Shown: positions 1 through 64,000 of the stretch, piece by piece
How the letters are laid out: every line of letters starts with the position of its first letter
How positions within the stretch are numbered: the first letter of the stretch is position 1
NCBI GenBank assembly: GCA_947259495.1
Contig: CAMYLV010000008.1
Location: forward strand, 71,939 to 135,938
Origin: an uncultured Desulfobacterales bacterium
Lineage (GTDB): Bacteria > Desulfobacterota > Desulfobacteria > Desulfobacterales > JAHEIW01
Reading direction: 5' to 3'
DNA length: 64,000 nt
Notes under the pieces: model-generated
Told to the model about the DNA's origin: nothing
The model's input: only the letters and a program-made list of their open reading frames with translations
The model's database searches: none
Translations under genes and position numbers: made by a program

Positions 1-499
1 CTGAAAGGGGCATTCGTTTAATCAGCGCTTTAATTTTTCTTCTTTCAGACAACGCAACGGCCGCAAACTTTTCGATCGTGTTGTATTTTGCATATTGAAC
101 AGCCAGGGTCCCGCCTTTGAGCGAAATGGCTTGGCAGTCAACATAGAGAATTTGAGAGATGGACTGTTTAAACTTGTAATTCGGCGTGGTGGGCACATGA
201 AAAATTCGCAAGTTGGTGAATACAAACAAAGAGCGCTTGAGATAAATAAATAAAAATCCGGTTGCATATTGGGCCAGGGAATTTATCGGCGAATATCCGG
301 TTGTAACTAACAGGATCTTTTCACCTGTTTTTAAAAACGGTTTGAGAAAAGACAATTTGACAATGAGTTTGCGCTGGCGATTTTCAACGCGCTTTTTATA
401 GATCTCTTTGTGATTGGAAAACAATGTTTCGCGATCGATCGGCAGCCCGAAAATCTGCGGTCCCATAATGCCCACCGGTTCAAAGGCTTTTTCTGCCAT
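1..499 (-). CDS. hypothetical protein, N-terminal part (ORF continues past the left edge)
   Basis: Hand-read open frame from ATG at 499-497 (MAEKAFEPVGIMGPQIFGLPIDRETLFSNHKEIYKKR...) to position 1 with no stop. It is missing from the ORF track because no stop lies in the window. No family recognised. Confidence 0.5.
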   Translation of the reverse strand, partial: MAEKAFEPVGIMGPQIFGLPIDRETLFSNHKEIYKKRVENRQRKLIVKLSFLKPFLKTGEKILLVTTGYSPINSLAQYATGFLFIYLKRSLFVFTNLRIFHVPTTPNYKFKQSISQILYVDCQAISLKGGTLAVQYAKYNTIEKFAAVALSERRKIKALIKRMPLS

Positions 500-524
500 T
501 TAAGATTATGCTCCTTTCATGAGA

Positions 525-1520
525 TTAGACAATGCCGGTAATGATGCCGGAGTCGTTGGGCGTTAGGACCGGCAGGCGCTGAATATCCTTTGCGCCGGCA
601 GCCGCCAGCATGCCGATAAGCTGCTGCTCTGAATACGCCTGACCGGATTCAGTCCCCAGCAACATATTGAGGGAAAAAAGGGCCGGAAAAAGGGGGCCGT
701 CCATGGAATTATTGAGGATAAATTCATGGACGATAATGATTCCCCCGGGCCTTAAGACGGCAACAGCTTTTTGGATAATCTGGTTGCAGCCATCCGGACC
801 TTCAGCATGCAGAATATGGGAGAGCCAGGCCGCATCATAGCGGCCTTTAATTTCATCTTTCAGATAATTTCCACTCTGAAAATCAATTCGATCTGACAGA
901 TCAAAGCGTCGGATTGTTTTTTCGGCAAATGGCCGCGTGGTGGGCAGATCGAAAACCGTGGCCTTTAAGTGAGGATTGTGGCGGCAAAAATGAATCGCAT
1001 AGGTGCCGGGACCGCCGCCCAGATCGAGTAGATGTCGGCGAGAGGAAATATCAATTTCAGGAATGAGCATCGGCGCCATATTCATGGCCATGTTGAACAT
1101 GCCCATTAAAAAACTCTCTCGCCATTCTTCATCGCTGAAGGACGACCGCTGCCGAATCGGTTGTCCGGACTGAACGGACTGGTCCAGCTGAGCCCATGAC
1201 TCGACCAGATGGTGGTGATGCATAATGATATTGCCGAGATATTGCGGGGAATCTTTGGACAGAAAAATTTTGCTCGGCGGGGTGTTTACATATTTATCAC
1301 CTGCTTTTGCCAGCAATTCCAGGGCCACCAGCGCATTGAGCAGGCGCTGGATCGCATCGGGCGCAACCTTGAGTTTGGCCGCCACCGCATCGCCGGACAA
1401 CTGCTTTTCGCCCAAACAGGTGAAAACGTCCAGTTTGACGGCCGCATGCAGCGTGCAGGTTTTCCAGAAATACCCGGAAAGTTCAAGCAATTCGCCGGGA
1501 TGCCATTTTCGGTTCGCCAT
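525..1520 (-). CDS. SAM-dependent O-methyltransferase (COMT/Methyltransf_2-type with N-terminal dimerisation/wHTH domain)
   Basis: 331-aa ORF with the SAM motif LLDLGGGPGTYAIHF and FDLP, and a typical plant/bacterial O-MT architecture. Confidence 0.85.
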   Translation of the reverse strand: MANRKWHPGELLELSGYFWKTCTLHAAVKLDVFTCLGEKQLSGDAVAAKLKVAPDAIQRLLNALVALELLAKAGDKYVNTPPSKIFLSKDSPQYLGNIIMHHHHLVESWAQLDQSVQSGQPIRQRSSFSDEEWRESFLMGMFNMAMNMAPMLIPEIDISSRRHLLDLGGGPGTYAIHFCRHNPHLKATVFDLPTTRPFAEKTIRRFDLSDRIDFQSGNYLKDEIKGRYDAAWLSHILHAEGPDGCNQIIQKAVAVLRPGGIIIVHEFILNNSMDGPLFPALFSLNMLLGTESGQAYSEQQLIGMLAAAGAKDIQRLPVLTPNDSGIITGIV

Positions 1521-1532
1521 CGTCGTTATTTT

Positions 1533-2084
1533 TTACTGAGATTTCGTCTGTGGTGGTCCTTCCCCTTTTGCCATGCGTGCTTCTTTTTCTTCATCCGACA
1601 AAGTTTCCCAGGCGACCTGCTCGGGTGTCATCGTCCAAAAAGGCGTGCCATCTTTGGTCAGGCGAACTTTGATGATGTCTGTGTTGGGATCTTTTTTTAT
1701 CTTGGAAGCCATAAATACATCTTTGCCGTTAATTTCCGCCCAGACGCCTTTAACTTTGATCCGTTCATTTTTCTTGAGCTTAATGTCACTGGGTTTGCGA
1801 TACCAGGTCGGACAGAGATGAACTTCGATAACTTCGGCCCCTTCGAGCACCTCGACAACCGTTGCCGGCGACATCCCCGGCATGGGTATGACTTCTTTGG
1901 CCCGCAAAAACCAGGCCTTTATTTTTTCGTATTCCCGCACGTCATAGTGTTTGTTGTAAGGGCTATCTTCTTCCCAGCCCTGCATATCTTTTTTCTCTTC
2001 CGCAGCGCCAAAGTTGCAAAGAACAAAAACCGCGGCACAAATCGTGATGGCGATTTTAGCGAAACGGTGATGGCGATTTTTCAT
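1533..2084 (-). CDS. secreted hypothetical protein
   Basis: 183-aa ORF with an N-terminal signal-like hydrophobic segment (IAITICAAVFVLCNFGAAEE). It lies 12 nt upstream of the O-MT start. No family recognised. Confidence 0.55.
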   Translation of the reverse strand: MKNRHHRFAKIAITICAAVFVLCNFGAAEEKKDMQGWEEDSPYNKHYDVREYEKIKAWFLRAKEVIPMPGMSPATVVEVLEGAEVIEVHLCPTWYRKPSDIKLKKNERIKVKGVWAEINGKDVFMASKIKKDPNTDIIKVRLTKDGTPFWTMTPEQVAWETLSDEEKEARMAKGEGPPQTKSQ

Positions 2085-2229
2085 ACCTTCCTCCTTGTTT
2101 AACCCGGAATTGACACCCGAGTATGGATCGCGTTGTATTTTAGACCAATAATATAGCTATGGATACCACATTTGCAATACTAAAATGAACCGCTCAGCGC
2201 GCCGTAATCGGGCTTCGATGGTTTGCGTT

Positions 2230-2964
2230 TTACCATGGGATCTGTTTACGTTCGCTGAAAAAGCCGCCTGAGGGCCCACCATCCGGCAATGTGGCCAGCC
2301 ACAGCGGTGTATCTGCACCCTGTTCAGGTGTCAAGGGCGCCTGGTCGCCGCCCATATCGGTCCGCACCCAACCCGGGCATACCGAGTTTACCAGGATGTT
2401 TTCATCGCGGACTTCTTTAGCGATCAAGGTGGTAATGGCGTTTAGTGCGGCTTTGGAGAGACGATATGCCGGCGTTTCAACCTCGCCATACCCCGAATTA
2501 GGATCGGCCATTTCCGTCAAGGAGCCCAGCGAGCTGGCCATATTGACGATGCGGCCATAGCCGCCCGCTTTCATCAGCGGGATGCAACGCTGGCACAGCA
2601 TCAGCGGTCCAAAGACGTTGGTTTGCAGTGTTTTGAGTATGGTGTGCTGACTGACATTGAGGACATTTGCATCACCGTCAATCATAATGCCGGCATTGTT
2701 GACGAGAATATCCAGCCGGTCAAACCGATCCTGGATGTGGGTAACTGCGGTTCGGATGCTTTTCTCATCGGTAATATCCAGAAGCTCAAAATGTGTATCC
2801 AGCCCCTGATCTTGCAGGCTTGAACAGGCAGCCGCACCTTTGTTTGGATCCCGGACGCCCAGAACTGCCGTAATTTCCTGTTCGGCTAGCCCCCTCGCAA
2901 TGGCATATCCAATGCCACGATTTGCTCCGGTCACCAGGGCCACCCGCTTATCATGATCAGACAT
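2230..2964 (-). CDS. short-chain dehydrogenase/reductase (carbonyl-reductase-like SDR)
   Basis: TGANRGIGYAIA cofactor motif, NNAG, and the catalytic YRLSK (YxxxK). Confidence 0.9.
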   Translation of the reverse strand: MSDHDKRVALVTGANRGIGYAIARGLAEQEITAVLGVRDPNKGAAACSSLQDQGLDTHFELLDITDEKSIRTAVTHIQDRFDRLDILVNNAGIMIDGDANVLNVSQHTILKTLQTNVFGPLMLCQRCIPLMKAGGYGRIVNMASSLGSLTEMADPNSGYGEVETPAYRLSKAALNAITTLIAKEVRDENILVNSVCPGWVRTDMGGDQAPLTPEQGADTPLWLATLPDGGPSGGFFSERKQIPW

Positions 2965-3063
2965 TGTTACTACCTCAATCTAAAATCCAGTCCTCTATAA
3001 AATATCGACGATCGACGTCTGAGTCCGGTCTACAATTTTGAAATAAATAATTACTTTATCCTA

Positions 3064-4209
3064 TCAACGCTCAGAATAAAGCAGCTCCCCCTCTCCATAG
3101 ACTGCTACCGGATAACGGGTCAGATCAAAAGGGTCCCCATTCCAGCAAACAAACGAGGCCCATTTGCCTTTCTCCAGAGTGCCGATTTGAGCGTCGACAC
3201 CGAGAATTTGGGCGTTGCGGCGTGAAATTAATTCAATGGCCTGTTGCCTGGATAAACCGGCGCGCATAAACCAGCGTGTTTGCAACAATAGCTGACGCGC
3301 CAGGGTTACCGGATGATCGGTCATGAGGCCAAATTCCACCCCGGATGCCAACAGATAGCGCACATTACGCCAATCCTCGTGCTTCAGTTCAACCTTGTAG
3401 GCAAAAGAGTCAATCGGGCCGTAAACAACCGGAATTTTGCGCTTTTTCAATTCCCGAAAAATATCCGGTCGGTGGACATCACCGGCGTGATCGACCGTAA
3501 TATCAATTTTAAATTCATCAACCAGCCGCAAAAGCGCTGCAATATCATCGATTTTGTGAACGTGACCGCGCAGACGCAGTTTACGCCCCAGTAAATCCCG
3601 CAGCACCCTGTCCTCGGCTGAAAAGACAATGTCTTGCTTTTTGCTGCCCTTGGCCTGGTTGTATTTTCGTATTTTTTGTCGCACCTCATCCAGGCGGCTG
3701 CGCAGCATGGCAACAGCTCCCATGCGGGTCGTGGGACGGTTACCTTTCCAGGCGTTTGTTTTCATGGGGTTAAATCCAAACGCAGCCTTTAGACCGGCGC
3801 GGGCGATCAGGGCGTCGGTGCTGGACCCGGCATAATTGCGGATGACCGCTGAATGACCACCGATAATATTACCGCTGCCGGGCAGCACACACGAGTACAA
3901 CACGCCCATTTGGACCGCATCTTTTAGTGACTTGTCATCCATTTGAATTGAATCCAGCGCATCGGTCAGTGTCAGAATCGAATCCTGATGTTCGTTGGCC
4001 TCTCCTTCGGTATTGGGCTCCCCGGCCCGTTCCATGCCGATGTGGCTGTGTGGATCGACAAAGGCAGGTGTCAGCACCTCATATTTTCCCAGGCAGCGGC
4101 CTTTCTTTGTTTTAGAAATGGCGCTGATTTTTTTACCACCAAATAAGAGGTGCGCATCCGAAACGATTTTTTTCCCGGTATAGATTTTATCAGCGGAGAT
4201 GAAATTCAT
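3064..4209 (-). CDS. amidohydrolase family metallo-hydrolase
   Basis: 381 aa with an N-terminal FVDPHSHIGM metal-binding HxH motif and C-terminal TDHP. Confidence 0.8.
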   Translation of the reverse strand: MNFISADKIYTGKKIVSDAHLLFGGKKISAISKTKKGRCLGKYEVLTPAFVDPHSHIGMERAGEPNTEGEANEHQDSILTLTDALDSIQMDDKSLKDAVQMGVLYSCVLPGSGNIIGGHSAVIRNYAGSSTDALIARAGLKAAFGFNPMKTNAWKGNRPTTRMGAVAMLRSRLDEVRQKIRKYNQAKGSKKQDIVFSAEDRVLRDLLGRKLRLRGHVHKIDDIAALLRLVDEFKIDITVDHAGDVHRPDIFRELKKRKIPVVYGPIDSFAYKVELKHEDWRNVRYLLASGVEFGLMTDHPVTLARQLLLQTRWFMRAGLSRQQAIELISRRNAQILGVDAQIGTLEKGKWASFVCWNGDPFDLTRYPVAVYGEGELLYSER

Positions 4210-4229
4210 GGCGTTTCCTTTCAGCAGGA

Positions 4230-4991
4230 CTAAAATTTTAACATCCGTTTGTCATAGTAGATGATCGGCCTGTAACCAAACAAGGCGCTGAGGTGGTGCA
4301 AGAAGGCACGATGACCCTCCTGCTCCCACAGGGCGCCGATGGCAACATTTACCTTTTCGTACAGTTGTTCATTTTCTTGAACCGACAACGGGCTGTATAA
4401 ATTTGGCATGTCAGCAATCGTCTCGCTGATTAGGTTCAACCACATCTGGCTGCTACCCATAATAAAATACGGCCAGTTCCTCTGCACGACAGGCGGCCAC
4501 CTGACGTCGCTGGTATCTTCGATCCGGAGCCGGGAGTTCTTCTCCGGATTATCATAATGATCTTCGTTGATGACACCTGCATTTTTCATCTCGGCCAGCA
4601 GTTCGTTTGTACGTATCGTCGTAAAAATCTGATAGGCGGTTCCTGCGGAAGCGTAAAAAATGAAGCTAAACTGATGGCCGGTTTCGTCCCGAACTGCCCG
4701 GCGGTGAAAGCGCCAAAGATGAATTTCATCTTTGTATTGTGCCAGAACCGGTGCGATGATTTTATCTGCAATCAATAGATCCCAGTGCCATTCGACTGGC
4801 TTTTCTGTCGGCCAGTGTATGCGAAAGCGTGCATACCACCAGCCAACCGATGAAGCGACTTCAGCCGGCGGCGGAGCAATCGTTGCGGTTGATTTGGCCG
4901 GGCCCGGCGTAGCGCAGCCTGTCATAATCACCATCAAAAAAATACATGCCATTGCCACCGACAGGGAGCTGAATTTATTGAACACAATCAC
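4230..4991 (-). CDS. lipoprotein of unknown function
   Basis: Signal peptide plus lipobox (VIMTGC at the N-terminus). 253 aa, Trp-rich, no family recognised with confidence. Confidence 0.6.
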   Translation of the reverse strand: MIVFNKFSSLSVAMACIFLMVIMTGCATPGPAKSTATIAPPPAEVASSVGWWYARFRIHWPTEKPVEWHWDLLIADKIIAPVLAQYKDEIHLWRFHRRAVRDETGHQFSFIFYASAGTAYQIFTTIRTNELLAEMKNAGVINEDHYDNPEKNSRLRIEDTSDVRWPPVVQRNWPYFIMGSSQMWLNLISETIADMPNLYSPLSVQENEQLYEKVNVAIGALWEQEGHRAFLHHLSALFGYRPIIYYDKRMLKF

Positions 4992-5008
4992 CTTCCTTTC
5001 GTCGAAAC

Positions 5009-6097
5009 TCAGGGAATCAGGCGCATCCGTTTGGCGTGAAAATCTCTGGCAAGCGCACCATTATCAGCCAGTAGCTCAGCAAGCCTGGCTTTAATGGCGC
5101 TGTTGTCCCGAGCCTGATATGATTCCAGGTTTTCAGCAAAATCCGGTATTCGATAAAGAAAATTACCAATGGCTTCTGAAGTTGGGCGTTGTAAGTTGAC
5201 GCCGTATTTTAAGCGTGCCAGTAAAAACCCGTTGATTTCCTGTTCAAATTGGCCCCGCATGGGCAGTGCCAGGTAAGGCTTGCGCAGGTAAAAGGATTCG
5301 GTCATAAGCGTAAAGCCGGCCGTTGCCATAACCGCTTTGCAGAATGCCAGGTCATCTAAAAAGCCCGTTTTGCTGAACGCTTTAAACGTCAAATGGCCGT
5401 CTGGGCCTTCTTTGCCAGCTCCGTAAACAATAAAGGATTCGCGGGTAAAAGACTTTAATCTTTTTAGAAACGATTCAAACCCGCTGGTCAGATAGACCAG
5501 AATATGGTCCCCGTAAGATGGCTGAAGGGATAAGACCTCTTGCCGCAGAATCGGCGGAAAGAAAAATGTGCGCTTATTTTTGGGCTCGCCATAATAAAAA
5601 GTGGTCACCAGGGACACATCCGGTCGCGGCACCATGGCCCGGATGATGGTCTTCGTCATTTTGCGCTCGGCTTGCAAGCGGACCGGACAGGGATAGGACA
5701 TATACCGAAGGCGGTGCTGGTTGTCGATGGTAATCAGCGGCAGGTCATAATGGTTGGCCAGATAGGCGGTCATGGGCTCAAAATCGGTTATGACACAGTC
5801 GGGCTGAAATTTTTTGAAAATATCTTTCCGCAGCGCTTGAAGTTTTTTGTGCCCTTCGGGTAATCGCTTCAAATTGTCAGTGAATGTTTTTACTTTCGAA
5901 ACCCGGTTATCGAGGCTAGCAATATGCAGCCCTTCGGTCTCGAATACATCGAAATCATCTTTAAGGTTGGCATAGCCGCGATCATAGCTGACGACCTTTA
6001 GCGCGTGCCCCAGCTCCTGGAGATGGGTGAGCATCTCCCGCGCTCTGGAAGAATGGCCTGAACCCTCGCCGGATAATCCGTAAACGATCTTTGCCAT
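5009..6097 (-). CDS. glycosyltransferase (MJ1255-like / GT28-related)
   Basis: N-terminal GLSGEGSGHSSRAREM motif typical of MJ1255-type UDP-glycosyltransferases. 362 aa. Confidence 0.75.
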   Translation of the reverse strand: MAKIVYGLSGEGSGHSSRAREMLTHLQELGHALKVVSYDRGYANLKDDFDVFETEGLHIASLDNRVSKVKTFTDNLKRLPEGHKKLQALRKDIFKKFQPDCVITDFEPMTAYLANHYDLPLITIDNQHRLRYMSYPCPVRLQAERKMTKTIIRAMVPRPDVSLVTTFYYGEPKNKRTFFFPPILRQEVLSLQPSYGDHILVYLTSGFESFLKRLKSFTRESFIVYGAGKEGPDGHLTFKAFSKTGFLDDLAFCKAVMATAGFTLMTESFYLRKPYLALPMRGQFEQEINGFLLARLKYGVNLQRPTSEAIGNFLYRIPDFAENLESYQARDNSAIKARLAELLADNGALARDFHAKRMRLIP

Positions 6098-6143
6098 TCT
6101 GCTTTCCCCTTTCTGCGATTCGGTTGCGTCCGCCTCGGGCGGA

Positions 6144-6755
6144 TTATGCCCGTTTGGCCCGTTTTGGCATCATGTCCCGTATATACATCTCATCGGCCCA
6201 AAAACGGCGGGCGGCGCGTCTGTCGACCGGTTCGGCGTAATCAATTCCGATCCGGCGGCCTTTTTTGATAAACCGCTCCGGTATTGTGGGCTGCGCCTCC
6301 ACCCACAGCTTCTGACCGGCAGTAAGGTCCCATCCGTTTAGCGACTTGTTGACAGCCAGTGCCTGACATAATTTGGCCGGGCCGTCCGTCAGTTCTTTGC
6401 CAGTTCTGCCACGATAGCGCTGCATGTGTTTAAGGCCGTCAAGCGGCACGATCGCGCGAATGAGAATGGCACAGGGATTTTCTTCTTCCTCGGTAACGAT
6501 GTTCAATAAATAGTGCATCCCATATACAAAATATATATAGGCCCTGCCGGCACGGCCGAACATGACCGTGTTGCGCGCTGTTTTGCCCCTGAAAGCATGG
6601 CTGGCGCTATCGTTTGGGCCCAGGTATGCTTCTGTCTCGCAAATCAGGCCGCTCAAAATATTGCCTCTGTATTTTCGGACAAGCTTTTTCCCCAACAATT
6701 CACCGGCGATCATCAGGGTGTCACGCGCATAAAAATGGTGCTTTAAGATATTCAT
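6144..6755 (-). CDS. mpg: DNA-3-methyladenine glycosylase (AAG/MPG family)
   Basis: FYARDTLMIAGELLGKKLV...ETEAYLGPNDSASHAFRGKTARNTVMFG...AYIYFVYGMHYLLNIV matches the MPG-family signature. Confidence 0.9.
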   Translation of the reverse strand: MNILKHHFYARDTLMIAGELLGKKLVRKYRGNILSGLICETEAYLGPNDSASHAFRGKTARNTVMFGRAGRAYIYFVYGMHYLLNIVTEEEENPCAILIRAIVPLDGLKHMQRYRGRTGKELTDGPAKLCQALAVNKSLNGWDLTAGQKLWVEAQPTIPERFIKKGRRIGIDYAEPVDRRAARRFWADEMYIRDMMPKRAKRA

Positions 6756-6756
6756 C

Positions 6757-7101
6757 CTACATGTAATTGTTTTTGATTACCGCTTCCAGCGGCCTCAATT
6801 TTATGGTGCCTGGACTGTCGGATTCAATGTAAAGTATATAATCGTCGTAAAGACCGCCCAGCAAAATGTCGATCCTGCGGGTTCGCTTGATGAAGATCCC
6901 GTTTTTATCAAAAACAATATCGCCTTTATCGTCTCTAACAATCGTGATGGCAAAGAGGTCCTGCTTGCCGAATTTAACAGAAAAGCGGTCACCCAGTTTA
7001 AAGCTGCTTTCAGCCAACTGATTTTTATGAATGAATATGCCTTTACGATCGGGATCGTAATTCGCAACGGGCAAACCGGCAATGTCGTTTGTTGATACCA
7101 T
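6757..7101 (-). CDS. hypothetical small protein, translationally coupled to mpg
   Basis: 114-aa ORF whose stop abuts the mpg start (1-nt gap). No family recognised. Confidence 0.5.
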   Translation of the reverse strand: MVSTNDIAGLPVANYDPDRKGIFIHKNQLAESSFKLGDRFSVKFGKQDLFAITIVRDDKGDIVFDKNGIFIKRTRRIDILLGGLYDDYILYIESDSPGTIKLRPLEAVIKNNYM

Positions 7102-7196
7102 TGAATCCTCCCTTTAGCGCCATCACAAACTACCTGCCCATATCATGAACCGCTTGCAGATTCCATGGCAAAATCTCTGAATATGGGCCGACCAAT

Positions 7197-8714
7197 TTGA
7201 CAGACCGGAGGTCATCCTTTAAAATTTTAAGTATGGTCATCCACAAATCGAAAGCATTCTGGATTGCCGGCAGCATTTTTACGCTGACGTTTGCCATCCT
7301 TTTCAGCATTCGCCTGGGAATATTAGAACAAATCTTGTCACGCCCGCGCGACCTTTCCCTGGCAACGATCAATGCAGTCTCGGAGCGTGACACCTGGATG
7401 AATATTTTTCAAAATGAGCGTAAAATCGGCTTTTCCCATACTCGCTTTTATGAAGATACAACCGGCTACCGTCTGATCGAAGCCGCACAAATGCGCATTA
7501 ATACCATGGGGATGATTCAGAGTATCAGCCTGAACACCAAAAGCCGGCTTAACCCTGATTTTACGCTTCAGGAGCTTGATTTTGAAATCAGTTCTGGCCG
7601 GTTTCGATTTTCCGTTCAGGGCGTGGTTGACGGAAACACCTTGTTTGTGACAACCGAAAGCGCCGGTTCGAGCCGCAGGCTAAATATTCCGGTTAAAGAT
7701 AAGCTCTACTTGATGAACAGTATCATGGATGCGGTTGCTGCCACCGATTTGCAGACCGGTGACAGATATGCCTTCAAAATTTTCGATCCGACTTCTATGG
7801 GACAGGTTGATGTAATTGTAGCTGTTATCGGTCCGGAACGCATTGATATCAAGGGGGTCCATCAAGCGGCTACCAAAGTTTCTTTAAATGTAAAAGGTGT
7901 ATCCCAGCTGGCTTGGATTGGAAAAGAAGGCGACATCATCAAGGAAAGAGGGCTTCTGGGCATCAGTTTGATAAAAACCGACCGCAAGGACGCCCTCGAC
8001 GGGCTGGCCATTGAAGCGAGCCAGGATCTTACAAAGATTGCCTCGATCGTCGCCAACATCCAGCTTGAAAACGTTGCAGCCCTTAAGGTTTTAAAGGTAA
8101 AAATCGAAGGGCCGCTAATGAAAAACCTGCAACTCCACGGCGGCAGACAAACCTTTAAAGAACAGGTGCTGACGGTTAAAAAAGAGACGCTGTCCAATCT
8201 GGCCCCGGAGCTTAAAATTGAAAATCTGGCGGCTCTTGAAAAAATATTCTTAAAGCCCGGCCCGTTTATTCAATCCGACGACCAGAGAATCCGAGATCTG
8301 GTCCAGGAAATTTTAAAAGACGATCCTGACGCCGACCCGCTAACCAGAGCGCAAAAATTGATGAATTGGGTGAATACCCATATCGAAAAGCGCCCGGTTC
8401 TATCGCTGCCCGATGCTCTTTCGACACTTGAAAACAAAGTCGGTGATTGCAATGAACACGCCGTTTTAATGGCCGCGCTGGCCCGGGCTGCTGGAATTCC
8501 CACCCGCATCGAAGCCGGCCTGGTATATTTAAAGGGTCGCTTCTACTACCATGCCTGGAATCTCATCTACCTCGGCAAGTGGGTCACCGCCGACTCTCTT
8601 TACGGCCAGCTGCCGGCCGACGTCAGCCATCTGCGGTTTGCAACCGGCTCACCGGAAAAGCAGCTGGATATCATGGGTGTCATCGGCAATATCCGTTTAA
8701 CGGTAATAGAATAG
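7197..8714 (+). CDS. transglutaminase-like cysteine protease-fold membrane-anchored protein
   Basis: C-terminal GDCNEHAVLMAALARAAGIPTR...YHAWN (Cys-His core of the transglutaminase-like superfamily) and an N-terminal TM helix. The track start at 7197 is TTG; ATG at 7233 is an alternative. Confidence 0.8.
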   Translation: MTDRRSSFKILSMVIHKSKAFWIAGSIFTLTFAILFSIRLGILEQILSRPRDLSLATINAVSERDTWMNIFQNERKIGFSHTRFYEDTTGYRLIEAAQMRINTMGMIQSISLNTKSRLNPDFTLQELDFEISSGRFRFSVQGVVDGNTLFVTTESAGSSRRLNIPVKDKLYLMNSIMDAVAATDLQTGDRYAFKIFDPTSMGQVDVIVAVIGPERIDIKGVHQAATKVSLNVKGVSQLAWIGKEGDIIKERGLLGISLIKTDRKDALDGLAIEASQDLTKIASIVANIQLENVAALKVLKVKIEGPLMKNLQLHGGRQTFKEQVLTVKKETLSNLAPELKIENLAALEKIFLKPGPFIQSDDQRIRDLVQEILKDDPDADPLTRAQKLMNWVNTHIEKRPVLSLPDALSTLENKVGDCNEHAVLMAALARAAGIPTRIEAGLVYLKGRFYYHAWNLIYLGKWVTADSLYGQLPADVSHLRFATGSPEKQLDIMGVIGNIRLTVIE

Positions 8715-8811
8715 TCGTCATTGTTTTGATTTGTAAACAAAGAACTTAAGGCGGGTTCTAACAAAATATGGTACAATTACGACTATCTTAAAATGCATTA
8801 AAGGTTCATAA

Positions 8812-8916
8812 GTTGAGCCCGTTGCCCGTTAGCCTGTTTGCCGGTTAAAAAATAAAATCAGGCATTTTTGCGATTTCAACGGGCTCAGCCGGCTCAACTG
8901 GCTAAACCGGCCAAAC
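8812..8916 (+). repeat. flavoured-hairpin element copy A (GCCCGTT / AACGGGC arms, gene-less)
   Basis: Left array GTTGAGCCCGTTGCCCGTTAGCCTGTTTGCCGGTT, core AAAAAATAAAATCAGGCATTTTTGCGATTT, right array CAACGGGCTCAGCCGGCTCAACTGGCTAAACCGGCCAAAC. It ends 7 nt before the ABC ATPase ATG. Confidence 0.75.
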
Positions 8917-8923
8917 TTAAAAA

Positions 8924-9670
8924 ATGATTGAATTAAAAGATCTCACAAAAAAATACGGCGATTTTGAAGCGGTCAATGATCTAAACCTATGCGTTAAAAA
9001 AGGAGAGGTTTTCGGATTTATCGGCCCCAACGGTGCCGGCAAGACCACCACCATTAAGATGATGGGCGGAATTTTGGAACCCACCAAAGGCACGGTATTC
9101 ATTGCCGGCATCAACATGCAGGATGCGCCCGAAAAAGCAAAAAGTAAAATTGGCTTTATTCCGGACCGGCCGTATCTTTACGAAAAACTCAGTGGCATGG
9201 AATTTTTAAAATTCACCGCTGATCTTTACGGGGTATCCGAAGATGCGTTTCAGGCAACCGCTTATGAGATCCTTAAGGATTTTTCACTGGCAGACTGGGG
9301 CGACGAGCTGATTGAATCTTATTCCCATGGTATGAAACAACGGCTGATCATGTCGGCCGCCCTATTGCACGATCCGGAGGTGATTATCGTAGATGAACCC
9401 ATGGTGGGGCTTGATCCGGCTGCGATCATAATGGTCAAAGCACTTTTTCGAAAACTTGCTGGCAAGGGTGTTACCGTCTTTATGTCGACGCATACGCTCA
9501 AAGTTGCCCAGGACACCTGCGATCGGATCGGCGTGATTAACAAAGGCCGCTTAATTGCCATTGGAACAACCGAAGAATTGCAACGGGCGGCCAATGTCAG
9601 CGAAACTGACCTCGAGCAGGTGTTTTTAAACCTGACGAACAATAATGAACGAAGTTCTGACCCTATTTAA
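8924..9670 (+). CDS. ABC transporter ATP-binding protein (ABC-2 type)
   Basis: Walker A GPNGAGKTT, signature YSHGMKQRL, Walker B IIIVDEP. Confidence 0.9.
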   Translation: MIELKDLTKKYGDFEAVNDLNLCVKKGEVFGFIGPNGAGKTTTIKMMGGILEPTKGTVFIAGINMQDAPEKAKSKIGFIPDRPYLYEKLSGMEFLKFTADLYGVSEDAFQATAYEILKDFSLADWGDELIESYSHGMKQRLIMSAALLHDPEVIIVDEPMVGLDPAAIIMVKALFRKLAGKGVTVFMSTHTLKVAQDTCDRIGVINKGRLIAIGTTEELQRAANVSETDLEQVFLNLTNNNERSSDPI

Positions 9671-11333
9671 ACCCCGCATCTGGCCGCTCAAGAACCGCGG
9701 TTTGTCAAAGGCTAATGGCAAAGGCGGCGCGCGCCTCATTTTGCTCGGCACATTCGGCCTGCTTTTCTGGTGCGGTATATTCGCCGTCTCCTGGCGGGTT
9801 TTGATTTACTTTAAGGGCATTGAGGATATCGGAGACATTCTGGGCTATAAATTATTGTCCATGATGCTGGTGGTGTCTTTTGCCCTGCTTCTATTCAGCA
9901 ACATCCTCACATCCCTTTCCAAACTCTATCTGTCCCGCGACCTTTTGCTGGTTCATTCGCTGCCGGTTTCCAGTTATAAGATTTTTATCACGCGCTGGGT
10001 CGACAGCACTATTGACAGTGCCTGGATGGTCATCATTTATACCATGCCCGTGCTCATCTCCTATGGCATCGTCTATAAAACCGGCATTTTTTACTATATC
10101 AACACCCTGATTGCGATGTTGTGCCTGGCAGCGATCGCTTCGGCCATCAGCACTCTACTGGTGATGACTGCGGTCATCTTTATCCCCGCCAGCCGAATGA
10201 AAAGTGTCTTTATTCTCATGGGGATTCTTTCTTTTGTGGTCATCTATCTGGCCATCCGCCTTTCACAGCCGGAATTGCTTGTCGACCCGGAAATTTTTGA
10301 CACCGTTATGGTCTATATTACCTCGCTGCAAACGCCGTCATCACCGTTTTTGCCGAGCAGCTGGATATATGACAGTATTCGATCCGCTCTTGCCGGTGCG
10401 ACCAGCAACAGTTTGTTTTTCACGGCGCTGTCTTTGAGTTTTGCCGGGATGATTGCATTTGTCCTGATCTTACTTGCCGATGCGATTTACTTTAAAGGCT
10501 TCTCCAAAACACAGAATGCTCCGGCCCGTTTGTTTAAAAGCAACGTCATCGGCGATCGCCTTTTTAACTTTCTGCCGGGCCCGGTAAGGTCCTTTACGGT
10601 CAAAGAAATAAAGACCTTCCTGCGCGACCAGACCCAGTGGACGCAGATCTTTCTGATTGCCGCCCTGGTGGTGATTTACGTTTATAATTTCAAGGTCCTG
10701 CCCCTTGAAAAATCGCCGATCAAAACCGTGTACCTGCAGAATCTATTCTCATTTCTTAACATGGGACTGGCGTTGTTCGTTTTGACAGCCATAACCGCCC
10801 GATTTGCCTACCCGGCGGTCAGTCTGGAAAGAGAGGCCTTCTGGCTGGTTAAAACCTCCCCGCTATCCATCCGTACGTTTTTATGGATTAAATTTTTCAT
10901 CTATTATCTTCCGCTACTCATCTTGACCGAGGTTCTGATTGCGGCAACCAACATCCTGCTGCAGGTCACGCCGTTTATGATGATCCTTTCAACCCTTACG
11001 GTTTTTTTTGTTGTCCCCGGCATCGTGGCACTGGGCATCGGCCTGGGAGCGGCCTATCCGGATTTTAAAGCCGAAAATCCGACCCAGACCATAACCAGTT
11101 TCGGCGGACTGGTCTTTATGATTGCCTGCGCCGGATACATCGGCCTGGTGGTCCTCATCGAGGCGGGTCCGGTGTACAATCTCTTTATGGCCGGCATCCG
11201 CAATAAATTTATCAGCCTGTCAGCCTGGATATGGATTATCGGCTCCTTTGGCCTGGTATTGGTTCTCAGCCTGCTGGCCATTTTTCTGCCGATGCGCTTT
11301 GGCCGGAGACGCCTGTCCCAATTGCTCATCTGA
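9645..11333 (+). CDS. polytopic membrane protein, putative ABC exporter permease partner
   Basis: 562 aa with many hydrophobic helices. It overlaps the ATPase gene end by 26 nt. Confidence 0.7.
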   Translation: MNEVLTLFKPRIWPLKNRGLSKANGKGGARLILLGTFGLLFWCGIFAVSWRVLIYFKGIEDIGDILGYKLLSMMLVVSFALLLFSNILTSLSKLYLSRDLLLVHSLPVSSYKIFITRWVDSTIDSAWMVIIYTMPVLISYGIVYKTGIFYYINTLIAMLCLAAIASAISTLLVMTAVIFIPASRMKSVFILMGILSFVVIYLAIRLSQPELLVDPEIFDTVMVYITSLQTPSSPFLPSSWIYDSIRSALAGATSNSLFFTALSLSFAGMIAFVLILLADAIYFKGFSKTQNAPARLFKSNVIGDRLFNFLPGPVRSFTVKEIKTFLRDQTQWTQIFLIAALVVIYVYNFKVLPLEKSPIKTVYLQNLFSFLNMGLALFVLTAITARFAYPAVSLEREAFWLVKTSPLSIRTFLWIKFFIYYLPLLILTEVLIAATNILLQVTPFMMILSTLTVFFVVPGIVALGIGLGAAYPDFKAENPTQTITSFGGLVFMIACAGYIGLVVLIEAGPVYNLFMAGIRNKFISLSAWIWIIGSFGLVLVLSLLAIFLPMRFGRRRLSQLLI

Positions 11334-11374
11334 CCCCCTGCAAGCCTGCAAAGTCCCATCTTCAAATTTTCATC

Positions 11375-11403
11375 TTGACAGCCATAATGTATACGTTTAT
11401 ATT
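11375..11403 (+). promoter_or_regulatory. candidate sigma70 promoter for the 4HB-remnant/lexA transcription unit
   Basis: TTGACA (11375-11380), a 17-nt spacer, then TATATT (11398-11403). The spacer contains the near-palindrome AATGTATACGTT. Confidence 0.5.
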
Positions 11404-11422
11404 TACATTAATATTTACATTA
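11399..11422 (+). promoter_or_regulatory. exact tandem 12-mer ATATTTACATTA x2 overlapping the -10/+1 region (possible operator)
   Basis: Read directly: ATATTTACATTAATATTTACATTA immediately at and after the -10 hexamer. Confidence 0.35.
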
Positions 11423-11428
11423 TTCTCT

Positions 11429-11708
11429 GGTTTACCGTTCAAAGGTTCGGGGTTCAAAGATTAAAGACAAATCTGAACCGTTGCTTCGAAGATCCGAGGA
11501 GAAAAGGATGAAAATCGAACAATTTGACGACATTGAAGCCTGGCAATTGACCCGGAAGCTCACTCGCAAGGTCTATGAATTGACAAAAAAGCCCAAATTT
11601 GATCGCGACTTCGGCTTGAAGAGGCAAATTCAGGAGGCCGCCGGTTCATCCATGCACAATATTGCGGTAACCCTGAACGGTGAACCCTGAACCCTTGAAC
11701 CTGAAACC
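11429..11708 (+). repeat. flavoured-hairpin element copy B (GGTTCA / TGAACC arms) carrying an internally deleted four-helix-bundle gene
   Basis: Left array GGTTTACCGTTCAAAGGTTCGGGGTTCAAAG. Right array GTAACCCTGAACGGTGAACCCTGAACCCTTGAACCTGAAACC, whose first 27 nt are identical to the right arm of copy C. Confidence 0.8.
11508..11690 (+). pseudogene. truncated four-helix-bundle protein gene (23S rRNA IVS protein family), N-terminal 53 codons only
   Basis: MKIEQFDDIEAWQLTRKLTRKVYELTKKPKFDRDFGLKRQIQEAAGSSMHNIA, then the frame reads straight into the right repeat arm. By eye there are 15 mismatches over 160 nt versus 13339-13498. The roughly 210 bp present in copy C between ATTGCGG and TAACCC are absent. 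Confidence 0.8.
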
Positions 11709-11724
11709 GACGAAAGGAGGTTTC

Positions 11725-12357
11725 ATGAAAGTCCCGCTGACAGCCAAACAGCAGCGTGTTCTGGATTATCTTCAGCGCGAAATCGCCAAAACCGGTCTGT
11801 GCCCCAGCCTGCGCCAGGCTGCAGCGAATCTGGGGGTCAGCCATGCCGCTATCGCCCAGATCCTTCGTGTGCTGGAAGAAAAAGGCTATGTTAAGCGCGA
11901 GGGGCGTTACAGCCGCAACGTTTATTTGTTAAATCGCACGCGCCAGGCAGCGGCTTTGCAGCGCTGGCGCGAAATCCCGATTATCGGTCGTGTCACGGCC
12001 GGTCTACCGATGTACGCCCAGACGGAGTGGGACGGCAGCATCGTGCTGGATGCCGCCGTTTATCGCAGTCAAAACATCTTCGCCCTGCGCGTCAAGGGCG
12101 ATTCGATGAGAGATGCCGGCATCCTCAACGGCGACCTGGCGATCTGCGAACCGCGTCAGTACGCCCAAAATGGGGAAATCGTCGTGGTTCTCATTAACAG
12201 TGAAGAGGCCACTGTCAAACGCTTCTTTTTACGTGACGACCACATCGAGCTGCGTCCGGAAAATACCGACTACGCCCCCATGCGTTACGGCTTCGGCGAA
12301 GTGCTGGTTCAGGGCAAGATCATCGGCATCCACCGCGGCCCGGAAGAAATAAATTGA
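11725..12357 (+). CDS. lexA: LexA repressor (S24 peptidase)
   Basis: wHTH N-terminus (LTAKQQRVLDYLQREIAKTGLCPSLRQAA), catalytic GDSM and VKRF Lys motif. AAAGGAGG SD 5 nt upstream of the ATG at 11725. The track ORF start at 11680 lies inside the repeat arm. Confidence 0.9.
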   Translation: MKVPLTAKQQRVLDYLQREIAKTGLCPSLRQAAANLGVSHAAIAQILRVLEEKGYVKREGRYSRNVYLLNRTRQAAALQRWREIPIIGRVTAGLPMYAQTEWDGSIVLDAAVYRSQNIFALRVKGDSMRDAGILNGDLAICEPRQYAQNGEIVVVLINSEEATVKRFFLRDDHIELRPENTDYAPMRYGFGEVLVQGKIIGIHRGPEEIN

Positions 12358-12468
12358 GCACGCTGCGCATTTGAGGAGCGGTCCTCGGAACCTTTAGGAA
12401 CGCTCCTTCAGCCGGGCATGATGGCATTGCGCAAGCGTTAGCAGCATCCCTTGGCGTAGAAAACGAAA

Positions 12469-13293
12469 ATGCAAACCGAGCAAACAAAAAGCCCCTGCCG
12501 CCTGTGGGTCGGCACCAGCGGTTATTCGTATACAGAGTGGGTCAACGCCGGGTTTTACCCGCCGGGCACCCGATCGGGCCAGATGCTGCCGCTTTACGCC
12601 CGAACCTTTCCGATCACCGAACTGAACTTCACCTGGTATCAGATGCCGAAAGCCGCTGCCATCGAACGCATGCGCCGGCAGGCACCGCCCGGTTTTCGTT
12701 TTGCCGCCAAACTGACCCGCACCTTAACCCATGAGGTGGACCCCGACCAATGGCGGGGGCAGGCCTCTCAATACCGCGACGGCATGGCACCGCTGGTCCA
12801 GGCCCGGCAGCTGACAGCTGTTTTGCTGCAGTTTCCGCCGAGCTTTTCCCGGGCGCCGCAAAATCGCCGCTACCTGGCCGCCCTTCTGGACGAACTGGCC
12901 GGATTGCCCCTGGCGGTGGAATTTCGCCATGCCTCATGGGCCGCGGACCGGGTTTTTGCCGAACTGGAGCGCCGCCGCACCACCTTGGTGGCCGTGGATG
13001 AACCGGCTTTACCGGGCCTGTTTCCGCGACTCGATTTGGTCACCAATCCGGAGCTTTTCTATATTCGGTTTCACGGCCGCAACGCCAGAGGCTGGCGCTC
13101 GGGCAATATGCAAATGCAGTTCGACTACGACTACCGTGATGAAGAGCTGCGGGAATGGGCTGATAAAATCATCACACCGATGACCCGACAGGCCGGCAGC
13201 GGGACAATTTTTTTCAACAACCACGTCCGCGGCCAGGCACCCAAAAATGCCCGGCGTTTGATCAGCCAGTTAATTGAAGGAGGTCTTCTCTAG
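12469..13293 (+). CDS. DUF72 (YecE-like) family protein
   Basis: WVGTSGYSYTEWVNAGFYPPG N-terminus, FRFAAKL, AVLLQFPPSF and AVEFRHASW are typical DUF72 blocks. Confidence 0.85.
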   Translation: MQTEQTKSPCRLWVGTSGYSYTEWVNAGFYPPGTRSGQMLPLYARTFPITELNFTWYQMPKAAAIERMRRQAPPGFRFAAKLTRTLTHEVDPDQWRGQASQYRDGMAPLVQARQLTAVLLQFPPSFSRAPQNRRYLAALLDELAGLPLAVEFRHASWAADRVFAELERRRTTLVAVDEPALPGLFPRLDLVTNPELFYIRFHGRNARGWRSGNMQMQFDYDYRDEELREWADKIITPMTRQAGSGTIFFNNHVRGQAPKNARRLISQLIEGGLL

Positions 13294-13745
13294 GTTCAGA
13301 GGTTCCGGGTTCTGGGTTCAAAGGTTCTGAGGAAAAAAATGAAAATCGAACGATTTGAAGACATTGAGGCCTGGCAATTGGCCCGGGAGTTAACACGCAA
13401 GGTCTATGAATTGACAAAAAAGCCCCGGTTTGCGGGCGACTTCGGCTTGAAGAGACAAATTCAGGAGGCCGCCGGTTCATCCATGCACAATATTGCGGAA
13501 GGATTCGATTCGGAGACAAACCCGGAATTTATTCGTTTTCTTCGATATGCCAAGCGGTCTTGCACTGAAGTCCAGAGTGAGCTTTACGTGGCACTGGATC
13601 AGCAATACATAACAACTCAAGAGTTTCAGAATGTGTACGACCATGCCGGGCGTACCCGTGCTGCCATTCGAGGTTTCATTAAGTACTTGCTAGCTTATGA
13701 GCAAGGTAACCCTGAACGGTGAACCCTGAACCTATGAACCCTTAT
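13293..13745 (+). repeat. flavoured-hairpin element copy C (GGTTCA / TGAACC arms) with an intact four-helix-bundle gene; the reference full-length copy
   Basis: Left array GGTTCAGAGGTTCCGGGTTCTGGGTTCAAAGGTTCTGAGG (13293-13332). Right array GTAACCCTGAACGGTGAACCCTGAACCTATGAACCC (13706 onward). Together they bracket ORF 13339-13722. Confidence 0.85.
13339..13722 (+). CDS. four-helix-bundle protein (23S rRNA intervening-sequence protein family, PF05635/TIGR02436-like; Avd-like fold)
   Basis: 127 aa with FEDIEAWQLARELTRKVYELT...GLKRQIQEAAGSSMHNIAEGF...EFIRFLRYAKRSCTEVQSELYVALDQQYIT, the hallmark pattern of this family. Confidence 0.85.
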   Translation: MKIERFEDIEAWQLARELTRKVYELTKKPRFAGDFGLKRQIQEAAGSSMHNIAEGFDSETNPEFIRFLRYAKRSCTEVQSELYVALDQQYITTQEFQNVYDHAGRTRAAIRGFIKYLLAYEQGNPER

Positions 13746-14915
13746 AACCGTTCAATTATCCATTTAAACGTGGCTGATTTTGCCGTGGCGGTGGAAAGGG
13801 CGGTGGATCACCGGCTGCACGAACGTCCGGTGATCATCGCACCCGAAGGCGCCGTACGCGCCGCCGTTTATGACATGAGCAACGAGGCCTATATAACCGG
13901 CATCCGCAAGGGCATGGCCCTGCAGCGAGCCGTTCGCCTGTGTCAAGATGTCCGCATCCTGCCGCCCCACCCCCACCGCTACGAACAGGCCATGCGCGAT
14001 GTGCTCAAGCGCGCCCTGCCGTATTCACCCCTGATCGAAACCGGTGAAGACGACGGCCACCTGTTTATGGATGCCACCGGCACCGGCCGCCTTTTCGGGC
14101 CGCCCAGGGATGTGGCCTGGCGGTTGCGCCGGCAGATCAAAACCGACCTGGGCCTGGACCCGATCTGGTCGGTGGCACCCAACAAATTGGTGGCCAAAGT
14201 GGCCACCCGCCTGGTGAAACCCGATGGAGCGTACATCGTCTCGGCCGGCGAAGAAAGATCGCTGCTGGCCCCGCTGCCTGTCCGCCTGGTTCCAGGCATC
14301 GAGCGCGATGACCTGCTTCGGTTGCGGGAATTCAATTTGACGCATGCATTTCAGGTCGCGGCCCTGAGCCTGGAGCAGTTGGCGGTCCCTTTTGCCACCC
14401 GTGCCCGGCTGCTTTACGAGGCGGTGCGCGGCATCGATCCGTCTCCGGTTTTGCCGGTCGGGCAGAAACCGCCGCAGGTGATCGCCGATCACGAATTCGG
14501 CATCGACACCAACGATGTGCACACCCTGGAGAGCGTTCTCTACGGGCTGGTGGAGCAGGTTGGCAGCCGGCTGCGCCGACGCCGGCGAGTTGCCCGCCGC
14601 ATTGCCATTGTGCTCGACTATTCCGACGGCATGCGCCGCGCCCGCCAGGTGGCCGCCCGGCCGGCCACGGCCAATGACCTCACCCTCTTTGAACTGGCCC
14701 GGCGCGCACTGCAACTGGCCTGGATGCGGCGGGTGCGTATCCGCCACCTGCGCCTGATCGGCGCCCGGCTGGTCTTTCCGCCGGCCCAGTTAGAACTGTT
14801 TGCCGCCGATCAGAAAGCCGATGAAAAGCGATCCAGCCTGATCGGCGCCATCGACACCGTGCGCCACCGCTTCGGCCATGAGGCCTTGCGGTTCGGCCGC
14901 ACTTTAGCGGCCTAA
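13719..14915 (+). CDS. imuB: ImuB-like Y-family DNA polymerase homologue (catalytically inactive type)
   Basis: IIHLNVADFAVAVE aligns with the DinB motif IIHVDMDCFFAAVE, but both Asp residues are replaced. The SLDE position reads DDGH. Both candidate ATGs (13719, 13734) lie inside the right arm of element C, and the gene sits upstream of dnaE2. Confidence 0.8.
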   Translation: MNPEPMNPYNRSIIHLNVADFAVAVERAVDHRLHERPVIIAPEGAVRAAVYDMSNEAYITGIRKGMALQRAVRLCQDVRILPPHPHRYEQAMRDVLKRALPYSPLIETGEDDGHLFMDATGTGRLFGPPRDVAWRLRRQIKTDLGLDPIWSVAPNKLVAKVATRLVKPDGAYIVSAGEERSLLAPLPVRLVPGIERDDLLRLREFNLTHAFQVAALSLEQLAVPFATRARLLYEAVRGIDPSPVLPVGQKPPQVIADHEFGIDTNDVHTLESVLYGLVEQVGSRLRRRRRVARRIAIVLDYSDGMRRARQVAARPATANDLTLFELARRALQLAWMRRVRIRHLRLIGARLVFPPAQLELFAADQKADEKRSSLIGAIDTVRHRFGHEALRFGRTLAA

Positions 14916-14916
14916 C

Positions 14917-15212
14917 TGCCGGTTTGCCCGTTGCCGGTTTAGCCCGTTGGCCGGTTGATAATTGAACGAATAACCATCAGAACAAACTGTTGAACAAACG
15001 AATTTATTCGATTTTTAACATATTCGCGACGCTCTTGTTCTGAGGTACAAAATTGCCTGTATATTGCTTTGGACCAGAAGGACATCTCCCCAGAAGCGTT
15101 TCAAAGTACTTATGACCACTGTGCAAGGATCAGGAAAATAATTGATGGCCTAATCCGTTACTTGAAAAACCATCAACCCGGCTAACGGGCCAACGGGCTC
15201 AACCGGCTCAAC
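14917..15212 (+). repeat. flavoured-hairpin element copy D (GCCSGTT / AACSGGC arms) with a 5'-truncated four-helix-bundle gene fragment
   Basis: Left array CTGCCGGTTTGCCCGTTGCCGGTTTAGCCCGTTGGCCGGTTG starts 2 nt after the imuB stop. Right array CAACCCGGCTAACGGGCCAACGGGCTCAACCGGCTCAAC ends 6 nt before the dnaE2 ATG. Confidence 0.8.
14997..15185 (+). pseudogene. four-helix-bundle protein gene fragment (C-terminal half only)
   Basis: Hand translation NEFIRFLTYSRRSCSEVQNCLYIALDQKDISPEAFQSTYDHCARIRKIIDGLIRYLKNHQPG* aligns with residues ~62-124 of the 13339-13722 protein (roughly 60% identical by eye). An in-frame TGA lies just upstream and there is no start codon. Confidence 0.75.
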
Positions 15213-15218
15213 TTTGTT

Positions 15219-18200
15219 ATGATCCCATTAACCGTCCGATCCAACTACTCTTTCATGTGGGGCACAGCTTCGGTCAAACAGGTCTGCCGGGCAGCCCGAC
15301 GTCTGGGCTATACGCACCTGGCGCTGACCGACACCGACAACCTGTGCGGCCTGTGGCCCTTTTTAACCAGCTGTCGGCGCGAAGGACTGACACCCATTGT
15401 GGGGGCGGAGATCACCGACCCGCAGCGCAAGCAGCGGGCCGTCTGCCTAGTGGCCAATGATTCCGGCTACCGCAACCTCTGCCGCCTGTTGACCCGCCGC
15501 CACATGGACGATGATTTTAGTTTGGCGGCCGCTGTAAGCGCCCATGCAAATGGATTGGTGGTCCTTACCCAGAGCGCGGGCCTGCTCAGCGCCTGGCATG
15601 CTGACGGCGTTGCAGTTGCCGGCGCCCTGCCGCGTCGTCCTTTGCCCGCCACCCACCGACTGCGCCACACGGCCCGCCGCCTGGGCGTGTCGGTGGTAGC
15701 CACGCCAGGCAGTTTCTTTTTGCGTCCCGCAGACATGGCGGTGCATCGCATTTTGCGCGCCATCGCGCACAACACATCCCTGTCACGCCTGGCAGCCGAC
15801 GAAGTTGCCCCGGTAGATGCATGGCTGGCAGGCCCTCAAGAATATGAACGCCGCTTTGCCATCTGCCCGGAGGCAATCAGCGTCACTTACAAAATAGCCG
15901 AACGTCTGGATTTTAGCGGCCCGCAATTTGGCATTGTCATGCCGCCGCTGCTCGGTCAAAACGGCAGCAACCCGGCCGAGCGCCTGCGCGAGCAAGCTTA
16001 TGAAGGTGCGCGGCAGCGCTACGGCGATGAGCTTTCCGAGGCCGTGGTGGAGCGGCTGGAACACGAATTGCGCAGCATCACAGACATGGGATTTGCCGCA
16101 TATTTTTTAATCGTGCGCGGCATCATCCAGCGCAGCCCGCGCACCTGCGGCCGCGGCTCGGGCGCCGCTTCGCTGGTGGCTTACTGCCTGGGCATTACCA
16201 ATGTCTGTCCCCTGAAGCACAATTTGTATTTTGAGCGGTTCTTAAACCCGGGCCGCCAAGATCCGCCCGACATCGATGTGGATTTTGCCTGGGATGAACG
16301 CGATGCGGTCCTGGATTCGGTCCTGACCCAGTATCCGGGTCACGCCGCTATGGTGTCCAGCCACGTGCTGTTTCAACCGCGCATGGCGGTGCGCGAAGTG
16401 GCCAAGGTCTTCGGGCTGACCGATGCCGAAATCGGCCGGGTGTCCAAGCGGCTGCCCCAATTCTGGCGCGTGAAAGAATCCGACCCTCGATTTTTGGACG
16501 AACTACAGCAGCGTCCCGAATCCAAAGCGCTGGCGTTTCCCCCGCCCTGGCCCGACATTTTGCAGTTTGCCCAGCGCCTGATCGGCACCCCGCGCTATAT
16601 GTCGGTGCACCCCGGCGGCGTGGTGATCACGCCGCGGCCTATTGAAGAATACGTCCCTGTCGAGCGCGCCCCCAAAGGCGTGCCGATTATCCAGTGGGAA
16701 AAGGATGCCACCGAAGATGCCGGGCTGGTCAAAATTGATTTGCTGGGCAACCGCAGCCTGGGGGTCATTCGTGACGCCCTGGTCAACCTGCGCGACAACG
16801 GCACCGCCTTCGACGAGCTGCGCTGGGAACCCGAAGACGACTTTGCCACCCAGGAGGCTCTGGCCCAGGGTCGCACCATGGGCTGTTTTTATATCGAAAG
16901 CCCGGCCATGCGCCTGCTGCAGCAAAAGTCCAAAGTGGGCGATTTCGAACACCTGGTCATTCACAGCAGCATTATCCGCCCGGCTGCCAACGAATTTATC
17001 CAGGAATACATCCGCCGGCTGCACGGCGGCCGCTGGGACCCGATTCATCCTTTTTTGGCCGAAGTGCTCGCTGAAACCTTCGGCATCATGGTTTATCAGG
17101 AAGATGTCTCCCGCGCGGCAGTGGTTATCGCTGGCTTTTCGCATGCCGAAGCCGATACGCTGCGCAAAGTGCTGACCAAAAAGGATCGCGCGCATCAGCT
17201 GCGGGATTTTGAGCAACGCTTTTACACCGGCGCACGGCAGCACGGCGTATCCGCTGACAAAACCGCTGAAATCTGGGATATGATGATGAGCTTTAACGGC
17301 TATTCCTTCTGCAAACCCCACAGTGCTTCTTATGCCCGGGTATCCTTTCAGGCCGCCTATCTCAAGGTCCATTATCCGGCCGAATTTATGGCTGCGGTGA
17401 TCAGCAACCAGGGCGGCTTTTACGGCACCTTTGCCTACGTGTCCGAGGCCCGGCGCATGGGTCTGAAGGTGCTGCCGCCCAATGTCAGCTTAAGTGAGGT
17501 TCACTGGACCGGCGGGGCCGATACCATCCGGGTGGGGCTGCTGTCCGTCAAGGGCCTGGGCATCGACACCCGGGCGCGCATCGTTGCGCAGCGTCGCCGC
17601 CGGTCCTACGGTAGTCTGCGGGATTTTTTGGACCGCGTGCGCCCCGCGGAAGACGAGGCCCGCTCATTGATCAACTGCGGCGCCCTGGATGCCTTCAACT
17701 CCGGCGGCAACCGCGCAGCGCTGCGGTGGGAACTGGCCGGCTGGTTGAAATCAAAACGGCCGAAAGTGCCCAACCCCGCCCTGTTTGATGGTGCCAACCC
17801 TGGCGCCGATTGCCCGCCGCCGGCACTGCCCGCCGAAGATGAACGCGAACGACGGCGGCGTGAGTTTACGGTGCTGGACTTTCTGTGCGATCGTCACCCC
17901 ATGGAGCTGTTTGCCGGACAGTTGCAAAAACGACGCACCGTTAAAGCCGTGGACCTGCCGTGCTTTGTCGGCCGGCGGGTCACTCTGGCCGGCTGGCTGA
18001 TTACCGGCAAGGTGGTTTCCACCAAAAAGGGCGATCCCATGGAGTTTTTAACCTTTGAAGATGAAACCGGTATTGTAGAGACTACCTTTTTCCCGCAAGC
18101 CTACCGCCGTTTTTGCCACATCATCGATCGCCAGCGGCCCTATCTGCTTACCGGCAGGGTCGAAGCGGACTGGGGCGCGCTGACCCTTACAGTCGAAAAG

Positions 18201-18224
18201 GCCGAACAGTTGAAGTCCAGCTAA
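15219..18224 (+). CDS. dnaE2: error-prone DNA polymerase III alpha homologue DnaE2 (ImuC)
   Basis: 1001 aa with an N-terminal PHP domain (LTVRSNYSFMWGTAS), a pol III alpha core (PDIDVDF, GYSFCKPHSASYA) and a C-terminal OB fold. It follows imuB. Confidence 0.9.
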   Translation: MIPLTVRSNYSFMWGTASVKQVCRAARRLGYTHLALTDTDNLCGLWPFLTSCRREGLTPIVGAEITDPQRKQRAVCLVANDSGYRNLCRLLTRRHMDDDFSLAAAVSAHANGLVVLTQSAGLLSAWHADGVAVAGALPRRPLPATHRLRHTARRLGVSVVATPGSFFLRPADMAVHRILRAIAHNTSLSRLAADEVAPVDAWLAGPQEYERRFAICPEAISVTYKIAERLDFSGPQFGIVMPPLLGQNGSNPAERLREQAYEGARQRYGDELSEAVVERLEHELRSITDMGFAAYFLIVRGIIQRSPRTCGRGSGAASLVAYCLGITNVCPLKHNLYFERFLNPGRQDPPDIDVDFAWDERDAVLDSVLTQYPGHAAMVSSHVLFQPRMAVREVAKVFGLTDAEIGRVSKRLPQFWRVKESDPRFLDELQQRPESKALAFPPPWPDILQFAQRLIGTPRYMSVHPGGVVITPRPIEEYVPVERAPKGVPIIQWEKDATEDAGLVKIDLLGNRSLGVIRDALVNLRDNGTAFDELRWEPEDDFATQEALAQGRTMGCFYIESPAMRLLQQKSKVGDFEHLVIHSSIIRPAANEFIQEYIRRLHGGRWDPIHPFLAEVLAETFGIMVYQEDVSRAAVVIAGFSHAEADTLRKVLTKKDRAHQLRDFEQRFYTGARQHGVSADKTAEIWDMMMSFNGYSFCKPHSASYARVSFQAAYLKVHYPAEFMAAVISNQGGFYGTFAYVSEARRMGLKVLPPNVSLSEVHWTGGADTIRVGLLSVKGLGIDTRARIVAQRRRRSYGSLRDFLDRVRPAEDEARSLINCGALDAFNSGGNRAALRWELAGWLKSKRPKVPNPALFDGANPGADCPPPALPAEDERERRRREFTVLDFLCDRHPMELFAGQLQKRRTVKAVDLPCFVGRRVTLAGWLITGKVVSTKKGDPMEFLTFEDETGIVETTFFPQAYRRFCHIIDRQRPYLLTGRVEADWGALTLTVEKAEQLKSS

Positions 18225-18257
18225 GTTTTTAGCACCAGCGGGGTATTACCAGCGAAT

Positions 18258-19664
18258 TCATTCCAGCCCCAGAGTTGATCGGGCACTCATCTTTTGAGGA
18301 GCCACTGACAATTCGCCGGCACCTGATCTGTCAGCAGCAAATCCAACTGTCCAAACCTTCACCTTGCCGCTGGTAGTGGAATAGGTTTGAAAGCGCAGAT
18401 CGCCGGTTTCTGTAAGGTAAGAGTAGTCAAAATTCGTAGAATGTATACCCAGGGTCTCAACATAATAGGACCGCCAGCTGACGCCATTGTTAAAACTGCG
18501 GTGCAGTTTATTATGTCCGTCGACTGCCGTTAGGGTGCCATTTGCATCTGTCAGGATTCTTGCGGGAATAGACTCAAAAGGCAGTTTTAGGGGTGCAGAC
18601 CAACCGATCTCGGGTCGCCACAATGACCACCATGAGGTATCGTTGCTGTTATCGGCGAAAGACACCGTCGGATGCCCGTCTGCGGTAGCCCCAACATAAC
18701 TGGTGTACCAGAGGTTGCCGGCGCTGCCCGTCCAGTCGGGCCCAACGACGACATCTGCGTTTTTAAGGGTGATCGGCAATGTTTCGTAAAGAGATCCATC
18801 TGCACGTTTAAAGGTGTCTCCACCGTCATCCGATAACGCATAAAGTACGTGGGTATGATAGCCCGATGAACCATTCCCGTCATCCACCACCCAGGTGATG
18901 TGCATCCGGTTGTTGCGGTCAAAAAAGATGCGCTGTCGATACGGCTGATAGGCTGTACCGTCGGCCCCGGAGTCATTCCAAAAAAAAGTTTTGGCCGCAT
19001 GCGCGTAATCCGTACCGCCCAGCATCACCCAGGTTTTAGCGTCGGCATCGTATCGCGCAATGGCTGCGGCAATGATGCCGGGAGACCAGCCGGTACCGAA
19101 TTTTATCCGGTGACGAAAAGCAACGTAAAGAACGCCGTTCAGGTCCCGGGCAAATGAAGGATAGGTGATCCAGTTTCCCGGGATTGTCCGCGCTTGCTCA
19201 CCGCCAACAAACGTAAAAGAAGAGATATCTTCCGGTTTATCGGAAACGACATATTGCCAGGCATATTCATAGTAGGGGTTGCCTGTTTTGGGATGATTAA
19301 ATGGGGAATGATACATATTGCCGGCAACATGAATATACCCGCTGCGGTCTATACCCACAGACGCGCCATTATACCAGGGCGCAGGGTCGGTTTCTTCAAA
19401 AATAACGTTTTTAGATGTCGACCCGTCGGATGACTTCTTGACGATGAGCGTCTTTAATTGCCGGGTCACATATACGTAATAAATGGCATCGTTGTAAGTA
19501 GCCACCGGGGTTTGCCAATCACTGCCGGTTACTTTGGAAGCATCATTGAATTCGAATTCTTTTTTAATGGTGACGGTTTCCGGTGACTGTTGCCCCCATG
19601 CCGTCATTGCATATATGCATAGAGCCACCGGAACCGCCACCAAAGCGGGGTAAAATCGCCGCAT
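18258..19664 (-). CDS. secreted BNR-repeat-like (BNR_4-type) beta-propeller protein
   Basis: ALSDDGGDTF and SFNNGVSW Asp-box-like motifs. Signal peptide starts at the internal MRRFYPALVAVPVALCIYAMTAWG (ATG 19664); the track ORF extends to 19757. Confidence 0.65.
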   Translation of the reverse strand: MRRFYPALVAVPVALCIYAMTAWGQQSPETVTIKKEFEFNDASKVTGSDWQTPVATYNDAIYYVYVTRQLKTLIVKKSSDGSTSKNVIFEETDPAPWYNGASVGIDRSGYIHVAGNMYHSPFNHPKTGNPYYEYAWQYVVSDKPEDISSFTFVGGEQARTIPGNWITYPSFARDLNGVLYVAFRHRIKFGTGWSPGIIAAAIARYDADAKTWVMLGGTDYAHAAKTFFWNDSGADGTAYQPYRQRIFFDRNNRMHITWVVDDGNGSSGYHTHVLYALSDDGGDTFKRADGSLYETLPITLKNADVVVGPDWTGSAGNLWYTSYVGATADGHPTVSFADNSNDTSWWSLWRPEIGWSAPLKLPFESIPARILTDANGTLTAVDGHNKLHRSFNNGVSWRSYYVETLGIHSTNFDYSYLTETGDLRFQTYSTTSGKVKVWTVGFAADRSGAGELSVAPQKMSARSTLGLE

Positions 19665-20292
19665 GACCGATCTCCTTTTTTCCACTCCCGACATTGGGCC
19701 ATATGTTCTTTTGGACCTGCAACCCCGAAATGCCCCCCGGCTGTTTGCCCGGTCCAAACGTCTGAAAAAACGGATTGGTTGGCCGACGCTAGAATTGATT
19801 GCAAAATAGGTACCAATTGGGATTTTCAGACCGCCCCTGTTCGAAAGCCAAACCGGAGGGGGGCTATATTCTTCGCCAGCTTTTAAAACTTTAGTTTAAT
19901 CACTTCCTTAGGTCTTTTTGAAACGCGAAAAGGGTGAACCGGAAGGGCCCTCTTTAAAACTCAGGCCGCCGGTTGTTTGATGATGCCATTGGTTTTGTGT
20001 ACGAAAAATTATACCTCTGCGTATACAGAATTATAAATATGAGAGATTACTGCCAATTTTATATTAGCAGAAACCCTATTGTTTTGAGTCAGTCGCCCTG
20101 TTGCAAATGTTTAACCGTTTGCTTTATAGTGTTGCCAAACTTATTATTTATGGTGTAGACTTCAAACTTGCAGGAAATATTCGTATGGTGAGAATTCATC
20201 GTCGACATATAAATTTGCGCCTGCATCTTCTTATTAAATTTGCCGTAAACCCATTCAAGCCGTTATTTAAATAAATTAGAGGAGGTAAAAAG

Positions 20293-20436
20293 ATGGAAGC
20301 GTATTGCGTTAAATGCAAAGCCAAGCGAGAAATGAAAGACCCGAAGGAAATAACAATGAAAAATGGACGGCCCGCAACCCAGGGCGTTTGTCCGACATGC
20401 GGCACAAAGATGTTCAGGATCGGCAAGAGCAAATAA
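20293..20436 (+). CDS. small zinc-ribbon protein (DUF5679-like)
   Basis: Hand-found 47-codon ORF MEAYCVKCKAKREMKDPKEITMKNGRPATQGVCPTCGTKMFRIGKSK with two CxxC pairs and a GGAGG SD 7 nt upstream. It is below the ORF-track size cut-off. Confidence 0.6.
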   Translation: MEAYCVKCKAKREMKDPKEITMKNGRPATQGVCPTCGTKMFRIGKSK

Positions 20437-20580
20437 GCCTGCCGGTTTTGCATTTTTCTGCTGCTCTGGGTTGTGTCAGAGGTAAAAAACATCCCTGTTT
20501 GGCGCGGTAAAACCTTTAACGTTTTACCGCGTCGGATAGGCGTTCCCCGCACCCCTCCCCTCTTCGGACCCTTATTTATC

Positions 20581-21096
20581 ATGAAAATCCAAATTCGGCC
20601 GGAAACCAAAAAAGACATCGCTAAAATTAGAAACGTCAATGCAGCCGCTTTTGATACGAAAGCTGAGGCCAATATAGTCGATAGTTTGAGAAAAAGCAGC
20701 AGCCCGCTGATCTCGCTGGTGGCTGAGTCGGATGGAATGATCGTCGGACACATCCTCTACAGTCCCGTCAAGCTATCCGGCAACAATGCGAATCTTAAAA
20801 TCGCGAGCCTGGCACCGGTGGCCGTGTTGCCCGAACGTCAAAACCAGGGAATCGGCTCTGCCCTGGTAGAGGCGGGCCTGAGGCGCTGCCAATCATGTGG
20901 ATACAAAGCGGTGTTCGTTTTAGGTCATCCGGATTACTACCCCCGTTTTGGTTTTGTGCCGGCATCCCGCTTCGGCATTAAAAGTGAGTATGATGTCCCG
21001 GATGAGGTCTTTCTGGTTAAGGAATTGGAAAAAGGGGCTCTGTTTGAATATCGCGGGGTGATAACCTATCACCCGATATTTGCGCAGCTTGACTAA
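20581..21096 (+). CDS. GNAT family N-acetyltransferase
   Basis: MKIQIRPETKKDIAKIRNVN...RQNQGIGSALVEAGLRRC (acetyl-CoA-binding Q/RxxGxG/A motif). ATG 20581 is preferred over the track start at 20473. Confidence 0.8.
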   Translation: MKIQIRPETKKDIAKIRNVNAAAFDTKAEANIVDSLRKSSSPLISLVAESDGMIVGHILYSPVKLSGNNANLKIASLAPVAVLPERQNQGIGSALVEAGLRRCQSCGYKAVFVLGHPDYYPRFGFVPASRFGIKSEYDVPDEVFLVKELEKGALFEYRGVITYHPIFAQLD

Positions 21097-21157
21097 TTAC
21101 CCATTGATCGCGATGGAGTACTTCAGTAAGCGTTTTGTTTAAAAGGAGGATTGCCAG

Positions 21158-21448
21158 ATGGCTGCATACATGATTGCCAGAGTTAGCGTGACCGATTGGG
21201 AACAATATAATGAATATATAAAGGTTACACCAGACATCATCGCAAAATATGAGGGCCGTTTTATTGTCCGCGGGGGTGAGACCATCACCCTTGAAGGCCC
21301 GGAGGAAAAATGGCGAATCGTTGTAGTTGAATTCCCCGATCTTGCAAAGGTGAAGGAATTCTATAATTCACCGGAATATGCAGACGCCAAAAAGATTCGT
21401 GAGGGCGCAGCACTGGCCCAGTTTGTCGCCATTTCAGGTGTCGAGTAG
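21158..21448 (+). CDS. DUF1330 domain protein
   Basis: 96 aa with AYMIARVSVTDWEQYNEY...VVVEFPDLAKVKEFYNSPEYADAKKIREGAA, typical of DUF1330. AAGGAGG SD present. Confidence 0.8.
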   Translation: MAAYMIARVSVTDWEQYNEYIKVTPDIIAKYEGRFIVRGGETITLEGPEEKWRIVVVEFPDLAKVKEFYNSPEYADAKKIREGAALAQFVAISGVE

Positions 21449-21553
21449 ATCGTAAACACAATGAAAAGGATAAATTGATGCCTGCAATCCGTAAATGACA
21501 TATGAAGAAACTGATGTTACGCCTGCCAATTTTTTACCTGAAGGAGATTGAGC

Positions 21554-21766
21554 ATGAGCGAATTTAGCGAACGATTAATTCAGTTAAGAGCAAAGAGTAA
21601 GCTAACCTTAAAAGAAATCTGCAGAGGGGCCGGCATTCCGCCATCCAGATTGGTTGAACTGGAAAGAGGCACAAGAATACCGACATCCGGCCAGATTGAG
21701 CATCTCGAAAATTATTATAAAGTCAATGCAGGAGAGCTGGCCGAGCTGGCCAAACCATTAGAATAA
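21554..21766 (+). CDS. XRE-family helix-turn-helix protein
   Basis: FSERLIQLRAKSKLTLKEICRGAGIPPSRLVELERGTRIPTSGQIEHL is an HTH_3-type pattern. The track start at 21548 is TTG; ATG lies at 21554. Confidence 0.7.
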   Translation: MSEFSERLIQLRAKSKLTLKEICRGAGIPPSRLVELERGTRIPTSGQIEHLENYYKVNAGELAELAKPLE

Positions 21767-21872
21767 GAAAATTGAAGGAAATCGATATGGTAATGCGGCA
21801 AATAGACCGAGTCCTGGGACTCGCGGCAATGTCTCAAAGAGATCAGCATCGTCGATTTGGCCCGGGCCCTCA

Positions 21873-23039
21873 TCAGATAAAACTTATAACCGGATATGGC
21901 CCTCCTTTCAGAAATTCGGCTTTTAATCCCCACCAGCGGCGTCCAACGGTCATATACAGGCTGCGATAATCCACACTGAATTTTAAATCATCATTTTCCA
22001 GTTGCTGCAGAGACGGCTGCCGGCCGTATAGGCCACCCTTGACCTTGCCGCCCATTATGAAATGCGGTGCCGCCGTGCCGTGGTCGGTACCGCGGCTGCC
22101 GTTTTCCGCCGGTCGCCGACCGAATTCAGAATAAGTCATTACCAGCACCTGCTCCCAGCGGCCCGCCTGCTGCATGGCACGCCGAAAGGCGTCCATGGCT
22201 TCTGCCAGCTGCTGAAGCAGCCGATCGTGAAGGTTGCGCTGGTTGGCATGGGTGTCAAACCCGCCGTGTGATACTTTGATAACCGGAATTGCCACACCGC
22301 CGGCAATCAGCCGGGCCGCCGTTTGAAGGTGGCGCCCGATCATTGTTTTGGGAAATGTCGCATTCGGTGGTACCTGCGTTTTTATCTTCTCATCCAATGC
22401 CCGGGCGGAACGGTAAACGCCATTCTGTACCGCAAGCAGGTGCTTGAGTGCCGGATTATGGCTGCCGGCATTCATCTTCTGCACGCGTTTGGCCTGCCGA
22501 AAAAATTGCTCAAGGTTGCGCATGACAACCAACCGCAGATCACCGCCGGCCAGCGGTCCGGCATCACCGCCGATAGCAGCCCCGTCAGCGATGGTCCGTG
22601 CAGGCATGGATATCTCCGGCAGGACCCGGGCCAGCCACCCGGTTTGCAGATATTGACTGCTGGAAGATCCGGTTTCCCATATCTCGATAGAGCGGAAATG
22701 CGACCGATTGGGCTGGGGATACCCGACACCGGCAACAATGGCCAGCTGCTTCTGGTTCCAGACATCCAACAACGCTTTCAGGCGCGGATTCAATCCCAGG
22801 TCTTCAGAGAGGGGCAGGACCACATCCCGTTTGACGGCCAGACCCGATCGGTATTGATAATAGCGATTATCGGTATAGGGAACCAGGGTGTTGAGCCCAT
22901 CATTGCCACCTTTTAGCTCGATTAAAATTAGAATCCGTTGAGCTTGATTAGCCCCTGCGACGGCCAACGGCAAATGATAGGAATTCAGCTGCCAAATGAG
23001 TGCGCCTGTTGCTATTTTAAGAAATTCTCTGCGCTTCAT
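21873..23039 (-). CDS. DUF1501 domain protein (sulfatase-fold, Tat signal)
   Basis: Twin-arginine leader MKRREFLKIATG, plus GGNDGLNTLVP, GGFDTH and SEFGRR...GTDHG motifs. Confidence 0.85.
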   Translation of the reverse strand: MKRREFLKIATGALIWQLNSYHLPLAVAGANQAQRILILIELKGGNDGLNTLVPYTDNRYYQYRSGLAVKRDVVLPLSEDLGLNPRLKALLDVWNQKQLAIVAGVGYPQPNRSHFRSIEIWETGSSSSQYLQTGWLARVLPEISMPARTIADGAAIGGDAGPLAGGDLRLVVMRNLEQFFRQAKRVQKMNAGSHNPALKHLLAVQNGVYRSARALDEKIKTQVPPNATFPKTMIGRHLQTAARLIAGGVAIPVIKVSHGGFDTHANQRNLHDRLLQQLAEAMDAFRRAMQQAGRWEQVLVMTYSEFGRRPAENGSRGTDHGTAAPHFIMGGKVKGGLYGRQPSLQQLENDDLKFSVDYRSLYMTVGRRWWGLKAEFLKGGPYPVISFI

Positions 23040-23051
23040 CTATGAACCTCT

Positions 23052-24461
23052 TTATTTTAATTGAAACACCGGATCCTGCACCAACTGCGAGACCAGCTCG
23101 TGTCGATCGGCCATTGCTTGGGGCGGTACAATCGGAGGCAATGGCAATAATATTTTTGTGACCGTTTGATCCGTCAGGTTTTTACCAAACAGCTGCAAGT
23201 TCGTCATTTGCCCGCTCATTGTCTGTGTCGATGATGGCCCGACGTTTTTACCAGCCTGCAGCATTTCCATTCCCCGTAAAAATCGATCCAGTATCTGGCG
23301 GCGCATCATGAGCGTGTCGGATGAAATCCAGCGGGTTCCACCGGGCCAGCCTTTCACATTGGGCGGGTCCATGAGATCCTGCCCCAATCGGCGGCTGGCC
23401 AGCACGATTCCACGGCCATCACCCATGGGAAATTGAAACACCCGCAGGGTTCCCACGATCAATTCCACCGGCGATTTGATCATGGCACCGAATGTTTGCG
23501 GGTCCCTGAAAGCCTGGCAAGTCAAAAGGGCCTGCATCAGAGGTTTTAATTCATAATCGTTTGACCGCAGCACTTCGGCCAACCGGTCAATTTCCTGCGG
23601 ATCCGGCTTTTGCGAAATAAATGCTCGCCAGAGTTTTTCGGTAATATGGGTGGCCACCCCGGGTTGCTCCAACACAATGTCGATGATGTCATCCCCGTCA
23701 AAATTCCCCGTACTTCCCATGAAGCTTTTAGAGCCAAAATCGTGGCGCCGGCGTATAAATCTGAATTTGCCGGTACGCCTGTCGATCGTCCAGCCGGTAA
23801 ATGCCCGGGCGACTTCTTTGATGTCTTTTTCGGTATAATGGCCCTCTCCCAGGGTAAATAGTTCCAGCAGCTCCCGGGCAAAGTTTTCATTGGGTTTATC
23901 CTTCTGATTGAAAACATTATCCAGATAAATGAGCATAGCGGGATCTTTAGACACTGCATGGATCAATTGTCTGAAATTACCCAGGGCATGCTGCCGCAAA
24001 AGCTGATTCTGGCCATACATCAGTGTGGGTGATTTAACTTTTCGCAGGCCCGAGGTAAAATGGTTGTGCCAGAAAAGCGTCATCTGCTCGCCGAGGGGTG
24101 CGTCGGTCTGAACCATCTCGCGAAACCACCAAGCCTTGAGCTCAAAGCTGCGCCGGCGCCATCGCTGGAATAATTTTTTGCGCTCCTCCTTACTGAGCTG
24201 TTTGATCTGTGCGCGGCTCATCAAAGGCTCATTGACCCATTCCGGTGGCGGGGTCAGGGGGTGTTTGCGCGTCTGATTCAAAATGGCGGTCACGGCTTCC
24301 GCGTAACCCATTGATTCGAAAGCCCGGATTTGCTCCCAATTGCCGCCAAAACCTGTGCGGGCCAGCAGATGTCTGGCTTCTTCAAAGCGCATCCCAAATG
24401 CAGCAGGCAACATCAGACCGCTCAGCAGCATGAAAACCAAAAAAATAGAAAAGCGTTTCAT
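23052..24461 (-). CDS. DUF1800 domain protein
   Basis: FWHNHFT...LLELFTLGEGHYTEKDIKEVARAFTGW matches the DUF1800 core. Signal peptide at the internal MKRFSIFLVFMLLSGLMLPAAFG (ATG 24461). Usual partner of DUF1501. Confidence 0.8.
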   Translation of the reverse strand: MKRFSIFLVFMLLSGLMLPAAFGMRFEEARHLLARTGFGGNWEQIRAFESMGYAEAVTAILNQTRKHPLTPPPEWVNEPLMSRAQIKQLSKEERKKLFQRWRRRSFELKAWWFREMVQTDAPLGEQMTLFWHNHFTSGLRKVKSPTLMYGQNQLLRQHALGNFRQLIHAVSKDPAMLIYLDNVFNQKDKPNENFARELLELFTLGEGHYTEKDIKEVARAFTGWTIDRRTGKFRFIRRRHDFGSKSFMGSTGNFDGDDIIDIVLEQPGVATHITEKLWRAFISQKPDPQEIDRLAEVLRSNDYELKPLMQALLTCQAFRDPQTFGAMIKSPVELIVGTLRVFQFPMGDGRGIVLASRRLGQDLMDPPNVKGWPGGTRWISSDTLMMRRQILDRFLRGMEMLQAGKNVGPSSTQTMSGQMTNLQLFGKNLTDQTVTKILLPLPPIVPPQAMADRHELVSQLVQDPVFQLK

Positions 24462-24596
24462 GAACAAATCCTTTTTGACCGGTATACGGAAATTTATCCC
24501 CCAAATTGAATTTCCTGTTGTATAAAAACCCATCTGAATTATAAAAGTTTCGCTGACGAATGAATATTTATTTGATTGCATTTTGAAAAGAGATCC

Positions 24597-25553
24597 ATGA
24601 CCGAATCAAAACTATTCATAATCCACCAGGGCGCCCTGGGTGATGTGGTCTTAACCTTTCCGGCTATCTGCGCGCTTCGCAAAAAATTTGATCGCATTGA
24701 TATCCTCTGTCAGGGTCAAATAGGAAAACTGGCTGTCAAGCTGGGACTGATAGAAAATGGTTACCCTCTGGAGTCGGCCTATTTTGCAACCCTTTTTTCC
24801 GATCAGATCAATGGGAAAATCAAAAATCTCATCTGCCGCTATACGACCATTCTTGTTATTTCATTTTGCAGCGACCTTAAGGAATCCATCAGCCAAATTA
24901 CCGGCCGTCCATGCTTGTGGATGCCCCCCCGGCCGCCGGTCCGGGATAAAATCCATGTGGCCGAATTTTTGTTTCAAAACCTCATGGATGGCGGGCTGAT
25001 CGAAGCCGCTCATTCAAACGACAGTATCTTCAACGTCCAATGGCAGCGAAACCACAGAACGGGCCGGACGATCGAGACCTCAAAAATTATCATTCATCCG
25101 GGCTCCGGCAGTATTCGCAAGCGCTGGCCCCTGGCGAAGTTTTTACACTTGGCAGATGTTCTCGAAAAAAGGGGCCTGCTGCCGCAATTTGCGTGTGGAC
25201 CGGCGGAGTTGGATCTAACCGCGGAAATCCGGAATCAAGATCGACAGGTACACACTTTCAGTGAACTGACGGATCTGGTTGATTGGTTTGAATCCGCGGG
25301 CGGATATGTTGGCAACGATTCCGGTATTAGCCACCTGGCGGCGTTTTTGGGGCTGGCATGTGTGATCGTCTTCGGCCCGGCGGATCCGGTGCGCTGGCAA
25401 CCGCTGGGGCCCCGGGTTCAAATTGTGCGGCCCGAATTGGATTGTCACCCGTGCTTTGAAATCGAGCCGGATAACTGCACCCAACCCGCCTGCCTGGCGG
25501 ATGCCAGACTCGAATCAGTGCTTGCGGCGTTTTTTCGGGTGTATAATATCTGA
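24597..25553 (+). CDS. glycosyltransferase family 9 (heptosyltransferase-like)
   Basis: HQGALGDVVLTFPAICALRKKF N-terminus, IHPGSGSIRKRWP and GNDSGISHLAAFLG motifs. Confidence 0.8.
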   Translation: MTESKLFIIHQGALGDVVLTFPAICALRKKFDRIDILCQGQIGKLAVKLGLIENGYPLESAYFATLFSDQINGKIKNLICRYTTILVISFCSDLKESISQITGRPCLWMPPRPPVRDKIHVAEFLFQNLMDGGLIEAAHSNDSIFNVQWQRNHRTGRTIETSKIIIHPGSGSIRKRWPLAKFLHLADVLEKRGLLPQFACGPAELDLTAEIRNQDRQVHTFSELTDLVDWFESAGGYVGNDSGISHLAAFLGLACVIVFGPADPVRWQPLGPRVQIVRPELDCHPCFEIEPDNCTQPACLADARLESVLAAFFRVYNI

Positions 25554-25689
25554 TTGCAGCAGACATGACTATGCGGATATCGATGATTTCGTGCTTTCGG
25601 TAAACACGGTTATTTTGCAGACCATCGAGCACGTGGATATCGCCGGTCCTGGTAACAGCTGAGAAAGAAGCCCGGCCTGATCCATGTTC

Positions 25690-26541
25690 TCAAACAGCCA
25701 CATTGAAAAGTTTGGCGGTGTTTTGGCTGCAAATTTGCCCTATCTCCGCATCCGACAACCCGACTGCTTGCATCTCATCAAAATACCTTGCGGGCTGCAG
25801 GAGGGGAAAGTCACTGCCAAACAGGATCTTTTCCACCCCGATCAATTCAATTGCCAGGCGGTAGACACTCGGATCGTATAAATAAGGCGAGGCGGCCGTA
25901 TCAAAATACACATTGAGTAAGCGCTGTTTGACTTCCTTTCGCAGAAGACTGAAAAAAAACAGGCCGCCGCCCCAGTGCGCCAGAACAATTTTATTTTGAG
26001 GAAAGGTGACAATCAGCTGATAGATCTGTGCCAGGGTATTGCGGGTTTTACCGGGATATGTATGCCCGATGGGCTCATTGGTATGAATCAGAACGGGAAC
26101 ATCCCGCCCGCTGCAAATTTCCATCACCGGTTCCAATTTGGTCAGAGCAGAATTATCAATCCCGCTTTGATAAAAGGCCAGCTCTCCGATTCCGAGTAGC
26201 CCGCCCTGCTGAAGGCAGCGATGCGTCTCCGCAGCGGCTTCTTCGCTAAAAGGATCGAAACAGCCCAGCCCGATAAAGCGATCCGGGTAACGGCTGACCA
26301 CCTCAATGATGTAGTCATTATGCTTTTTAAAATGGTTCGAATCCCGCCAGGGAAATCCAAAAATAACGGATTTGTTCACCTGGTTGTCATCCATAGCGGC
26401 CAATATTTCTGTTGCACCGATCAGCCGGGATTTGGGTGATTGATACAGTTTTTGAAAGGCAGGCTCGTCTGAAAAATAGGCTTCCCGGCGGGTACGGATT
26501 TCCTCTGGAAAAATATGGGTATGAACGTCAATTATCTTCAA
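25690..26541 (-). CDS. amidohydrolase_2-type (TIM-barrel) metal-dependent hydrolase
   Basis: MKIIDVHTHIFPEE N-terminus, and HWGGG...FGSDFPL at the C-terminus. Confidence 0.8.
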   Translation of the reverse strand: MKIIDVHTHIFPEEIRTRREAYFSDEPAFQKLYQSPKSRLIGATEILAAMDDNQVNKSVIFGFPWRDSNHFKKHNDYIIEVVSRYPDRFIGLGCFDPFSEEAAAETHRCLQQGGLLGIGELAFYQSGIDNSALTKLEPVMEICSGRDVPVLIHTNEPIGHTYPGKTRNTLAQIYQLIVTFPQNKIVLAHWGGGLFFFSLLRKEVKQRLLNVYFDTAASPYLYDPSVYRLAIELIGVEKILFGSDFPLLQPARYFDEMQAVGLSDAEIGQICSQNTAKLFNVAV

Positions 26542-26731
26542 CTTAGCGCTCCGAAGCGTTTATATTTCTTTGTTTGACCGGGACGATACCACTGCGCCGG
26601 CATTGATCAGATACAATAGCCTAAGCTGCCATGGTGATAATATTTTTGAATGGACCCGGGGTCCTTAAATGCCTAGTTTGGGCAAGAGAATATTGTTATG
26701 GGAAAGGGATTCAAAATTCAAACAAAAAAAT

Positions 26732-26763
26732 AACGGCTAATCAGTTTTTGCTGATTAGCCGTT
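26732..26763 (-). terminator. rho-independent terminator (minus-strand reading)
   Basis: Perfect 13-bp stem AACGGCTAATCAG/CTGATTAGCCGTT with a 6-nt loop. On the minus strand it is followed by ATTTTTTTG. Confidence 0.55.
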
Positions 26764-26820
26764 AAGGAGGAGAACAGATGAAGAAATTATTAGGCTGCGG
26801 TTAAGACAAATGCAAAACCC

Positions 26821-26849
26821 TTGCCAAAAATGATTTACAATCCTAAAAT
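26821..26849 (+). promoter_or_regulatory. candidate sigma70 promoter inside the AT-rich gap
   Basis: TTGCCA, a 17-nt spacer, then TAAAAT. AT-rich context means chance matches are likely. Confidence 0.3.
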
Positions 26850-27027
26850 TAATCTTTTTTATTATATTTTATATAAAATTCATATACTTATAATTTCTCG
26901 TGCTTCAGGCACCTCCGGCAAAAAAAATGACCAGAACCGAGATAAATAGGGTAAGGGGTTCACAATTTTTAACCGAAAATACCTATAAATTGAAAACCTG
27001 TTGTTTTTTAACCGTTTTTTTATTATT

Positions 27028-27064
27028 GGGTGAGGTTCAAAATTCTGAACCACCGCTTTTTTTG
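27028..27064 (+). terminator. candidate intrinsic terminator (plus strand)
   Basis: GGTTCA/TGAACC 6-bp stem with flanking partial pairs, followed by a T8 run (GCTTTTTTTT). Confidence 0.4.
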
Positions 27065-27263
27065 ATAAGCAAAAAAAACATAACTTATTAAAATTAAATA
27101 AAAAAATTGAGTTTACAGCTTTGAACTTACTGTCGGCCAAATGGAAAAAACGCCCCTAATAGACCCTTAACCATACAAGGCAGAAATCAATACCAATATC
27201 AGGCAAAGACGTCAAGGCGCCGATATTTTCATGTTAATGTTCCAAATGGCGGAATTGCGGCAT

Positions 27264-27320
27264 AAGTGGTTGTAGGAAAAAACATTTTTTATATTAGAAC
27301 TTTTTTTTGACAACCACTTT
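27264..27320. repeat. GTTGTCAAAAAAACGTT-family palindromic repeat, copy K3 (degenerate hairpin only)
   Basis: AAGTGGTTGTAGGAAAAAACATT...AACTTTTTTTTGACAACCACTT. The outer 10 bp pair perfectly. Confidence 0.6.
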
Positions 27321-27348
27321 ATAACTGCGCTCATTGAGTCATAAGCGG

Positions 27349-28512
27349 ATGAAACCCGAAAAAGAAATAAAAAATAACCCGATGTTCTGGTATCTGGCGG
27401 TCTTAACCATCTGTTCCACCATCGGATTGCAGACCTGGCAAACGCTGTTCAACAATTTTGCAGTGGACATCGCCGGACTGGAAGGCAATCATGTCGGGGT
27501 CATTCAATCGGTCCGGGAGATCCCCGGATTTTTGGCCCTGCTGGCCGTCTATGTCATCATGATCATCAGGGAGCATCGACTTTCAGCACTATCGATTCTG
27601 TTGATGGGGCTTGGGCTGGCCATCACAGGCTTACTGCCATTTTATGCCGGGCTTATTTTTACCACGCTGGTGATGAGTTTCGGGTTCCATTATTACGAAA
27701 CCACCAATATGTCCCTGACGTTGCAGTACTTTGATGCCCATACCTCGCCATGGGTATTTGGCAAACAGCGCAGCTATGCCGCCGCTTCCAGCATTGCCGT
27801 GGGACTGGCAATATATTTGATGGCTTTTTTCTTGAGCTTTTTGCAGATTTACCTGCTGATCGGCGCACTGATCATGGCCGCATCCCTATGGGCACTGACC
27901 CGCAAGCCGGAGCAACAGGATCTGATTGCCCAGCGCAAAAAGATGGTGTTTCGCAAAAAATACGGGCTGTTTTATTTTCTGACCTTCATGGCCGGCGCGC
28001 GCCGGCAGATTTTTATCGCTTTTTCAGTTCTGCTGATGGTGCAAAAATTCCAGTACTCGGTTCAGGAAGTAACCATCCTCTTTGTGATCAACAATCTGAT
28101 CAACTATTATCTGAGCCCCCTGATCGGACGAAGTATCATCCGCTTTGGCGAACGCAAGGTTTTATCCCTGGAATACCTCAGCCTGGTCTTCATCTTCCTG
28201 GGCTACGCTTTGACCGATTCTAAATGGATCGTAGCCGTCCTTTACGTTCTGGATCATATTTTCTTTAATTTTGCCATTGCCATTCGAACATTTTTCCAGA
28301 AAGTCGGCGATCCCCGGGATATTGCACCCAGCATGGCCGTGGGCTTTACCATCAATCATATCGCCGCTGTATTTCTGCCGGCCCTGGGGGGCTTTCTATG
28401 GGTTTGGGATTATCGTATTCCGTTTTTCGGCGGGGCTGCCATGGCTTTGATTTCATTGCTGGCGGTGCAGGGCATTGACAGCAGCATCCGGGAAAATAAA
28501 ATGGAAGAATAA
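27349..28512 (+). CDS. MFS-like multi-pass membrane transporter
   Basis: About 12 hydrophobic helices. The track start at 27334 is TTG; ATG at 27349. Confidence 0.65.
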   Translation: MKPEKEIKNNPMFWYLAVLTICSTIGLQTWQTLFNNFAVDIAGLEGNHVGVIQSVREIPGFLALLAVYVIMIIREHRLSALSILLMGLGLAITGLLPFYAGLIFTTLVMSFGFHYYETTNMSLTLQYFDAHTSPWVFGKQRSYAAASSIAVGLAIYLMAFFLSFLQIYLLIGALIMAASLWALTRKPEQQDLIAQRKKMVFRKKYGLFYFLTFMAGARRQIFIAFSVLLMVQKFQYSVQEVTILFVINNLINYYLSPLIGRSIIRFGERKVLSLEYLSLVFIFLGYALTDSKWIVAVLYVLDHIFFNFAIAIRTFFQKVGDPRDIAPSMAVGFTINHIAAVFLPALGGFLWVWDYRIPFFGGAAMALISLLAVQGIDSSIRENKMEE

Positions 28513-28537
28513 GGGCTTGCGCCATCAAAAAATACAA

Positions 28538-28566
28538 CGCCAGCCGGCTTCGATGCCCGGCTGGCG
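28538..28566. terminator. bidirectional terminator hairpin between convergent genes
   Basis: Perfect 10-bp stem CGCCAGCCGG/CCGGCTGGCG. The minus-strand reading is followed by TTGTATTTTTTG. Confidence 0.6.
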
Positions 28567-28624
28567 CGTGCGGTTTTCAAATATTGGAAACCCGTTTAAT
28601 CGGTTTTAAACTTTGGTGTAATCC

Positions 28625-29788
28625 CTATCCTTTAAGCGACAATTTCGGCTGGATGAAATTGTAATAGGCCGCTTCGGATACACTGCCCCAGGTGCCGACG
28701 ACCTTCTGGAAATTGGCAAAGGACTCGCTGACCTTTTTGGCCATGGGACTCTTGGCAGCTTCTTCCTGCACCACCTCTAAGGCCATTACGCGCAGCGCAT
28801 CGAGAACTTCATCCGGAAACTTGACCACTTCGACTTTGTGTTCGTTGATCAGGGTCTGCAGGGCCGCGCCGTTCTGAGCATCAAATTGCGTCAAGGCCCA
28901 CTGTTCAAGTTCCATACAGGCGGCATCAAGAATATGCTGCAGATCTCTGGGCAGTCCTTCATAGGCCGTTTTGTTGAAAAAATATTCCAGGTAGGTTCCG
29001 GGTTCGTGCCAGCCGGGATAATAGTAATACTTGGCGGCCTGATAAAATCCCATCCGCAGGTCATGCAGGGGTCCAACCCATTCGGTGGCATCGATAACAC
29101 CGCGCTCCAGGGAGGTGAAGATTTCACCACCGGGCAGCAGCACCACCGTGCCGCCGGCCTTGGCCACGACCTTACCGCCCAGACCGGGAATACGCATTTT
29201 CAGACCCTTGTAGTCATCGATGGTGTTGATGCGTTTGTTAAACCAGCCCCCCATCTGAACGCCGGTGGAGCCGCCGGGGCGCGGAATCAGGTTAAACGGC
29301 GCATAGGTTTCCTCCCAGAGCTTGAGCCCGTCCCCGCCATGAAACCAGGCGGCCATACCCTGGGCATTCATACCGAAAGGCACTGCTGCAAACCACTGGG
29401 TTGCGGGTTCTTTGCCGGCCCAGTAATAAGAAGCGCCACTGCCGGCCTCAACCGTGCCGTCGGAAACCGCCTGGAAGCTTTCCAGCGGCGGAACCAGCTC
29501 CCCGCCTGCAAAAACGTCGATGGTCAGGCGCCCGTCGGACATCTCATTAACCCGCTTTGCCAGGCGCTCGCAGCCTTCCTGCAGCACCGGAAGCTTGGGC
29601 GGCCAGGTGGTGACCATTTTCCACTTATACGTTTTTTTGGCAACGACCGCCGGCGCTTTTTCTACTGCTTTTTCGACCTTTTTTTCTTCTTCCTTGGCGC
29701 AGCCCACCAGGCCGGCGACACCCGCGGCTGCGGCGGCAGCTGAAGCCGCTCCGATACCCGCTTTTTTCAGAAAATCACGTCTCTTCAT
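28625..29788 (-). CDS. TRAP transporter substrate-binding protein (DctP-type, Tat signal)
   Basis: MKRRDFLKKAGIGAASAAAAAAG twin-arginine leader. 387 aa, adjacent to DctQ/DctM genes. Confidence 0.85.
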   Translation of the reverse strand: MKRRDFLKKAGIGAASAAAAAAGVAGLVGCAKEEEKKVEKAVEKAPAVVAKKTYKWKMVTTWPPKLPVLQEGCERLAKRVNEMSDGRLTIDVFAGGELVPPLESFQAVSDGTVEAGSGASYYWAGKEPATQWFAAVPFGMNAQGMAAWFHGGDGLKLWEETYAPFNLIPRPGGSTGVQMGGWFNKRINTIDDYKGLKMRIPGLGGKVVAKAGGTVVLLPGGEIFTSLERGVIDATEWVGPLHDLRMGFYQAAKYYYYPGWHEPGTYLEYFFNKTAYEGLPRDLQHILDAACMELEQWALTQFDAQNGAALQTLINEHKVEVVKFPDEVLDALRVMALEVVQEEAAKSPMAKKVSESFANFQKVVGTWGSVSEAAYYNFIQPKLSLKG

Positions 29789-29976
29789 AACGATCCTCCT
29801 TTAGGGTCAACTGTCAACACAAAAACGGTTTCGACTGAAACATTCCAATTAAAAACAACCAAATTTCCCTGAAAGATATATAAAATTGGCCAGCGCTCCA
29901 GGGCCAATAAATATGCGCTCACCTTAGTTGACAGATTGGCCGAAGTCAAGGCATACGACCAATTTTAAGGCGTATC

Positions 29977-31302
29977 TTAAGGCCCGAAAACCAGACGGGG
30001 CAACCAGGTGGCCAGTTTAGGGAAAAAGACAACAATTCCCAGCCCGATGAGCTGAAAAAAAACAAAGGGGATAATACCGCGATAGATATGGCCGGTCGTC
30101 ACTTCCGGCGGTGTCACCGCTTTAAGATAAAACAGTGAAAAACCAAACGGGGGCGTTAAAAACGACGTTTGCAGGTTGACCGCCAGCAGGATGCAAAACC
30201 AAACCGGGTCGTATCCGAAATCGATCATAATCGGTGCCAGAACCGGCACATGGATAAATGTAATTTCGATAAAGTCCAGAAAAAAACCGATGAAAAAGAT
30301 CAGAAGCATCACGATCGCCAGAACCGCGCCCTGGCTGTATTGATCGGCTATCCCGCCCAAAAACCCCCTGACAAGCTGATCGCCGCCCAGGCCCCGGAAA
30401 ACCAGCCCGAAAGCAGCCGCCCCGCACAGGATGATAAAGACCATGCAGGTTAAGCGCAGGGTGGTGTGCATGACTTCTTGCAGAATTTTTAAGCTAAACT
30501 TGCGGTTGACGATCGTCAGGAAGGTTGCGCCGACCGCACCCAGGGCCGCGGCCTCGGTCGGCGAGGCGATGCCGGCAAAGATGGAACCCAACACGGCCAC
30601 CATTAAAAATAAAGGCGGTAACAGCGCGCGGCCGACCCGGGCGGCAAGCTGGCGGGGACCGATCGCCGCCAGTTCTTCTTTCGAAATGGCCGGCGCCACA
30701 CCGGGCCTCAAAAAAGCAACGATCAGTATATAAAGGATAAAAAGACCCACCAGCAACAGACCCGGCAGCACCGCACCGATAAAAAGATCCCCGACCGAAA
30801 CCCCGACAATGTCACCGATGAGCACCAGCACGATGCTGGGCGGAATGATCTGCCCCAGGGTGCCGGAAGCCGATACCGTGCCGGTGGCCAGTTCTTTTTG
30901 ATATCCGCGCCTGAGCATCGTCGGCACGGCCAGCAATCCCATGGTCACCACGGTAGCGCCGACAATACCGGTGGAGGCCCCCAGCAGCGCACCGACCACA
31001 ACCACTGAAATCGCCAGGCCGCCCCGCAGGCGCCCGAAAAGCAGGCCCATGGTATCCAGCAATTCCTCCGCCAGTCCCGATCGTTCCAGCATAACACCCA
31101 TAAACACAAACAGGGGAACCGCAGCAAGTAATACGTTGGTCATGCGGCCCCAGATCCGCAGGGGCAGTAAGTTAAAAAAATCCCATCCAAAACCGATCAG
31201 GCCGAAGGTCAGCGCGGTGCCCAGCAGCGTAAAGGTAACCGGGAATCCGCCCATCAATAAAATCGTTAAGGCTAAAAACATCCAGGCGGCAAGATATTCC
31301 AT
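29977..31302 (-). CDS. TRAP transporter large permease (DctM family)
   Basis: 441-aa polytopic protein, typical DctM length and composition, overlapping the dctQ stop. Confidence 0.85.
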   Translation of the reverse strand: MEYLAAWMFLALTILLMGGFPVTFTLLGTALTFGLIGFGWDFFNLLPLRIWGRMTNVLLAAVPLFVFMGVMLERSGLAEELLDTMGLLFGRLRGGLAISVVVVGALLGASTGIVGATVVTMGLLAVPTMLRRGYQKELATGTVSASGTLGQIIPPSIVLVLIGDIVGVSVGDLFIGAVLPGLLLVGLFILYILIVAFLRPGVAPAISKEELAAIGPRQLAARVGRALLPPLFLMVAVLGSIFAGIASPTEAAALGAVGATFLTIVNRKFSLKILQEVMHTTLRLTCMVFIILCGAAAFGLVFRGLGGDQLVRGFLGGIADQYSQGAVLAIVMLLIFFIGFFLDFIEITFIHVPVLAPIMIDFGYDPVWFCILLAVNLQTSFLTPPFGFSLFYLKAVTPPEVTTGHIYRGIIPFVFFQLIGLGIVVFFPKLATWLPRLVFGP

Positions 31303-31832
31303 CAGGATTGTGCCTCCTTGGCCTTCTCAATTCCCAGAATCTGCATTAAGCTATGGCAGCCCAATGATATCCCCTGCAGCAGTAAGAGTGAGAACCCGAC
31401 CGGCATGCAGCCTTTAAGCACAAACCGAAAAGGAATGCCGCCGGGATCCGGTGAGCCCTCCAGAATGGCAAATGAATTTTGCATAAATCCCCAGGAGGTG
31501 GTAATCACCATGATACAGCCGGGTATCAGGAATAAAAGGACACCGCCCAAATTAATCCAGGCCCGGGCTTTGAATCCGACCCGCTGATAGATGATATCCA
31601 CCCGGACGTGACCGTCATGCAGCAGGGTATAGCCGGCACCCATCAGAAAAATAAAGCCAAACAGATGCCATTCCAGCTCCTGGGTAAAAACGAAACTGGT
31701 TTTAAACAGATAGCGCATAACCACATCGACAAATACCACCAGCACCAGGCCCAGCGTCACCCAGGCAACGCCCCGGCCGACCCACTGGTTGAGGGCATCG
31801 ATTAAGGCGCTCAATTTTTGAAGTGCTCGCAT
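31302..31832 (-). CDS. TRAP transporter small permease (DctQ family)
   Basis: 176 aa with 4 TM helices, immediately upstream of DctM. Confidence 0.8.
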   Translation of the reverse strand: MRALQKLSALIDALNQWVGRGVAWVTLGLVLVVFVDVVMRYLFKTSFVFTQELEWHLFGFIFLMGAGYTLLHDGHVRVDIIYQRVGFKARAWINLGGVLLFLIPGCIMVITTSWGFMQNSFAILEGSPDPGGIPFRFVLKGCMPVGFSLLLLQGISLGCHSLMQILGIEKAKEAQS

Positions 31833-32060
31833 TATGGATCCACCTTTATCTTTACAGGCGTTGGCGAAAGCAATGGGTTTAAGAAAGTGACTATAAAGAA
31901 ATGAAAATTTGGAGTCAAGATTTAATACGACGCCTGCGATTTAAGAGGCTGTTATGAAAGGTAGTCCCGGGGAGTATCGGGTAATCGGCAGATGATGTTA
32001 GCCGTCGTAAAAAACAGGAACATGGCCGTATTTTGTCCGCATAAAGCCGGTAAAAAAACC

Positions 32061-33074
32061 TCAGTTCCACACACCGGCGATTTCGCCACCGCACATTTGG
32101 CAGTGACCGTCTCTAACACGCAGGGCGCCCACTTGAAATCCCCAGCGTTCGATGACCATCTCGCCGCATTTCGGGCAGAAGGTATTTTCGCCGGCATTGC
32201 CGGGCACATTGCCGGTATATACGTATTTGAGCCCGGCCTGCAGCCCGATTTCACGGGCCCGCGTAAGCGTTTTCACCGGTGTGGCCGGACGGTCGGTTAG
32301 CTTATAGGTCGGATGAAACCGGCTGATATGCCACGGCGTGCCTGCCCCCAGGTCATGGGCGATGAATTCAGCCAGTTTTTGCAGCTCAACATTGTCGTCG
32401 TTGAGACCCGTCACGATCAGGGTGGTGACTTCTACAAAAATACCGGAGGCCTTCATGCGCCGCAAAGTTTCCTGGACATGTGCGAGACGCGCGCCGCACA
32501 AATCCTTGTAATATTTGTCGCTGAAGGCTTTCAAGTCCACATTGGCGGCATCCAGATAGGGATTGATCATCTCAAGCGCTTCGGGGGTCATATACCCGTT
32601 GGTGACAAAAACATTCCGGATGCCGCGCTCATGGGCAATTCTGGCGGTGTCATAGGCGAATTCAAAAAACACCGTCGGCTCGGTGTAGGTATAAGAGATA
32701 CTGCGGCAGCCGGATTTTGCGGCATCATCAACCACTTGCTGCGCGGTGACCGTATCGCCCATGATCATGCCTTTATGATCCGTTGGCATCTGCGCGATAT
32801 CGGCGTTCTGGCAAAACCGGCACCGCAAATTACAGCCCACGGTGGCTATCGAATAGGACAAGGTCCCTGGCAGGAAATGAAACAGGGGTTTTTTTTCGAT
32901 GGGATCCACATGCCGGGCAATGAGTTTGCCATAAACCAGGGTTTGCAGCTTGCCGGCTTTATTTTCCCGAACGCTGCACAGGCCCCGGCGCCCGTCTTTT
33001 ATCACACAGCGGTGGCTGCACAAATTGCATTTGACCCGGGTGCCGTCTAAAGGTTCATACAGATAGGCTTCCAT
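32061..33074 (-). CDS. amrS: AmmeMemoRadiSam system radical SAM enzyme
   Basis: N-terminal C-x2-C-x... KCNLCSHRCVIKDGRRGLCSVREN, then GCNLRCRFCQN (CxxxCxxC). PflA-like length of 337 aa with a C-terminal Cys cluster. Confidence 0.8.
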   Translation of the reverse strand: MEAYLYEPLDGTRVKCNLCSHRCVIKDGRRGLCSVRENKAGKLQTLVYGKLIARHVDPIEKKPLFHFLPGTLSYSIATVGCNLRCRFCQNADIAQMPTDHKGMIMGDTVTAQQVVDDAAKSGCRSISYTYTEPTVFFEFAYDTARIAHERGIRNVFVTNGYMTPEALEMINPYLDAANVDLKAFSDKYYKDLCGARLAHVQETLRRMKASGIFVEVTTLIVTGLNDDNVELQKLAEFIAHDLGAGTPWHISRFHPTYKLTDRPATPVKTLTRAREIGLQAGLKYVYTGNVPGNAGENTFCPKCGEMVIERWGFQVGALRVRDGHCQMCGGEIAGVWN

Positions 33075-33130
33075 CGATTTAGGTCTTTCCGTAATAAAAT
33101 TTGAAATCTAAAATCACGCCAGGCTTATCC

Positions 33131-33871
33131 TCATATCGCACCGCCCGAATCCCCGGCGTGGTAACGCATCGTCAGCGGGCGGGTCCTAAACTTCGGAACC
33201 AGCGAAACCACCATCCCGGCAAAAGCGCCAAACGGACAACGTTGAATGATTTTGGATTGCTCCAGACCGGCGGCAATTTTCCCCGATTGGGACGGCAACT
33301 GACATACGGTCCGCCAGGATACGGGTGTATGGCCGACGATTTTGCGAATTCGCTGTTTCAGTTCCCAGACACTGAAAAATTGCGCATGGTTAAAAATTGT
33401 CGCGGTAAACATGCCTTTTACGCGTCGCTGGACCCCTTTGATGGCATAACGGTTCAATACGCCGATAAAGATTCGATCTTTGGCGACCCGACAGGCCTCC
33501 TCCAGCGTTTTTTGGGGGTTATCGACAAATTCCAGAGTCGTAAATAAGCAGACGTAATTAAAAGAATTATCATCAAAGGGCAGGTCCTCGGCATAGCCCC
33601 GATAAAGATCGGCACGGTTGCCGATATTGCGCGATGCAATATCCAGCATGTATGTCGAGGGATCCAGGCCGGTCACCTGCAAGCCCATGTCCAGAAAAGC
33701 ATGCAGGCATGCACCGGTCCCGCACCCGATATCCAGTACCGATTCGCCCCGCATGGGCTTGAGCAATGTTTGCATCAGCCGGATTTCCAGTTCGAAAGCG
33801 GCTTTGCTTTCGGGCTTTTTCAGCCACCGCTCGTAGGCGATGGCATCTTTAAAATCGAATACACGGCCCAT
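33131..33871 (-). CDS. class I SAM-dependent methyltransferase (Methyltransf_11-like)
   Basis: VLDIGCGTGACLHAFLDMGLQVTGLDPS motif I. ATG 33871 is preferred over the TTG at 33907. Confidence 0.8.
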   Translation of the reverse strand: MGRVFDFKDAIAYERWLKKPESKAAFELEIRLMQTLLKPMRGESVLDIGCGTGACLHAFLDMGLQVTGLDPSTYMLDIASRNIGNRADLYRGYAEDLPFDDNSFNYVCLFTTLEFVDNPQKTLEEACRVAKDRIFIGVLNRYAIKGVQRRVKGMFTATIFNHAQFFSVWELKQRIRKIVGHTPVSWRTVCQLPSQSGKIAAGLEQSKIIQRCPFGAFAGMVVSLVPKFRTRPLTMRYHAGDSGGAI

Positions 33872-33971
33872 AGCAGATAATTTAAGTAATAAGTCGGATT
33901 TTAGCAAGGAAGAAAACCGCGGCTTGTTCTTCAGACTTTAACCCAGGAATAGCAGGGGCGCAGGCAGCGAT

Positions 33972-34076
33972 TTATAGGGGTTGTCAAAAAAACGTTACGG
34001 TATACAAACGTTTTTTTGACAACCCCTTATGCCGTACTTCCGTATTCCGGAACATTATTATGAAAAACGGTATAAC
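33972..34076. repeat. GTTGTCAAAAAAACGTT-family palindromic repeat, copy K1 (hairpin plus conserved tail)
   Basis: Perfect 20-bp stem GGGGTTGTCAAAAAAACGTT (33977-33996) / AACGTTTTTTTGACAACCCC (34007-34026), then the tail TTATGCCGTACTTCCGTATTCCGGAACATTATTATGAAAAACGGTATAAC, which is shared with 61711-61816. Confidence 0.8.
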
Positions 34077-34082
34077 AGAACC

Positions 34083-35588
34083 TCAACTCTTTTTGGCAGG
34101 CGTATCGGGCTTAGATTTTTTAGCAGTCCGGGGAGGGCTCTTTTTTTTGCGTGGGGGTCGTTTTTTAGGCGTCGACGCTTCTGAGTCCCCTGCCTTATTA
34201 GCGCCGGTGCCTTTGGGAGACCCGGGGCCGAAACCGAAAAATGCGCCCGGAAACGAGCGTTCCTTGGCTTTTGTTGGCGCGGGTGGCGCCTGAGAGCGTT
34301 TTTGGGCCCGATGCTGGCTGCGTTTTCGGCCTGATCTTCTGAGGCGGGATCTGCGCTCAGGAGCAATGGGTTTAGACTTATCGGTAACAAACCATTCGTT
34401 TCCAGGCCAGACAACGGGTATTTTGTATCCCAGCATTTCTTCCAGTGGCTCCAGGTGGTATACGTTGTCTTCACAGGCCAGTGCAAAGGCTTTGCCGGTT
34501 TTGCCCGCCCGGGCGGTGCGGCCGATGCGATGCACATAATTTTCAGAATCCTGGGGCAGGTCATAATTGATCACGTGGCTGATATCTTCAACATGTATGC
34601 CCCGGGAGGCAACATCGGTGGCCACCAGGATTTTAATATTACCATTTTTGAATTGCTCCATCAGCCGGAAACGCTTGCGCTGGGGCAAATCGCCGGTTAT
34701 CTTTTCCGCCGGCCAGCCATTGCCTTTCAGTTTTCGGGTCAACCAATCGACGCCGACTTTGGTATTCACGAATATGAGCATCCGATTCCAATCTTCTCTT
34801 TTTAGCAGACCCAGCAAAAGTTCCAGTTTCTTTTCCGATCCGACGTGAAATAACTGCTGGTCGATTCCCTCAACCGTTATGGTCTGCGGCGTGACCGATA
34901 TAAACTCGGGCAAATTCATGTATTCATAAGTCAGCTCCATGACCCGATAAGAAAGCGTCGCCGAAAAAAGCATGGATTGCCGCTTTTCATAAAGGGGCAG
35001 TTTGCGGAGCAGATAGCGCATATCTTTGGTAAACCCCAGGTCAAACAATCGATCCGCTTCATCGATCACTAAAATTTTGATGGCTTCTGCTTTAAAAATG
35101 CCCTGCTTATAATAATCAATGATACGCCCGGGTGTGCAGATGACGATATCAACTCCGCGGCGTAAGATCTGAGCCTGGCGTTTGTAATCAACACCACCGA
35201 CTACTTCGGCAATCTTTAAATCCGTAAACCGGCACAGAGTGCGGGCCTCCTCGTAAATCTGATGAGAAAGCTCCCGGGTGGGTGCGATAATGAGGGCCGA
35301 GGGCAAGCGCGGATCACGATCGGAAAACAGCAATAAGCGGGTAATAACCGTGACCAGAAAAGCCGCTGTTTTACCGGTGCCGGTCTGCGCCTGACCGGCA
35401 ACATCTTGACCGTTCAGTGAAAGGGGAAGGGTCTGCTCCTGGATCGGCGTGCAGAGCACAAAACCGGCGTCATTTAAAGCAGATAATAGTTGCGCCGGCA
35501 ATTCGAGCGTGTCAAATCGCTTTTCAGTTAGAAAATCCGGTTTTTCGGCGCGCGGCACAGGCGCCGCAGATTCAGACGTCTCAGACAT
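34083..35588 (-). CDS. DEAD-box ATP-dependent RNA helicase with basic C-terminal tail
   Basis: AQTGTGKT (motif I), VIDEADRLFDLGF (DEAD), SAT, HRIGRTARAG (motif VI), and a Lys/Arg/Pro-rich C-terminus. Confidence 0.9.
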   Translation of the reverse strand: MSETSESAAPVPRAEKPDFLTEKRFDTLELPAQLLSALNDAGFVLCTPIQEQTLPLSLNGQDVAGQAQTGTGKTAAFLVTVITRLLLFSDRDPRLPSALIIAPTRELSHQIYEEARTLCRFTDLKIAEVVGGVDYKRQAQILRRGVDIVICTPGRIIDYYKQGIFKAEAIKILVIDEADRLFDLGFTKDMRYLLRKLPLYEKRQSMLFSATLSYRVMELTYEYMNLPEFISVTPQTITVEGIDQQLFHVGSEKKLELLLGLLKREDWNRMLIFVNTKVGVDWLTRKLKGNGWPAEKITGDLPQRKRFRLMEQFKNGNIKILVATDVASRGIHVEDISHVINYDLPQDSENYVHRIGRTARAGKTGKAFALACEDNVYHLEPLEEMLGYKIPVVWPGNEWFVTDKSKPIAPERRSRLRRSGRKRSQHRAQKRSQAPPAPTKAKERSFPGAFFGFGPGSPKGTGANKAGDSEASTPKKRPPRKKKSPPRTAKKSKPDTPAKKS

Positions 35589-35706
35589 AAAGCTTTGTTT
35601 TTTCTATAATGGTTTGGTCGGCCCCATATCGATTTCAAATTCCTGGCGATTATATACTTTTATTGGATTATTTTGCAAGAAGGGAGAATAAACTCGATAC
35701 CGGGTC

Positions 35707-35769
35707 CCGGCTGCTGGTCTCTGGCCAACGGCCCGCGGCTGCTTGCCGCTCGCTGCCGGCCACTGGCTC
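35707..35769. repeat. solo tandem heptamer array (9 units, CTGGCYN flavour)
   Basis: CCGGCTG CTGGTCT CTGGCCA ACGGCCC GCGGCTG CTTGCCG CTCGCTG CCGGCCA CTGGCTC. Period 7; no inverted partner seen nearby. Confidence 0.6.
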
Positions 35770-35895
35770 AGATAGGTTTGAGGTGTTCCGCCGATTTAAA
35801 CTTAGGGACAGGATAATTCTACTGTTTGAATTAAGTTGCGCTGTATGCTAACAGAAGACGCGCTCGTTTCGCTTACGCCATATTGGAATAATACA

Positions 35896-37125
35896 ATGAA
35901 AGAATTTTTTAAGGTTACGGATTTAGAAACGGTTTTAGACTATCGCACCGAGTTCCCGCGGGTCGGACTCGAGCAGGTCCCTTTGCCGGAGGCGGTTACC
36001 CGAATTTTGGCCGAGGATATCGTTGCCGATGAAGATATACCGGACTTCCCGCGCACTATTGTAGACGGATATGCCGTTCAAGGCGCCTCCACTTTTGGCG
36101 CAAGCGAGGGCAATCCGGCCTATCTGGCAGTCACCGGCAGCATCGCCATGGGAGCGTCGTCGAAATTTGAAATTGCGCCCGGAGAGGCAGCCAGAATCGC
36201 CACCGGCGGGATGGTTCCACCAGGCGCCGATAGCGTGGTAATGATTGAACACACTGAAGCCATTGATGACACGACCATTGAAGTTTACCGCAGCGTCGCC
36301 CCCGGTCAGAACATGATTGCAATCGGCGAAGATATCAATAGACATGCGGTCGTGCTGAGCAAGGGACAGGTCATTCGCCCACAGGAAGCCGGACTTCTGG
36401 CAGCTCTGGGCAAACAGCAAATAACCGTTTATCAAAAGCCCGTTGTCGGCATTGTTTCCAGCGGTGATGAAATCATACCGATCAGCAAAACGCCGCAGGT
36501 GGGACAGATCCGCGATATCAACACCTATACGCTTGCGGGGCTAATTCAGGATGCCGGAGCAGTCGCCGTCCCATATGGAATCGTGCGCGATGATTTTGAA
36601 ATGCTGCTTGAAAAATGCACGCTCGCACTCAGCCACTGCCATATGGTTTTAATTTCCGGCGGCAGTTCGGTCGGCACGCGCGACTTTACCGTCGATGTAC
36701 TTTCAGCCTTGCAAGATGCAAAAATTCTGGTCCACGGCATATCCATCAGCCCCGGCAAACCCACCATTCTGGCAAGGGTTAAAAACAAATCCTTCTGGGG
36801 AATGCCCGGACATGTCGTATCCGCCATGATTGTGTTTTCAAAGGTGGTCAGGCCATTCGTTGAACATTTGGCCGGACAATCCGGTACGGAAGATAGCGTA
36901 CTTCGGCTGCAGGCCAGACTGAGCCGGAATGTGGCTTCGAAGCAGGGCCGCGTGGATTTTATTCGGGTCCGGCTCCGCCATGAGGGCAGCCGGTTATGGG
37001 CGGATCCGGTACTGGGCAAGTCCGGACTGATCAGCACCATGGTCAATGCCAACGGTCTGGTTCAGATTGATATCAACACCGAAGGGCTGGACAAGGGGGC
37101 GCTGGTTGAGGTCGTACCTATTTAG
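35896..37125 (+). CDS. moeA: molybdopterin molybdotransferase MoeA
   Basis: DIPDFPRTIVDGYAV, the GDEI...DINTYTL region and the ISGGSSVGTRDF MoCF-binding motif. ATG 35896 (MKEFFKVTDLETV) is preferred. Confidence 0.85.
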   Translation: MKEFFKVTDLETVLDYRTEFPRVGLEQVPLPEAVTRILAEDIVADEDIPDFPRTIVDGYAVQGASTFGASEGNPAYLAVTGSIAMGASSKFEIAPGEAARIATGGMVPPGADSVVMIEHTEAIDDTTIEVYRSVAPGQNMIAIGEDINRHAVVLSKGQVIRPQEAGLLAALGKQQITVYQKPVVGIVSSGDEIIPISKTPQVGQIRDINTYTLAGLIQDAGAVAVPYGIVRDDFEMLLEKCTLALSHCHMVLISGGSSVGTRDFTVDVLSALQDAKILVHGISISPGKPTILARVKNKSFWGMPGHVVSAMIVFSKVVRPFVEHLAGQSGTEDSVLRLQARLSRNVASKQGRVDFIRVRLRHEGSRLWADPVLGKSGLISTMVNANGLVQIDINTEGLDKGALVEVVPI

Positions 37126-37167
37126 CCTGATTCGGAATTGAATACAGGCTTCAGGTGATATTTACCT

Positions 37168-37302
37168 GGTTCAAAGGTTCAGCGTTCAAAGGTTGTGAGG
37201 TTAGATTACAGACGACAGCTGTCAGAGATAAAATGAAACCGGACCGAATCACTGACGCTGAGCCCCAGAACTCCTGAACCTTGAACCTCTTAACCCTTAA
37301 CC
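37168..37302 (+). repeat. flavoured-hairpin element copy E (GGTTCA / TGAACC arms, gene-less)
   Basis: Left GGTTCAAAGGTTCAGCGTTCAAAGGTTGTGAGGTT. Core ...CAGAGATAAAATGAAACCGGACCG.... Right GAACTCCTGAACCTTGAACCTCTTAACCCTTAACC. Confidence 0.8.
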
Positions 37303-37325
37303 ATCGTCATTTACAGGAAACCGTT

Positions 37326-39254
37326 ATGCGTTTTAAACGCAATATCTACCTGAAGATGAAAACCCTGCCGGAAGCCCGGGACATACTTTTACAGGTATTT
37401 TCCGACCTACCACCGCTGGCGAGCGAAGAAATTCCCGTGCCGGATGCCGTCGGTCGGGTTCTGGCAGAACCGGTCAATGCCCGGCTTTCTTCCCCGAACT
37501 TTCATCTGGCAGCAATGGACGGACTGGCTGTTAAAGCCGAAATCACTTTCGGCGCCAACGCCGCTGCACCGAAAACGCTGAGGGTCGGCCGGGAAACATT
37601 TTATGTCAACACGGGCCATGTCCTGCCACCGGATACCGATGCGGTCATCATGGTCGAAAATGTCAATACGCTGGACGAAAACCGCATTGAGATCGAAGCG
37701 CCCGTATTTCCCTGGCAAAACGTGCGCAGAGTCGGGGAAGACATTGTTGCCACTGAATTGCTTTTCCCTCGGAATCATGTGATCACGCCCTATTGCGTCG
37801 GTGCCCTGCTGTCGGGGGGGGTTTTTCGCGTACCGGTCAAAACGAGGCCAAAGGTATTGATTATTCCCACCGGGTCGGAGCTGGTGGACTGGCGCAAACT
37901 TAAGCTTCATAAATTTCGACCGGGGCAAGTCCTGGAGTCCAATTCGTTTGTTCTGGGCAAGCTGATTGAAAAGTGGGGCGGCACTTTTCGGCGCCATGAA
38001 ATGGTCGTGGACGATACCGCCAAAATAAAAAAGGCCGTTAAAGCAGCCGTAGATGATGATTATCAGATGATTCTAGTGCTTGGCGGATCATCAGCCGGCT
38101 CCGAGGATTTTGCCAAAACCGCCATCGTTGAGCTGGGCGAAATTCACGTTCACGGCGTAACCATTATGCCCGGCAAGCCCATTGTGATCGGATCGGTTGG
38201 TAACAAACCGGTCTTTGGCATTCCGGGTTATCCGGTCTCCGCCATTATTGCTTTTGAACAATTTGTCCAACCCCTGCTGCATGCATGGCTCGGTCAGCCC
38301 GCGCCGCAGCGGGAAACCGTCGATGTCCGGCCGACGAAAAAGATCGCCTCCAAACTCGGGGTGGAAGAATTTCTGCGCGTAAAACTGGGTGAAGTGGGCG
38401 GTCGCATTGTGGCGACCCCGCTGCCCAGAGGCGCCGGCACGATCACATCAATCACCGAAGCCGACGGCATCATTCGCATACCGAATCACGTCGAAGGCAT
38501 CAACGACAATGAGATCGTTTCGGCAGAATTGCTGCGCTCGCTGCCGGCCATTCGCAAAACAATTGTCATCGTGGGAAGCCATGACAATTCCCTGGATGTG
38601 CTTGCCGATCAGCTCAAGGCCGGCCATAGTGAACTAACCCTTTCCTCCAGCCACGTTGGCAGTATGGGTGGTCTGATGGCCATCAAGCGCGGCGTCTGCC
38701 ACCTGGCGGGCACCCATCTTTTAGATGCCGCCGATGGATCGTATAATATTTCCTATCTCAAAAAATATCTGCCGGATACGCCTGTCAGGCTGGTCCATCT
38801 GGTACAGCGCGATCAGGGTCTGATTGTCAAAAAAGGCAACCCCAAGCACATTGGCGGAATCGAGGATCTCAGCCGCAAAGATATCTCCTTTATCAACCGC
38901 CAAATCGGGTCCGGCACGCGAATTTTACTGGACTACAAACTAAACCAGCTAGACGTCAAAGCCGCCGCCATCAACGGTTATCAAAATGAGGAGTTTACCC
39001 ACATGGCCGTGGCCGTGTCTGTGCTAAGCGGAACTGCAGATGCCGGTCTGGGGATTTATGCGGCCGCCAAAGCCCTGGATTTGGAGTTAATCCCGGTGGT
39101 CACCGAGCAGTACGACCTGGTCATCCCCCGTGAATTTTTCGAAACCGATGCTGTTCAGATCCTGTTAAAAATAATCAACAGTCGTGACTTCAAGCAGCGC
39201 GTGGAGGCCCTGGGCGGGTATAACACAAAGAATACCGGCAGTGTTATCTTGTAG
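37326..39254 (+). CDS. MoeA-domain protein fused to a C-terminal periplasmic-binding-protein-like (PBP-like) domain
   Basis: The N-terminal ~400 aa are MoeA-like (AAMDGLAV, LGGSSAGSEDF, GIPGYPVSA). The C-terminal ~230 aa (IVGSHDNSLDVLAD...GSGTRILLD) resemble a PBP-like anion-binding domain. ATG 37326. Confidence 0.75.
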   Translation: MRFKRNIYLKMKTLPEARDILLQVFSDLPPLASEEIPVPDAVGRVLAEPVNARLSSPNFHLAAMDGLAVKAEITFGANAAAPKTLRVGRETFYVNTGHVLPPDTDAVIMVENVNTLDENRIEIEAPVFPWQNVRRVGEDIVATELLFPRNHVITPYCVGALLSGGVFRVPVKTRPKVLIIPTGSELVDWRKLKLHKFRPGQVLESNSFVLGKLIEKWGGTFRRHEMVVDDTAKIKKAVKAAVDDDYQMILVLGGSSAGSEDFAKTAIVELGEIHVHGVTIMPGKPIVIGSVGNKPVFGIPGYPVSAIIAFEQFVQPLLHAWLGQPAPQRETVDVRPTKKIASKLGVEEFLRVKLGEVGGRIVATPLPRGAGTITSITEADGIIRIPNHVEGINDNEIVSAELLRSLPAIRKTIVIVGSHDNSLDVLADQLKAGHSELTLSSSHVGSMGGLMAIKRGVCHLAGTHLLDAADGSYNISYLKKYLPDTPVRLVHLVQRDQGLIVKKGNPKHIGGIEDLSRKDISFINRQIGSGTRILLDYKLNQLDVKAAAINGYQNEEFTHMAVAVSVLSGTADAGLGIYAAAKALDLELIPVVTEQYDLVIPREFFETDAVQILLKIINSRDFKQRVEALGGYNTKNTGSVIL

Positions 39255-39290
39255 CTAATTCCAGAAACGGGTAATATAAAGTCACGAAAA

Positions 39291-39372
39291 CCAGGCATGG
39301 GGCATGGCGTCCAAAATAGACAGCTTTCAGTTTCATATTTTAACACCATGCTCCCTGCTCCATGCCCTTTGC
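39291..39372 (-). repeat. flavoured-hairpin element copy F (GCATGG / CCATGC arms, gene-less, inverted orientation)
   Basis: CCAGGCATGGGGCATGGCGTCC ... CACCATGCTCCCTGCTCCATGCCCTTTG. The reverse-complement core reads TTAAAATATGAAACTGAAAG. Confidence 0.7.
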
Positions 39373-39443
39373 GGTTAATTAAGAGGTTTATTCCCTTATT
39401 GGCCGCAGATTTTTAACGGCAACATAGATCCGAACAGGACCAT

Positions 39444-40274
39444 ATGAATTTTGCTGAGGCGATTATATTGGGTATTATACAGGGCTTGACCGAATTTTTA
39501 CCGGTCAGCAGCTCGGGGCATCTGGTGCTGCTGCAACAGTTGCTCGGGCTCAAGGAAGCCGAAATTTTTTTTGATGTTTGTGTCCACCTGGGAACACTGG
39601 TGGCCGTCATTATTGTCTTCCAGCAGGAAATAAAAAATATCATCACGGCCCTGCTGCGGCTTTTATCAGTGGCAGGGCAAAAAGATCGCATGCTGTCGAT
39701 GATTGAATCCGATCCGGAATTAAAAATGGCGTTGCTGATTGTTATCGGATCCATCCCGACCGCTTTACTGGGGCTGGCATTTAGCGGCATCGCTGATCGG
39801 CTGTTTGCATCGGTATTTATCGTCGGCTTGATGCTGATTGTAACAGGCGCGCTGTTATGGTTCACCCGTTGGACGACAAAACGCGTCCAAGCGCCCGGGG
39901 TCGACCGACTGACCCCTAAAAATGCATTTGTCATCGGAATTGTGCAGGGATTGGCCATCATCCCCGGCATTTCCAGATCCGGCTCAACAATCAGCATCGG
40001 ACTGCTGTTGGGTATCAAGCGTGAAATAGCGGCTCGATATTCCTTTTTACTCTCCATACCCGCCATTGTCGGGGCCGGATTGCTGAGCCTAAAAGAGGGT
40101 TTGTCGGGGACAGATGTAATCATCCAGATTTATCTAGTGGGTGCCGTTGCGGCTGCAATCGTGGGGTATGCTGCATTAAAAGCCCTGCTGCATGTGGTCA
40201 AAAAAGGGAGCCTGTATGTGTTTGCGCCCTACTGCTGGCTGGTCGGTATCCTGGCAATCGTCTTCGGCCGGTAA
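39444..40274 (+). CDS. uppP: undecaprenyl-diphosphate phosphatase
   Basis: IIQGLTEFLPVSSSGHL and PGISRSGSTI motifs of the BacA/UppP family. Confidence 0.9.
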   Translation: MNFAEAIILGIIQGLTEFLPVSSSGHLVLLQQLLGLKEAEIFFDVCVHLGTLVAVIIVFQQEIKNIITALLRLLSVAGQKDRMLSMIESDPELKMALLIVIGSIPTALLGLAFSGIADRLFASVFIVGLMLIVTGALLWFTRWTTKRVQAPGVDRLTPKNAFVIGIVQGLAIIPGISRSGSTISIGLLLGIKREIAARYSFLLSIPAIVGAGLLSLKEGLSGTDVIIQIYLVGAVAAAIVGYAALKALLHVVKKGSLYVFAPYCWLVGILAIVFGR

Positions 40275-40280
40275 GATCTT

Positions 40281-40588
40281 GCTACTGGCCACTGGCCACT
40301 GGCGGTCGCAAGGAACTGCCCTACGCTCCGGTTTCATCTGTCATCAGTCTTCTGTGATCTAACCTCTGAACCTGCAAAACCACTCAAAGCCCTGCCAGAT
40401 TAGGCCGGAAAACGACAACTCAGTGCCCCAGGAAGACAACTCAGGCCGCAGGGCAGAAAGCAATCGTCTGTGTAAGTTGCATACCATTATTGAGCACCCG
40501 GCAGGGCGTATCGACAAGCTAACGGCCAACAGCCAGTAACCCGTAGCCAGGTTCAAGACGCCTGTAGCGAGAAGCCGGTAGCCAGTAA
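40281..40588. repeat. composite repeat region G (ACTGGCC / GCCAGT arms enclosing an inverted GGTTCA-type half element)
   Basis: Left GCTACTGGCCACTGGCCACTGGCGG. Right ...CAGCCAGTAACCCGTAGCCAGG...GCCGGTAGCCAGTAAA. The reverse complement of 40326-40376 (GGTTCAGAGGTTAGATCACAGAAGACTGATGACAGATGAAACCGGAGCG) parallels the core of copy E. Confidence 0.65.
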
Positions 40589-40647
40589 ATACAGTTGTGC
40601 TGATTCGATCTGAATGATACAAAACAGCGCTTTCGGTGAAATGATTC

Positions 40648-41829
40648 ATGAACTTAGGCGATAAAAAAATATTTGCGACCCTTTTTTTTTCCATATTTGC
40701 CACCGTCACCGGTGTGGGCATTGTGATACCGCTGCTTCCGGTTTACGCCCATAACCTGGGCGCCAGCGGCTTTTACATCGGAATGATTTTCGGCTCTTTC
40801 TCCCTGGCCCGAACAATTTTCCTGCCTTATTTTGGCCGGCTTTCAGACCGCAGGGGGCGGAAGCCCCTGATTGTTCCCGCACTCCTGGCCTATGCGGCCA
40901 TTTCATTGGGGTTTATTTTTTTCAAAGACATCAATGCGCTAATTTTTCTGCGGTTTTTGCAGGGAATTGCCTCTGCCATGCTGATGCCCATCATTCAGGC
41001 ATATATTGGTGATATTACGCCGCCCGGCAATGAGGGTTTCACCATGGGGTTGTTTAACATGTCCATGTTCTGCGGGTTGAGCATCGGACCCTTTCTGGGG
41101 GGGTTCATCCATGACCGTTTCAGTCTGCAAACTTCTTTTGCCTGTATGGGGCTGCTGGCCCTCATCGGATTTTTTTTAAGCCTTTTTTTGCTGCCCCCGA
41201 CCCGCTCAGAAAAATATCTCAGTAGCGGGAAATCACCGGTGGAATGGAAACACCTGTTTGCGGAGCGGGATATTGCCAGTATTTTTCTTTTCAGATTTTC
41301 CCACATCCTGTGCATCGGAATTATCTGGACCTTCCTGCCGCTTTATGCCAAAATTAAATTTGGTGCTTCAAGCTCGGCCATCGGCATATTAATCATGCTG
41401 GGTGTGCTCGTCAGCGGCATACTCCATGTGCCCATGGGCTATTTGGCTGACAAAATCAACAAACGCTGGATGGTGGCGTCCGGAGGGCTGATCGTTGCGG
41501 GCGCCATTTGTGCATTCGAATGGGTCCCGGATCTTACAGGGCTGATCTGGGCCAGTATTTTTTTGGGCATCGGCGGTGGCATCGCTGTGCCGGCCCTGAT
41601 GGCCATTGCGGTCCTCAAAGGCAGCGAAACCGATTCGATGGGCTCTGTGATGGCCATTTTGACACTGGCGCACAGTCTGGGAATGCTTTGCGGATCCTTA
41701 ATCGGCGGCTTAATGATGGATGTATTTCAACTGAAAGCTGCATTTCCGCTGGGCGCAGTCGTTATGATTTTAACGGTTGCGGCTTTCCTGTTCAGCACAC
41801 GTTCGCGGAAGAGATTATCAGGTCGCTAA
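40648..41829 (+). CDS. MFS transporter
   Basis: 393 aa with 12 TM helices and the loop 2-3 motif GRLSDRRGRKP. Confidence 0.85.
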   Translation: MNLGDKKIFATLFFSIFATVTGVGIVIPLLPVYAHNLGASGFYIGMIFGSFSLARTIFLPYFGRLSDRRGRKPLIVPALLAYAAISLGFIFFKDINALIFLRFLQGIASAMLMPIIQAYIGDITPPGNEGFTMGLFNMSMFCGLSIGPFLGGFIHDRFSLQTSFACMGLLALIGFFLSLFLLPPTRSEKYLSSGKSPVEWKHLFAERDIASIFLFRFSHILCIGIIWTFLPLYAKIKFGASSSAIGILIMLGVLVSGILHVPMGYLADKINKRWMVASGGLIVAGAICAFEWVPDLTGLIWASIFLGIGGGIAVPALMAIAVLKGSETDSMGSVMAILTLAHSLGMLCGSLIGGLMMDVFQLKAAFPLGAVVMILTVAAFLFSTRSRKRLSGR

Positions 41830-41997
41830 ATTGACATCATTTGTAGGTGCATTAACTTAGAGCTACTGTGAGCCTTTCAAATTTTAAGAAAGAATTTTTT
41901 TGTTTTAGTTAAGCGGAACGACATCTTCCGTGTACCTGTGGCAACCTCGACAATCGCTCAATTTAGGCAGAACAAAATCGATTATCTGGAAAAAACT

Positions 41998-43113
41998 ATG
42001 AGCACCAAACGGGATTATTACGAAATTCTAGCTGTCAGCCAAAATGCCAGCGACAATGAACTGAAAACTGCCTACCGCAAACTGGCATTAAAATACCATC
42101 CGGACAGAAACCCAAACGATCAAAAAGCAGAGGAAAAATTTAAAGAAGCTGCCGAGGCTTACGAGGTACTGCGAGATCCACAAAAGCGTTCCCTTTATGA
42201 CCAGTATGGCCATGCCGGGCTTGAAAATACCGGTTTTCACGGTTTCGGCGGCTTTGAAGATATTTTTTCCAGCTTCGGAGACATTTTTGAAGATTTTTTT
42301 GGCTTCTCATCCCGCCGACGCTCAAGGAGCCGGGCCATGCCCGGTGCCGATTTGCGATACGATCTCAGCCTGGATTTTATGGAAGCGGTTTTTGGAATCG
42401 AAACCGAGATTGAAATTGAAAAACGGGAAATCTGTCCCGACTGTGGCGGCAATGGATGCGAGAAAGACACCGAGCCGGAAAGCTGCCGTCATTGCAACGG
42501 CACCGGCCAGGTTTCCCGCAGCCAGGGGTTCTTTACGGTCCGGACCACCTGTCCGACATGCCGTGGTAATGGCCAGATTATTCCGCATCCCTGTCCAAAA
42601 TGCCGCGGAATGGGTCAGGTGATGGCCAGCAAAAAAGTCGCGGTCAAAATTCCGGCCGGGGTCGATAACGGCTCCAGATTGCGCCTGACCGGAGAGGGCG
42701 AGTCGGGTGTATTGGGAGGCCCCCCCGGCGATCTATATGTTTTTATCCATACTCAGTCGCATGACTTTTTCAAACGACGGGATACGGATATCATTTGCGA
42801 GATCCCCATTTCATTTGTCCAAGCTGCCCTGGGCGACAAAATCAGCGTGCCGACCTTAAACGGCGACAAAACCCTTAAAATTCCAAAAGGTACCCAACCG
42901 GGCGATATTTTTTATTTCCATGGAGAAGGCATTCCATCGTTAAGAACGCTGCAACGGGGTGACCAGATTATCCAGGTGGCCGTTAAAACACCCACCCATC
43001 TTACAAAAAAGCAGGAAACGCTTCTGAAAGAATTTGCCGAACTCGAGTCAAAAAAAATTTCATATAAGATAAAGAACATCCTTAAAGGGGATGCCAACAA
43101 AGCAACCGGCTAG
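41998..43113 (+). CDS. dnaJ: molecular chaperone DnaJ
   Basis: J domain (DYYEILAV...[13 protein letters not shown]), G/F-rich region and four CxxCxGxG zinc motifs. ATG 41998. Confidence 0.9.
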
Positions 43114-43148
43114 TTTTCAAAAAATGATTCCTTTTCTTGGTTAATGCA

Positions 43149-43523
43149 ATGTTTGAACTAAAAGTCGTAACGCGTTTTGCAGCTGCTCATCAGCTGACGA
43201 TGGTTGGATCAAAATGTGAAAATATGCACGGTCACAACTGGAAAGTCGAGGTCTATGTCACTGGAGAAAAGCTTGGTGCCGGCGGCGTGCTGGTGGATTT
43301 TGGGGCGATCAAGGCCCATCTGGCCGATGTAATCAAAAAATTGGATCACAAATTTTTAAACGAGCTCGATTATATCCCTGACGGAAAACCGTCATCGGAA
43401 AACATCGCCTATTTTGTGGCCACAGAGCTGCAGACCAAAATCGACGATTCAGCAGTCCAAGTTAGCCGGGTCACGGCCTGGGAATCCGACGACGCATGTG
43501 CAACTTATATCGTAAAAAGATGA
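43149..43523 (+). CDS. queD: 6-carboxy-5,6,7,8-tetrahydropterin synthase
   Basis: FAAAHQL...HGHNWKVEV and ESDDACATY, the PTPS/QueD pattern. ATG 43149. Confidence 0.8.
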   Translation: MFELKVVTRFAAAHQLTMVGSKCENMHGHNWKVEVYVTGEKLGAGGVLVDFGAIKAHLADVIKKLDHKFLNELDYIPDGKPSSENIAYFVATELQTKIDDSAVQVSRVTAWESDDACATYIVKR

Positions 43524-43612
43524 CAGGGAACAGAGATCAGAAGACAGATGCTAAGATTGAAAGATGGCGCACCTTATCTGACTTCTGTTTTCCGTCTTCT
43601 GTCATCTCTTTT
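43524..43612 (+). repeat. hairpin element H (CAGAAGAC / GTCTTCTG flavour) between convergent queD and pyrE
   Basis: ACAGAGATCAGAAGACAG ... CCGTCTTCTGTCATCTCT can pair. The left part resembles the AGATCACAGAAGAC...ACAGATG core of copies E/G. It probably also acts as a bidirectional terminator. Confidence 0.5.
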
Positions 43613-44165
43613 CTGAAAGATACCGCTTCATCAGTTCGTCCCGAGTTATAATACCGGAAACATTCGGCACGTGCCGCCGAATGTTATCAAGCCCCCCTTC
43701 CTGTCGATCAACAAAAATCACGGCCTTAATAACTTCCAACCCCTCGGCGCGGGCCCGTTCAATGGCCTTGATGGTGGAGCTACCGGTCGTGGCCACATCA
43801 TCGATAATAGCCACCCGCTCACCCGGCTGGATATCGCCTTCAATCCAGCGAATCATTCCGTGATCCTTGCGTGTCTTTCGAATGGAAAAAGCATTGATCG
43901 GCCTGGCCTTTAACTCGGAGGTAAAGGCCGTGGCGACTGCCAGCGGATCGGCACCAAAAGTCAAGCCGCCGACTGCGGTCACATCGTCGTCTTTGATCGA
44001 CTCAAATAACAGGTGCCCCGCCAGGTACATGCCACGAGCGCAGAGGGTGGCCGGTTTACAATTGACGTAAAACTGACTCATCCGGCCCGACACCAGTTTA
44101 TAGATCGGCTCTTTGCTGAATTTGAAGGACTTCTGACACAACATGTCGATTAATTCTGCTTTCAT
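43602..44165 (-). CDS. pyrE: orotate phosphoribosyltransferase (short type)
   Basis: [24 protein letters not shown], and the PRPP loop [16 protein letters not shown] 44165. Confidence 0.8.
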
Positions 44166-44461
44166 TGCCGCCACCCTTGTATTTAAACGTCATCTTTATT
44201 GATACGCGAAGCTGGTAATTGTGATTAAACGACCTGCGGAGCCCGCTAACCAAGAAAATATTGATTTTAAAAGCGCGATTGGATATAAAAAAGCCTCCAC
44301 TAAAAAGAAAGAAGCCTGTTAATGGGATTCAGCGGAGGCTTTAAGCAAGGAAAACCCGGGAAGGCACTCCTTGAACTCACAGAGGTTTGTAACAGTAAAA
44401 TCAGAGTCGGTCAATTCGTATCTCTAAAATGCGTCGCATTTTAATCCGCAGAGGAATATAT

Positions 44462-45814
44462 ATGACGATGAAAAACAGGGCTCTTCGGAATCTATTTTTA
44501 TATTGGCTCAGCGGACTCACCCTGCTGATGCCGGCTGTTTTAGCGGCTGGTGATCCCCCTGAAGTGCTTTCTCTCAATGATACGGTCAAAATAGCGCTCG
44601 ATGCCAATTTGAACCTAAAACAATCCCAGGAAGAAGTCAAAGCCGCTGAACAAAATCGCAGGGCAAGCGTGACTCAATTTTTTCCGACCCTCAGCGCTTC
44701 CTATGACTATGTGCATCGAAACAAGGAACAAACCCAGGAGCTGACCGGAATAGGGGCAGGGCCGCCTTTTGTGGTCCGCCCTGATGATGAATATACTTTT
44801 GTAACCTCATTTAACCAACCGATATTCAGAGGATTTTCGCTGATTAACCAGTATCGAATCGCCGATCTGGGTCTCGACGCAGCTGAATTTGGCGCAAAGA
44901 TAACGCGGCAGGATGTGATTCTGGATGCTAAAAATGCATTTTACTCGGTATTAAAAACCTTAAAGCTGCTGGAGGTTGCCAAACAGCGGGTTAACCAAAT
45001 CGCCGCCCAGAAAGAGGTGGCCGAAAATTTTTACGAGGTCGGGATGTCCCCGCTCAACGATTTGCTGGAGTCTCAGGCATCGCTGGCCAATGCCCGGCAG
45101 GCCCATATTGCGGCGCTAAATGATCTGGCGATCGCCAAATCCCAATTCAACACGCTCCTTCGGCGACGCGTAAATACACCGGTGGAACTGCAGGACATCC
45201 TTGATTATTCACCCTTTGTGCATGATTTCCAATATTGCCTGGAGAGTGCCAGCAATAACCGGCTCGAAATCACCGTGGCTAATCTGGATGTTGAAATCGC
45301 TGAAAAAGAGATTAGCCTGGCTAAAAAGGATTACATGCCTTCGGTCAACTTGAGAGGAGAGTATGTCCGGTCCGGTGATGATTGGGAAGTGGGCGGCGGA
45401 GAAGGAATTTCCGATGCGAGACGCTGGAATATCCGGGCTACAGCCGAGTGGGATTTCTGGGAATGGGGTCGAACCCATTTCGGTGTCAGAGAAAAATTGC
45501 ATCGCCTTTCTCAGGCTCAATATCGCCGAGAGCAAATTCTGGACAATATTGAACTGGAGGTTAAAACTGCCTATCTGCGGACGCGCGAAAGTGAAAAAAA
45601 TATCATCACCGTTGAGAAAGCCATCGAGCAGGCCAAGGAAAACTTTCGTATAAACCAGGAACGGTTTAAAGAACAGGTGGCCACCACCACCGATGTTTTA
45701 GATGCCCAGACGTTGCTATCCGATACCCTGACCAATTATTTTAACGCCCTTTATGATTTTAAGATTTCAAAAGCCACGCTTTACCGTGCGATGGGGCAGG
45801 AAGTGATGGAATGA
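44462..45814 (+). CDS. TolC-family outer membrane efflux protein
   Basis: Signal peptide, two repeated OEP coiled-coil halves, and a C-terminal YDFKISKATLYRAMG. Confidence 0.85.
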   Translation: MTMKNRALRNLFLYWLSGLTLLMPAVLAAGDPPEVLSLNDTVKIALDANLNLKQSQEEVKAAEQNRRASVTQFFPTLSASYDYVHRNKEQTQELTGIGAGPPFVVRPDDEYTFVTSFNQPIFRGFSLINQYRIADLGLDAAEFGAKITRQDVILDAKNAFYSVLKTLKLLEVAKQRVNQIAAQKEVAENFYEVGMSPLNDLLESQASLANARQAHIAALNDLAIAKSQFNTLLRRRVNTPVELQDILDYSPFVHDFQYCLESASNNRLEITVANLDVEIAEKEISLAKKDYMPSVNLRGEYVRSGDDWEVGGGEGISDARRWNIRATAEWDFWEWGRTHFGVREKLHRLSQAQYRREQILDNIELEVKTAYLRTRESEKNIITVEKAIEQAKENFRINQERFKEQVATTTDVLDAQTLLSDTLTNYFNALYDFKISKATLYRAMGQEVME

Positions 45815-46527
45815 CTGATACAGATGAGAAGCGTTCCATAATTCGGATGTTCCACGTACATCGCAATTACGGTACCAAAAAGGCCCTGATCGATATTACG
45901 CTTGATATTTTTAAAAATGATTTTGTGTTTCTCACCGGTGCCAGCGGAGCAGGAAAAACCACTCTGCTCAAGCTGCTGTATTTGGCCGAACCGGTGTCTG
46001 AAGGTCAGGTCTTGATCGATGGAATGAATATTTCCCGCATTCCTCGCAAGCGCGTGGCGTTTCTACGCAGAAAATTCGGTATTATTTTCCAAGATTACAA
46101 ACTCATCGCCAACCGAAACGTTTTTGATAATGTTTCGCTGGTACTTGAGGCGGCCGGTAAAAAAAGACGCTTGATCCAGAAAAGAGTCAGGGGTGTGCTG
46201 CGGTTGGTCGGTATGGAGGATCGACTAACCGCCCTTCCGCCAAGTTTGTCCGGTGGCGAACAGCAGCGGATTGCTGTTGCCCGCGCCATTATCGGGGATC
46301 CTAAAATCATACTGGCTGACGAACCCACCGGAAGCCTCGATGATGATTCTGCCAATATCATTATGAAATTGCTTAATGGCGTTCACATCCGGGGAGCGAC
46401 CGTCATTATCGCAACACATGACAAAGCTCTCATTCGCAAAACCGGGGGACGGGTTTTGCTTTTGAAACAAGGGAGACTGCAAGGATCGTCCATAATCGAA
46501 AAACATTATGATAATTCTATTTTTTAA
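45811..46527 (+). CDS. ftsE: cell division ATP-binding protein FtsE
   Basis: [41 protein letters not shown] overlap with the upstream gene, and ftsX follows. Confidence 0.9.
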
Positions 46528-47389
46528 AAGGGCCCTTAAAGACTTTCGCAACAATCGGCTGTTAAATCTCATTACCCTATTGACCATTTCGTTATCCATC
46601 CTCATCGTCAGCGCATTTATTCTTTTTTTTATCAACACCAGCGAGATTATGAATTTCTGGAAAAAAGGGCTGCGGGTTATGGCCTATCTGAAGTCGGATT
46701 TTCCACCGTCACAATTGACGGCTTTAAGCGGTCAAATCCTAACTCTGCCCGCTGTCGAAACCGTGCGGTTCATTTCAAAAGAAACGGCTCTGAATCAATT
46801 AAAATCGCAGATGAAACGACAGGCATCTCTTTTTGAAAACCTGGATAAAAACCCCCTGCCGGATGCACTTGAAATCCAATTAAACGCTAAATCCCAGAGC
46901 TGGGAAAAGGTGGAGGTCCTGGCCACGCAGATTGAAGCTTTAGATGCGGTTCAGGAGGTTGAATACGGGCAGCGCTGGTTAGGACGCTTTACCCAGATTT
47001 TTAATCTTTTTAGATTAACCGGATATACCATGTGCGGCATTTTTTTTATGGCAGCGGTGTTTATCGTGGCCAATACCATCCGACTTGTCATCTATTCCAG
47101 GCGGGACGAAATTGAGATCATGCGGTTGGTGGGTGCAGCAGAACACTTTATCAAGATTCCATTTTACTTTCAGGGTTTGATGCAGGGCGCTGCCGGGGCG
47201 GGCATCGCTTTGGCCGTCTTATTTATGGCTTATTGGTCTATGGCATCCAATATTGAGCAGGGATTTTTTTCCGGTCTGTTTAACGTTCGATTTCTTTCAC
47301 CGCTAATGGCGGCTCTTATCATTTTGCTCAGCATGCTGGTCGGGTGGTTAGGCTCCTATATTTCTCTCAAGCAATATTTGAAGAGGTAG
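46508..47389 (+). CDS. ftsX: cell division permease FtsX
   Basis: 293 aa with a TM helix, periplasmic domain and 3 TM helices. Follows ftsE. Confidence 0.85.
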   Translation: MIILFFKRALKDFRNNRLLNLITLLTISLSILIVSAFILFFINTSEIMNFWKKGLRVMAYLKSDFPPSQLTALSGQILTLPAVETVRFISKETALNQLKSQMKRQASLFENLDKNPLPDALEIQLNAKSQSWEKVEVLATQIEALDAVQEVEYGQRWLGRFTQIFNLFRLTGYTMCGIFFMAAVFIVANTIRLVIYSRRDEIEIMRLVGAAEHFIKIPFYFQGLMQGAAGAGIALAVLFMAYWSMASNIEQGFFSGLFNVRFLSPLMAALIILLSMLVGWLGSYISLKQYLKR

Positions 47390-47424
47390 CAACAGAGATA
47401 CGAGTGAACTACAGATTGCATAAA

Positions 47425-48627
47425 ATGATGCGTTCCGGCTCCAAAAGCATCTGTATCAGAGCTTTAGGGGTTGTGGCCGACTGCCTTTTAATTATGGCAG
47501 CCAGTTCCTGGATAAATGCTCAGGAACCGGAAGCGCCAATTGATGCGTATAAAAAAAAGGCTATGGATATTAGTCGTGAAATCGAAAAAGGCAGGGCCAA
47601 AATTCAAAAGTTTACCCATAAGGAAACCGATATTATACAGCAGTTAAACCAGGCTGATCGGGCTTTAAATCGCTCCCGTAAGCGGACTGCCGCCCTCAGC
47701 CGCGAAATCGGCCAACTCGATAAAATAATAACCGATACAACTGTGACATCCGAAAATCTCGTTAATCAGATAAAGACCAATGAACAATATGTGGCCAAAC
47801 GCCTGGTTGGTTTATATAAATTGAACTGGCTGGGAAAATTCCATCTGCTGGCTTCGGCCGAAAACCTGCAAGAGCTGCTACAGCGCAAAAACGCCATCGA
47901 GCGGATCCTGGCCCAAGACGAAAAGGTTATCAAAGACTTAATGAACAGTCGCCTGGAATTGGAAATCGTCCGATCGCGTCTGGAGGTGCATAGAGATGAA
48001 AAGCGTCGGCGGGCCGACACCTATCGGGAACAAATCAATCGCATGGCAACTGACCGCAAGAAACGCTCAAATCTTTTGGCCTACGTGCGCAAAGAAAAGT
48101 CTGCCCAACTGGCCGCCATTGAATCTTTGAAACAGGCGGCCCTGAATTTGGATGAAAAGATTAAAAATTTAGGGGCCGGGTCAAGCGCAGGCGTTCCGGA
48201 CGAATATCGCACCGGCGAGGCGTTTCAGGTATATAAAGGCTTGCTAAAAATGCCGGTAAAGGGTAAAATAGTAAGTCTTTTCGGTGAGTTTAAAAATACC
48301 CGCTATCAGGTATTGAATTTTCGCAGCGGGATTGAGATTCAAACCGAAAGAGGCGAACCGATACAGGCCGTATATGCCGGTAGAGTTCTTTATGCCGAAT
48401 GGTTTAAAGGATACGGAAACATGATTATCATAGACCATGGGGATAATTACTATACGGTCTATGCCCATATTGAGGAAGCTTTTAAATCAAACGGAGATTC
48501 TGTTGAAACCGGGGAAGTGATTGCCACTGTCGGCGATACCGGCTCCATTAGCGGTCCGAAGCTTTATTTTGAAGTCCGACACCATGGGAAACCGTTGGAT
48601 CCGATGCAGTGGCTTGAAACCGGTTAA
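47425..48627 (+). CDS. EnvC-like murein hydrolase activator (coiled coil plus M23/LytM domain)
   Basis: Long coiled coil followed by GIEIQTERGEPIQAVYAGRV...IIDHGDNYYTVYAH...GDTGSISGPKLYFEVRHHGKPLDP. Confidence 0.8.
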   Translation: MMRSGSKSICIRALGVVADCLLIMAASSWINAQEPEAPIDAYKKKAMDISREIEKGRAKIQKFTHKETDIIQQLNQADRALNRSRKRTAALSREIGQLDKIITDTTVTSENLVNQIKTNEQYVAKRLVGLYKLNWLGKFHLLASAENLQELLQRKNAIERILAQDEKVIKDLMNSRLELEIVRSRLEVHRDEKRRRADTYREQINRMATDRKKRSNLLAYVRKEKSAQLAAIESLKQAALNLDEKIKNLGAGSSAGVPDEYRTGEAFQVYKGLLKMPVKGKIVSLFGEFKNTRYQVLNFRSGIEIQTERGEPIQAVYAGRVLYAEWFKGYGNMIIIDHGDNYYTVYAHIEEAFKSNGDSVETGEVIATVGDTGSISGPKLYFEVRHHGKPLDPMQWLETG

Positions 48628-48814
48628 GCCAAATCTTGATAAATATTATAATTTTCAAACGATCGCGAGATTGCTTGCAAAAACCGAAAGATTTCAACGA
48701 TTGATAATCTCACGTAAAGCGGCCAGGCCTGCCGCAATAGGGTTTGACGATCGGCAGTCGAATTCCTGACGATCACGGTGCGTTTGCGAGAGAACACTTT
48801 TAAGGAGTACATAA

Positions 48815-50161
48815 ATGAAATTAAAACAGATTCAGAACGTTAAGCTTTGGATGGTCATGGTCAGCGCCGTGGTTTTTTGGACGATCGGAACCGGTTTTTT
48901 CGGTGATCTTGCTGCTAAAAATGACGAAGCCTATGAGGAACTCAAAATTTTTGCGGATGTCATTGAACTGATTGAAAAGGAATATGTTGATGATGTCGAG
49001 TCGAAGGAGCTCATTGAGAAAGCGATCCAGGGTATGCTTCATAGCCTGGATCCACACTCAACCCTGATGCCGCCTGAGGCATTTGAAGATTTGCAAATTG
49101 ACACCAAAGGAAAGTTCACCGGAATCGGGATCCATATCACAATGCGAGATGGGTTTGTCACCGTAATTTCACCCATCGAAGACACGCCGGCATACGAAGC
49201 TGGAATCATCGCCCAGGACCGAATTGTAAAAGTCGACGGCAAACCGGTGAAAGATTTACGCGAAGCCGTGAGTATGATGCGGGGTCCAAAAGGCACCAAG
49301 GTATTAGTTACGATCATACGCCAAGGGGAAAAGAAACCACTTGATTTTGAGCTGGTGCGTGATGTTATTCCGATTGTAAGTGTTAAAGCAATTGAGATTA
49401 AACCCGGCTACAACTACATTCGCCTGTCACAATTTTCAGGCAGCACAACCAGAGAGCTTGAAGCGGCATTGAATAAAATGGAATCCGCAGAGGTCACTGT
49501 CAAAGGGCTTGTTTTGGATCTAAGAAACAACGGCGGTGGCTTGTTGAATCAGGCCATTCAAGTGAGCGATCTTTTTTTGGATGAAGGCAAAATTTTATCC
49601 ATAAAAGGACGAAACAAGAAAAACACAAAGGAGTATATGGCCACGCCGGCTGCGGACACTCGCAGTTATCCGCTCGTTGTGCTGATTAACGGTGGAAGTG
49701 CCAGCGCTTCTGAAATCGTGGCCGGTGCGCTCCAGGACCAAAAGCGGGCCCTGATTTTGGGCACGACTTCCTTTGGCAAAGGCTCTGTGCAAACCGTGGA
49801 GACCTTGCGAGACGGCTCCGGGGTTAAATTAACTATTGCCCGGTATTTCACCCCGAACGGCAGATCCATTCAGGCCAAAGGAATTGAACCGGACATCGTT
49901 TTAACGCAGAAGCAAATCAATCCCGAAGAGCTGCAGGAAGAAGGTTTGTTAAAAGAAAAAGACCTGTTAAATCATCTTGAAGCCGAACCTGAAAAAAATA
50001 AAAAACAAGGCGACGAGCCCCAAAAACCCGAGGCCCAAAACCAGGAAATGCAGTTTAGAGTCGGCCCGCTGAATCGCGATCGACTCCTGACCGATAATCA
50101 GGTTGTACGGGCGCTTGAAATCCTGAACAGTTATGACATTTTTAAAAGCTTAAATAGTTGA
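48815..50161 (+). CDS. ctpA: S41 family carboxy-terminal processing protease
   Basis: PDZ domain, DLRNNGGG, GGSASASEIVAGALQD...TSFGKGSVQ (Ser/Lys dyad region). Confidence 0.9.
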   Translation: MKLKQIQNVKLWMVMVSAVVFWTIGTGFFGDLAAKNDEAYEELKIFADVIELIEKEYVDDVESKELIEKAIQGMLHSLDPHSTLMPPEAFEDLQIDTKGKFTGIGIHITMRDGFVTVISPIEDTPAYEAGIIAQDRIVKVDGKPVKDLREAVSMMRGPKGTKVLVTIIRQGEKKPLDFELVRDVIPIVSVKAIEIKPGYNYIRLSQFSGSTTRELEAALNKMESAEVTVKGLVLDLRNNGGGLLNQAIQVSDLFLDEGKILSIKGRNKKNTKEYMATPAADTRSYPLVVLINGGSASASEIVAGALQDQKRALILGTTSFGKGSVQTVETLRDGSGVKLTIARYFTPNGRSIQAKGIEPDIVLTQKQINPEELQEEGLLKEKDLLNHLEAEPEKNKKQGDEPQKPEAQNQEMQFRVGPLNRDRLLTDNQVVRALEILNSYDIFKSLNS

Positions 50162-50272
50162 TCTCGGAAGCTGCCCCTTTGTTTCCGTTACCATTTCGCA
50201 CAAACCCATGTAGAGAGCATCACTTTACTAAAAGGGTTGATGGAAATCAGCGCCGTGCCAAATAGCATTTAA

Positions 50273-51226
50273 ATGGCTAAACGAAAACCAACCCGAAAAA
50301 AACGACAAACAAAAAAATCACGGAAAAAAGCTTCTGCTAAAAGTCCTCTGTTCAAAGCGCTTGCCGGAGTGGCAGTTCTGGCTGTAGTGGTCGTCGCCAG
50401 CGGTATATCGCTCTATCTCCTGGTACCGCCGGCACCGCCACCGACGGCAGTCAAACCACCAAAGGCCAAGACGCCACCGGCAGTCCAAAAACCAACATTT
50501 GAAATTTATCCAAGAGAAGCGCAACCCCCTGCCAGGCCAGTGGCCAAAAAGAATATTCCACGAGCAATTCCAAAACCGGGGAAACCCAGAGCTTTGCCGT
50601 TAGTGGCTCTTATAATAGATGATTTGGGCTATGATAAAAAAATTGCCCGTAAATTTGCACAGCTGGATGTGGCCCTGACGTTTTCGATTCTGCCCCACAG
50701 CCCCTTTCAACGAAAAATTGTCCGGCTGGCAGAATCAAAGGGGTTGGAAATAATGCTGCATTTACCCATGGAGCCGGTTGAGTATCCCAAGGTGGATCCC
50801 GGCCCCGGAACCCTGTTAACCGCAATGTCGCCCGATGAATTGATTGCCCAGCTTGACGAAAATCTCAAAGACTTGCCCAACATTAAAGGTGTCAATAACC
50901 ATATGGGCTCCAGGTTAACTGCAGAGTCGACCCAGTTATACCAGATTTTTTCGGTTTTGAAGAAAAGGGGACTCTATTTTATTGACAGCCGCACATCGGC
51001 AGAATCTTTGTGCGAGCCATCGGCACGGCTGTTTCAGATCCCGTTCGCCCAGCGGGACGTTTTTATCGACCATTACCTGACCCCGGATTTTATTCGCAAC
51101 AAAAAAGCAGTGGGCATTCTGCATCCGCACACAACAACCTTAAAGGTATTACGGGAAATGTTGCCGGATCTGAAAGACCAAGTTCAACTGGTCCCAGCTT
51201 CTAAAATTGTGCGCCCCGTCGGATGA
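50273..51226 (+). CDS. divergent polysaccharide deacetylase (YibQ-like)
   Basis: ALIIDDLGY...LTFSILPH...HLPMEP...NNHMGS motifs, with a basic/Pro-rich N-terminus and TM anchor. Confidence 0.8.
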   Translation: MAKRKPTRKKRQTKKSRKKASAKSPLFKALAGVAVLAVVVVASGISLYLLVPPAPPPTAVKPPKAKTPPAVQKPTFEIYPREAQPPARPVAKKNIPRAIPKPGKPRALPLVALIIDDLGYDKKIARKFAQLDVALTFSILPHSPFQRKIVRLAESKGLEIMLHLPMEPVEYPKVDPGPGTLLTAMSPDELIAQLDENLKDLPNIKGVNNHMGSRLTAESTQLYQIFSVLKKRGLYFIDSRTSAESLCEPSARLFQIPFAQRDVFIDHYLTPDFIRNKKAVGILHPHTTTLKVLREMLPDLKDQVQLVPASKIVRPVG

Positions 51227-51418
51227 AACCTCACGATGACAATATCCTAACGCAATCATTGCAGATAATTCTTTAGCCTTGTATTACCGGGTAAAAATTA
51301 GGTAAAATGTTAAATAGTGTGCCACAATAGCCCGTCGCGAACCCATGGCGTAGCAAAAATTTCCGAGTGGCCTATCCATATATAATATAAAGGACTTAAT
51401 GCTTAACGAGATGCCAGC

Positions 51419-54316
51419 ATGAATGACAAAGTGCCTCTATATAACAGCCGTTTGATGAAAATCTATTTAGAGTACACCATCAAAAATTATCCGGATGTCA
51501 ATATTGATTCGGTGCTGGACTCTGCCGGAGTAACCCGCTACGAGGTCGAAGATCACGCTCATTGGTTTAACCAGAATCAGATCGACCGCTTTCATGGGGT
51601 GCTCGTAAAAAAGACCGGAAATTTGAATATTGCCAGGGATGTGGGACGCTTTGCACCAAGCTCTGCAGGCGTCGGTGCTGTGAAACAGTATGTCTTGGGA
51701 TTAATGAGTTTGACCGCAACTTACCTGCTTTTGGAGAAACTCTACCCTTTTATCAGCCGCGGCGCCGGTGTCAAAGCTAAAAAATTGGGGCCCAACACAG
51801 TGGAAGTGACCGCCATTCCCAAGCCGGGTGTCGCAGAAAAATCTTACCAGTGTGCCAATCGGACGGGATTTTTGGAAGGTATGGCAAAACTGTTTACGGA
51901 TACGCTGGCCACAGTTAAACATCCTACCTGTTTTCACAAAGGAGATGATTGCTGCCGCTACCTTATCAGCTGGCCGAATATGCCACATTTTTTTTGGAAA
52001 CGCTTTCGTAATTTTTCCCTGTTGACCGCTGTCCTCTCTACGATAGCTCTTATTTGGTTTGTGAAACCCCCCATCTGGAGTGCCGGGGTATTGTGCCTTG
52101 CGTTGCTAAGCGTGGCCGTTTCAATTTATTCGGAACACCTTACAAGAAAGGAACTGACAAACACCATCAAGACCCAAAAAGCAGCCGCAGAAGACCATAT
52201 TCTGGAAGGCAACATCCGTTACAACAACGCTTTGCTCATCCAGGAGATCGGCCAGGCGGCTTCGAAGATACTGGCAATTGAGGATCTGTTTAAAAGTGTT
52301 GTCGGTATTATGAAAAAGCGTCTTAATTTTGACCGCGGCATGATCATGCTGGCGGACAAGGACAAGTCCCAGTTACAATTCAGCGCCGGTTTTGGCCATA
52401 CTGCAGAGCAGGAGCGCTTTTTAAGCCGAATTGAATTCAATCTGAACAACCCAGGCTCCCAAGGATTGTTTATCAAGGCCATGCGGGAACGCAGACCACT
52501 TTTAATCAGCGATATCGCCGAAATTGAGGACACCCTTTCACCCAGAAGCCTGGAGTTTGCAAAGCAGATGGGCGGCGAGTCCGTTATATGTGTACCCATC
52601 GTATATGAACAGGAGTCGCTGGGTATTTTGGCAGTCGACAACATTAAATCTAAGACCCCGCTGCGACAAAGCGACATGAACCTTTTAATGGGCGTAGCGT
52701 CCCAGCTGGCAAACAGCATAATGAATGCGACGTCTTTTATAAAACTTCAGCAGAGTGAAAATAAATATCGTGAGCTGGTTGAAACCGCCAACAGCATGAT
52801 CTTGCGGATGGACACCCAGGGTCGGATTACCTTTTCCAACAAATTTGCGCAACGGTTTTTCGGCTATACAGAAACTGAAATCCTCGACAAGGATGCCGCA
52901 GAAATTATGTGGCCGAAAAGTAGAACAATCCGGCAGGATTTCGAAAATTGGATCCAATTTCTGCAAAAGGATCCGGATCGACCGCTAGTCAGTGAAAATG
53001 AAACCGAACTCAGAAACAAAGAAAGTGTTTGGATTGCCTGGACCTATAAACCGATTTTTGATGACGACGGGCTTTTTAAAGAGATCTTATGTATTGGCAA
53101 CGACATTACTGAACTCAAACTGGCCGATATCGAAAAAAAAGATTTGCAAGCCCAACTGCAGCGCGCCCAAAAAATGGAAGCCATCGGCACACTGGCCGGC
53201 GGTGTTGCCCATGATCTGAATAATATACTATCCGGCATCGTCAGCTATCCGGAACTCATATTGATGGATTTGGAGGAGGAAAGCCCGCTGATTAAACCGA
53301 TATTAACCATTCAAAAATCCGGCGAAAAAGCAGCGGCCATTGTACAGGATTTATTAACCCTGGCCCGCAGGGGTGTGGCGGCGACAGAAGTTGTTAATTT
53401 AAACAGCATTATTTCTGAATATTTGCTTAGTCCCGAGTATGAAAAACTGTTGCTCGATCATCCTGATGTAAAGGTGTCACATCATTTGGATGCCAACCTG
53501 TTAAATATTCTGGGTTCGCCGGTTCATTTGTCCAAAACGATAATGAATCTGGTATCCAATGCAGCCGAGGCGATGCCTAAGGGCGGCAAAATATCCATTC
53601 GCAGTGAAAACCGCCATGAGGACAAAACGCTTAACGCTTTCGATGATATTGGGACAGGAGATTACGTTACCCTGACAGTTAAAGATACCGGGATTGGAAT
53701 CTCTCCTAAAGATATAGAGCGAATATTTGAACCGTTTTATACTAAAAAAGATATGGGCCGCAGCGGTACCGGGTTGGGAATGGCGGTGGTTTGGGGAACG
53801 GTAAAGGATCACAGGGGCTATATCGATATTAAAAGCCAGGAGGGCAGGGGTACAGCCATTAGCCTCTATTTCCCGGTCACCCGTAAAGAACTGGATAAAA
53901 GCACAGAGTTTTTCGATTTTAATGCTATTAAAGGCAACGGGGAATCCATCCTAATCGTTGATGATATAGAGGAACAGAGACAAATTGCCTCTGAAATGTT
54001 GGAAAAACTGGGATATAAGGTAACAACTGTGGCCAGCGGTGAAGCGGCGATCAATTATCTGCTTAATCATACGGTGGATTTAATCGTGCTGGATATGATC
54101 ATGGATCCGGGCATTGATGGCCTTGAAACCTATCAGAGGGTATTGCAAATTCATCCTGGTCAAAGAACCATCATCGCCAGCGGATATTCAGAATCCGAAC
54201 GGGTCAAAGAAGCCCAGCGGATCGGTGCCGGAACATACATAAAGAAGCCGTATTTGATTGAAAAATTTGGACGTGCCGTCAGAACAGAGCTAAAACGTCT
54301 GGCAGCACCTTTATAA
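51419..54316 (+). CDS. hybrid sensor histidine kinase/response regulator (N-terminal sensor, TM, GAF, PAS, HisKA, HATPase, REC)
   Basis: H-box GGVAHDLNNIL, N/G boxes (NAAEAM, DTGIGI, GTGLGMA), and a C-terminal receiver ILIVDD...LDMIMDPGIDG...KKP. Confidence 0.85.
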   Translation: MNDKVPLYNSRLMKIYLEYTIKNYPDVNIDSVLDSAGVTRYEVEDHAHWFNQNQIDRFHGVLVKKTGNLNIARDVGRFAPSSAGVGAVKQYVLGLMSLTATYLLLEKLYPFISRGAGVKAKKLGPNTVEVTAIPKPGVAEKSYQCANRTGFLEGMAKLFTDTLATVKHPTCFHKGDDCCRYLISWPNMPHFFWKRFRNFSLLTAVLSTIALIWFVKPPIWSAGVLCLALLSVAVSIYSEHLTRKELTNTIKTQKAAAEDHILEGNIRYNNALLIQEIGQAASKILAIEDLFKSVVGIMKKRLNFDRGMIMLADKDKSQLQFSAGFGHTAEQERFLSRIEFNLNNPGSQGLFIKAMRERRPLLISDIAEIEDTLSPRSLEFAKQMGGESVICVPIVYEQESLGILAVDNIKSKTPLRQSDMNLLMGVASQLANSIMNATSFIKLQQSENKYRELVETANSMILRMDTQGRITFSNKFAQRFFGYTETEILDKDAAEIMWPKSRTIRQDFENWIQFLQKDPDRPLVSENETELRNKESVWIAWTYKPIFDDDGLFKEILCIGNDITELKLADIEKKDLQAQLQRAQKMEAIGTLAGGVAHDLNNILSGIVSYPELILMDLEEESPLIKPILTIQKSGEKAAAIVQDLLTLARRGVAATEVVNLNSIISEYLLSPEYEKLLLDHPDVKVSHHLDANLLNILGSPVHLSKTIMNLVSNAAEAMPKGGKISIRSENRHEDKTLNAFDDIGTGDYVTLTVKDTGIGISPKDIERIFEPFYTKKDMGRSGTGLGMAVVWGTVKDHRGYIDIKSQEGRGTAISLYFPVTRKELDKSTEFFDFNAIKGNGESILIVDDIEEQRQIASEMLEKLGYKVTTVASGEAAINYLLNHTVDLIVLDMIMDPGIDGLETYQRVLQIHPGQRTIIASGYSESERVKEAQRIGAGTYIKKPYLIEKFGRAVRTELKRLAAPL

Positions 54317-54356
54317 CCCGCCAAAGGACCTACCTGCAAACCGCCCAATCAGCCCT

Positions 54357-55031
54357 TCAGCTTGGCGGCTGGTCTTTAACCTCGCGCAACATATTGTAAA
54401 GGGATTTTGGATAAAGAAACGTAAATTCGTAACGGGCGAAGGCAATGACATCTTTGTCTTTGAGCTTGACACGCTTTTTACCCAGTCTTGAGCCGTTTAT
54501 TTTGGTGCCATTCGTGGACCCGGCATCCCGCAGGTAATAGGCGCCATCTTCAATATCGATAATGGCGTGGCGCTTGGATATTGCATAATCCGGCATAATC
54601 ATATCGTTGCCGTTGATACGCCCGATGTAAAAGCTTCCGCGGGGTGTCGCCGGATACTCGCCTTTGACCAGCGGATAAATAGCATGTTTTAAGCCTTCAG
54701 AAGCAGATATGGAACTGCCCATACTTTTGGAGGGCTCAAAAATTTGCGTACTGTTAAGTTCATCACTGGCCATACCCGACTGACTGGAAATAATACCGGC
54801 CTTGACCGCAGAACCGACGAGCACCGGGCGATGGACAAATTGCACGAACGCTTCAGCTTCATCTTCCCTGGCCATTTTTCGCAAAGCAGCCAGGCTAACC
54901 CTTCCGGAAGCACTCAGTATCTTTGCAAGCCGGCCGAAGAGGGCACCTTCGCTTTTTGGCTTCGGTGAGGCTGCCGCAGGCGCCTCATTCTTTTTTTGCT
55001 TTTTAAAAAGGGCAAATGTTCTACCCAGCAT
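54357..55031 (-). CDS. FHA domain-containing protein
   Basis: C-terminal FYIGR...ISKRHAIIDIEDGAYYLRDAGSTNGTKING FHA signature. Confidence 0.8.
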   Translation of the reverse strand: MLGRTFALFKKQKKNEAPAAASPKPKSEGALFGRLAKILSASGRVSLAALRKMAREDEAEAFVQFVHRPVLVGSAVKAGIISSQSGMASDELNSTQIFEPSKSMGSSISASEGLKHAIYPLVKGEYPATPRGSFYIGRINGNDMIMPDYAISKRHAIIDIEDGAYYLRDAGSTNGTKINGSRLGKKRVKLKDKDVIAFARYEFTFLYPKSLYNMLREVKDQPPS

Positions 55032-55439
55032 TTTATTCCTCCTGCAGATCCGCTTTCAGCCTTTTCACATTAGCCCGACCCTGTCAAAAACACGCTCAAT
55101 GATTGTTTGTAACAAGGGTATTCGGTTTGATTGTGGAGCGGAAAGGTACCGCAAGCCATAAAGTTTATCAGTGCCCGGATGATAAAATCATTATGTTATT
55201 ACAGTATATTATCTCAGAAAGACCGTCCAAAGTCAAGAATCGGCCGAAGTATTCACAATTACAGGACGTTATCGAAATGCCAGAGATGTTGATTACAATT
55301 CATCCCGGGTCTGATATATTATATATTAGCTGTTGCGGAGAAAAATTAAGGACTAAAGACGGATTTGATTGACTCCGTATGCTTGGCTTTATATGATAAA
55401 AGTCCGAATGAGCGCTAAGCTGTCAGGGCTTAACGAGAT

Positions 55440-57737
55440 TTGCATTCAACAATAGAATCTATTGATCGTCAGCCGATCTCAAATTTTGTGATGAAATTTA
55501 TTTTAAATATAACTTTGATTCTGTTAACAATTTTTGCCTGCTTTGTGGAAAACATCTATCTTGCCGTTAGACCACCCAAACCGCAAAGAACTGCCTCGCT
55601 GGCTATCAGAGCCCGCCAGCCCTTTAATTTTGATCAGAAAATAGCGCTGAGTTCAAAACGTATCCAGGCGCTTTCGCAGTTTGTCCCTGTATTTAATTAT
55701 GTTCCTGAACGCGTCAACGCATCCAAGAAAAAAATGCAGGTTCTGACCAAAGAAATATTATCCTATCAGGCCCGCAGGAAAAACCGCGCCGATGAACTGG
55801 CCTTGTTGATCAACTCCGAATTCGGTGTAGACATCTCTGCCAAAACAATGTCCGCGGTGCTGCGATATCGGGATCTTAGAAAATTACTGAAGGGCATTTT
55901 AACAATTGAAGAATCCATTCTTCAGAGCAAAATTTTGGATGACCCGAAGCGTTTAAAGGGTAAAAAAACCATCGAAATACATGACCCTGCACTTGCAGCA
56001 CCGGCAGTCACCGCTGTTGACGAACTGACATCCCTTGAAACAGCCCGACTTACGCTACAGCAAAAAGTCAAGGAACTCTTCTGGCAGGTCAACGAATCCA
56101 TCCTGAACCCTGTCTTAAAAATTTCACAGGCAACCCTGTTGCCAAACCTGATTTACGACCAAAAGGAAAACGCCCAGCGGCTGGAGAAGATTCACCGGCA
56201 GTATCCAATTGAAACCCTTAAATTTCAGGCCGGTGAAATTCTTGTTCCATTTCGCAAGGTGTTAAGCGAGGAAGATGTGCTGTTGTTAACGACCTATCAA
56301 GAACAGCAAACCAAAAATATATACCGCAATGCGCCCTGGGTGGTGTTTACCGTTTTGTTTCTGGTCATTTTCTATAATTTGTTTCTTTCAAAGGTGCTGA
56401 CAAGCGTGTCGCGCAAAGCACCGCCGCAGCGCCCCCTGCTTTCATTGTTGATTCTATGCATTGTTGTGCTCAAGGGATGCCTGCTGTTTACCCCCCTGCC
56501 ACTCTATGCCATTCCCGTTGCGGTTCTGCCTTTGATGGTCATCTCATTAAATCATGGAAAGCTGACCGCTACCGGTACCGCCATGGTGGGAACCATTCTG
56601 GTAAGCTTGTTTGCCAGTCCTCAGTATACCATTGTGCTTTATTTTATTTTCGGCGGGCTGGCTGCCACACTGGTGTCTGCCAATATACAGAAGCGCTGGC
56701 AAATCATTTTGCCGTCTGTGATTGTGGGTCTGGTCAACGGTTTAAGTGTATTAGCGTTCAGTCTGGATTGGCAGGCGGTCATACCGGCAACACCCACTCA
56801 GCTGAATATCAGTGCGCTGATTCAGGCAGAGTCGTTCAATACGGCTTTGATCGAACGAATGGGCTGGGCTTTTGTCGGTGGTCTGGCTGCCGGACCTCTG
56901 GCGCTGTTATTGTTGCCACTGCTAGAAATCAGCTGGGATACCGCTTCCACATTTAAGCTTAATCGTTACAAAGATATGCAGCATCCGCTGTTGAAAAAAT
57001 TGCAGAAGAACGCACCCGGCACCTACCAGCACTCCATGACCGTGGCCCATCTGGCGCAGGTTGTCGGTGAGGCTGTCGGAGCCAATTCACTGCTTTTGCG
57101 GATTGGCGCTTACTACCACGATATCGGCAAAATGGAAGCGCCCAAAAACTTCATCGAAAACCAATTCAACAGTCCAAATCCACATGACTTGTTAGATCCC
57201 TGGGAAAGCACAGAATTGATTGTCAACCATGTTAAAAACGGCATAAAAATTGCCATGGCCGCAGGTCTGCCCAGAGCTGTGGTCGATTTGCTCGTGCAGC
57301 ACCATGGAACCCAGCTGATGGAATACTTTTTTAGTTTGGCTGCCAAAGATCAGCCCAGAGAAACCCTGGATGAATTGGATTTCAGGTATCCGGGCCCCAA
57401 GCCCCAGAGTACTGAAGCGGCCATTCTGATGATCGTCGATTCGGTGGAAGCCGCATCACGCACGATGCAGGATCCCAACCGCATCAAACTCGCAAAAATG
57501 GTCCAGCTCATGGTCGGCAAACGCATTGCTGACGGACAATTCAGCCAGTGTGATTTAACGACCCGTGACATCTCCAAAATCGTACGCGCACTGGTCGATG
57601 CCCTTGAAGTTTCATTTCATGCCCGCATTCGTTACCCCTGGCAGGAGAAAGTATCCACTCAAAAAAGATCCAGCTGGAGCTTTAAGATCGGTGAAAAAGA
57701 TAAGACGCCGTCCTCCCGCAGGTCTTTTAAGATGTAA
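55440..57737 (+). CDS. 7TM-receptor HD-domain phosphohydrolase (PgpH/YqfF-like, HDIG)
   Basis: Extracellular domain, 7 TM helices, and the HD domain HSMTVAHLA...GAYYHDIGK...HHG. The track start is TTG at 55440; the ATG at 55491 is an alternative. Confidence 0.8.
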   Translation: MHSTIESIDRQPISNFVMKFILNITLILLTIFACFVENIYLAVRPPKPQRTASLAIRARQPFNFDQKIALSSKRIQALSQFVPVFNYVPERVNASKKKMQVLTKEILSYQARRKNRADELALLINSEFGVDISAKTMSAVLRYRDLRKLLKGILTIEESILQSKILDDPKRLKGKKTIEIHDPALAAPAVTAVDELTSLETARLTLQQKVKELFWQVNESILNPVLKISQATLLPNLIYDQKENAQRLEKIHRQYPIETLKFQAGEILVPFRKVLSEEDVLLLTTYQEQQTKNIYRNAPWVVFTVLFLVIFYNLFLSKVLTSVSRKAPPQRPLLSLLILCIVVLKGCLLFTPLPLYAIPVAVLPLMVISLNHGKLTATGTAMVGTILVSLFASPQYTIVLYFIFGGLAATLVSANIQKRWQIILPSVIVGLVNGLSVLAFSLDWQAVIPATPTQLNISALIQAESFNTALIERMGWAFVGGLAAGPLALLLLPLLEISWDTASTFKLNRYKDMQHPLLKKLQKNAPGTYQHSMTVAHLAQVVGEAVGANSLLLRIGAYYHDIGKMEAPKNFIENQFNSPNPHDLLDPWESTELIVNHVKNGIKIAMAAGLPRAVVDLLVQHHGTQLMEYFFSLAAKDQPRETLDELDFRYPGPKPQSTEAAILMIVDSVEAASRTMQDPNRIKLAKMVQLMVGKRIADGQFSQCDLTTRDISKIVRALVDALEVSFHARIRYPWQEKVSTQKRSSWSFKIGEKDKTPSSRRSFKM

Positions 57738-57790
57738 TATACAACATCAATTCTTTACTCGGTTCTTGGCAGTTCACCAACATAATCTTT

Positions 57791-57898
57791 CCGGTTTATC
57801 CCGTGCTCACAGGTTAGCCCGTTTGCCGGTCGACGATAAGAGATCAGATAATTTTTTTTAACGGGCTAACGGGCTCAGCGGGTTCAACGGGCCAACCG
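57791..57898 (-). repeat. flavoured-hairpin element copy I (GCCCGTT / AACGGGC arms, gene-less, inverted orientation)
   Basis: Plus strand: CCGGTTTATCCCGTGCTCACAGGTTAGCCCGTTTGCCGGTC ... TAACGGGCTAACGGGCTCAGCGGGTTCAACGGGCCAACCG. The reverse complement gives array, then AAAAAAAATTATC, then inverted array. Confidence 0.75.
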
Positions 57899-57915
57899 AA
57901 TTCAGAGGTGAATGT

Positions 57916-59037
57916 ATGGCGTACAGCTTACTCGAAGGCAATGAAGCAATCGCCCGCGGAGCCGTTGCAGCCGGTTGCCGATTTTTTGCCGGCTATCCCA
58001 TCACACCGGCAACCACCATTTATCACAACATGCTTAACCTACTGCCGCCTTTAGGTGGCATCTGCCTTCAAGGCGAGGATGAGATTGCCTCAATTGGATT
58101 TTGCCTGGGCGCATCTATGGCCGGGATGAAAGTGATGACCGCCACTTCGGGCCCGGGCATCAGCCTGTACAGTGAAAACCTATCTTTTGCGATCGGCAGT
58201 GAAATACCAATAGTAATCGTTGATGTACAGCGTCTGGGTCCCTCTACGGGCTCGGCCACCCGGGGAGCCGATGGGGATATCAATTTTTTGCGCTGGGGCA
58301 GCAGCGGTGGATTGCCGGTTATTGTTCTGGCGCCGGTAGATGTGCAGGACTGCTTTACATTGACCCTGCAGGCCTTCAATCTGGCCGAAGAATTTCGCTG
58401 TCCGGTATTTTTGGCTTCCAACAAGGAAATCGGTATGACACGCGAAAGCATCGACCTTCAGAAGGTGGCCACCCCCGGCATTGTCGAGCGCTCCGCTGCG
58501 CCATCGAATCAACCACTATTGCCTTTTGGTGTGGACCCGGGACAGCAGGTCCCAAACTTTCTTCCCATCGGCAACAAGGTTCTGGTTCGCCAGACCTCTT
58601 CGACCCACGGGGCCGATGGATATATCACCACCGATTCCGCGGCCATCGCCCGCAATCAGGAGCGCTTGGAAAACAAACTGCTGTCGGCCATCAACCGGTT
58701 CTCTTTCCATGAACATTACAGCATCAAGCATACCGATACCCTGCTAATTGCTTATGGCGTTTCCGCCCGGGCCGCAAAAGCGGTATTCAAAGCGCAAAAG
58801 CGACGGGGTAAACCAATTTCTCTACTGGTATTAAAAACATTGTGGCCGGTTCCGGAAAATGTGATCCAACAGGCGGCCCGGGATGCCAGACGCATTGTCG
58901 TGGTGGAGATGAATCTGGGGCAATATATACGGGAAATCAAACGGATTCTGCCCCAGAAGCAGGTTGATTTCTGCGGTCAAATGGACGGCCGGCTCATCAC
59001 GCCTGCCCGGATCACGGAGGCCGTTGACCATGAATAG
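57916..59037 (+). CDS. korA: 2-oxoacid:ferredoxin oxidoreductase alpha subunit
   Basis: GNEAIARGAVAAGCRFFAGYPITPAT N-terminus, typical of KorA/VorB/PorA. Confidence 0.85.
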   Translation: MAYSLLEGNEAIARGAVAAGCRFFAGYPITPATTIYHNMLNLLPPLGGICLQGEDEIASIGFCLGASMAGMKVMTATSGPGISLYSENLSFAIGSEIPIVIVDVQRLGPSTGSATRGADGDINFLRWGSSGGLPVIVLAPVDVQDCFTLTLQAFNLAEEFRCPVFLASNKEIGMTRESIDLQKVATPGIVERSAAPSNQPLLPFGVDPGQQVPNFLPIGNKVLVRQTSSTHGADGYITTDSAAIARNQERLENKLLSAINRFSFHEHYSIKHTDTLLIAYGVSARAAKAVFKAQKRRGKPISLLVLKTLWPVPENVIQQAARDARRIVVVEMNLGQYIREIKRILPQKQVDFCGQMDGRLITPARITEAVDHE

Positions 59038-60334
59038 TCTTTTAAATGCCGCCAGGCCGCCGGTTCTATGTCCGGGTTGCACCCATGAACGCATCACCCA
59101 CAGCCTGGATCAGGCATTTCAAAACATGGGTTTGGCCGGCCACCAAATTGTGATCGTCAGCGATATCGGCTGCTCCGGCTTGTTTGATACCTTTTTCCAC
59201 ACCCACGCCATGCACGGCCTTCACGGCCGCGCCCTGACCTATGCGGCCGGGCTGAAAATGGCGCGCCCGGAAATCAATGTGATCGTCACCATGGGTGACG
59301 GCGGCCAGGGCATTGGGGGAGCTCATCTGCTGGCCGCCTGTCGTCGCAACCTTGATCTGACTCTGCTGATTTTAAACAACTTTAATTTTGGCATGACCGG
59401 AGGCCAATTCTCAGCCACTACGCCACCAGAAGCCCAGCTGGGTTCGGGTTTTCTATCTGCACTGGAGCGTCCCCTGGATATCTGCAAAGTTGCTCGCTGC
59501 GCCGGTGCGCCGTATGTCAGACGATGCTCCGGTTTTCAAAAAAACCTGGCAGAACAAATCCAAGATGCCATTGAATATGAGGGGTTTGCACTGATGGACA
59601 TCTGGGGAATCTGTCCCGGGCGCTACACTAAAAAAAATCGACTGACCCCTAAAATGATCGATGACGCCTTGGCCAAGCTGCCGACCATGGACGGCGTTGT
59701 GTCTGAAAATGTCCGCCCGGAATACGGGCAGCATTATCGCCAATTGGCAGCCGCACAGAAAAAAGTTTCCGCGCCGGCTGTTATCGAACCTCAATTCACG
59801 GCGCCTCAGACCGGTCGACAGGAGGTCATTTTGCTTGGCAGCGCCGGACAGCGGGTCATCACCGCCGGCGAACTCCTGTGCATTGCCGGACTGACGGCCG
59901 GAATGAAAACCACCCAGAAAAACGAATATAACATTACCGTCCTCAGAGGCCCTTCGATTAGCGAACTTATTTTATCACCGCAGGAAATCAACTATACCGG
60001 AATTGAGACGCCGAATGTGGTGGTGGCCTTGGATCAGGAAGGGGTCGATCGGCGCCGCGGTCTTTTTGAGCGCATGACCCCAAAAGCGCTTATCATTCAA
60101 ATCAGCGGCGTAAACGTGCCGACCAGCAAAGCCCGTATCCATCACGTCGATTTAAGAGCTCTAGGTGTCAAGCGCCCGGACTGGGCCCTCGCGTCGCTGG
60201 CGGTGCTGGCCAAACTGCAGCAAATCATAACGCCTCAAATGCTGGAAGCCGCTTTAAAGATAAGATTTAAGAGCAACGCTCTGGATGCTTCTCTAAAACT
60301 CGTTAAGCAAGTTACAACAGGCAAAGCGGCATAA
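59030..60334 (+). CDS. korB: 2-oxoacid:ferredoxin oxidoreductase beta subunit fused to a gamma-type domain
   Basis: CPGCTH...SDIGCS...GDGG..IGG (TPP-binding beta), then a C-terminal ~170 aa EVILLGSAGQRVITAGELL...VVVALDQEGV (POR gamma domain). The ATG at 59030 overlaps the korA stop. Confidence 0.8.
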   Translation: MNSLLNAARPPVLCPGCTHERITHSLDQAFQNMGLAGHQIVIVSDIGCSGLFDTFFHTHAMHGLHGRALTYAAGLKMARPEINVIVTMGDGGQGIGGAHLLAACRRNLDLTLLILNNFNFGMTGGQFSATTPPEAQLGSGFLSALERPLDICKVARCAGAPYVRRCSGFQKNLAEQIQDAIEYEGFALMDIWGICPGRYTKKNRLTPKMIDDALAKLPTMDGVVSENVRPEYGQHYRQLAAAQKKVSAPAVIEPQFTAPQTGRQEVILLGSAGQRVITAGELLCIAGLTAGMKTTQKNEYNITVLRGPSISELILSPQEINYTGIETPNVVVALDQEGVDRRRGLFERMTPKALIIQISGVNVPTSKARIHHVDLRALGVKRPDWALASLAVLAKLQQIITPQMLEAALKIRFKSNALDASLKLVKQVTTGKAA

Positions 60335-60561
60335 AACCGGTTTGCCTGTTGAGCTCGTTGCCCCGTTGCGGCCGTTAAAAAAATCAAAGGAATTTGTTGC
60401 CAGGCGGCTGGGATGCCTAAAGGCTTGAAAACCTTGAAGGTTTGGCCTCGTTTGACTTTCTATTATTCGGACTTTCTGGCCTCCTGGCCTTATAGCCTCC
60501 CAGCTTTTGACAAGGTAACGTATCAACCGGCAAACGGGCCAAACGGATTAACCGGTCAACC
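60335..60561 (+). repeat. flavoured-hairpin element copy J (GCC.GTT / AAC.GGC arms) with likely residues of a four-helix-bundle gene
   Basis: Left AACCGGTTTGCCTGTTGAGCTCGTTGCCCCGTTGCGGCCGTT followed by AAAAAAATCAAAGG. The interior encodes ...LKTLKVW... and ends AGCTTTTGACAAGGTAAC (compare AGCTTATGAGCAAGGTAAC at the end of the intact gene). Right CAACCGGCAAACGGGCCAAACGGATTAACCGGTCAACC. Confidence 0.7.
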
Positions 60562-61692
60562 TTCCTTTAGCAGCTGCACGACATCAAACTCCCCGTCTTC
60601 GTATATAAACCGCTTGGATCTATCAGGCTGGCAGCGATCAAAGGCGATGATAACCGTTTTTTCAAGCCAGCTTAAAAAGCGCGCTGTCGCCCGACGCGAC
60701 AAAACACACTTTAGCCAGGTAAACGCTCCGCCCAGGCGGGTAATGCGCTGCTGTTTATCGAAAGCCGGCAGGCCTGCTTTTTGGGTTGCCCGCCAGTAAT
60801 AGACGTAGGTGGTTATAATCAACAGCATCGCTGCTCCCCGGGCCCGTGAAATCTGGCCAGCCGGCAGGGTGTTAAAAAATTGGGGAAACTCACGAAACCG
60901 GCGAATGGCTCGCAGAATCAGTTGGCCGCGCACTTCCCGGATACACTGCTCGCGACGGGCACCTTCCAAGCCGGGCAGCTGCGGATGGTAAAAAACGCCG
61001 CGCACGTAATCTTTTTCAAGGTCACGCGTGACGTTAGCCAATTGTATCACTTCACCCACAACCGCGCACAAACGTAGTCGGGCATCACCGATTTGCGGCG
61101 AGAGCCCTTGATCCAGCCGCTGCATTTCATCAGCAAAAAGGATCGAAGTGCCGAGCACATGCCAGCAGTAGCGGGAAAGCTGCCCCGGTGTTTGCAGGAC
61201 GCCGCCTTGTTCGGTTAAAACGCGACTGGCCCAGATCATGCCTGCACCCATGCGCCGGACAAGCCGGCGAATGGCCGCCTGCTGGGAGCCCTTCAGGCGA
61301 TCAAAATTATCATCGATAAGGACTGCGCGGTTCACCAACAGTACATGCGTGCTCTCCTGTGGATCATCGGTCAGGGCCGGGTCAAGGGCTGGAGCCGGCT
61401 TTAAATCGTCGGGGTCATCGAACCGCTCGATAAAGCGTTTTAAGGCCGATTCCTTTTCTTGCAGCGTGGGCAAAAGATCTTCGTAAGTGTCCAGCATGCG
61501 GCAGTACAGGTAAGCAACCGCCAGGGCGCGCCGTAAGCGCGGCGGAAGAAATACGATCACAAAGGAAAATGTGCGCGCCGCATGCGGCAGAATCTGCCAC
61601 AAAAACTGTTCGGGATCATTGATCGCGCTCAGTTTGGCCAGCGGGGGCTTTCTGCGGTTTGACAATAAATTGACAAAAATGGGACCCAGCAA
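60556..61692 (-). CDS. squalene/phytoene synthase family protein (head-to-head prenyl transferase fold)
   Basis: AVAYLYCRMLDTYED (first Asp-rich motif) and a second acidic region near NVTRDLEKD. 378 aa. Confidence 0.6.
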   Translation of the reverse strand: MLGPIFVNLLSNRRKPPLAKLSAINDPEQFLWQILPHAARTFSFVIVFLPPRLRRALAVAYLYCRMLDTYEDLLPTLQEKESALKRFIERFDDPDDLKPAPALDPALTDDPQESTHVLLVNRAVLIDDNFDRLKGSQQAAIRRLVRRMGAGMIWASRVLTEQGGVLQTPGQLSRYCWHVLGTSILFADEMQRLDQGLSPQIGDARLRLCAVVGEVIQLANVTRDLEKDYVRGVFYHPQLPGLEGARREQCIREVRGQLILRAIRRFREFPQFFNTLPAGQISRARGAAMLLIITTYVYYWRATQKAGLPAFDKQQRITRLGGAFTWLKCVLSRRATARFLSWLEKTVIIAFDRCQPDRSKRFIYEDGEFDVVQLLKEG

Positions 61693-61710
61693 TGCGACCT
61701 CTTTGGTTGG

Positions 61711-61816
61711 TTATAGTGGTTGTCAAAAAAACGTTCTGTTAATCCAACGCTTTTTTTCCAACCACTTATACCCCAGTTTCGTAGTTCGGAACATTATTAA
61801 GAAAAGCGGTATAAAT
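61711..61816. repeat. GTTGTCAAAAAAACGTT-family palindromic repeat, copy K2
   Basis: TTATAGTGGTTGTCAAAAAAACGTT...AACGCTTTTTTTCCAACCACTTATACCCCAGTTTCGTAGTTCGGAACATTATTAAGAAAAGCGGTATAAA is colinear with 33972-34076. Confidence 0.75.
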
Positions 61817-61840
61817 CGACTATAGAAGAATCTTTAATCT

Positions 61841-61906
61841 CGAAAACACGAAAAACAAAAGAAAAAAATTGTATTTTTAAATTTTCGTGATTTCGTGGTT
61901 TTGTGG
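61841..61906 (+). repeat. flavoured-hairpin element copy L (CACGAAA / TTTCGTG arms, gene-less)
   Basis: CGAAAACACGAAAAACAAAAG, then AAAAAAATTGTATTTTTAAA, then TTTTCGTGATTTCGTGGTTTTGTGG. Confidence 0.7.
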
Positions 61907-61922
61907 AAGTCGTGCAAAAACA

Positions 61923-61955
61923 AAAGGCCCAAACTTCATCGTCAGTCGGGCCTTT
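61923..61955 (-). terminator. rho-independent terminator after the biotin-carrier gene
   Basis: Stem AAAGGCCC/GGGCCTTT. The minus-strand reading is followed by TGTTTTTG. Confidence 0.55.
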
Positions 61956-61991
61956 GATCAGATCTCGCTGGTGCAGTTGCTGAAAGGTGTT

Positions 61992-62222
61992 TTATTCGAG
62001 GACCATCAGCACCTGATTTGTCGCTACCTTGTCGTCAACTTTCACTTTGATTTCTTTAATTTTTCCGGCATCGGGAGTCGGGATGGCATTCTCCATTTTC
62101 ATGGCTTCAAGAATGATTACCTCCTGATATTCCAATACTTCGTCACCCTCATTCACAAGAATATTAATAATCGTTCCAGGCATTGGTGCCAGAATTTCAG
62201 TTGCCATTCCGTCCCCCTTCAA
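61992..62222 (-). CDS. biotin/lipoyl-attachment (biotin carboxyl carrier) protein
   Basis: 76 aa with the biotinylation motif EAMKMEN. Confidence 0.85.
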   Translation of the reverse strand: MKGDGMATEILAPMPGTIINILVNEGDEVLEYQEVIILEAMKMENAIPTPDAGKIKEIKVKVDDKVATNQVLMVLE

Positions 62223-62414
62223 ATAGTTTGATTGTATTCAATTAAGTTAATAACAATGAAAAGAAAAACATGAATTCGCCAGAACCGTTTGATACTTGAA
62301 GGCGAAGCGGATGTCAAGTTCAAATAGTGCACTTCTGGCCTTGACGAGTATAGATCGTTCGTATATGGAACAGGTGACAAAAATTTAGAAAAACGACAGA
62401 GCTGGAGGAGGAAT

Positions 62415-64000
62415 ATGAGACCCTATTTTGAAAAAATGAAAGCATTTGGACAAGAACTTAAACCCGGACAGATTAAAAGCACCGAGGCCAGCGTTAAGCA
62501 GATACAGGAAGTCGAAGCCCTGGTGGCCGAAGCCATAGAAAAGGTCAAAAACGCCGGCATGCCGACTGAAAAGATCAACGCCCGGGGGCAATTGACCGTC
62601 TGGCAGCGTCTGGAGTACCTGGTGGACCCCGGTACCTGGAATCCGCTACATACCCTTTACAATCCCGAAGATAACACCGAAGGCACCACCAATGTGATCG
62701 ACGGCCTGGCCAAAATCTCGGGCAAATGGGCCGTTGTCATCGGCTTTGACAACAAGGTTTATGCCGGGGCCTGGATACCCGGACAGGCTGAAAACGTATT
62801 CCGGTGCACCGACCTTGCCAAACGCTTGAACATCCCGCTTGTCTGGCTGGTCAACTGCAGCGGCGTCAAATTAACCGAACAGGAAAAATTTTATGCTGAT
62901 CGCCGTGGCTCCGGCACCACCTTTTTTCGGCATGCCGAGCTCAATCAGGCCGGTGTACCCATTCTGGCAGCTATTTACGGCACCAACCCGGCCGGCGGCG
63001 GGTACCAGGGCATTAGCCCCACCATCCTGTTTGCCCACAAAGACTGTAACATCGCCGTGGGCGGCGGCGGCATTTTAAGCGGCATGTCGCCCAAGGGCTA
63101 CTTTGACCTAGACGGTGCCGAACAACTGATTGCGGCCGCCAAGCAATTCAAGGTTGAGCCGCCCGGATCGACAAAAATCCATTATGATGAGACCGGATTT
63201 TTCCGGTATGTCTTTGAAACAGAAGAAGAGGTTTTAGACGGTATCAAAGAGTATATGAAAGACATGCCGGCCTATAATCCGAAATTTTTCCGTGTGGCAG
63301 AGCCTAAAGAACCGCGGTTTCCCCAGGAAGATCTCTATCACCTGGTGCCCTTCAACCAGAAAGCCATGTATAATTTTGATGAGATTCTGGCGCGCCTGGT
63401 TGACGGCAGCGAGCATATGGAATACCGGCCGGATTACGGCCCCGAGGTATACACCGGACTGGTTAAAATTGACGGTTACCTTATGGGCGTGATCAGCAAT
63501 CGCCAGGGCTTTTTTGGCGAGGATTATCCCGAATACGCTGATTATGCAGGCATCGGCGGCAAACTCTATCGCCAGGGACTAATCAAAATGAATGAGTTCG
63601 TCACCCATTGCGGCCGGGATCGCGTCCCGGTCATCTGGTTTCAGGATACCAGCGGCATCGATGTGGGCGACATCGCCGAAAAAGCCGAACTACTGGGACT
63701 TGGGCAGGCGCTTATTTATTCCATCCAGCAAACCGATGTGCCCATGATGCTGGTTCTGCTTAGAAAAGGAACCGCGGCCGCTCATTATATCATGGGGGGA
63801 CCCACGGCTAACCGCCATAATGCAATTACCCTGGGTACACCGACTACCGAAATCTACGTGATGCATGGTGAAACCGCGGCGGCAGCCAGTTTCTCCCGCC
63901 GCCTGGTCAAGGAAAAAGCTGCCGGCAGACCGCTGGAGCCGATTATTGAAGAAATGAACAAACTGGTCAAGGAATATTACGACTACTCCAGACCCATCTA
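62415..64000 (+). CDS. acyl-CoA carboxyltransferase, glutaconyl-/methylmalonyl-CoA decarboxylase alpha-subunit type (partial; runs off the right edge)
   Basis: Hand-read frame from the ATG at 62415 (GGAGGAGG SD): MRPYFEKMKAFGQELKPG...ARGQLTVWQRLEYLVDPGTW...VIGFDNKVYAGAW...GTNPAGGGYQG. No stop before 64000, so it is absent from the ORF track. Confidence 0.8.
   Translation, partial: MRPYFEKMKAFGQELKPGQIKSTEASVKQIQEVEALVAEAIEKVKNAGMPTEKINARGQLTVWQRLEYLVDPGTWNPLHTLYNPEDNTEGTTNVIDGLAKISGKWAVVIGFDNKVYAGAWIPGQAENVFRCTDLAKRLNIPLVWLVNCSGVKLTEQEKFYADRRGSGTTFFRHAELNQAGVPILAAIYGTNPAGGGYQGISPTILFAHKDCNIAVGGGGILSGMSPKGYFDLDGAEQLIAAAKQFKVEPPGSTKIHYDETGFFRYVFETEEEVLDGIKEYMKDMPAYNPKFFRVAEPKEPRFPQEDLYHLVPFNQKAMYNFDEILARLVDGSEHMEYRPDYGPEVYTGLVKIDGYLMGVISNRQGFFGEDYPEYADYAGIGGKLYRQGLIKMNEFVTHCGRDRVPVIWFQDTSGIDVGDIAEKAELLGLGQALIYSIQQTDVPMMLVLLRKGTAAAHYIMGGPTANRHNAITLGTPTTEIYVMHGETAAAASFSRRLVKEKAAGRPLEPIIEEMNKLVKEYYDYSRPI

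Follow-up and report, generated by a model that had tools for sequence, protein, structure and literature searches.

Probable foldback cassettes bounded by inverted tandem arrays, and their putative gene-less decay products, in a Desulfobacterales genome

The window, a 64-kb stretch of DNA from an uncultured Desulfobacterales bacterium, carries a series of loci (Elements A to L) in which tandem short units are followed by the same units inverted, the unit sequence, or flavour, differing from locus to locus. Three of these enclose a four-helix-bundle (4HB; PF05635/TIGR02436) gene. It is intact in Element C (13292-13742, + strand), where the left array (13292-13332, five GGTTCA units) begins on the TAG stop of a DUF72 gene and the TGAACC-type right array (13708-13742) provides the final codons and stop of the 4HB ORF (13339-13722; PF05635 E 1.4e-28, TIGR02436 E 3.7e-27). 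Element B (11429-11705, + strand, GGTTCA flavour) is located in the 5' leader of lexA and comprises a left array (11429-11461), a conserved leader, a 3'-truncated 4HB ORF (11508-11690) and a right array (11665-11705); the initial 53 amino acids are intact and the remainder is fused into the right array (PF05635 E 1.6e-9, TIGR02436 E 2.6e-8, 80% identity to the intact copy by tblastn). Element D (14917-15212, + strand, GCCGGTT // AACCGGC), in the imuB|dnaE2 gap, holds a 5'-truncated gene of 4HB subfamily 2 (relic at 15000-15185) between its left (14917-14956) and right (15173-15212) arrays, which include the 24-nt inverted repeat I4 (92% complementary). Over residues 63-120, the intact gene at the same junction in the related locus L139 is 83% identical to the relic, and intact versions with the same arrays were found in L119, L114, L137 and L139.

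The remaining elements are assigned to neither strand. Element A (8812-8917, GCCCGTT // AACGGGC), a gene-less hairpin between a transglutaminase-like gene and an ABC ATPase gene, consists of a left array (8812-8846), an A-rich core of 33 nt and a right array (8880-8917); its orthologous copy in L004 has an identical flavour and an unrelated core. Element I (57791-57899), also gene-less and GCCCGTT // AACGGGC, lies between a 7TM-HD gene and a pyruvate:ferredoxin oxidoreductase alpha gene. The gene-less Element E (37168-37304, GGTTCA // TGAACC), flanked by two moeA-type genes, has a nested composite core (CAGAAGA-type units followed by AAACCGGA) that can be aligned to L088 (374-464) and to the reverse complement of Element G. 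Element F (39291-39367, GCATGG // CCATGC), between a moeA-PBP gene and bacA, is short, with just 2-3 units in each arm. In Element G (40281-40590) the outer pair is ACTGGCC at 40281-40304 and a GCCAGT-type array at about 40524-40590, and the interior contains a reverse-orientation fragment of the Element E composite, including a REP-like GTAGGGCAG piece. Element H (43514-43615, CAGAAGAC // GTCTTCTG) is located between convergent PTPS (+) and phosphoribosyltransferase (-) genes and contains inverted repeat I1, with 36-nt arms that are 78% complementary. Element J (60335-60562) has an outer pair, GCCNGTT at 60335-60371 and AACCGGC-type at 60524-60562, whose loop holds a second pair of another flavour (CCAGGCGGCTGGGA // GGCCTCCTGGCC, about 60387-60410 and 60474-60503). 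Element K (35707-35770), in the divergent region between a DEAD-box helicase gene (-) and moeA (+), is a compact CTGGYC-type hairpin with a tiny loop, and Element L (61836-61915, CACGAAA // TTTCGTG), 5' of a squalene-synthase-like gene (-), is an A/T-rich hairpin containing inverted repeat I3.

A preliminary description of this DNA had listed the arrays without the genes between them, and this changes how several of its features are read. It had placed the right arms wrongly at four loci (true positions 11665-11705, 13708-13742, 15173-15212 and 60524-60562), missed the distant partner of the 40281 array, and called the 35707 array solo, when that locus is itself a compact hairpin. Since genes lie between the arms of Elements B, C and D, the ATGAAA in which it saw the A-rich tract continue is, at these loci, the start codon of the cargo gene. 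Its alignable cores were not confirmed: the AAAAATGAAAATCG shared by Elements B and C is the ribosome-binding site and start of paralogous 4HB genes, and the ATGAAACCGGA shared by Element E and the reverse complement of Element G is part of the nested composite repeat also present in L088, while the others resemble each other's cassette interiors no more than shuffled sequence does.

The arrays themselves are real. Tandem arrays with 7-9-nt units are present at every coordinate previously listed, and the window contains 12 arrays of at least four units against about 0.2 expected, 11 of them inside the listed elements and one outside. Across the window and related loci (1.03 Mb, the comparison sequences being mostly metagenome assemblies), 318 such arrays were counted against 3 in the shuffle, and 164 inverted array pairs against none. 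Every left array is matched by an inverted right array although the flavour varies, with at least seven flavours in the single window and dozens in the census. Among 143 non-GGTTCA arrays, 35 had an inverted matching neighbour, against 2.15 expected on permutation of flavours and a maximum of 12 in 200 permutations. The proposal of a genuine dispersed family, in which the unit differs by locus, arm complementarity is kept and left and right flavours are correlated, is upheld.

Arm pairing was scored as the z-score of the arm-to-arm duplex energy against a dinucleotide-shuffled partner. Of the 13 arm pairs tested, pairing was better than in such shuffles for 8 (B -4.0, C -2.9, D -5.5, E -3.0, G outer -3.2, H -3.5, I -3.0, J outer -3.0), for each of which at most 1 in 300 shuffles was equally good; pairing was moderate for three (F -2.2, J inner -2.45, A -1.7) and weak for two (L -1.6, K -0.7). 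Whole-element RNA folds gave z-scores of -2.6 to -3.5 at 8808-8920 (Element A, -3.45), 37160-37306 (E, -3.47), 39285-39372 (F, -2.80), 43512-43618 (H, -3.14) and 57785-57900 (I, -2.62), and the interval 40278-40390, previously given for Element G, folded no better than shuffles (-0.31). Element K (fold -37.6 kcal/mol, z -1.74) is the weakest member of the family, its flavour being found paired at the imuB|dnaE2 junction of L101, L082 and L107. Element L (fold z -1.24) is likewise weak taken alone; its flavour is paired in L074 and the related CGAAA type in many relatives. In Element C, both the MFE and centroid folds keep the long-range stem, pairing 13291-13320 with 13712-13742. The duplex energy of the 4HB cassettes was -58.1 kcal/mol with their own partner, -52.2 with a partner from another locus and -40.6 with a shuffled partner, and left and right flanks shared 9.7 inverted 7-mers at the same locus versus 5.1 between different loci (0 of 2000 permutations). 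Sense and antisense arm duplexes were equally stable (-58.1 and -59.8 kcal/mol, not significant); an RNA strand is therefore not singled out over DNA hairpins.

The association of arrays with cargo genes extends far beyond the window. Close 4HB homologues, 64-93% identical, are nearly always bracketed by GGTTCA-type and TGAACC-type arrays in 79 loci, which come from more than 12 phyla (Desulfobacterota, Verrucomicrobiota, Acidobacteriota, Nitrospirales, Chloroflexota, Planctomycetota, Elusimicrobia, Fibrobacteria, Spirochaetota and others). Homology to the window 4HB cassette ends at the outer edges of the arrays; for Element C, BLAST matches to cassettes of unrelated genomes begin at 13289-13294 and end at 13739-13749. 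The arrays are part of the unit that spreads. The flavour GGTTCA accompanies 4HB subfamily 1, with covarying variants GTTCTT//AAGAAC and CCCAGTT//AACTGGG; GCCGGTT accompanies subfamily 2, in the same four loci that hold intact versions of Element D; TAAAGTGCC accompanies a distant 4HB gene; and CGCAGAG/CACAGAG accompanies GxxExxY genes (L080, L083, L084, L087, L092, L117, L130, L122, L129 and L048). Flavours are markers of separate element lineages, each with its own cargo gene. Named isolates have the same build, namely Nostoc (GGGAAAA//TTTTCCC and GGGAGTA//TACTCCC), Calothrix (GGGTGTA//TACACCC) and Riemerella (GGTTYAA//TTRAACC). In 60 of 66 cases the 4HB gene points the same way as its upstream neighbour; exceptions to the common build are one Nostoc copy, antisense to its neighbours, and one Pseudanabaena cassette, in which the arrays are direct instead of inverted.

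Empty sites, which the preliminary description had suggested looking for, were seen among 80 relatives of the lexA-DUF72-imuB-dnaE2 operon. The DUF72|imuB and imuB|dnaE2 junctions are empty or occupied by an intact cassette, a truncated cassette or a gene-less hairpin, with gaps of 12 to 723 nt and 0 to 833 nt, respectively. In the most divergent relatives the junctions are empty and the genes overlap or abut; the filled ones carry elements of at least six flavours. In L080, whose ImuB is 97% identical, a GxxExxY cassette occupies the position of the window's 4HB relic, and a further filled/empty pair is formed by window 9640-9650 and L004 1203-1383. Comparison of interiors detected no cargo-gene residue in the gene-less cores; that the gene-less hairpins arose by deletion is argued from common flavour, common site and the truncated intermediates. 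Neither a transposase nor a target-site duplication was identified, nor any other mobility machinery.

The arms of 10 orthologous gene-less copies were 90.5% identical in pairwise comparison and the loop 71.5%; for the adjacent imuB gene the values were 69.3% for third and 88-93% for first and second codon positions. At the sequence level, the arms are constrained like replacement sites and the loops drift like silent sites. Within this set there were no double (compensatory) changes among 35 predicted pairs, so the compensatory covariation previously proposed does not hold within one lineage. Selection on a hairpin, and not on a binding word, had been deduced from it; as flavours mark lineages with their own cargo, covariation alone cannot tell hairpin selection from arms that are inherited together or homogenised by gene conversion, or from a protein that recognises the repeated word.

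We consider it probable that the loci belong to a single class: small selfish foldback cassettes that lack a promoter, spread horizontally and resemble 23S rRNA intervening sequences in build, along with what such cassettes decay into. When complete, an element measures about 420-730 nt and has a left array, typically of 4-5 tandem 7-9-nt units and up to more than 20, then a ribosome-binding site, an ORF of ~125 aa and the same units inverted at the right. The ORF usually belongs to the four-helix-bundle, 23S-rRNA-intervening-sequence / Avd family, and in other lineages is GxxExxY (PD-(D/E)XK-like). Elements lie between ordinary operon genes, usually in sense orientation, from the upstream stop codon or just past it to just ahead of the downstream start. 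The cargo gene would erode by internal deletion, leaving the gene-less hairpins that make up most of the loci first listed; the arms of these hairpins are still constrained in place. What the stem does and how the elements move we infer. The element could be transcribed by read-through from the host operon, and the two arrays could pair in the transcript as a regularly interrupted stem of 30-40 bp enclosing exactly the cargo ORF. Such a stem may insulate or excise the insert and keep the flanking host codons, the upstream stop and the downstream start, near each other, and insertion within an operon could therefore be tolerated.

Another, rather unlikely possibility is that the arrays are iterated protein-binding sites, in which the repeated word matters and not the hairpin. 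Candidates for this protein are a nucleoid or global regulator (IHF/HU), which Aklujkar et al. proposed for Geobacter arrays, and the product of the cargo gene, for instance if a pentameric Avd-like 4HB protein read 4-5 units of single-stranded RNA or DNA. This would fit the tandem units, typically in 4-5 copies, the near-invariant arms of orthologous gene-less copies without compensatory changes, the direct arrays of Pseudanabaena, the shift of flavour together with cargo subfamily, and the closest solved relative, 2GSC, deposited with five chains, in a family homologous to Avd (PMC10053308). However, the many flavours in the window and census would need many specific proteins, gene-less copies retain conserved arms with no cargo protein encoded nearby, and the architecture is identical for two unrelated cargo families (4HB and GxxExxY). 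Inversion is near-universal, arm pairing is far above shuffled, and the units, with a variable period of 7-9 nt, do not keep phase with the B-DNA helix. It is improbable that these are REP/REPIN-like miniature elements mobilised in trans by a HUH tyrosine transposase (RAYT/TIRYT) acting on DNA hairpins, with 4HB and GxxExxY genes as passengers. REPINs share the hairpin doublet and several sequence families per genome, nested REP-like GTAG hairpins occur in L082, L094, L107, L118 and Element G, many cassettes have ends GTAAC...GTTAC or GTAACCGTTCAC...GTGAACGCYTAC, and the CTGGYC-flavour loop of L110 and L111 contains a RAYT gene flanked by GTAGGG...CCCTAC REPs. That RAYT, however, is a separate nested guest with different REPs of its own; the window has no RAYT, its arrays lack a GTAG or CGTC tag, the arms are built as tandem arrays and not as 20-40-bp palindromes, and flavour follows the cargo gene, which is unexpected of a passenger.

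Host-evolved intercistronic RNA hairpins (terminators, attenuators or mRNA stabilisers), arising by in-place slippage and later capturing small genes, would account for the intergenic placement, the position of Elements H and J between convergent genes and the in-place conservation of arms, and REP and MITE hairpins are known to stabilise upstream mRNA (PMC3733652). We regard this origin as very improbable: arrays and cargo travel jointly between phyla and their homology breaks off sharply at the edges, outgroup operons have overlapping genes and are empty, near-identical strains differ in flavour at the same junction, and most copies lie within operons, where termination would be harmful. Slippage can also yield short-period arrays, and Elements K and L, alone, are indistinguishable from shuffled controls in their arm duplexes. 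Nevertheless, ordinary low-complexity microsatellites with chance inverted neighbours are scarcely credible, this reading being refuted by the shuffle census of arrays and inverted pairs and by the flavour permutation test, and opposed by the conserved association with cargo genes and the single window array outside the listed elements.

The elements are not REP/BIME, CRISPR or classical MITEs, as first stated, but describing them as no known class was an overstatement. A 2009 catalogue for Geobacter metallireducens contains several classes of paired inverted arrays with 3-5 tandem units of 7-9 nt (PMC2700814), and no paper linking paired arrays to cargo genes was found in the literature. The foldback cassettes are a barely described kind of element, which is found in many bacterial phyla. 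23S rRNA intervening sequences share the architecture of a 4HB ORF with flanking inverted repeats (PMC4990558), the one in Coxiella being 428 nt with an S23p (4HB) ORF. Their stem is cut by RNase III, and it is by analogy with them that an RNA-level role can be suggested for the cassette stem, although its interruptions every 6-7 bp may make it a poor RNase III substrate.

Three of the twelve loci with paired arrays in the window lie within the operon lexA-DUF72-imuB-dnaE2, and each holds a gene or part of one. At element C (13292-13742), an intact open reading frame (ORF) for a four-helix-bundle (4HB) protein, 23S_rRNA_IVP, was found at 13339-13722, exactly between a GGTTCA array and a TGAACC-type array (PF05635, E 1.4e-28; TIGR02436, E 3.7e-27). 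Element B (11429-11705) carries a truncated paralogue at 11508-11690, in which the first 53 codons are intact (80% identity) and then run directly into the right array. Element D (14917-15212) retains the C-terminal half alone, a relic at 15000-15185 that is 83% identical to the intact gene at the same junction in relatives. The gene-less copies, A (8812-8917), E (37168-37304), F (39291-39367), G (40281-40590), H (43514-43615), I (57791-57899), J (60335-60562), K (35707-35770) and L (61836-61915), measure 64-310 nt and encode no PF05635 or TIGR02436 protein. With a cassette understood as a cargo gene between inverted arrays, the loci are very probably the ends and relics of such cassettes.

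Arrays were located with Tandem Repeats Finder, an inverted-repeat search and our own detector of 6-mers recurring at 7-9-nt spacing. The window contains twelve arrays of at least four units, and its units are 7-9 nt long and follow head to tail with no spacers. In 1.03 Mb made up of the window and related loci there were 318 arrays of this size (3 after shuffling) and 164 inverted array pairs (0 in the shuffle), with a bimodal spacing in which pairs less than 150 nt apart were gene-less and those 300-500 nt apart were gene-holding. Reading of the twelve loci, together with the repeat detectors, placed an array at each position listed in the preliminary description. Several of its right arms had to be moved, to 11665-11705, 13708-13742, 15173-15212 and 60524-60562; the partner of the array at 40281 had also been misplaced and lies at about 40524-40590, and the array at 35707, described as solo, folds on itself. 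The proposed hairpin folding was borne out at the compact loci (8808-8920, 37160-37306, 39285-39372, 43512-43618 and 57785-57900), where RNA folds were better than those of dinucleotide shuffles (z -2.6 to -3.5). Measured against a shuffled partner, arm-to-arm duplexes reached z -2.9 to -5.5 in B, C, D, E, G (outer), H, I and J (outer), and were moderate in F, J (inner) and A and weak in L and K. When the whole of cassette C was folded, the long-range stem was kept in both the MFE and the centroid fold, with 13291-13320 paired with 13712-13742.

The arms had been described as separated by an A-rich tract continuing as ATGAAA, with cores that could be aligned between loci. Because 4HB genes were found between the arms, this string at B and C is where the cargo gene begins, with its ribosome-binding site and start codon. 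The ATGAAA-like string in E and G (reverse complement) belongs instead to a nested composite repeat that is also found 5' of lexA in the related locus L088. The cores of B and C, which are paralogous gene starts, and those of E and G, which share the composite, are genuinely similar; the likeness of E and G noted as 'ATGAAACCGGA' arises because both carry it. The alignable core was otherwise rejected, because the remaining cores, searched for residual cargo sequence, scored against cassette interiors no differently from shuffled cores. The composite occurs at three sites (window 40305-40383 in minus orientation, 37205-37263, and L088 374-464) and is built of GGTTAGAT, CAGAAGA units, AAACCGGAGC, the REP-like GTAGGGCAG and GCCAG units. 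The loop of element G also contains a 21-nt tandem repeat, GACAACTCAGGCCCCAGGAA x1.9, at 40414-40452.

The element starts at or just past the upstream stop codon, the cargo ORF terminates within the right array, and in 60 of 66 loci the 4HB gene points the same way as the gene upstream of it. Gene callers run neighbouring ORFs into the arrays: mechanical calls for lexA and imuB begin inside right arrays (window 11680-11724 and 13719-13751), giving the artificial N-termini MNPEPLNLKP... and MNPEPMNPYN..., and annotated proteins adjoining such elements are likely over-extended. The arrays likely complicate assembly as well, and their flavours (left//right unit sequences) are possible strain markers.

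The same arrangement was found well beyond the window. More than 5,800 database relatives of the window 4HB protein exist, the best 120 being 83-95% identical, and a scan of one genome per species gave 522 relatives, from which 79 loci were retained (64-93% identity) in Desulfobacterota and a dozen or more further phyla. Nearly all 79 carry GGTTCA-type units immediately 5' of the start codon, and TGAACC-type units that overlap the stop codon or follow it closely. BLAST homology to window copy C is bounded by the outer array edges, starting at 13289-13294 and stopping at 13739-13749. Measured across both arrays, the elements have a median length of 499 nt (range 422-730 nt). In some loci the flavour has changed on both sides, to GTTCTT//AAGAAC (L073, L075), CCCAGTT//AACTGGG (L030) or GTTCACA//TGTGAAC (L054, L055). 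The predicted correlation of left and right flavours within loci was present, as 35 of 143 non-GGTTCA arrays had an inverted matching neighbour against 2.15 expected. Inverted 7-mers shared by a locus's own left and right flanks numbered 9.7, compared with 5.1 across loci (0/2000 permutations), and in 65 cassettes the arm duplex was -58.1 kcal/mol with the own partner and -40.6 kcal/mol with a shuffled one. Arrays also enclose a distant 4HB gene (TAAAGTGCC//GGCACTTTA) and a gene of a second cargo family, GxxExxY (TIGR04256; CACAGAG//CTCTGTG). GxxExxY loci total 12, most of them with inverted 7-mers shared between the flanks; no GxxExxY relics were found in the window. An identical build is present on complete plasmids of Nostoc sp. 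ATCC 53789, Nostoc edaphicum, Calothrix brevissima and Riemerella anatipestifer. Most of the comparison sequences are metagenome assemblies, but the pattern recurs across many independent ones and also on the finished plasmids from these isolates. The cassettes thereby offer the very large 4HB family, of unassigned function, a concrete setting that can be tested, and they explain at least some of the short intergenic tandem arrays left unexplained through decades of cataloguing.

Some variation was seen among these loci. The sole clear exception to arm complementarity is on the Pseudanabaena galeata plasmid pPg_01 (L164, 46268-46627), where a 4HB gene between cas6 and cas4 is bordered by long arrays in direct orientation, made of AAAAGCT units upstream and AAAAGCC units downstream. 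Many of the retained cassettes have an extra short terminal inverted repeat outside the arrays, GTAACTACTCAGG...CCTGAGTAGTTAC or GTAACCGTTCAC...GTGAACGCYTAC, so that their extreme ends are GTAAC...GTTAC (for example L031, L032, L038, L046, L005, L013, L018 and L022); window copy C is without it. No gene could be recognised in the 300-400-nt cores of some array pairs (L010 2615-3055 and 4110-4569; L032 6515-6973), which instead contain another widespread non-coding repeat with the spurious translations '...CHSGGSRNPV...' and '...LDSGFRRNDG...'.

Within the operon, the occupants of a given junction differ between close relatives. In the orthologous contigs L001 and L004, the site upstream of lexA holds CACAGAC//GTCTGTG or CATTGGTT//AACCAAT, and the imuB-dnaE2 junction holds CGAAA//TTTCG. 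A filled and empty pair was also found: the genes overlap at window 9640-9650, where L004 has a GCCCGTT hairpin (1203-1383). Scanning metagenomes with ImuB yielded 80 relatives (64-98% identity), all 80 of which keep the operon order, with gaps of 0-833 nt at imuB-dnaE2 and 12-723 nt at DUF72-imuB. Junctions are empty in the most divergent relatives, and occupants elsewhere include GCCGGTT arrays around intact 4HB genes of subfamily 2, CGCAGAG-flavoured GxxExxY elements that are intact, truncated (L129) or gene-less (L125, L144), CGAAA hairpins, an 18-nt-period type, and CTGGC hairpins in which REP-like hairpins or a RAYT gene are nested. The relative L081 (ImuB 98% identical) is the same as the window, and L080 (97% identical) has a GxxExxY cassette at the site of the window's 4HB relic. 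Junctions inside conserved operons, here an SOS mutagenesis operon, are therefore hot spots where small cassettes turn over, by gain, replacement and erosion, within the time in which strains diverge.

The operon region of the window (12000-18000) has a G+C content of 57-61%, compared with 45-54% elsewhere in the window. Just 5' of element B, at 11375-11425, there is a TTGACA...TATATT promoter-like stretch with tandem ATATTTACATTA x2, and TTTACAT repeats upstream of element B are conserved in L001, L004 and L088. This stretch is a possible lexA promoter with SOS operator, which would place element B in the lexA 5' leader.

The change of unit with retained complementarity had been taken as compensatory covariation. 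In 10 orthologous gene-less CGAAA hairpins no double-changed pair was seen, because the arms are nearly invariant, and this is not classical covariation. Pairwise identity among them was 90.5% in the arms and 71.5% in the loop, while imuB identity at codon positions 1, 2 and 3 was 88%, 93% and 69%. As the arms exceed both the loop and the imuB third positions, they are either conserved where they stand or homogenised through gene conversion.

Hairpin loops seem to be preferred landing sites for other elements. The imuB-dnaE2 gap of L110 (3652-4465) and L111 contains a CTGGYC//GCCAG array pair that encloses an inner CGATAC-type pair and, nested in its loop, a RAYT-type HUH tyrosine transposase gene with GTAGGGTCGGCC...GGGCTGCCCTAC REP doublets at either side. 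Array pairs in Geobacter have IS110 and IS481 elements between or beside them (PMC2700814). A palindrome distinct from the arrays occurs twice in the window, at 33976-34027 and 61715-61766, with 21-nt arms (AGGGGTTGTCAAAAAAACGTT...AACGTTTTTTTGACAACCCCT, 100% complementary; second copy AGTGGTTGTCAAAAAAACGTT..., 86%). Both copies are just 5' of minus-strand genes, for a methyltransferase (33131-33907) and a squalene-synthase-like protein (60556-61692), and the palindrome looks like a shared operator or terminator. An odd A/T skew at 30-32 kb was set aside, being merely the minus-strand gene for a hydrophobic TRAP-permease-like membrane protein.

As the architecture matches that of the Coxiella 23S rRNA intervening sequence, which has a 28-bp terminal stem cut by RNase III (PMC4990558), it is proposed that the element would be transcribed by read-through and that the arms would then pair, insulating or excising the insert. 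This RNA-stem mechanism, drawn by analogy, is held tentatively, at somewhat under an even chance. If the arms truly insulate an insert within an operon, they would serve as a natural model for insertion without polar effects. Sense and antisense duplexes were equally stable, with no RNA-strand preference, a test that is uninformative because the 5' arm is G/T-rich on either strand; the equal stability means that hairpins could also form at the DNA level. A model in which the arms are recognised by protein is kept alive by the homology of the 4HB family to the Avd cofactor of diversity-generating retroelements (PMC10053308) and by its nearest solved structure, 2GSC, which has five chains.

A broader reading, which we consider unlikely, is a pan-bacterial superfamily of foldback cassettes in which the arms are read by the cargo and used for copying. 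It may unite three features that have long lacked an explanation: the PF05635/TIGR02436 and GxxExxY genes, the cyanobacterial (STRR-type), Beggiatoaceae and Bacteroidota heptamer and octamer arrays, and the Geobacter paired sites. An oligomeric Avd-like cargo may read the arms unit by unit, or a nuclease-like GxxExxY protein may cut them, and the arms may be both a handle for RNA- or hairpin-DNA-mediated copying and a device for harmless residence in operons and rRNA. If true, this superfamily would be a mobility system without any known transposase.

No open-access literature linking 4HB or GxxExxY genes to flanking repeat arrays was found, and an Rfam scan of the window gave 0 matches. Among known systems, CRISPRs are 24-48-nt direct repeats with unique spacers of similar length, whereas the window units are 7-9 nt without spacers. 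Integron cassettes resemble the elements in having small promoter-less sense ORFs behind a host promoter and a site conserved in structure, not in sequence. However, attC lies wholly downstream of its ORF and has R/L boxes, while the window arms flank the ORF, and the window elements are without integrase, attI or cassette array; the integrase search, confined to ORFs next to elements, found none. REP/REPIN sequences and REPtrons are likewise intergenic inverted hairpin doublets of several families per genome, spread within the genome and often transcribed (PMC3116915, PMC3733652). REPs, however, are short GTAG-/CGTC-tagged palindromes with a dedicated HUH transposase (RAYT), whereas the window arms are untagged tandem arrays and the genes tied to such arrays are 4HB or GxxExxY. 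The window arrays carried no GTAG/CGTC tag, GTAGGGCAG being confined to the nested piece in element G; tblastn found no RAYT gene or relic in the window, and the repeats beside the RAYT in L110/L111 are its own GTAG REPs and not the arrays.

The gene-less copies resemble MITEs in being small, non-coding, near genes and bounded by terminal inverted repeats, and look like deletion derivatives. In contrast to MITEs, their inverted repeats are internally repetitive and lineage-specific and target-site duplication was not detected, the longest word shared by own flanks being 3.71 nt against 3.50 +/- 0.14 nt permuted (48 cassettes), although array edges are fuzzy and a 2-3-bp duplication could escape this test. 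As to a parent, full-length elements encode 4HB or GxxExxY with no recognised transposase, and none was seen among the ORFs scanned next to elements. Eukaryotic Foldback (FB) transposons have long terminal inverted repeats of tandem short sub-repeats in variable number, and most copies are non-coding, with a few having a central gene. They are far larger and eukaryotic with unrelated proteins, so the likeness is architectural only.

Cyanobacterial STRR heptamer arrays were reportedly described by Mazel et al. in 1990. TAACTGA heptamer direct repeats are known from Beggiatoaceae, Cyanobacteria and Bacteroidetes (MacGregor 2015, PMC4679880). As here, STRR and TAACTGA arrays are intergenic tandem heptamers in 2-6 or more copies, oriented relative to neighbouring genes, with suspected horizontal spread and no assigned function; the 4HB genes of Nostoc and Calothrix are themselves flanked by heptamer arrays. 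The reported arrays differ in being mostly unpaired direct arrays just 5' of starts (169 direct sets against 1 inverted), with no link to cargo genes reported. In Geobacter metallireducens, Aklujkar et al. (2009) described 24, 21 and 8 inverted array pairs (classes 1-3) of 3-5 tandem 7-9-nt units, the 'putative global regulator binding sites' GTTGCTYN, TCTCCGTS[Y] and MTYCTGA, with suggested IHF/HU binding and insertion sequences between or beside pairs (PMC2700814). Being intergenic, in some cases within operons (nifD/nifK, proB/proA), on opposite strands, at variable distance and of several classes per genome, these are descriptively the same kind of object as the window elements. That account differs in its unit sequences and reports neither a cargo gene nor a series of decay stages nor spread across phyla (PMC2700814), and 'S23', 'intervening' and 'helix bundle' are absent from its supplements.

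The 23S rRNA intervening sequences of Leptospira and Coxiella burnetii (PMC4990558) share with the elements a length of ~430-750 nt, PF05635 cargo, sporadic occurrence with horizontal transfer, the lack of an own promoter, and terminal inverted repeats that close the ORF in one long stem, which is predicted here. They sit in 23S helix 9, 25 or 45, whereas the window elements lie between protein-coding genes; no tRNA was found in the window, and no rRNA gene lay near any cassette, neither the window nor any of the 164 loci searched showing a conserved rRNA motif. The window arms also differ in being tandem arrays of 7-9-nt units in many flavours, and RNase III cleavage, demonstrated for the intervening sequences, is one that we infer for the window elements. 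Taken with the comparisons to Foldback transposons and MITEs, the element is rated as intervening-sequence-like, foldback and MITE-like.

Follow-up and report, generated by a model that had tools for sequence, protein, structure and literature searches.

PF05635 genes bracketed by inverted repeat arrays in the leader and spacers of a bacterial lexA–DUF72–imuB–dnaE2 operon

The Correia (NEMIS) elements of Neisseria are hairpin inverted repeats that lie near start codons and are co-transcribed, the mRNA being cut by RNase III; they end in defined terminal inverted repeats, are flanked by TA target duplications and carry no ORF. Cyanobacterial STRRs (short tandemly repeated repetitive sequences), which Mazel and colleagues reportedly described in 1990, are tandem intergenic heptamers of Nostoc, Anabaena and Calothrix; to our knowledge, their descriptions assign them no function and mention neither a cargo gene nor an arrangement in inverted pairs. 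We likewise know of no hairpin flanks around genes for Avd, the accessory protein of diversity-generating retroelements. In the 23S rRNA intervening sequence (IVS) of Coxiella, tandem GACAGAT heptamers lie in the stem before the S23p ORF in numbers that differ among strains, and the first repeat is the site of RNase III cleavage (PMC4990558). The Geobacter metallireducens arrays of classes 1–3 have been presented as 'putative global regulator binding sites' and read as IHF/HU sites (PMC2700814). Finally, Avd has a four-helix-bundle fold homologous to that of the IVS-encoded proteins (PMC10053308).

We analyzed a 64,000-nt stretch of DNA (the window) from an uncultured Desulfobacterales bacterium, in which an earlier note had described three hairpin-flanked cassettes in a lexA–imuB–dnaE2 SOS operon. 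One element of the family does lie directly 5' of each of lexA, imuB and dnaE2, and all three are PF05635-family cassettes (B, C and D) bracketed by inverted arms, one intact and two decayed. The three host genes were correctly named and the list was incomplete: the operon is lexA–DUF72–imuB–dnaE2, since a DUF72 gene sits between lexA and cassette C. Its features, in which IVP stands for the PF05635/TIGR02436 four-helix-bundle (23S rRNA IVS) protein, are as follows:
11375–11403, + strand: sigma-70-like promoter (TTGACA, 17 nt, TATATT; 11/12 matches)
11399–11422, + strand: candidate LexA operator, ATATTTACATTA twice in tandem, a repeat that may serve as operator
11429–11461, + strand: cassette B left arm, GGTTCAN units
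11508–11690, + strand: cassette B ORF, N-terminal PF05635 remnant of ~53–59 codons (38.4 bits, profile 2–47)
11666–11708, + strand: cassette B right arm, NTGAACC units
11725–12357, + strand: lexA, with its own AGGAGG Shine-Dalgarno sequence (TIGR00498, E 1.4e-48)
12358–12468, + strand: lexA–DUF72 spacer, weak GAGCGCT-type hairpin remnants
12469–13293, + strand: DUF72 gene, conserved operon member (PF01904, E 7.6e-60)
13293–13332, + strand: cassette C left arm, GGTTCAN units; overlaps the DUF72 stop codon by one base
13339–13722, + strand: cassette C ORF, intact IVP gene with a GAGGA Shine-Dalgarno sequence
13705–13742, + strand: cassette C right arm, containing the IVP stop (13720–13722) and the imuB start (13734–13736)
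13734–14915, + strand: imuB-like Y-family polymerase gene (PF00817, E 1.6e-29; PF11799, E 2.8e-15)
14917–14956, + strand: cassette D left arm, GCCCGTT/GCCGGTT units, 92% complementary
14997–15185, + strand: cassette D ORF, 5'-truncated PF05635, second subfamily (40.0 bits, profile 57–105)
15173–15212, + strand: cassette D right arm, AACGGGC/AACCGGC units
15219–18224, + strand: dnaE2-like error-prone polymerase gene (NF004225, E 4e-173; PF07733, E 8.7e-69)

Profile searches assigned every ORF of the 11.3–18.2 kb operon to lexA, DUF72, IVP, imuB or dnaE2, and imuA was absent from the matches. A diversity-generating retroelement was rejected on the same grounds, no reverse transcriptase gene being found among these ORFs. 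Wherever the contig of an ortholog covers this part of the operon, the DUF72 gene is found between lexA and imuB; the spacer that precedes it carries a 107-nt insertion in L001, a 99%-identical contig. The same promoter is found upstream of lexA at many orthologous loci, and the TTTACAT repeats at the promoter are kept in nearly all orthologs. Since the promoter lies upstream of cassette B, this cassette is located in the 5' leader.

All three translations exceed the curated cut-offs of the profiles that had been proposed for checking them (33.8 bits for PF05635, 24 bits for TIGR02436), with TIGR02436 scores of 94.7 bits for C, 34.0 for B and 43.5 for D. Copy C is intact, as claimed: its 127-residue product covers positions 1–104 of the 106 of PF05635 (99.7 bits, E 1.4e-28) and matches TIGR02436 with an E value of 3.7e-27, and its residues 7–101 resemble, by sequence match, chain A of PDB 2GSC (E 5.7e-10), the solved structure of family member XCC0516, which is a pentameric four-helix bundle. 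Copy B matches copy C with ~206 nt (C 13499–13704) taken out, which bears out the internal deletion ascribed to it; the ORF length given as 53 codons has to be amended to 60, because the frame runs into the right arm. B and C are 90% identical over 167 nt, their right arms 94% identical, and their proteins 80% identical over residues 1–59. Copy D, whose protein is 54% identical to that of C, is 5'-truncated as described: compared with the aligned intact relatives L115, L123, L140 and L141, ~60 codons at the start of the ORF are missing, together with the Shine-Dalgarno sequence. The arm-to-start distances hold as well, with ~17 nt for B, 6 nt for D and, for C, the imuB ATG (13734) inside the arm, 11 nt downstream of the cassette stop codon. 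Reading the sequence likewise confirmed that no Shine-Dalgarno motif precedes imuB or dnaE2. No internal + strand promoter was found within the cassettes, each element being a promoterless Avd-like PF05635 gene with its own Shine-Dalgarno sequence between two inverted arrays.

The hairpin arms are real, as had been stated, and are not simple inverted repeats: they are inverted arrays of tandem 7–9-nt units, with ~5 tandem heptamers per array, two inverted arrays per element and, in the three cassettes, units of the GGTTCAN or GCCCGTT/GCCGGTT types; on inspection, the arrays are not palindromic. Arm-only RNA folds contain 28–33 inter-arm base pairs (z −4.9 to −8.7 versus shuffles), and the closing stems also form in folds of the full elements, whose whole-element scores are modest (z −2.3 for B, −1.5 for C). 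Pairing occurs in blocks of 5–6 bp, with unpaired variable bases between them, a pattern for which an RNA stem is no better an explanation than a structure at the DNA level or a recurring motif bound by protein. Arm mismatches on the sense strand comprise 67 G:T and 84 A:C, together with 216 others; there is no G:U excess over A:C, and hence no RNA-specific wobble bias. Cassette B of L001 lacks one 8-nt unit in its right arm, showing that unit number varies between strains.

Cassette presence, whose comparison across orthologous operons had been named beforehand as a check, with uniformity as a refuting outcome, turned out to be highly polymorphic. In 80 orthologous operons the spacers span from a 4-nt gene overlap (−4) to 829 nt, and the same slots are intact, broken, scar-only or empty. 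An intact cassette occupies the cassette C slot in only 7 of ~55 operons; many operons have no cassette at all, with genes tightly overlapping in some. The decay inferred from the window alone could be followed as a series at slot B, from L085 (apparently intact, the contig covering only the C-terminal end and the right arm) through the window to L083 (~4% divergent), in which an empty hairpin has kept its left arm and lost its cargo. Many hairpins without an ORF are found in the orthologous spacers, some of them nested within the loops of others.

Other cargoes occupy the imuB–dnaE2 slot in relatives. A strain diverged by ~4% has there a cassette encoding a GxxExxY/PD-(D/E)XK nuclease (TIGR04256, E 1e-43) with CGCAGAG arrays on both sides, and L112 and L119 have a REP-associated transposase (RAYT; NF047646, E 1.2e-29) between CTGG arrays of period 7 rather than GGTTCA or GCCCGTT units. 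Neither gene occurs within the window, and the cassettes themselves encode no transposase or mobility enzyme. The cassette swap between ~4%-divergent strains has sharp edges at the flanking stop and start codons; no target-site duplication is recognisable between filled and empty sites, the repeat arrays obscuring the junctions. The elements have entered short spacers in sense orientation, and each occupies the whole interval between the preceding stop codon and the next start codon. The imuB start codon is the former last arm unit of cassette C, and the ImuB N-terminal extension MN[PAL]Y is present only in orthologs with an arm or an arm scar. Later, internal deletions reduce the elements to REP-like hairpins without an ORF, or the elements are lost or replaced.

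The window contains five further hairpins of cassette-like build without an ORF:
8811–8917, + strand: D-type units, 7–8 nt 5' of an ABC ATPase gene start
37168–37302, + strand: C-type (GGTTCA) units, 24 nt 5' of a start codon
40277–40558, + strand: CTGGCCA units, the type that borders a RAYT gene in relatives
43514–43611, no strand assigned: GACAGRR units, between convergent genes
57790–57898, + strand: D-type units, 18 nt 5' of a start codon
In L001, an unrelated CTCTGYG-unit sequence stands in place of the hairpin at 8811–8917.

The anatomy extends well beyond this operon. Flanking inverted repeats with z > 4 were found for 59 of 67 full-length relatives from many phyla; a stricter set (n=63) comprises 42 elements with arms of period 7, 20 of period 8 and one of period 9, the median arm being 35 nt long. 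Plasmids of Nostoc, Calothrix and Riemerella carry distant members with TAGGGAG, TAGGGTG, GGGAAAA or GGTTYAA arrays. Forty-three cassettes run parallel to both neighbors and 3 opposite to both, and 61 of 88 ORFs have a Shine-Dalgarno-like motif upstream. The cassette is not confined to SOS genes: 78 of 80 relatives of its subfamily lie outside SOS operons, beside unrelated genes. As for selection, the copy C gene has a dN/dS of 0.06–0.12 against orthologous copies, below that of the host genes, which indicates strong purifying selection; its dS follows that of the flanking genes, and vertical descent was traced to a dS of ~0.85. The elements are passed on vertically, with the protein kept under purifying selection meanwhile. 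A mere passenger, one of the options in the earlier note, fits poorly with such values. As a whole, the comparison places the cassettes in a widespread, rapidly turning over and little-described family of hairpin cassettes.

The best reading is that these are IVS-type hairpin cassettes that settle in operon spacers and decay into REP-like hairpins. That the three cassettes are of the same kind as the ORF-bearing 23S rRNA IVSs, placed in a leader and in intercistronic spacers, seems to us rather probable. By location they are not true 23S rRNA IVSs, a candidate we rejected: they lie between protein-coding genes, and Rfam revealed no rRNA in the window nor at any of the 40 closest loci examined (0/40), so that the tie to true IVSs consists of shared architecture and protein family. 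The earlier proposal of IVS-like elements outside rRNA keeps these two supports and loses its link to the SOS response, the other cargoes widening the set. In the host operon, which we take to be LexA-controlled, the lexA promoter would drive co-transcription of the cassettes, whose arms would form imperfect 28–33-bp stems within the mRNA. By analogy with rRNA IVSs, processing of these stems by RNase III is plausible, and would part the cistrons. Ribosomes translating the cassette C ORF through the right arm might open the stem and couple to initiation at imuB 11 nt on. The IVS protein would serve the element, with the repeat arrays as its probable binding sites, and the location in an SOS operon would reflect lineage-specific colonisation rather than a dedicated mutagenesis function. 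The lasting vertical persistence and strong purifying selection could reflect a host function instead.

The other cargoes, GxxExxY nuclease and RAYT, make a DNA-level, REP/REPIN-like nature a serious rival, since they share the cassette set. Here the arrays would be recognised as single-stranded DNA hairpins or protein-binding arrays, and the elements moved, excised and replaced by a trans-acting enzyme or by replication slippage across palindromes; the PF05635 gene would be one of several cargoes, and the RNA stem incidental or a REP-like mRNA stabiliser. The occupation of the same slot by genes with heptamer arms, the sharp-edged exchange, the nested hairpins, the varying unit number and the lack of strand-specific wobble bias in the arms all fit, and there are precedents in RAYT/REPIN systems (PMC3116915, PMC3337134) and in the intergenic paired inverted hepta- and octanucleotide arrays of G. 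metallireducens (PMC2700814). However, the window has neither enzyme gene, the arm units of PF05635 cassettes are unlike those of RAYT type, the arms have neither the GTAG/CGTC tag nor the single-palindrome form of classical REPs, and no target-site duplication is seen, the arrays obscuring the junctions. The 43:3 sense bias and the promoterless ORF with a Shine-Dalgarno sequence also point to a dependence on host transcription that a purely DNA-level element would not need, and we hold this alternative to be unlikely, if less so than the following two.

A domesticated regulatory module, in which the four-helix-bundle protein binds the arrays in the mRNA or DNA of its own operon and tunes translation or stability of the downstream gene, for example delaying imuB and dnaE2 expression during the SOS response, would account for a dN/dS below that of host genes over long vertical descent, for an imuB start sequestered in an arm just past the cassette stop, and for window hairpins lying 0–24 nt 5' of start codons (that at 43514–43611, between convergent genes, excepted). 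It is quite improbable in view of the rarity of intact cassettes in the orthologous slot and the many operons devoid of any, the two broken copies out of three in the window, and the unrelated neighbors of the subfamily at 78 of 80 loci. The homology of Avd to PF05635 (PMC10053308), the missing imuA and the cassettes bordering imuB could also be taken to mean that the protein is an ImuB–DnaE2 mutasome subunit that replaces ImuA, just as Avd serves the error-prone reverse transcriptase in diversity-generating retroelements. Yet most orthologous operons do without a cassette, whereas DUF72 is always there, the window has two pseudogenes among its three copies, and the great majority of subfamily members lie outside SOS operons, making such a subunit highly improbable.

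Compared with the described systems, IVS-type cassettes differ from Correia elements in having repeat arrays as arms, and no target duplication was seen. Judged from the description of STRRs, the Nostoc and Calothrix plasmid PF05635 genes bordered by inverted heptamer arrays resemble them. The G. metallireducens arrays are like the ORF-less hairpins of the window in having 3–5 tandem units per strand, ~100 bp apart, in intergenic regions; their unit sequences differ, and no link to PF05635 or to a cargo gene was made (PMC2700814). REP/REPIN–RAYT systems share with the cassettes the intergenic inverted-repeat hairpins, the vertical persistence and the abundance of ORF-less copies next to rarer ones that border a small gene, and a true RAYT with heptamer arrays sits in the same slot of L112 and L119. 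However, a REP is a single tagged palindrome, imperfect, of 20–40 nt and with a GTAG/CGTC end, whereas the cassette arms are tandem 7–9-nt arrays; no RAYT gene flanked by the cassettes' repeats was found, either in the window or in L112 and L119, whose arms are of CTGG type, and the cargo, instead of a Y1 transposase, is a non-catalytic-looking four-helix bundle, multicopy and strongly sense-oriented. The 23S rRNA IVSs of Leptospira, Coxiella, Xanthomonas and Brucella encode the same protein family as the cassettes (S23p/PF05635), likewise in sense orientation, between inverted repeats able to form a long stem around an ORF that tends to decay, with, in Coxiella, tandem heptamers of strain-variable copy number in the stem. 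In contrast to IVSs, the cassettes lie in mRNA leaders and intercistronic spacers instead of rRNA helices, and strong purifying selection acts on their ORF, which comes with a Shine-Dalgarno sequence; the S23p of Coxiella, by comparison, is thought not to be produced.

The cassettes lie in a single co-directional string of genes (11.3-18.2 kb of the window), which the earlier note had described as a lexA-imuB-dnaE2 cassette. The string itself stands, but a DUF72 gene had been omitted from it, the true order being lexA-DUF72-imuB-dnaE2:

Promoter and genes of the operon
11375-11403, + strand, near-consensus sigma-70-type promoter (11/12 matches)
11725-12357, + strand, lexA (TIGR00498, E 1.4e-48)
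12469-13293, + strand, DUF72 gene (PF01904, E 7.6e-60)
13734-14915, + strand, imuB-like Y-family polymerase gene
15219-18224, + strand, dnaE2-like polymerase gene

Two copies of ATATTTACATTA follow the promoter (11399-11422), and TTTACAT direct repeats overlap or follow the lexA promoter in nearly all orthologous loci (L083-L160), which makes these repeats the clade's candidate LexA operator, unlike the classical CTGT-N8-ACAG LexA box though they are. The DUF72 gene, which encodes a TIM-barrel, YecE-like protein, is the conserved second gene of the operon in every ortholog whose contig covers the region (L083-L162), and imuA is not present in the operon; for these two reasons, DUF72 may serve this lineage as a stand-in accessory factor of the mutasome.

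A profile search placed all three cassette ORFs in PF05635 (TIGR02436), the family of four-helix-bundle proteins named after 23S rRNA intervening sequences (IVSs), with scores above the curated cut-off, and bore out the state that had been ascribed to each copy. Copy C, which precedes imuB, is intact: its ORF (13339-13722) covers the whole profile (99.7 bits), and the protein matches the solved member XCC0516 (2GSC, E 5.7e-10). Copy B, before lexA, is internally deleted: 11508-11690 matches the N-terminal half of the profile and corresponds to copy C minus about 206 nt. Copy D, before dnaE2, is 5'-truncated: 14997-15185 matches the C-terminal half, and intact relatives extend further at the 5' end, by a ribosome-binding site and ~60 codons that D lacks. 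Copy D represents a second subfamily, 54% identical to C.

The arms that flank the cassettes had been taken for inverted repeats. They do pair in inverted orientation but are not simple repeats: they are inverted arrays of tandem 7-9-nt units (left GGTTCAN and right NTGAACC in B and C; left GCCCGTT/GCCGGTT and right the complements in D). Folding each arm pair around a tetraloop gave imperfect stems of 28-33 inter-arm pairs (z -4.9 to -8.7 versus shuffles), with longest unbroken helices of 6-13 bp, and the closing stem is retained in folds of the whole elements. The cassettes occupy their spacers fully: the left arm of C starts on the final base of the stop codon of DUF72, in its right arm lie the stop codon of the cassette (13720-13722) and the start codon of imuB (13734-13736), and the arms of D reach from 2 nt past the imuB stop codon to 6 nt short of the dnaE2 start codon. 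The earlier note was thus right to place the imuB ATG inside an arm and the right arm of D 6 nt from dnaE2. It was also right about translation signals, inspection of the sequence having located a Shine-Dalgarno motif before lexA and the cassette ORFs and none before imuB and dnaE2.

The position of the imuB ATG has a counterpart in the protein. The ImuB N-terminus reads M(N/E/RE)RSIIHLN in orthologs devoid of a GGTTCA-type element and MN[P/A/L]Y(N/E)RSIIH in orthologs that bear such an element or its scar, and in the latter the ATG belongs to the last right-arm unit, CTGAACCTATGAACC. Judging from this split and from the origin of the ATG, the element has given imuB its working start codon. 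The ATG lies 11 nt past the cassette stop codon and, in the predicted RNA fold, within the outermost helix; ribosomes ending the cassette ORF would open the stem and then re-initiate at imuB. For annotation, this means that such cassettes can provide host-gene start codons and split tightly coupled operons. Note that in three orthologs without the element (L096, L105 and L107) the native imuB start, ATGAACCGTTCA, contains an 11-nt palindrome, TGAACCGTTCA, identical to the right-arm core joined to the left-arm core; this palindrome may be a favoured target, or its presence may be fortuitous.

Elsewhere in the window are five further hairpins, built alike but lacking an ORF:

ORF-less hairpins of the window
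8811-8917, hairpin before an ABC ATPase gene
37168-37302, hairpin
40277-40558, hairpin with CTGG-type units
43514-43611, hairpin with GACAGRR units, between convergent genes
57790-57898, hairpin

Three of the five sit 7-24 nt upstream of start codons. CTGG-unit hairpins such as that at 40277-40558 also occur in three of the related loci (L087, L099 and L100), and the GACAGRR units at 43514-43611 are similar to the heptamers (GACAGAT) found in the 23S IVS of Coxiella.

We then compared the operon with its orthologs, a set of 80 imuB loci from a metagenome scan (64-98% protein identity). The lexA-DUF72-imuB-dnaE2 order is kept across them, with highly variable spacers whose extremes are a 4-nt overlap (ATGA) and a length of 829 nt: relatives clearly do not share identical spacers, and the proposed insertions are polymorphic. 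The DUF72-imuB slot holds a PF05635 gene that is intact in seven loci and fragmentary in six; in L112 its sole remnant is a 19-nt right-arm scar. The imuB-dnaE2 slot contains an intact D-type cassette in four loci (in two more, the D-type ORF is cut by the contig end), a truncated one in three, window counted, a GxxExxY/PD-(D/E)XK nuclease gene or fragment with CGCAGAG-unit arms in nine (TIGR04256, E 1e-43), and a REP-associated tyrosine transposase (RAYT) flanked by inverted period-7 CTGG-unit arrays in two (L112 and L119; NF047646, E 1.2e-29; spacer 796 nt); in several loci it measures 2-30 nt only, or the genes overlap. These nuclease cassettes, of the same design as the PF05635 ones, include those at 5183-5906 of L083 and in L084-086, L094, L116, L127 and L128. 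Many other ortholog spacers carry ORF-less hairpins made of CGAAATT, ATTGGTTTT, AGTGCCTAAA, GAGCGCTTCGCTTGAG or AGCTCAT units.

Cassette turnover is fast. Locus L083, which differs from the window by about 4% at the nucleotide level, has an empty hairpin with copy B's left arm in its leader and a nuclease cassette in place of copy D, the latter swap being delimited by the stop codon and the start codon on either side. Homologous recombination with a distant donor was rejected as the origin of the alternative cassette, since the alignment displayed no extended block of raised divergence beside the swap: the last 89 aligned nt upstream are 1.1% different and the first 57 nt of dnaE2 10.5%, after which divergence returns to the background of ~4%. 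Locus L085 has in slot B a cassette that appears intact, its contig holding only the C-terminal end and the right arm, with a right flank that matches the window; the series L085, window, L083 documents the erosion of a cassette down to a hairpin without ORF. Closer still, L001 (a 99% identical contig) is devoid of one 8-nt arm unit, and an unrelated CTCTGYG-unit sequence of similar length (348-485) replaces the hairpin found at window 8780-8922, before the ABC ATPase gene. Between lexA and DUF72, L001 also carries an additional insertion of 107 nt (3959-4059, versus window 12397-12404), bounded by an 8-bp direct duplication, GGAACGCT, and containing GAGCGCT-type repeats. This insertion is a different, MITE-like element, to which the duplication belongs; no target-site duplication was recognisable for the PF05635 cassettes. 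In the lexA leaders of L089, L091, L094, L097, L100 and L102, hairpins of one unit type are nested in the loops of GGTTCA-type hairpins, which suggests that the loops themselves are insertion targets. In L135, the lexA promoter is preceded by an array of CCTGAACC/TCGGAACC units exceeding 250 nt (at about 135-420 nt from lexA), as if the arm repeat had undergone a runaway expansion.

The family extends far beyond this operon. A search of 5.8 billion protein sequences returned 5813 matches, the best 120 of which are 83-95% identical and 125-147 aa long, with tails that vary because the ORF ends within the repeat array. A one-genome-per-species scan yielded 522 relatives; the best 80 (64-93% identical) come from Desulfobacterales and many other phyla, a breadth that suggests horizontal movement, part of the phylum spread among these 80 being possibly due to binning error. 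Flanking inverted repeats with z > 4 were found around 59 of 67 full-length copies. In a stricter set (n = 63), the arms have a period of 7 in 42 copies, of 8 in 20 and of 9 in one, with a median length of 35 nt, and their core is GGTTCA in 36. A regular-expression count in the fetched loci, biased by the choice of loci, gave 21 full, 7 fragmentary, 10 ORF-less paired and 68 unpaired GGTTCA arrays. More divergent proteins are associated with other units (AGTTCAC, GTTCTTG, GGGAACT, GTAACCCC), always mirrored in both arms, and distant members (27-43% identical) on Nostoc, Calothrix and Riemerella plasmids with inverted TAGGGAG, TAGGGTG, GGGAAAA and GGTTYAA arrays. The arrays on the cyanobacterial plasmids look like the classical short tandemly repeated repetitive (STRR) heptamers. 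The plasmid genes (L163-L166), from cultured organisms, are annotated 'four helix bundle' or 'S23 ribosomal protein', and the Nostoc edaphicum cassette lies antisense between two ribonucleotide reductase genes. In the Coxiella 23S IVS, three or four tandem GACAGAT heptamers are present in the stem before the S23p ORF (PMC4990558). The heptamer-array architecture thus spans the PF05635 family, rRNA copies included.

Only 2 of the best 80 of the 522 relatives lie in SOS operons (the two orthologous loci), and SOS specificity of the cassette was therefore rejected: the SOS setting is a lineage-specific colonisation, not a mutagenesis mechanism. An Avd-like subunit of the mutasome is likewise unlikely, because most orthologous operons are without the cassette. 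Rfam at the gathering threshold gave no match in the window and, in 40 related loci, no rRNA, the only matches being a tRNA, a tRNA-Sec and a riboswitch; a phage collection, searched for phage carriage, gave none.

Cassette genes display a marked sense bias: they have the orientation of both neighbours in 43 loci and are opposed to both in 3. A purine-rich, Shine-Dalgarno-like motif precedes 61 of 88 cassette ORFs, and a promoter scan of the + strand detected no promoter of the cassette gene's own. Orthologous copies in slot C diverge at synonymous sites (0.22-0.85) in step with lexA, DUF72 and imuB, and their dN/dS (0.06-0.12) is below that of the host genes (0.08-0.25). The cassette gene is therefore a long-standing resident and its protein matters, whereas Coxiella S23p has been regarded as not produced.

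The comparisons bear out the earlier note's observation, and its interpretation in part; the architecture of the cassettes, their family membership, sense bias, polymorphism, decay and selection are established by them. We favour a reading in which these are IVS-type hairpin cassettes, co-transcribed with the operon, whose arms would pair in RNA. We infer that the cassette is transcribed together with its host operon and folds in vivo, and that RNase III probably processes the stem, by analogy with rRNA IVSs; cleavage would part the cistrons and leave hairpin-protected ends. A mismatch test on the arms gave no support for pairing at the RNA level, yet is compatible with it (on the sense strand, 67 G:U-compatible versus 84 A:C mismatches, and 216 others). 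The arms pair as 5-6-bp blocks with unpaired variable bases between, a pattern equally expected of arrayed protein-binding sites or of a DNA hairpin. Spread at the DNA level, in the manner of REP/REPIN sequences, is a serious rival, since these slots can also be occupied, between arms of like design, by a true RAYT or a PD-(D/E)XK nuclease, and RAYTs and REPINs provide a precedent (PMC3116915, PMC3337134). The RNA and DNA readings are not exclusive: one bears on spread, the other on the consequences for the host mRNA.

A much broader proposal, which we regard as improbable, is that PF05635 proteins are the element-encoded recognition factor of pan-bacterial mobile hairpin cassettes, a class hitherto unrecognised and themselves the source of several repeat classes. 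The toroidal pentamer would bind arrays of about five heptamers, as RNA or single-stranded DNA, and promote copying, protection or insertion of the element beside start codons; rRNA IVSs, STRR heptamers, the Geobacter 'regulator sites' and many REP-like hairpins would be products of one system, with GxxExxY nucleases and RAYTs as alternative engines.

PF05635 genes outside rRNA are routinely annotated, and STRR heptamers are a long-standing unexplained repeat of cyanobacteria. To our knowledge, neither what the '23S rRNA IVS protein' family does (it comprises thousands of genes, relatives of Avd, a protein of diversity-generating retroelements) nor where rRNA IVSs originate has been explained since the early 1990s. 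Earlier work places members in cas operons (PMC3936711) and in insertions within the rRNA of CPR bacteria, and the homology to Avd has been recognised (PMC10053308); in Geobacter metallireducens, paired inverted hepta/octanucleotide arrays were catalogued as putative IHF/HU sites, with no gene linked to them (PMC2700814). The full-text literature searched, of incomplete coverage, did not describe any PF05635 gene outside rRNA as flanked by a hairpin or by heptamers (an older account in a subscription journal is possible) and included no paper tying IVS proteins, Geobacter arrays and STRRs together. The locus and its relatives suggest that the PF05635 protein travels as cargo of an inverted tandem-heptamer-array element, which would colonise operon spacers in sense, under purifying selection, and decay to ORF-less hairpins. 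If true, one source could explain the Geobacter heptanucleotide pairs, the REP-like hairpins of Desulfobacterales and probably the STRRs. The locus offers an unusually clear view of a widespread, under-described class of elements and of its protein family. Among the closest known systems are the ORF-bearing IVSs of 23S rRNA; strains of Coxiella differ in the number of heptamers in theirs, where RNase III cleavage falls at the first repeat (PMC4990558). The cassettes share the anatomy of rRNA IVSs but fail their defining location in rRNA, so that they are not classed as such; they may well work like them.

Follow-up and report, generated by a model that had tools for sequence, protein, structure and literature searches.

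The lexA leader and the cassette copies

The window (the whole 64,000-nt stretch of DNA that was analysed) carries an SOS mutagenesis operon in the order lexA-DUF72-imuB-dnaE2. Hairpins are found at all three intergenic sites of this operon, both here and in the related locus L001 (related loci and contigs carry L numbers). Copy B, the subject of this work, lies in the lexA 5' leader, as the original prediction had it, 3' of a sigma-70-like promoter and 5' of the lexA ribosome-binding site (Table 1). The promoter region (11334-11428) is identical in L083, with 0/95 differences, and the promoter is kept in L001. The tandem 12-mer at the −10 box may be an operator, and TTTACAT repeats stand at the matching place in L001. 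GTTC repeats were also considered as a LexA box, which in alphaproteobacteria is the direct repeat GTTC-N7-GTTC; this candidate was dropped, since 3-4 nt between the cores does not fit that spacing.

The first bases of the left arm of B resemble a degenerate GTAACCGTTCA terminus. At the other end, the lexA Shine-Dalgarno sequence AAGGAGG (11714-11720) follows directly 3' of the right arm, and the remnant ORF stops 35 nt 5' of the lexA ATG. The outer helix is predicted to pair 11428-11460 with 11672-11709 (MFE −85.2 kcal/mol, z about −3.0 to −3.2); both arms, described at the outset as preserved, survive and still pair in the predicted fold.

Table 1. Positions of the promoter, genes, cassette parts and hairpins in the window.
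Feature	Position	Strand	Basis or remark
Gene-less hairpin, D-type units, immediately 5' of ABC-transporter start codon	8811..8913	+	fold/repeat units
Sigma-70-like lexA promoter, TTGACA-17-TATATT	11375..11403	+	11/12 matches; predicted, strong
Tandem 12-mer ATATTTACATTA x2 over −10 box and likely transcription start	11399..11422	+	repeat
Left arm of B, GGTTTACCGTTCAAAGGTTCGGGGTTCAAAG, (G)GTTCNN units	11428..11460	+	fold, repeat units
Cassette leader of B with Shine-Dalgarno GAGGAG (11496-11501) and ~31-nt segment that C lacks	11461..11507	+	alignment
Remnant ORF of B	11508..11690	+	60 codons + stop
Deletion junction, GG common to both flanks of 208-nt deletion	11666..11667	+	alignment to C
Right arm of B, TAACCCTGAACGGTGAACCCTGAACCCTTGAACCTGAAACC	11668..11709	+	unit number varies among strains
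lexA (LexA_DNA_bind + Peptidase_S24)	11725..12357	+	Pfam domains
Copy C, intact reference cassette	13293..13747	+	left arm 13293-13332, ORF 13339-13722 (127 aa), right arm 13707-13747
Copy D, second decayed cassette	14916..15215	+	C-terminal half of gene only (15000-15185)
Gene-less hairpin, GGTTCA-type arms, between two co-oriented genes	37168..37295	+	no detectable ORF remnant
Gene-less hairpin, D-type units, end 18 nt before next start codon	57792..57898	+	fold/repeat units

The ATG (13734) of the downstream Y-family polymerase (imuB-like) gene lies inside the right arm of copy C. The four-helix-bundle gene of copy D is 54% identical, and the arm units of D, CCGGTT/GCCCGTT facing AACGGGC/AACCGG, are unlike those of C. 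Leader or ORF remnants were sought inside 37168-37295, in the 5' interior of D and in the loop 8849-8878, and none rose above shuffled controls; the proposal that D retains the first ORF codons was withdrawn on the same ground. An Rfam scan of 8500-18500 at E<=1 gave no match, rRNA included.

The protein of copy C was assigned to PF05635 with 99.7 bits (cut-off 33.8; profile 1-104 of 106) and to TIGR02436 with 94.7 bits (cut-off 24). Copies B and D matched PF05635 partially, B with 38.4 bits over profile 2-47 only and D with 39.1 bits over 57-105. These profiles describe S23p, the 23S-rRNA-intervening-sequence protein family, with an Avd-like fold as judged from the model: the AlphaFold prediction for C (pLDDT 91.2) has four helices, and its best structural matches are 2GSC (TM 0.83-0.92), 2RLD and Avd 4DWL/8UB7. 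Intact family relatives are spread across many phyla and are flanked by inverted arrays of 7-8-nt units. Most homologues stand on very short contigs. The best 120 of 5788 matches in a protein search were all full length, so a distribution of breakpoints could not be derived from this survey.

Termini, target duplications and arms of the cassettes

Young relatives carry the termini GTAAC/GTAAGCG/GTAGGCG, for example GTAAGCGTTCAC, GTAGGCGTTCAC, GTAACCGTTCAC and GTAACTACTCAGG. Complete genomes with young copies include CP070673.1 and OY820905.2. Searching for target duplications from RNAduplex arm boundaries gave a weak signal, the boundaries being over-extended into the flanks, and a combined repeat-plus-terminus test was used. 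A terminal repeat together with a target duplication was found at 13/68 loci vs 4/663 (0.6%) mismatched locus pairs. The duplications were exact over 8 bp at L005, L020, L022, L031 and L047, and matched at 7/8 positions at L018, L032, L033 and L048. An inverted repeat starting GTAAGCG and an 8-bp direct repeat are the hallmark of IS66 (PMC11946415; also PMC12888890), and the GTAAC/GTAAGCG termini with 8-bp duplications in the relatives suggest an IS66-like mobile cassette that lacks a transposase.

Beside extra termini in the fetched loci, no transposase was present and ordinary genes (OmpA-like, STAS-domain protein) were found; no IS66-type transposase with matching ends occurred in the fetched flanks, and a viral-contig scan for the terminus GTAASCGTTCACNGGTTCA gave 0 matches. 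Orthologous sites in L001, L093, L095 and L097 are all occupied, sometimes by other hairpins. The one clean presence/absence polymorphism, with the 8-bp repeat GGAACGCT, concerns a different 99-nt sequence and not the cassette. Around B, C and D, no target duplication was detectable; as for termini, B shows no more than a degenerate GTTTACCGTTCA at its left and C shows TATGAACCCTTAT at its right. Since B has no recognisable duplication and its terminus is degenerate, its mode of insertion has to be read from its relatives.

The cassette is oriented with its upstream neighbour at 54/58 loci and with its downstream neighbour at 51/61, and in 7/9 cases young insertions lie 4-51 nt 5' of the next start codon. 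Arm units track the gene lineage, being GGTTCA in the C type, CCGGTT/GCCCGTT in the D type, GGGAAAA in Nostoc and GGTTYAA in Riemerella. On the sense strand, arm mismatches comprised 63 G.U vs 81 A.C (p = 0.16) and were mostly transversions, and unit numbers are often unequal between the two arms of a cassette. With no G.U excess, predominant transversions and unequal arms, selection on an RNA helix is not claimed, and the arms could be arrays of protein-binding repeats. A conserved motif in the inner right arm was also sought by fuzzy matching, which was rejected as non-discriminating because any GAACC array matches.

Internal deletion in copy B

The original prediction interpreted copy B as a gene-bearing cassette with an internal deletion. 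Alignment with copy C upheld this core, with four points in need of qualification: the GG at the junction, the descent of B, the 27-nt identity with C and the origin of gene-less hairpins. Colinear blocks were obtained on both sides of the junction (blastn, 175 nt at 89%, E 5e-62, and 36 nt at 94%, E 2e-10), and the global alignment contains one large gap only. The 15 differences counted in the first 160 nt of the ORF proved exact (15/160 mismatches, ungapped, B 11508-11667 vs C 13339-13498), and all of them fall within the first 117 nt. The junction, ATTGCGG joined to TAACCC, was found as described: B reads CACAATATTGCGG followed directly by TAACCCTGAAC, where copy C has ATTGCGG AAGGATTC at the first site and GAGCAAGG TAACCC at the second. 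The loss, estimated beforehand at about 210 bp, is a deletion of exactly 208 nt (C 13499-13706, or equally 13497-13704, given the 2-nt GG ambiguity in placement); 208 is no multiple of 3, which shifts the frame in B.

The 27 nt noted as matching the start of the C right arm lie in B 11666-11693 (GGTAACCCTGAACGGTGAACCCTGAACC, 28 nt with the shared GG), which is identical to C 13705-13732. L001 and L003 have this right-arm segment unchanged, so it is subfamily-wide and not specific to C. Present-day C is not the parent of B, since a leader segment of ~31 nt (ATTAAAGACAAATCTGAACCGTTGCTTCGAAG) in B is gone from C and kept in the C orthologues L001, L093 and L095; many of the 15 B/C differences are changes specific to C. 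Judging from these alignments, a full-length cassette of the C subfamily evidently stood between the lexA promoter and its ribosome-binding site, and a single internal deletion of 208 nt brought the right arm, from its first base on, up against codon 53.

A different origin for the same arrangement would be recombination or gene conversion in which the 5' part of a gene-bearing cassette was joined, at the lexA leader, to another copy's arm or to a gene-less hairpin already present. We regard this as rather unlikely, although it would account for the crowding of all 15 differences into the first 117 nt, with 71 nt around the junction identical between B and C; the probability of such a mismatch distribution is ~6e-4, calculated post hoc. 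Replacement of whole hairpins between near-identical strains and the unrelated hairpin at the leader site of L001 also fit. However, the identical stretch is present in L001 as well, and the right-arm segment also in L003, so these are features shared by the subfamily rather than products of recent exchange with C. The two arms of B are moreover a matched subfamily pair that folds together, and neither a donor nor an intermediate was found.

The GG dinucleotide, proposed as microhomology, is present at the junction, and its use as such presupposes an ancestor with GCGG at that point. As a mechanistic clue it was not sustained, since a 2-nt overlap is expected at ~15-16% of random junctions (chance P ~0.16) and is thus uninformative on mechanism. 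In eukaryotes, interrupted gap repair yields internally deleted non-autonomous transposons, as in Ac/Ds and P elements. If the same had happened here after excision, it would have left a MITE-like derivative capable of spreading. Such an event would suit the terminal inverted repeats and target duplications of the family, the survival of both ends of B around a junction with a short microhomology, and the recurrence of internal deletions in relatives. It is nevertheless improbable, as the metagenome and protein searches gave the B junction at one locus only, the termini of B are degenerate and the mobilising enzyme, with its transposition chemistry, is putative.

Decay of the remnant ORF

Codons 1-53 of the remnant (11508-11666) are homologous to helices 1-2 of the four-helix-bundle protein, and the final 7 codons (VTLNGEP, then stop) are right arm read out of frame. 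The deletion took away helices 3-4, and with them Glu54, a conserved residue of the S-x3-N-x2-E motif, so that in place of a complete four-helix bundle, with a fold like that of XCC0516 (2GSC) and BT_0352 (2RLD), residues 1-53 are left.

Against its orthologue, the remnant shows 7/159 differences, 1 synonymous and 6 nonsynonymous, whereas the neighbouring ABC gene shows 22/1689, 18 synonymous and 4 nonsynonymous (Fisher p = 0.0026). Strong purifying selection acts on the intact copies, in which most residues are >90% conserved and synonymous sites are saturated. In the B remnant no purifying selection was seen and the rate is about neutral; the substitutions L18R, Y23C and H50Y hit positions that are invariant or nearly so in the family. 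Since the deletion, the remnant has drifted at the neutral rate, while the arms remain and are predicted to pair. On this coding evidence, copy B is a pseudogene, the fixed and non-functional relic of a cassette.

Co-option would give B a present use: selection would keep either its truncated ORF, as an upstream ORF or a two-helix peptide of 60 aa, or a structured leader that tunes lexA expression. The strong GAGGAG (11496-11501) is kept, the stop lies 35 nt before the lexA ATG, the element is fixed in several strains, and the SOS operon bears hairpins at all three intergenic sites here and in L001. We give this reading a low probability, because the coding part is neutral, with changes at invariant or near-invariant positions (L18R, Y23C, H50Y), and because the unit number of the arms varies freely among strains. 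At the leader site of L001, an entirely different hairpin takes the place of B; if anything is selected, it is therefore the presence of some hairpin and not the B sequence.

The junction in other metagenomes and deletions in relatives

Other copies were checked for the same junction, and it was found in about 13 independent metagenome contigs, each time at the lexA locus only: L081 (SRR33225353), L082-L091 (ten ERR137692xx runs) and L096/L097 (two JGI metagenomes). These contigs come from three sample sets and have unique flanks on both sides (ABC gene, promoter and lexA). The junction is also present in a lineage that is 3.4% divergent within the element. Its recurrence at one locus in independent assemblies shows it to be a single old fixed event and not an assembly artefact, and the deletion is older than the split of several of the sampled strains. 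Neither the metagenome scan nor the protein look-ups gave the B junction at another genomic site, so nothing suggests that the deleted form has moved by transposition. Collapse or chimeric assembly of repeated cassettes is a negligible prospect. Such repeats do break assemblies, and the L081 contig stops within B as well as within C, but one and the same junction between unique flanks in 13 or more separately assembled contigs, the 3.4%-divergent lineage among them, refutes it for practical purposes.

Independent deletion junctions were also looked for, and three were found, two at the site orthologous to C and one in a gatC-gatA spacer. In L093/L094, at the C orthologous site, an internal deletion with kept arms joins CACAAT to TTTGAACCCTGAACC; in L092, between gatC and gatA, the arms are again kept and the junction joins GAGACAAACCC to TGAACCCTGAACC. 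These independent, arm-sparing deletions in relatives indicate that decay of the gene within kept arms is recurrent. On an unrelated contig, L095, a second rearrangement breaks at the same codon as B, which hints at a possible breakpoint hotspot, beyond simple random deletion. With the junctions of L093 and L092, these two breaks hint at clustering around codons 51-62.

The proposal that B illustrates how gene-less hairpins arise from gene-bearing copies is made plausible by the independent deletions in relatives, but the gene-less hairpin interiors searched in this window hold no significant remnant of leader or ORF. The hairpin at 8811-8913 is swapped for an unrelated one in L097, where the flanks are 99% identical; a whole-hairpin swap between strains with such similar flanks means that turnover or replacement also occurs.

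Proposed history and significance

Taking the in-situ deletion of 208 nt, the IS66-like mobility and the arm-processed leader together as one account, we consider it quite probable that B (11428-11709) is the fixed relic of a small mobile cassette. The family would move as DNA, to go by the relatives, and its cassettes, having no transposase of their own, would depend on one supplied in trans, in the manner of a 'mobile insertion cassette'. They would insert just 5' of start codons in sense orientation and be transcribed by read-through, again as the relatives indicate. In the mRNA, the arm hairpin could then serve as an RNase III substrate, by analogy with rRNA intervening sequences.

The deletion in B itself, with moderate confidence, would be ordinary illegitimate recombination, for example slippage during replication or the joining of ends that overlap by 2 nt. 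At a similar level of confidence, only arm-sparing deletions would persist, because the host transcription unit has taken in the arms: the right arm of B borders directly on the lexA ribosome-binding site, and the imuB-like start lies inside the right arm of C. On the same analogy, B would now be at most a processed or structured 5' leader of lexA.

Taken alone, copy B adds a further decayed member to a gene family already known and has little wider weight. The lexA leader and the SOS-operon spacers are nevertheless partly built of cassette remains, and the imuB-like gene takes its start codon from a cassette arm. To our knowledge, the origin and mobility of rRNA intervening sequences (IVSs) and the function of the S23p/four-helix-bundle protein have been open questions since the early 1990s. 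A broader reading, which we offer only tentatively, is that the cassettes are cross-phylum DNA transposons without a transposase, with IS66-type ends and 8-bp duplications, whose arms let the insertion be cut from, or tolerated in, any transcript. The rRNA IVSs would then be the subset resident in rRNA, B would be a stage of a general decay series that leads to the bare hairpin, and the very highly conserved Avd-like protein would have the arms as its target, in RNA or DNA form. If true, tolerated or excisable arms would explain survival in operon spacers, 5' leaders and 23S rRNA helices, and a protein acting on the arms would explain why the unit sequence tracks the protein lineage. The young relatives, with intact termini and 8-bp duplications, predict a trans-acting IS66-type transposase, RNase III-processed arms and binding of the protein to the arm repeats.

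Comparison with known systems

The Correia/NEMIS elements of Neisseria and the ERIC-type repeats are short intergenic inverted-repeat elements that are co-transcribed, forming RNA hairpins which RNase III can cleave and which alter mRNA stability. They are non-coding, occur in narrow taxa and have other termini and duplications (TA for Correia), whereas the full cassette described here carries a gene and spans many phyla. In REPtrons, a RAYT gene encoding a Y1 transposase lies between inverted REPs, and gene-less REP/BIME hairpins are found intergenically, with no target duplications. The cassettes are similar in having a small gene within inverted short repeats that are also dispersed as gene-less hairpins, and in a repeat that varies with the gene lineage. 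They differ in the gene, which encodes no Y1 transposase and is not known to have any catalytic function, and in the target duplications seen in relatives.

Mobile insertion cassettes and MITEs with IS66-type ends share with the relatives the terminal inverted repeats, the 8-bp duplications and the absence of an internal transposase; in both, there are many copies per genome and internally deleted forms keep both ends. Unlike IS66-type elements, the cassette ends are followed by variable arrays of 7-8-nt units, undescribed in PMC11946415/PMC12888890, and the cassettes carry just one passenger, a four-helix-bundle gene conserved to an extreme degree.

The model of the cassette protein resembles Avd of diversity-generating retroelements in its four-helix-bundle fold (TM ~0.7-0.8 to 4DWL and 8UB7), but sequence identity is just 9-12%. 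Beside the cassettes, no reverse transcriptase and no template/variable repeats came to notice in passing. Avd and the four-helix-bundle protein have been placed in one CDD family (PMC10053308).

The rRNA IVSs with an S23p ORF, known from Leptospira, Coxiella burnetii, Brucella and Xanthomonas, have the same protein family and an ORF in sense to the host transcript; it was within 23S rRNA genes that this kind of cassette was first noticed. Complementary borders forming a stable stem around a sense ORF, by which IVSs are recognised, were found here too (predicted folds; 54/58 co-oriented with the upstream gene). In contrast, IVSs lie in a 23S (or 16S) rRNA gene, typically at helix 9, 25 or 45, while B is in the lexA leader and C and D are in operon spacers; the fetched relatives (80, with 68 full-length loci checked) have protein-coding neighbours or lie in 5' leaders, and none is in rRNA. 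Moreover, the terminal repeats and 8-bp duplications of the relatives are unreported for IVSs in the literature searched, in which only PMC4990558 was found to connect S23p/four-helix-bundle genes with heptamer arrays, MITEs or target duplications. [quoted passage not shown]

Structure of the copy B deletion

Copy B was aligned to copy C, the intact reference cassette in which a four-helix-bundle gene lies between two inverted arrays (arms) of 7-8-nt units, within the region 11000-14200. The global alignment contained one large gap, and blastn gave two colinear blocks with E values of 5e-62 and 2e-10. To the left, B 11508-11667 and C 13339-13498 align over 160 ungapped positions with exactly 15 mismatches, the number given in the original prediction; to the right, B 11666-11693, which contains the 27-mer described as shared (GTAACCC...GAACC), is identical to C 13705-13732. 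The junction reads ...CACAATATTGCGG|TAACCCTGAAC... in B, as against ATTGCGG-AAGG (left) and GCAAGG-TAACCC (right) in C, and the missing segment, put at about 210 bp, measures 208 nt (C 13499-13706; the shared GG leaves its position ambiguous by 2 nt). This loss shifts the frame, and the B ORF therefore terminates as VTLNGEP* within the right arm. The observation on copy B was thus confirmed as written.

The reading placed on it was largely right, except that the GG is uninformative and B relates to present-day C only indirectly. GG is present at the junction, but a 2-nt microhomology is expected at 15.6% of random junctions (analytical), and simulated deletions within C gave 15.2%, so that it has no mechanistic weight; slippage and end joining would both fit, but it is evidence for neither. 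The 27-nt identity is real but not specific to C, the right-arm segment being identical also in L003 and in L001, a related Desulfobacterales MAG. The closest ORF paralogue of B is C (89%), followed by the L001 orthologue of C (85%). Since a leader segment of about 31 nt is kept in B, L001 and two further relative loci (L093, L095) and is absent from C, and many of the 15 differences are C-specific changes, B belongs to the same local subfamily as C but does not descend from present-day C, which has itself undergone a small deletion (the leader segment).

The deletion is real DNA, old enough to be common to lineages 3.4% divergent within the element, because the junction and its neighbours recur. 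Contig L081 (Logan), which encodes the exact LexA protein, begins inside B and has the same junction. P0002, a 58-aa product (89% identical), is encoded on ten contigs, each from a different sequencing run; all have this junction, with the ABC-transporter gene upstream and lexA downstream on those contigs that reach it. Two further metagenome contigs cover the same locus at 99% identity. The metagenome contig scan and protein look-ups revealed the B junction at no other genomic site. The number of right-arm units of B differs among the window, L081 (+8 nt) and relatives L083 and L097, and the arms are slippage-prone tandem arrays.

Coordinates of the features in the window and in relative loci
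Feature	Location	Description
Near-consensus promoter	window 11375-11403	25 nt upstream of B left arm
TTTACAT-containing direct repeats	window 11399-11422; L001 1003-1045	ATATTTACATTA x2, overlapping lexA -10 box
Copy B	window 11428-11709	lexA leader
Copy C	window 13293-13747	ORF 13339-13722
imuB-like start codons	window 13707-13747; L093 340-375	GTG 13719, ATG 13734 (CCT ATG AAC CCT TAT...)
Copy D	window 14916-15215	CCGGTT/GCCCGTT arms; remnant 15000-15182
Gene-less hairpins	window 8811-8913, 57792-57898	CCGGTT/GCCCGTT arms
Gene-less hairpin	window 37168-37295	
Gene-less hairpin	window 43510-43616	GACAGNN arms
Tandem heptamer	window 40284-40372	(ACTGGCC)x3 beside lone TAACCTCTGAACC
Replaced hairpin	window 8781-8922; L097 3672-3809	L097 units CACAGAG/CTCTGTG
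Spacer length difference	window 12400; L097 7276-7382	107 extra nt in L097, between 8-bp direct repeats GGAACGCT
lexA-leader hairpin	L001 1040-1335	CACAGAC/GTCTGTG
imuB-dnaE2 spacer hairpin	L001 4640-4780	CGAAA-type
Truncated cassette	L092 1440-1760	between gatC and gatA
Break at orthologous C site	L095 230-260	ATATTGCAG|TATCTTATTC
Nostoc plasmid pNsp_c cassette	L098 1440-1915	GGGAAAA...TTTTCCC arrays
Riemerella anatipestifer cassette	L099 1410-1980	GGTTYAA...TTRAACC arrays

Protein family and fate of the remnant

The match of the C product to Pfam PF05635 (23S_rRNA_IVP) spans the profile from one end to the other, and TIGR02436 ('four helix bundle protein') is matched as well, while the match is confined to the first half of the PF05635 profile for B and to the second half for the D remnant. 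The AlphaFold model of C has four helices (pLDDT 91). Its structural matches are XCC0516 (2GSC, TM 0.83-0.92), 2RLD (BT_0352, 'S23 ribosomal protein family') and, at a greater distance, the DGR protein Avd. Residues 1-53 (helices 1 and 2) are kept in B, and the conserved Glu54 is lost.

Across 68 intact relatives, most positions are >90% conserved in amino acid and synonymous sites are saturated; the intact family is under strong purifying selection. The B remnant differs from its L083 orthologue at 7 of 159 nt (4.4%), 1 change being synonymous and 6 nonsynonymous, the latter affecting invariant or nearly invariant family positions (L18R, Y23C, H50Y). For the adjacent ABC gene, divergence between the window and L083 is 1.3%, with 18 synonymous and 4 nonsynonymous changes (Fisher p = 0.0026 for the two splits). 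Since the remnant changes at roughly the rate seen at synonymous sites of this neighbour, copy B is a pseudogene, and an ordinary one of a known family.

Recurrent gene decay and gene-less hairpins

The search for independent deletion junctions in relatives gave three cases. In L093/L094 the deletion lies at the orthologous C site, between DUF72 and the Y-family polymerase; there the gene stops after ...GTGCACAAT and runs straight into right-arm TTTGAACCCTGAACC. In L092 the gene sequence extends to ...GAGACAAACCC and is followed directly by TGAACCCTGAACC, the junction falling at a gene-internal motif that is arm-like (AAACCC|TGAACC); the gene-internal AAACCCGGAA is similar to an arm unit, hence a longer microhomology than at B. 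The third case, L095, departs from the gene at the breakpoint codon of B, after NIA, and continues into unrelated AT-rich DNA (TATCTT...) on a contig of 537 nt, which may reflect a hotspot for breakage, an insertion, a rearrangement or a chimeric assembly. In addition, nearly every D-type relative has an N-terminal truncation or an internal deletion: all 46 found in the protein database have ≤106 aa, most being visibly truncated. The deletions in L093/L094 and L092, together with these truncated relatives, show that gene decay inside retained arms is recurrent, much as the S23p ORF of the rRNA intervening sequence (IVS) of Coxiella undergoes 'reductive evolution' (PMC4990558).

The proposal that gene-less hairpins arise by deletion is supported by this decay in relatives, but no significant gene remnant was found inside the gene-less hairpins of the window. 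Moreover, in place of the entire hairpin in the 5' UTR of the ABC-transporter gene, L097 has an unrelated one of similar length, with flanks 99% identical and boundaries exactly after the -10-like TACAATTA and before the start codon. All three spacers of the SOS operon are occupied in both the window genome and L001, by different elements. Because of this replacement, the other unit types in L001 and the lack of remnants in the window hairpins, in-situ decay is not the sole route to a bare hairpin. The extra length of the lexA-DUF72 spacer in L097 was either inserted there, with an 8-bp duplication, or lost from the window strain by deletion between 8-bp repeats.

Nearly all of the 80 best-matching relatives of C carry (GGTTCAN)n upstream and (NTGAACC)n downstream, and a second arm family (CCGGTT/GCCCGTT units) accompanies the 54%-identical protein lineage of copy D. 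The same architecture surrounds annotated 'four helix bundle protein' genes in more distant relatives from cultured organisms, the Nostoc and Riemerella plasmid members. The inverted-array architecture is general for the family, with unit sequence tracking protein lineage.

Arms in the host operon

The element was indeed left in the lexA 5' leader: with the promoter upstream and the lexA Shine-Dalgarno directly adjoining the right arm, B is part of the transcript, as a structured leader of 282 nt (MFE -85 kcal/mol, z about -3). RNase III excises IVSs at the arm stem (PMC4990558), and it may cleave the B arms by analogy, leaving a short lexA leader. A test of wobble pairs in the arms detected no selection at the RNA level, and the region 8500-18500 had no Rfam match; the arms may be protein-binding arrays instead of an RNA stem. 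The conserved TTTACAT repeats may represent the LexA operator of this lineage.

At copy C, the sole possible starts of the Y-family (imuB-like) gene lie inside the right arm, as in L093. Therefore, cassette C supplies the first codons of the host gene and the arms are indispensable to the host operon, a simple reason why the observed deletions spare them.

The cassettes as proposed mobile elements

Scanning one genome per species recovered 522 relatives of C, of which the best 80, from sources including megabase contigs, have 64-93% protein identity to C and belong to Desulfobacterota, Nitrospirota, Verrucomicrobiota, Acidobacteriota, Chloroflexota, Planctomycetota, Cloacimonadota, Thermotogota and other phyla. 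The cassette gene has the same orientation as its upstream neighbour in 54/58 cases and as its downstream neighbour in 51/61. An exact direct repeat directly outside the 12-nt terminal inverted repeat was found at 13/68 loci, compared with 4/663 mismatched locus pairs; by eye, these are 8-bp duplications, as in L022 (CATTTATT|GTAACCGTTCAC...GTGAACGCTTAC|CATTTATT) and L031 (AAAGATAA|GTAACTACTCAGG...CCTGAATAGTTAC|AAAGATAA). Termini GTAAC.../GTAAGCG... with exact or 7/8 8-bp target duplications occur at L005, L018, L020, L022, L031, L032, L033, L047 and L048, and the next start codon lies 4-51 nt downstream of young copies in 7/9 cases. B, C and D have degenerate termini only, with no target duplication detected.

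An earlier survey reported such genes wedged between cas genes (PMC3936711), and no description of four-helix-bundle genes as mobile cassettes with such ends was found in the literature. From the ends and duplications of the relatives, the family is regarded as transposase-less mobile cassettes, and this signature in the relatives of B is the part that merits further work. No IS66-type enzyme was found in the limited flanks of the fetched loci. Ends beginning GTAAGCG and 8-bp duplications are the hallmark of the IS66 family (PMC11946415; example PMC12888890); since the cassette relatives show both, the mobilising enzyme is probably IS66-type, although the cassettes are without a transposase.
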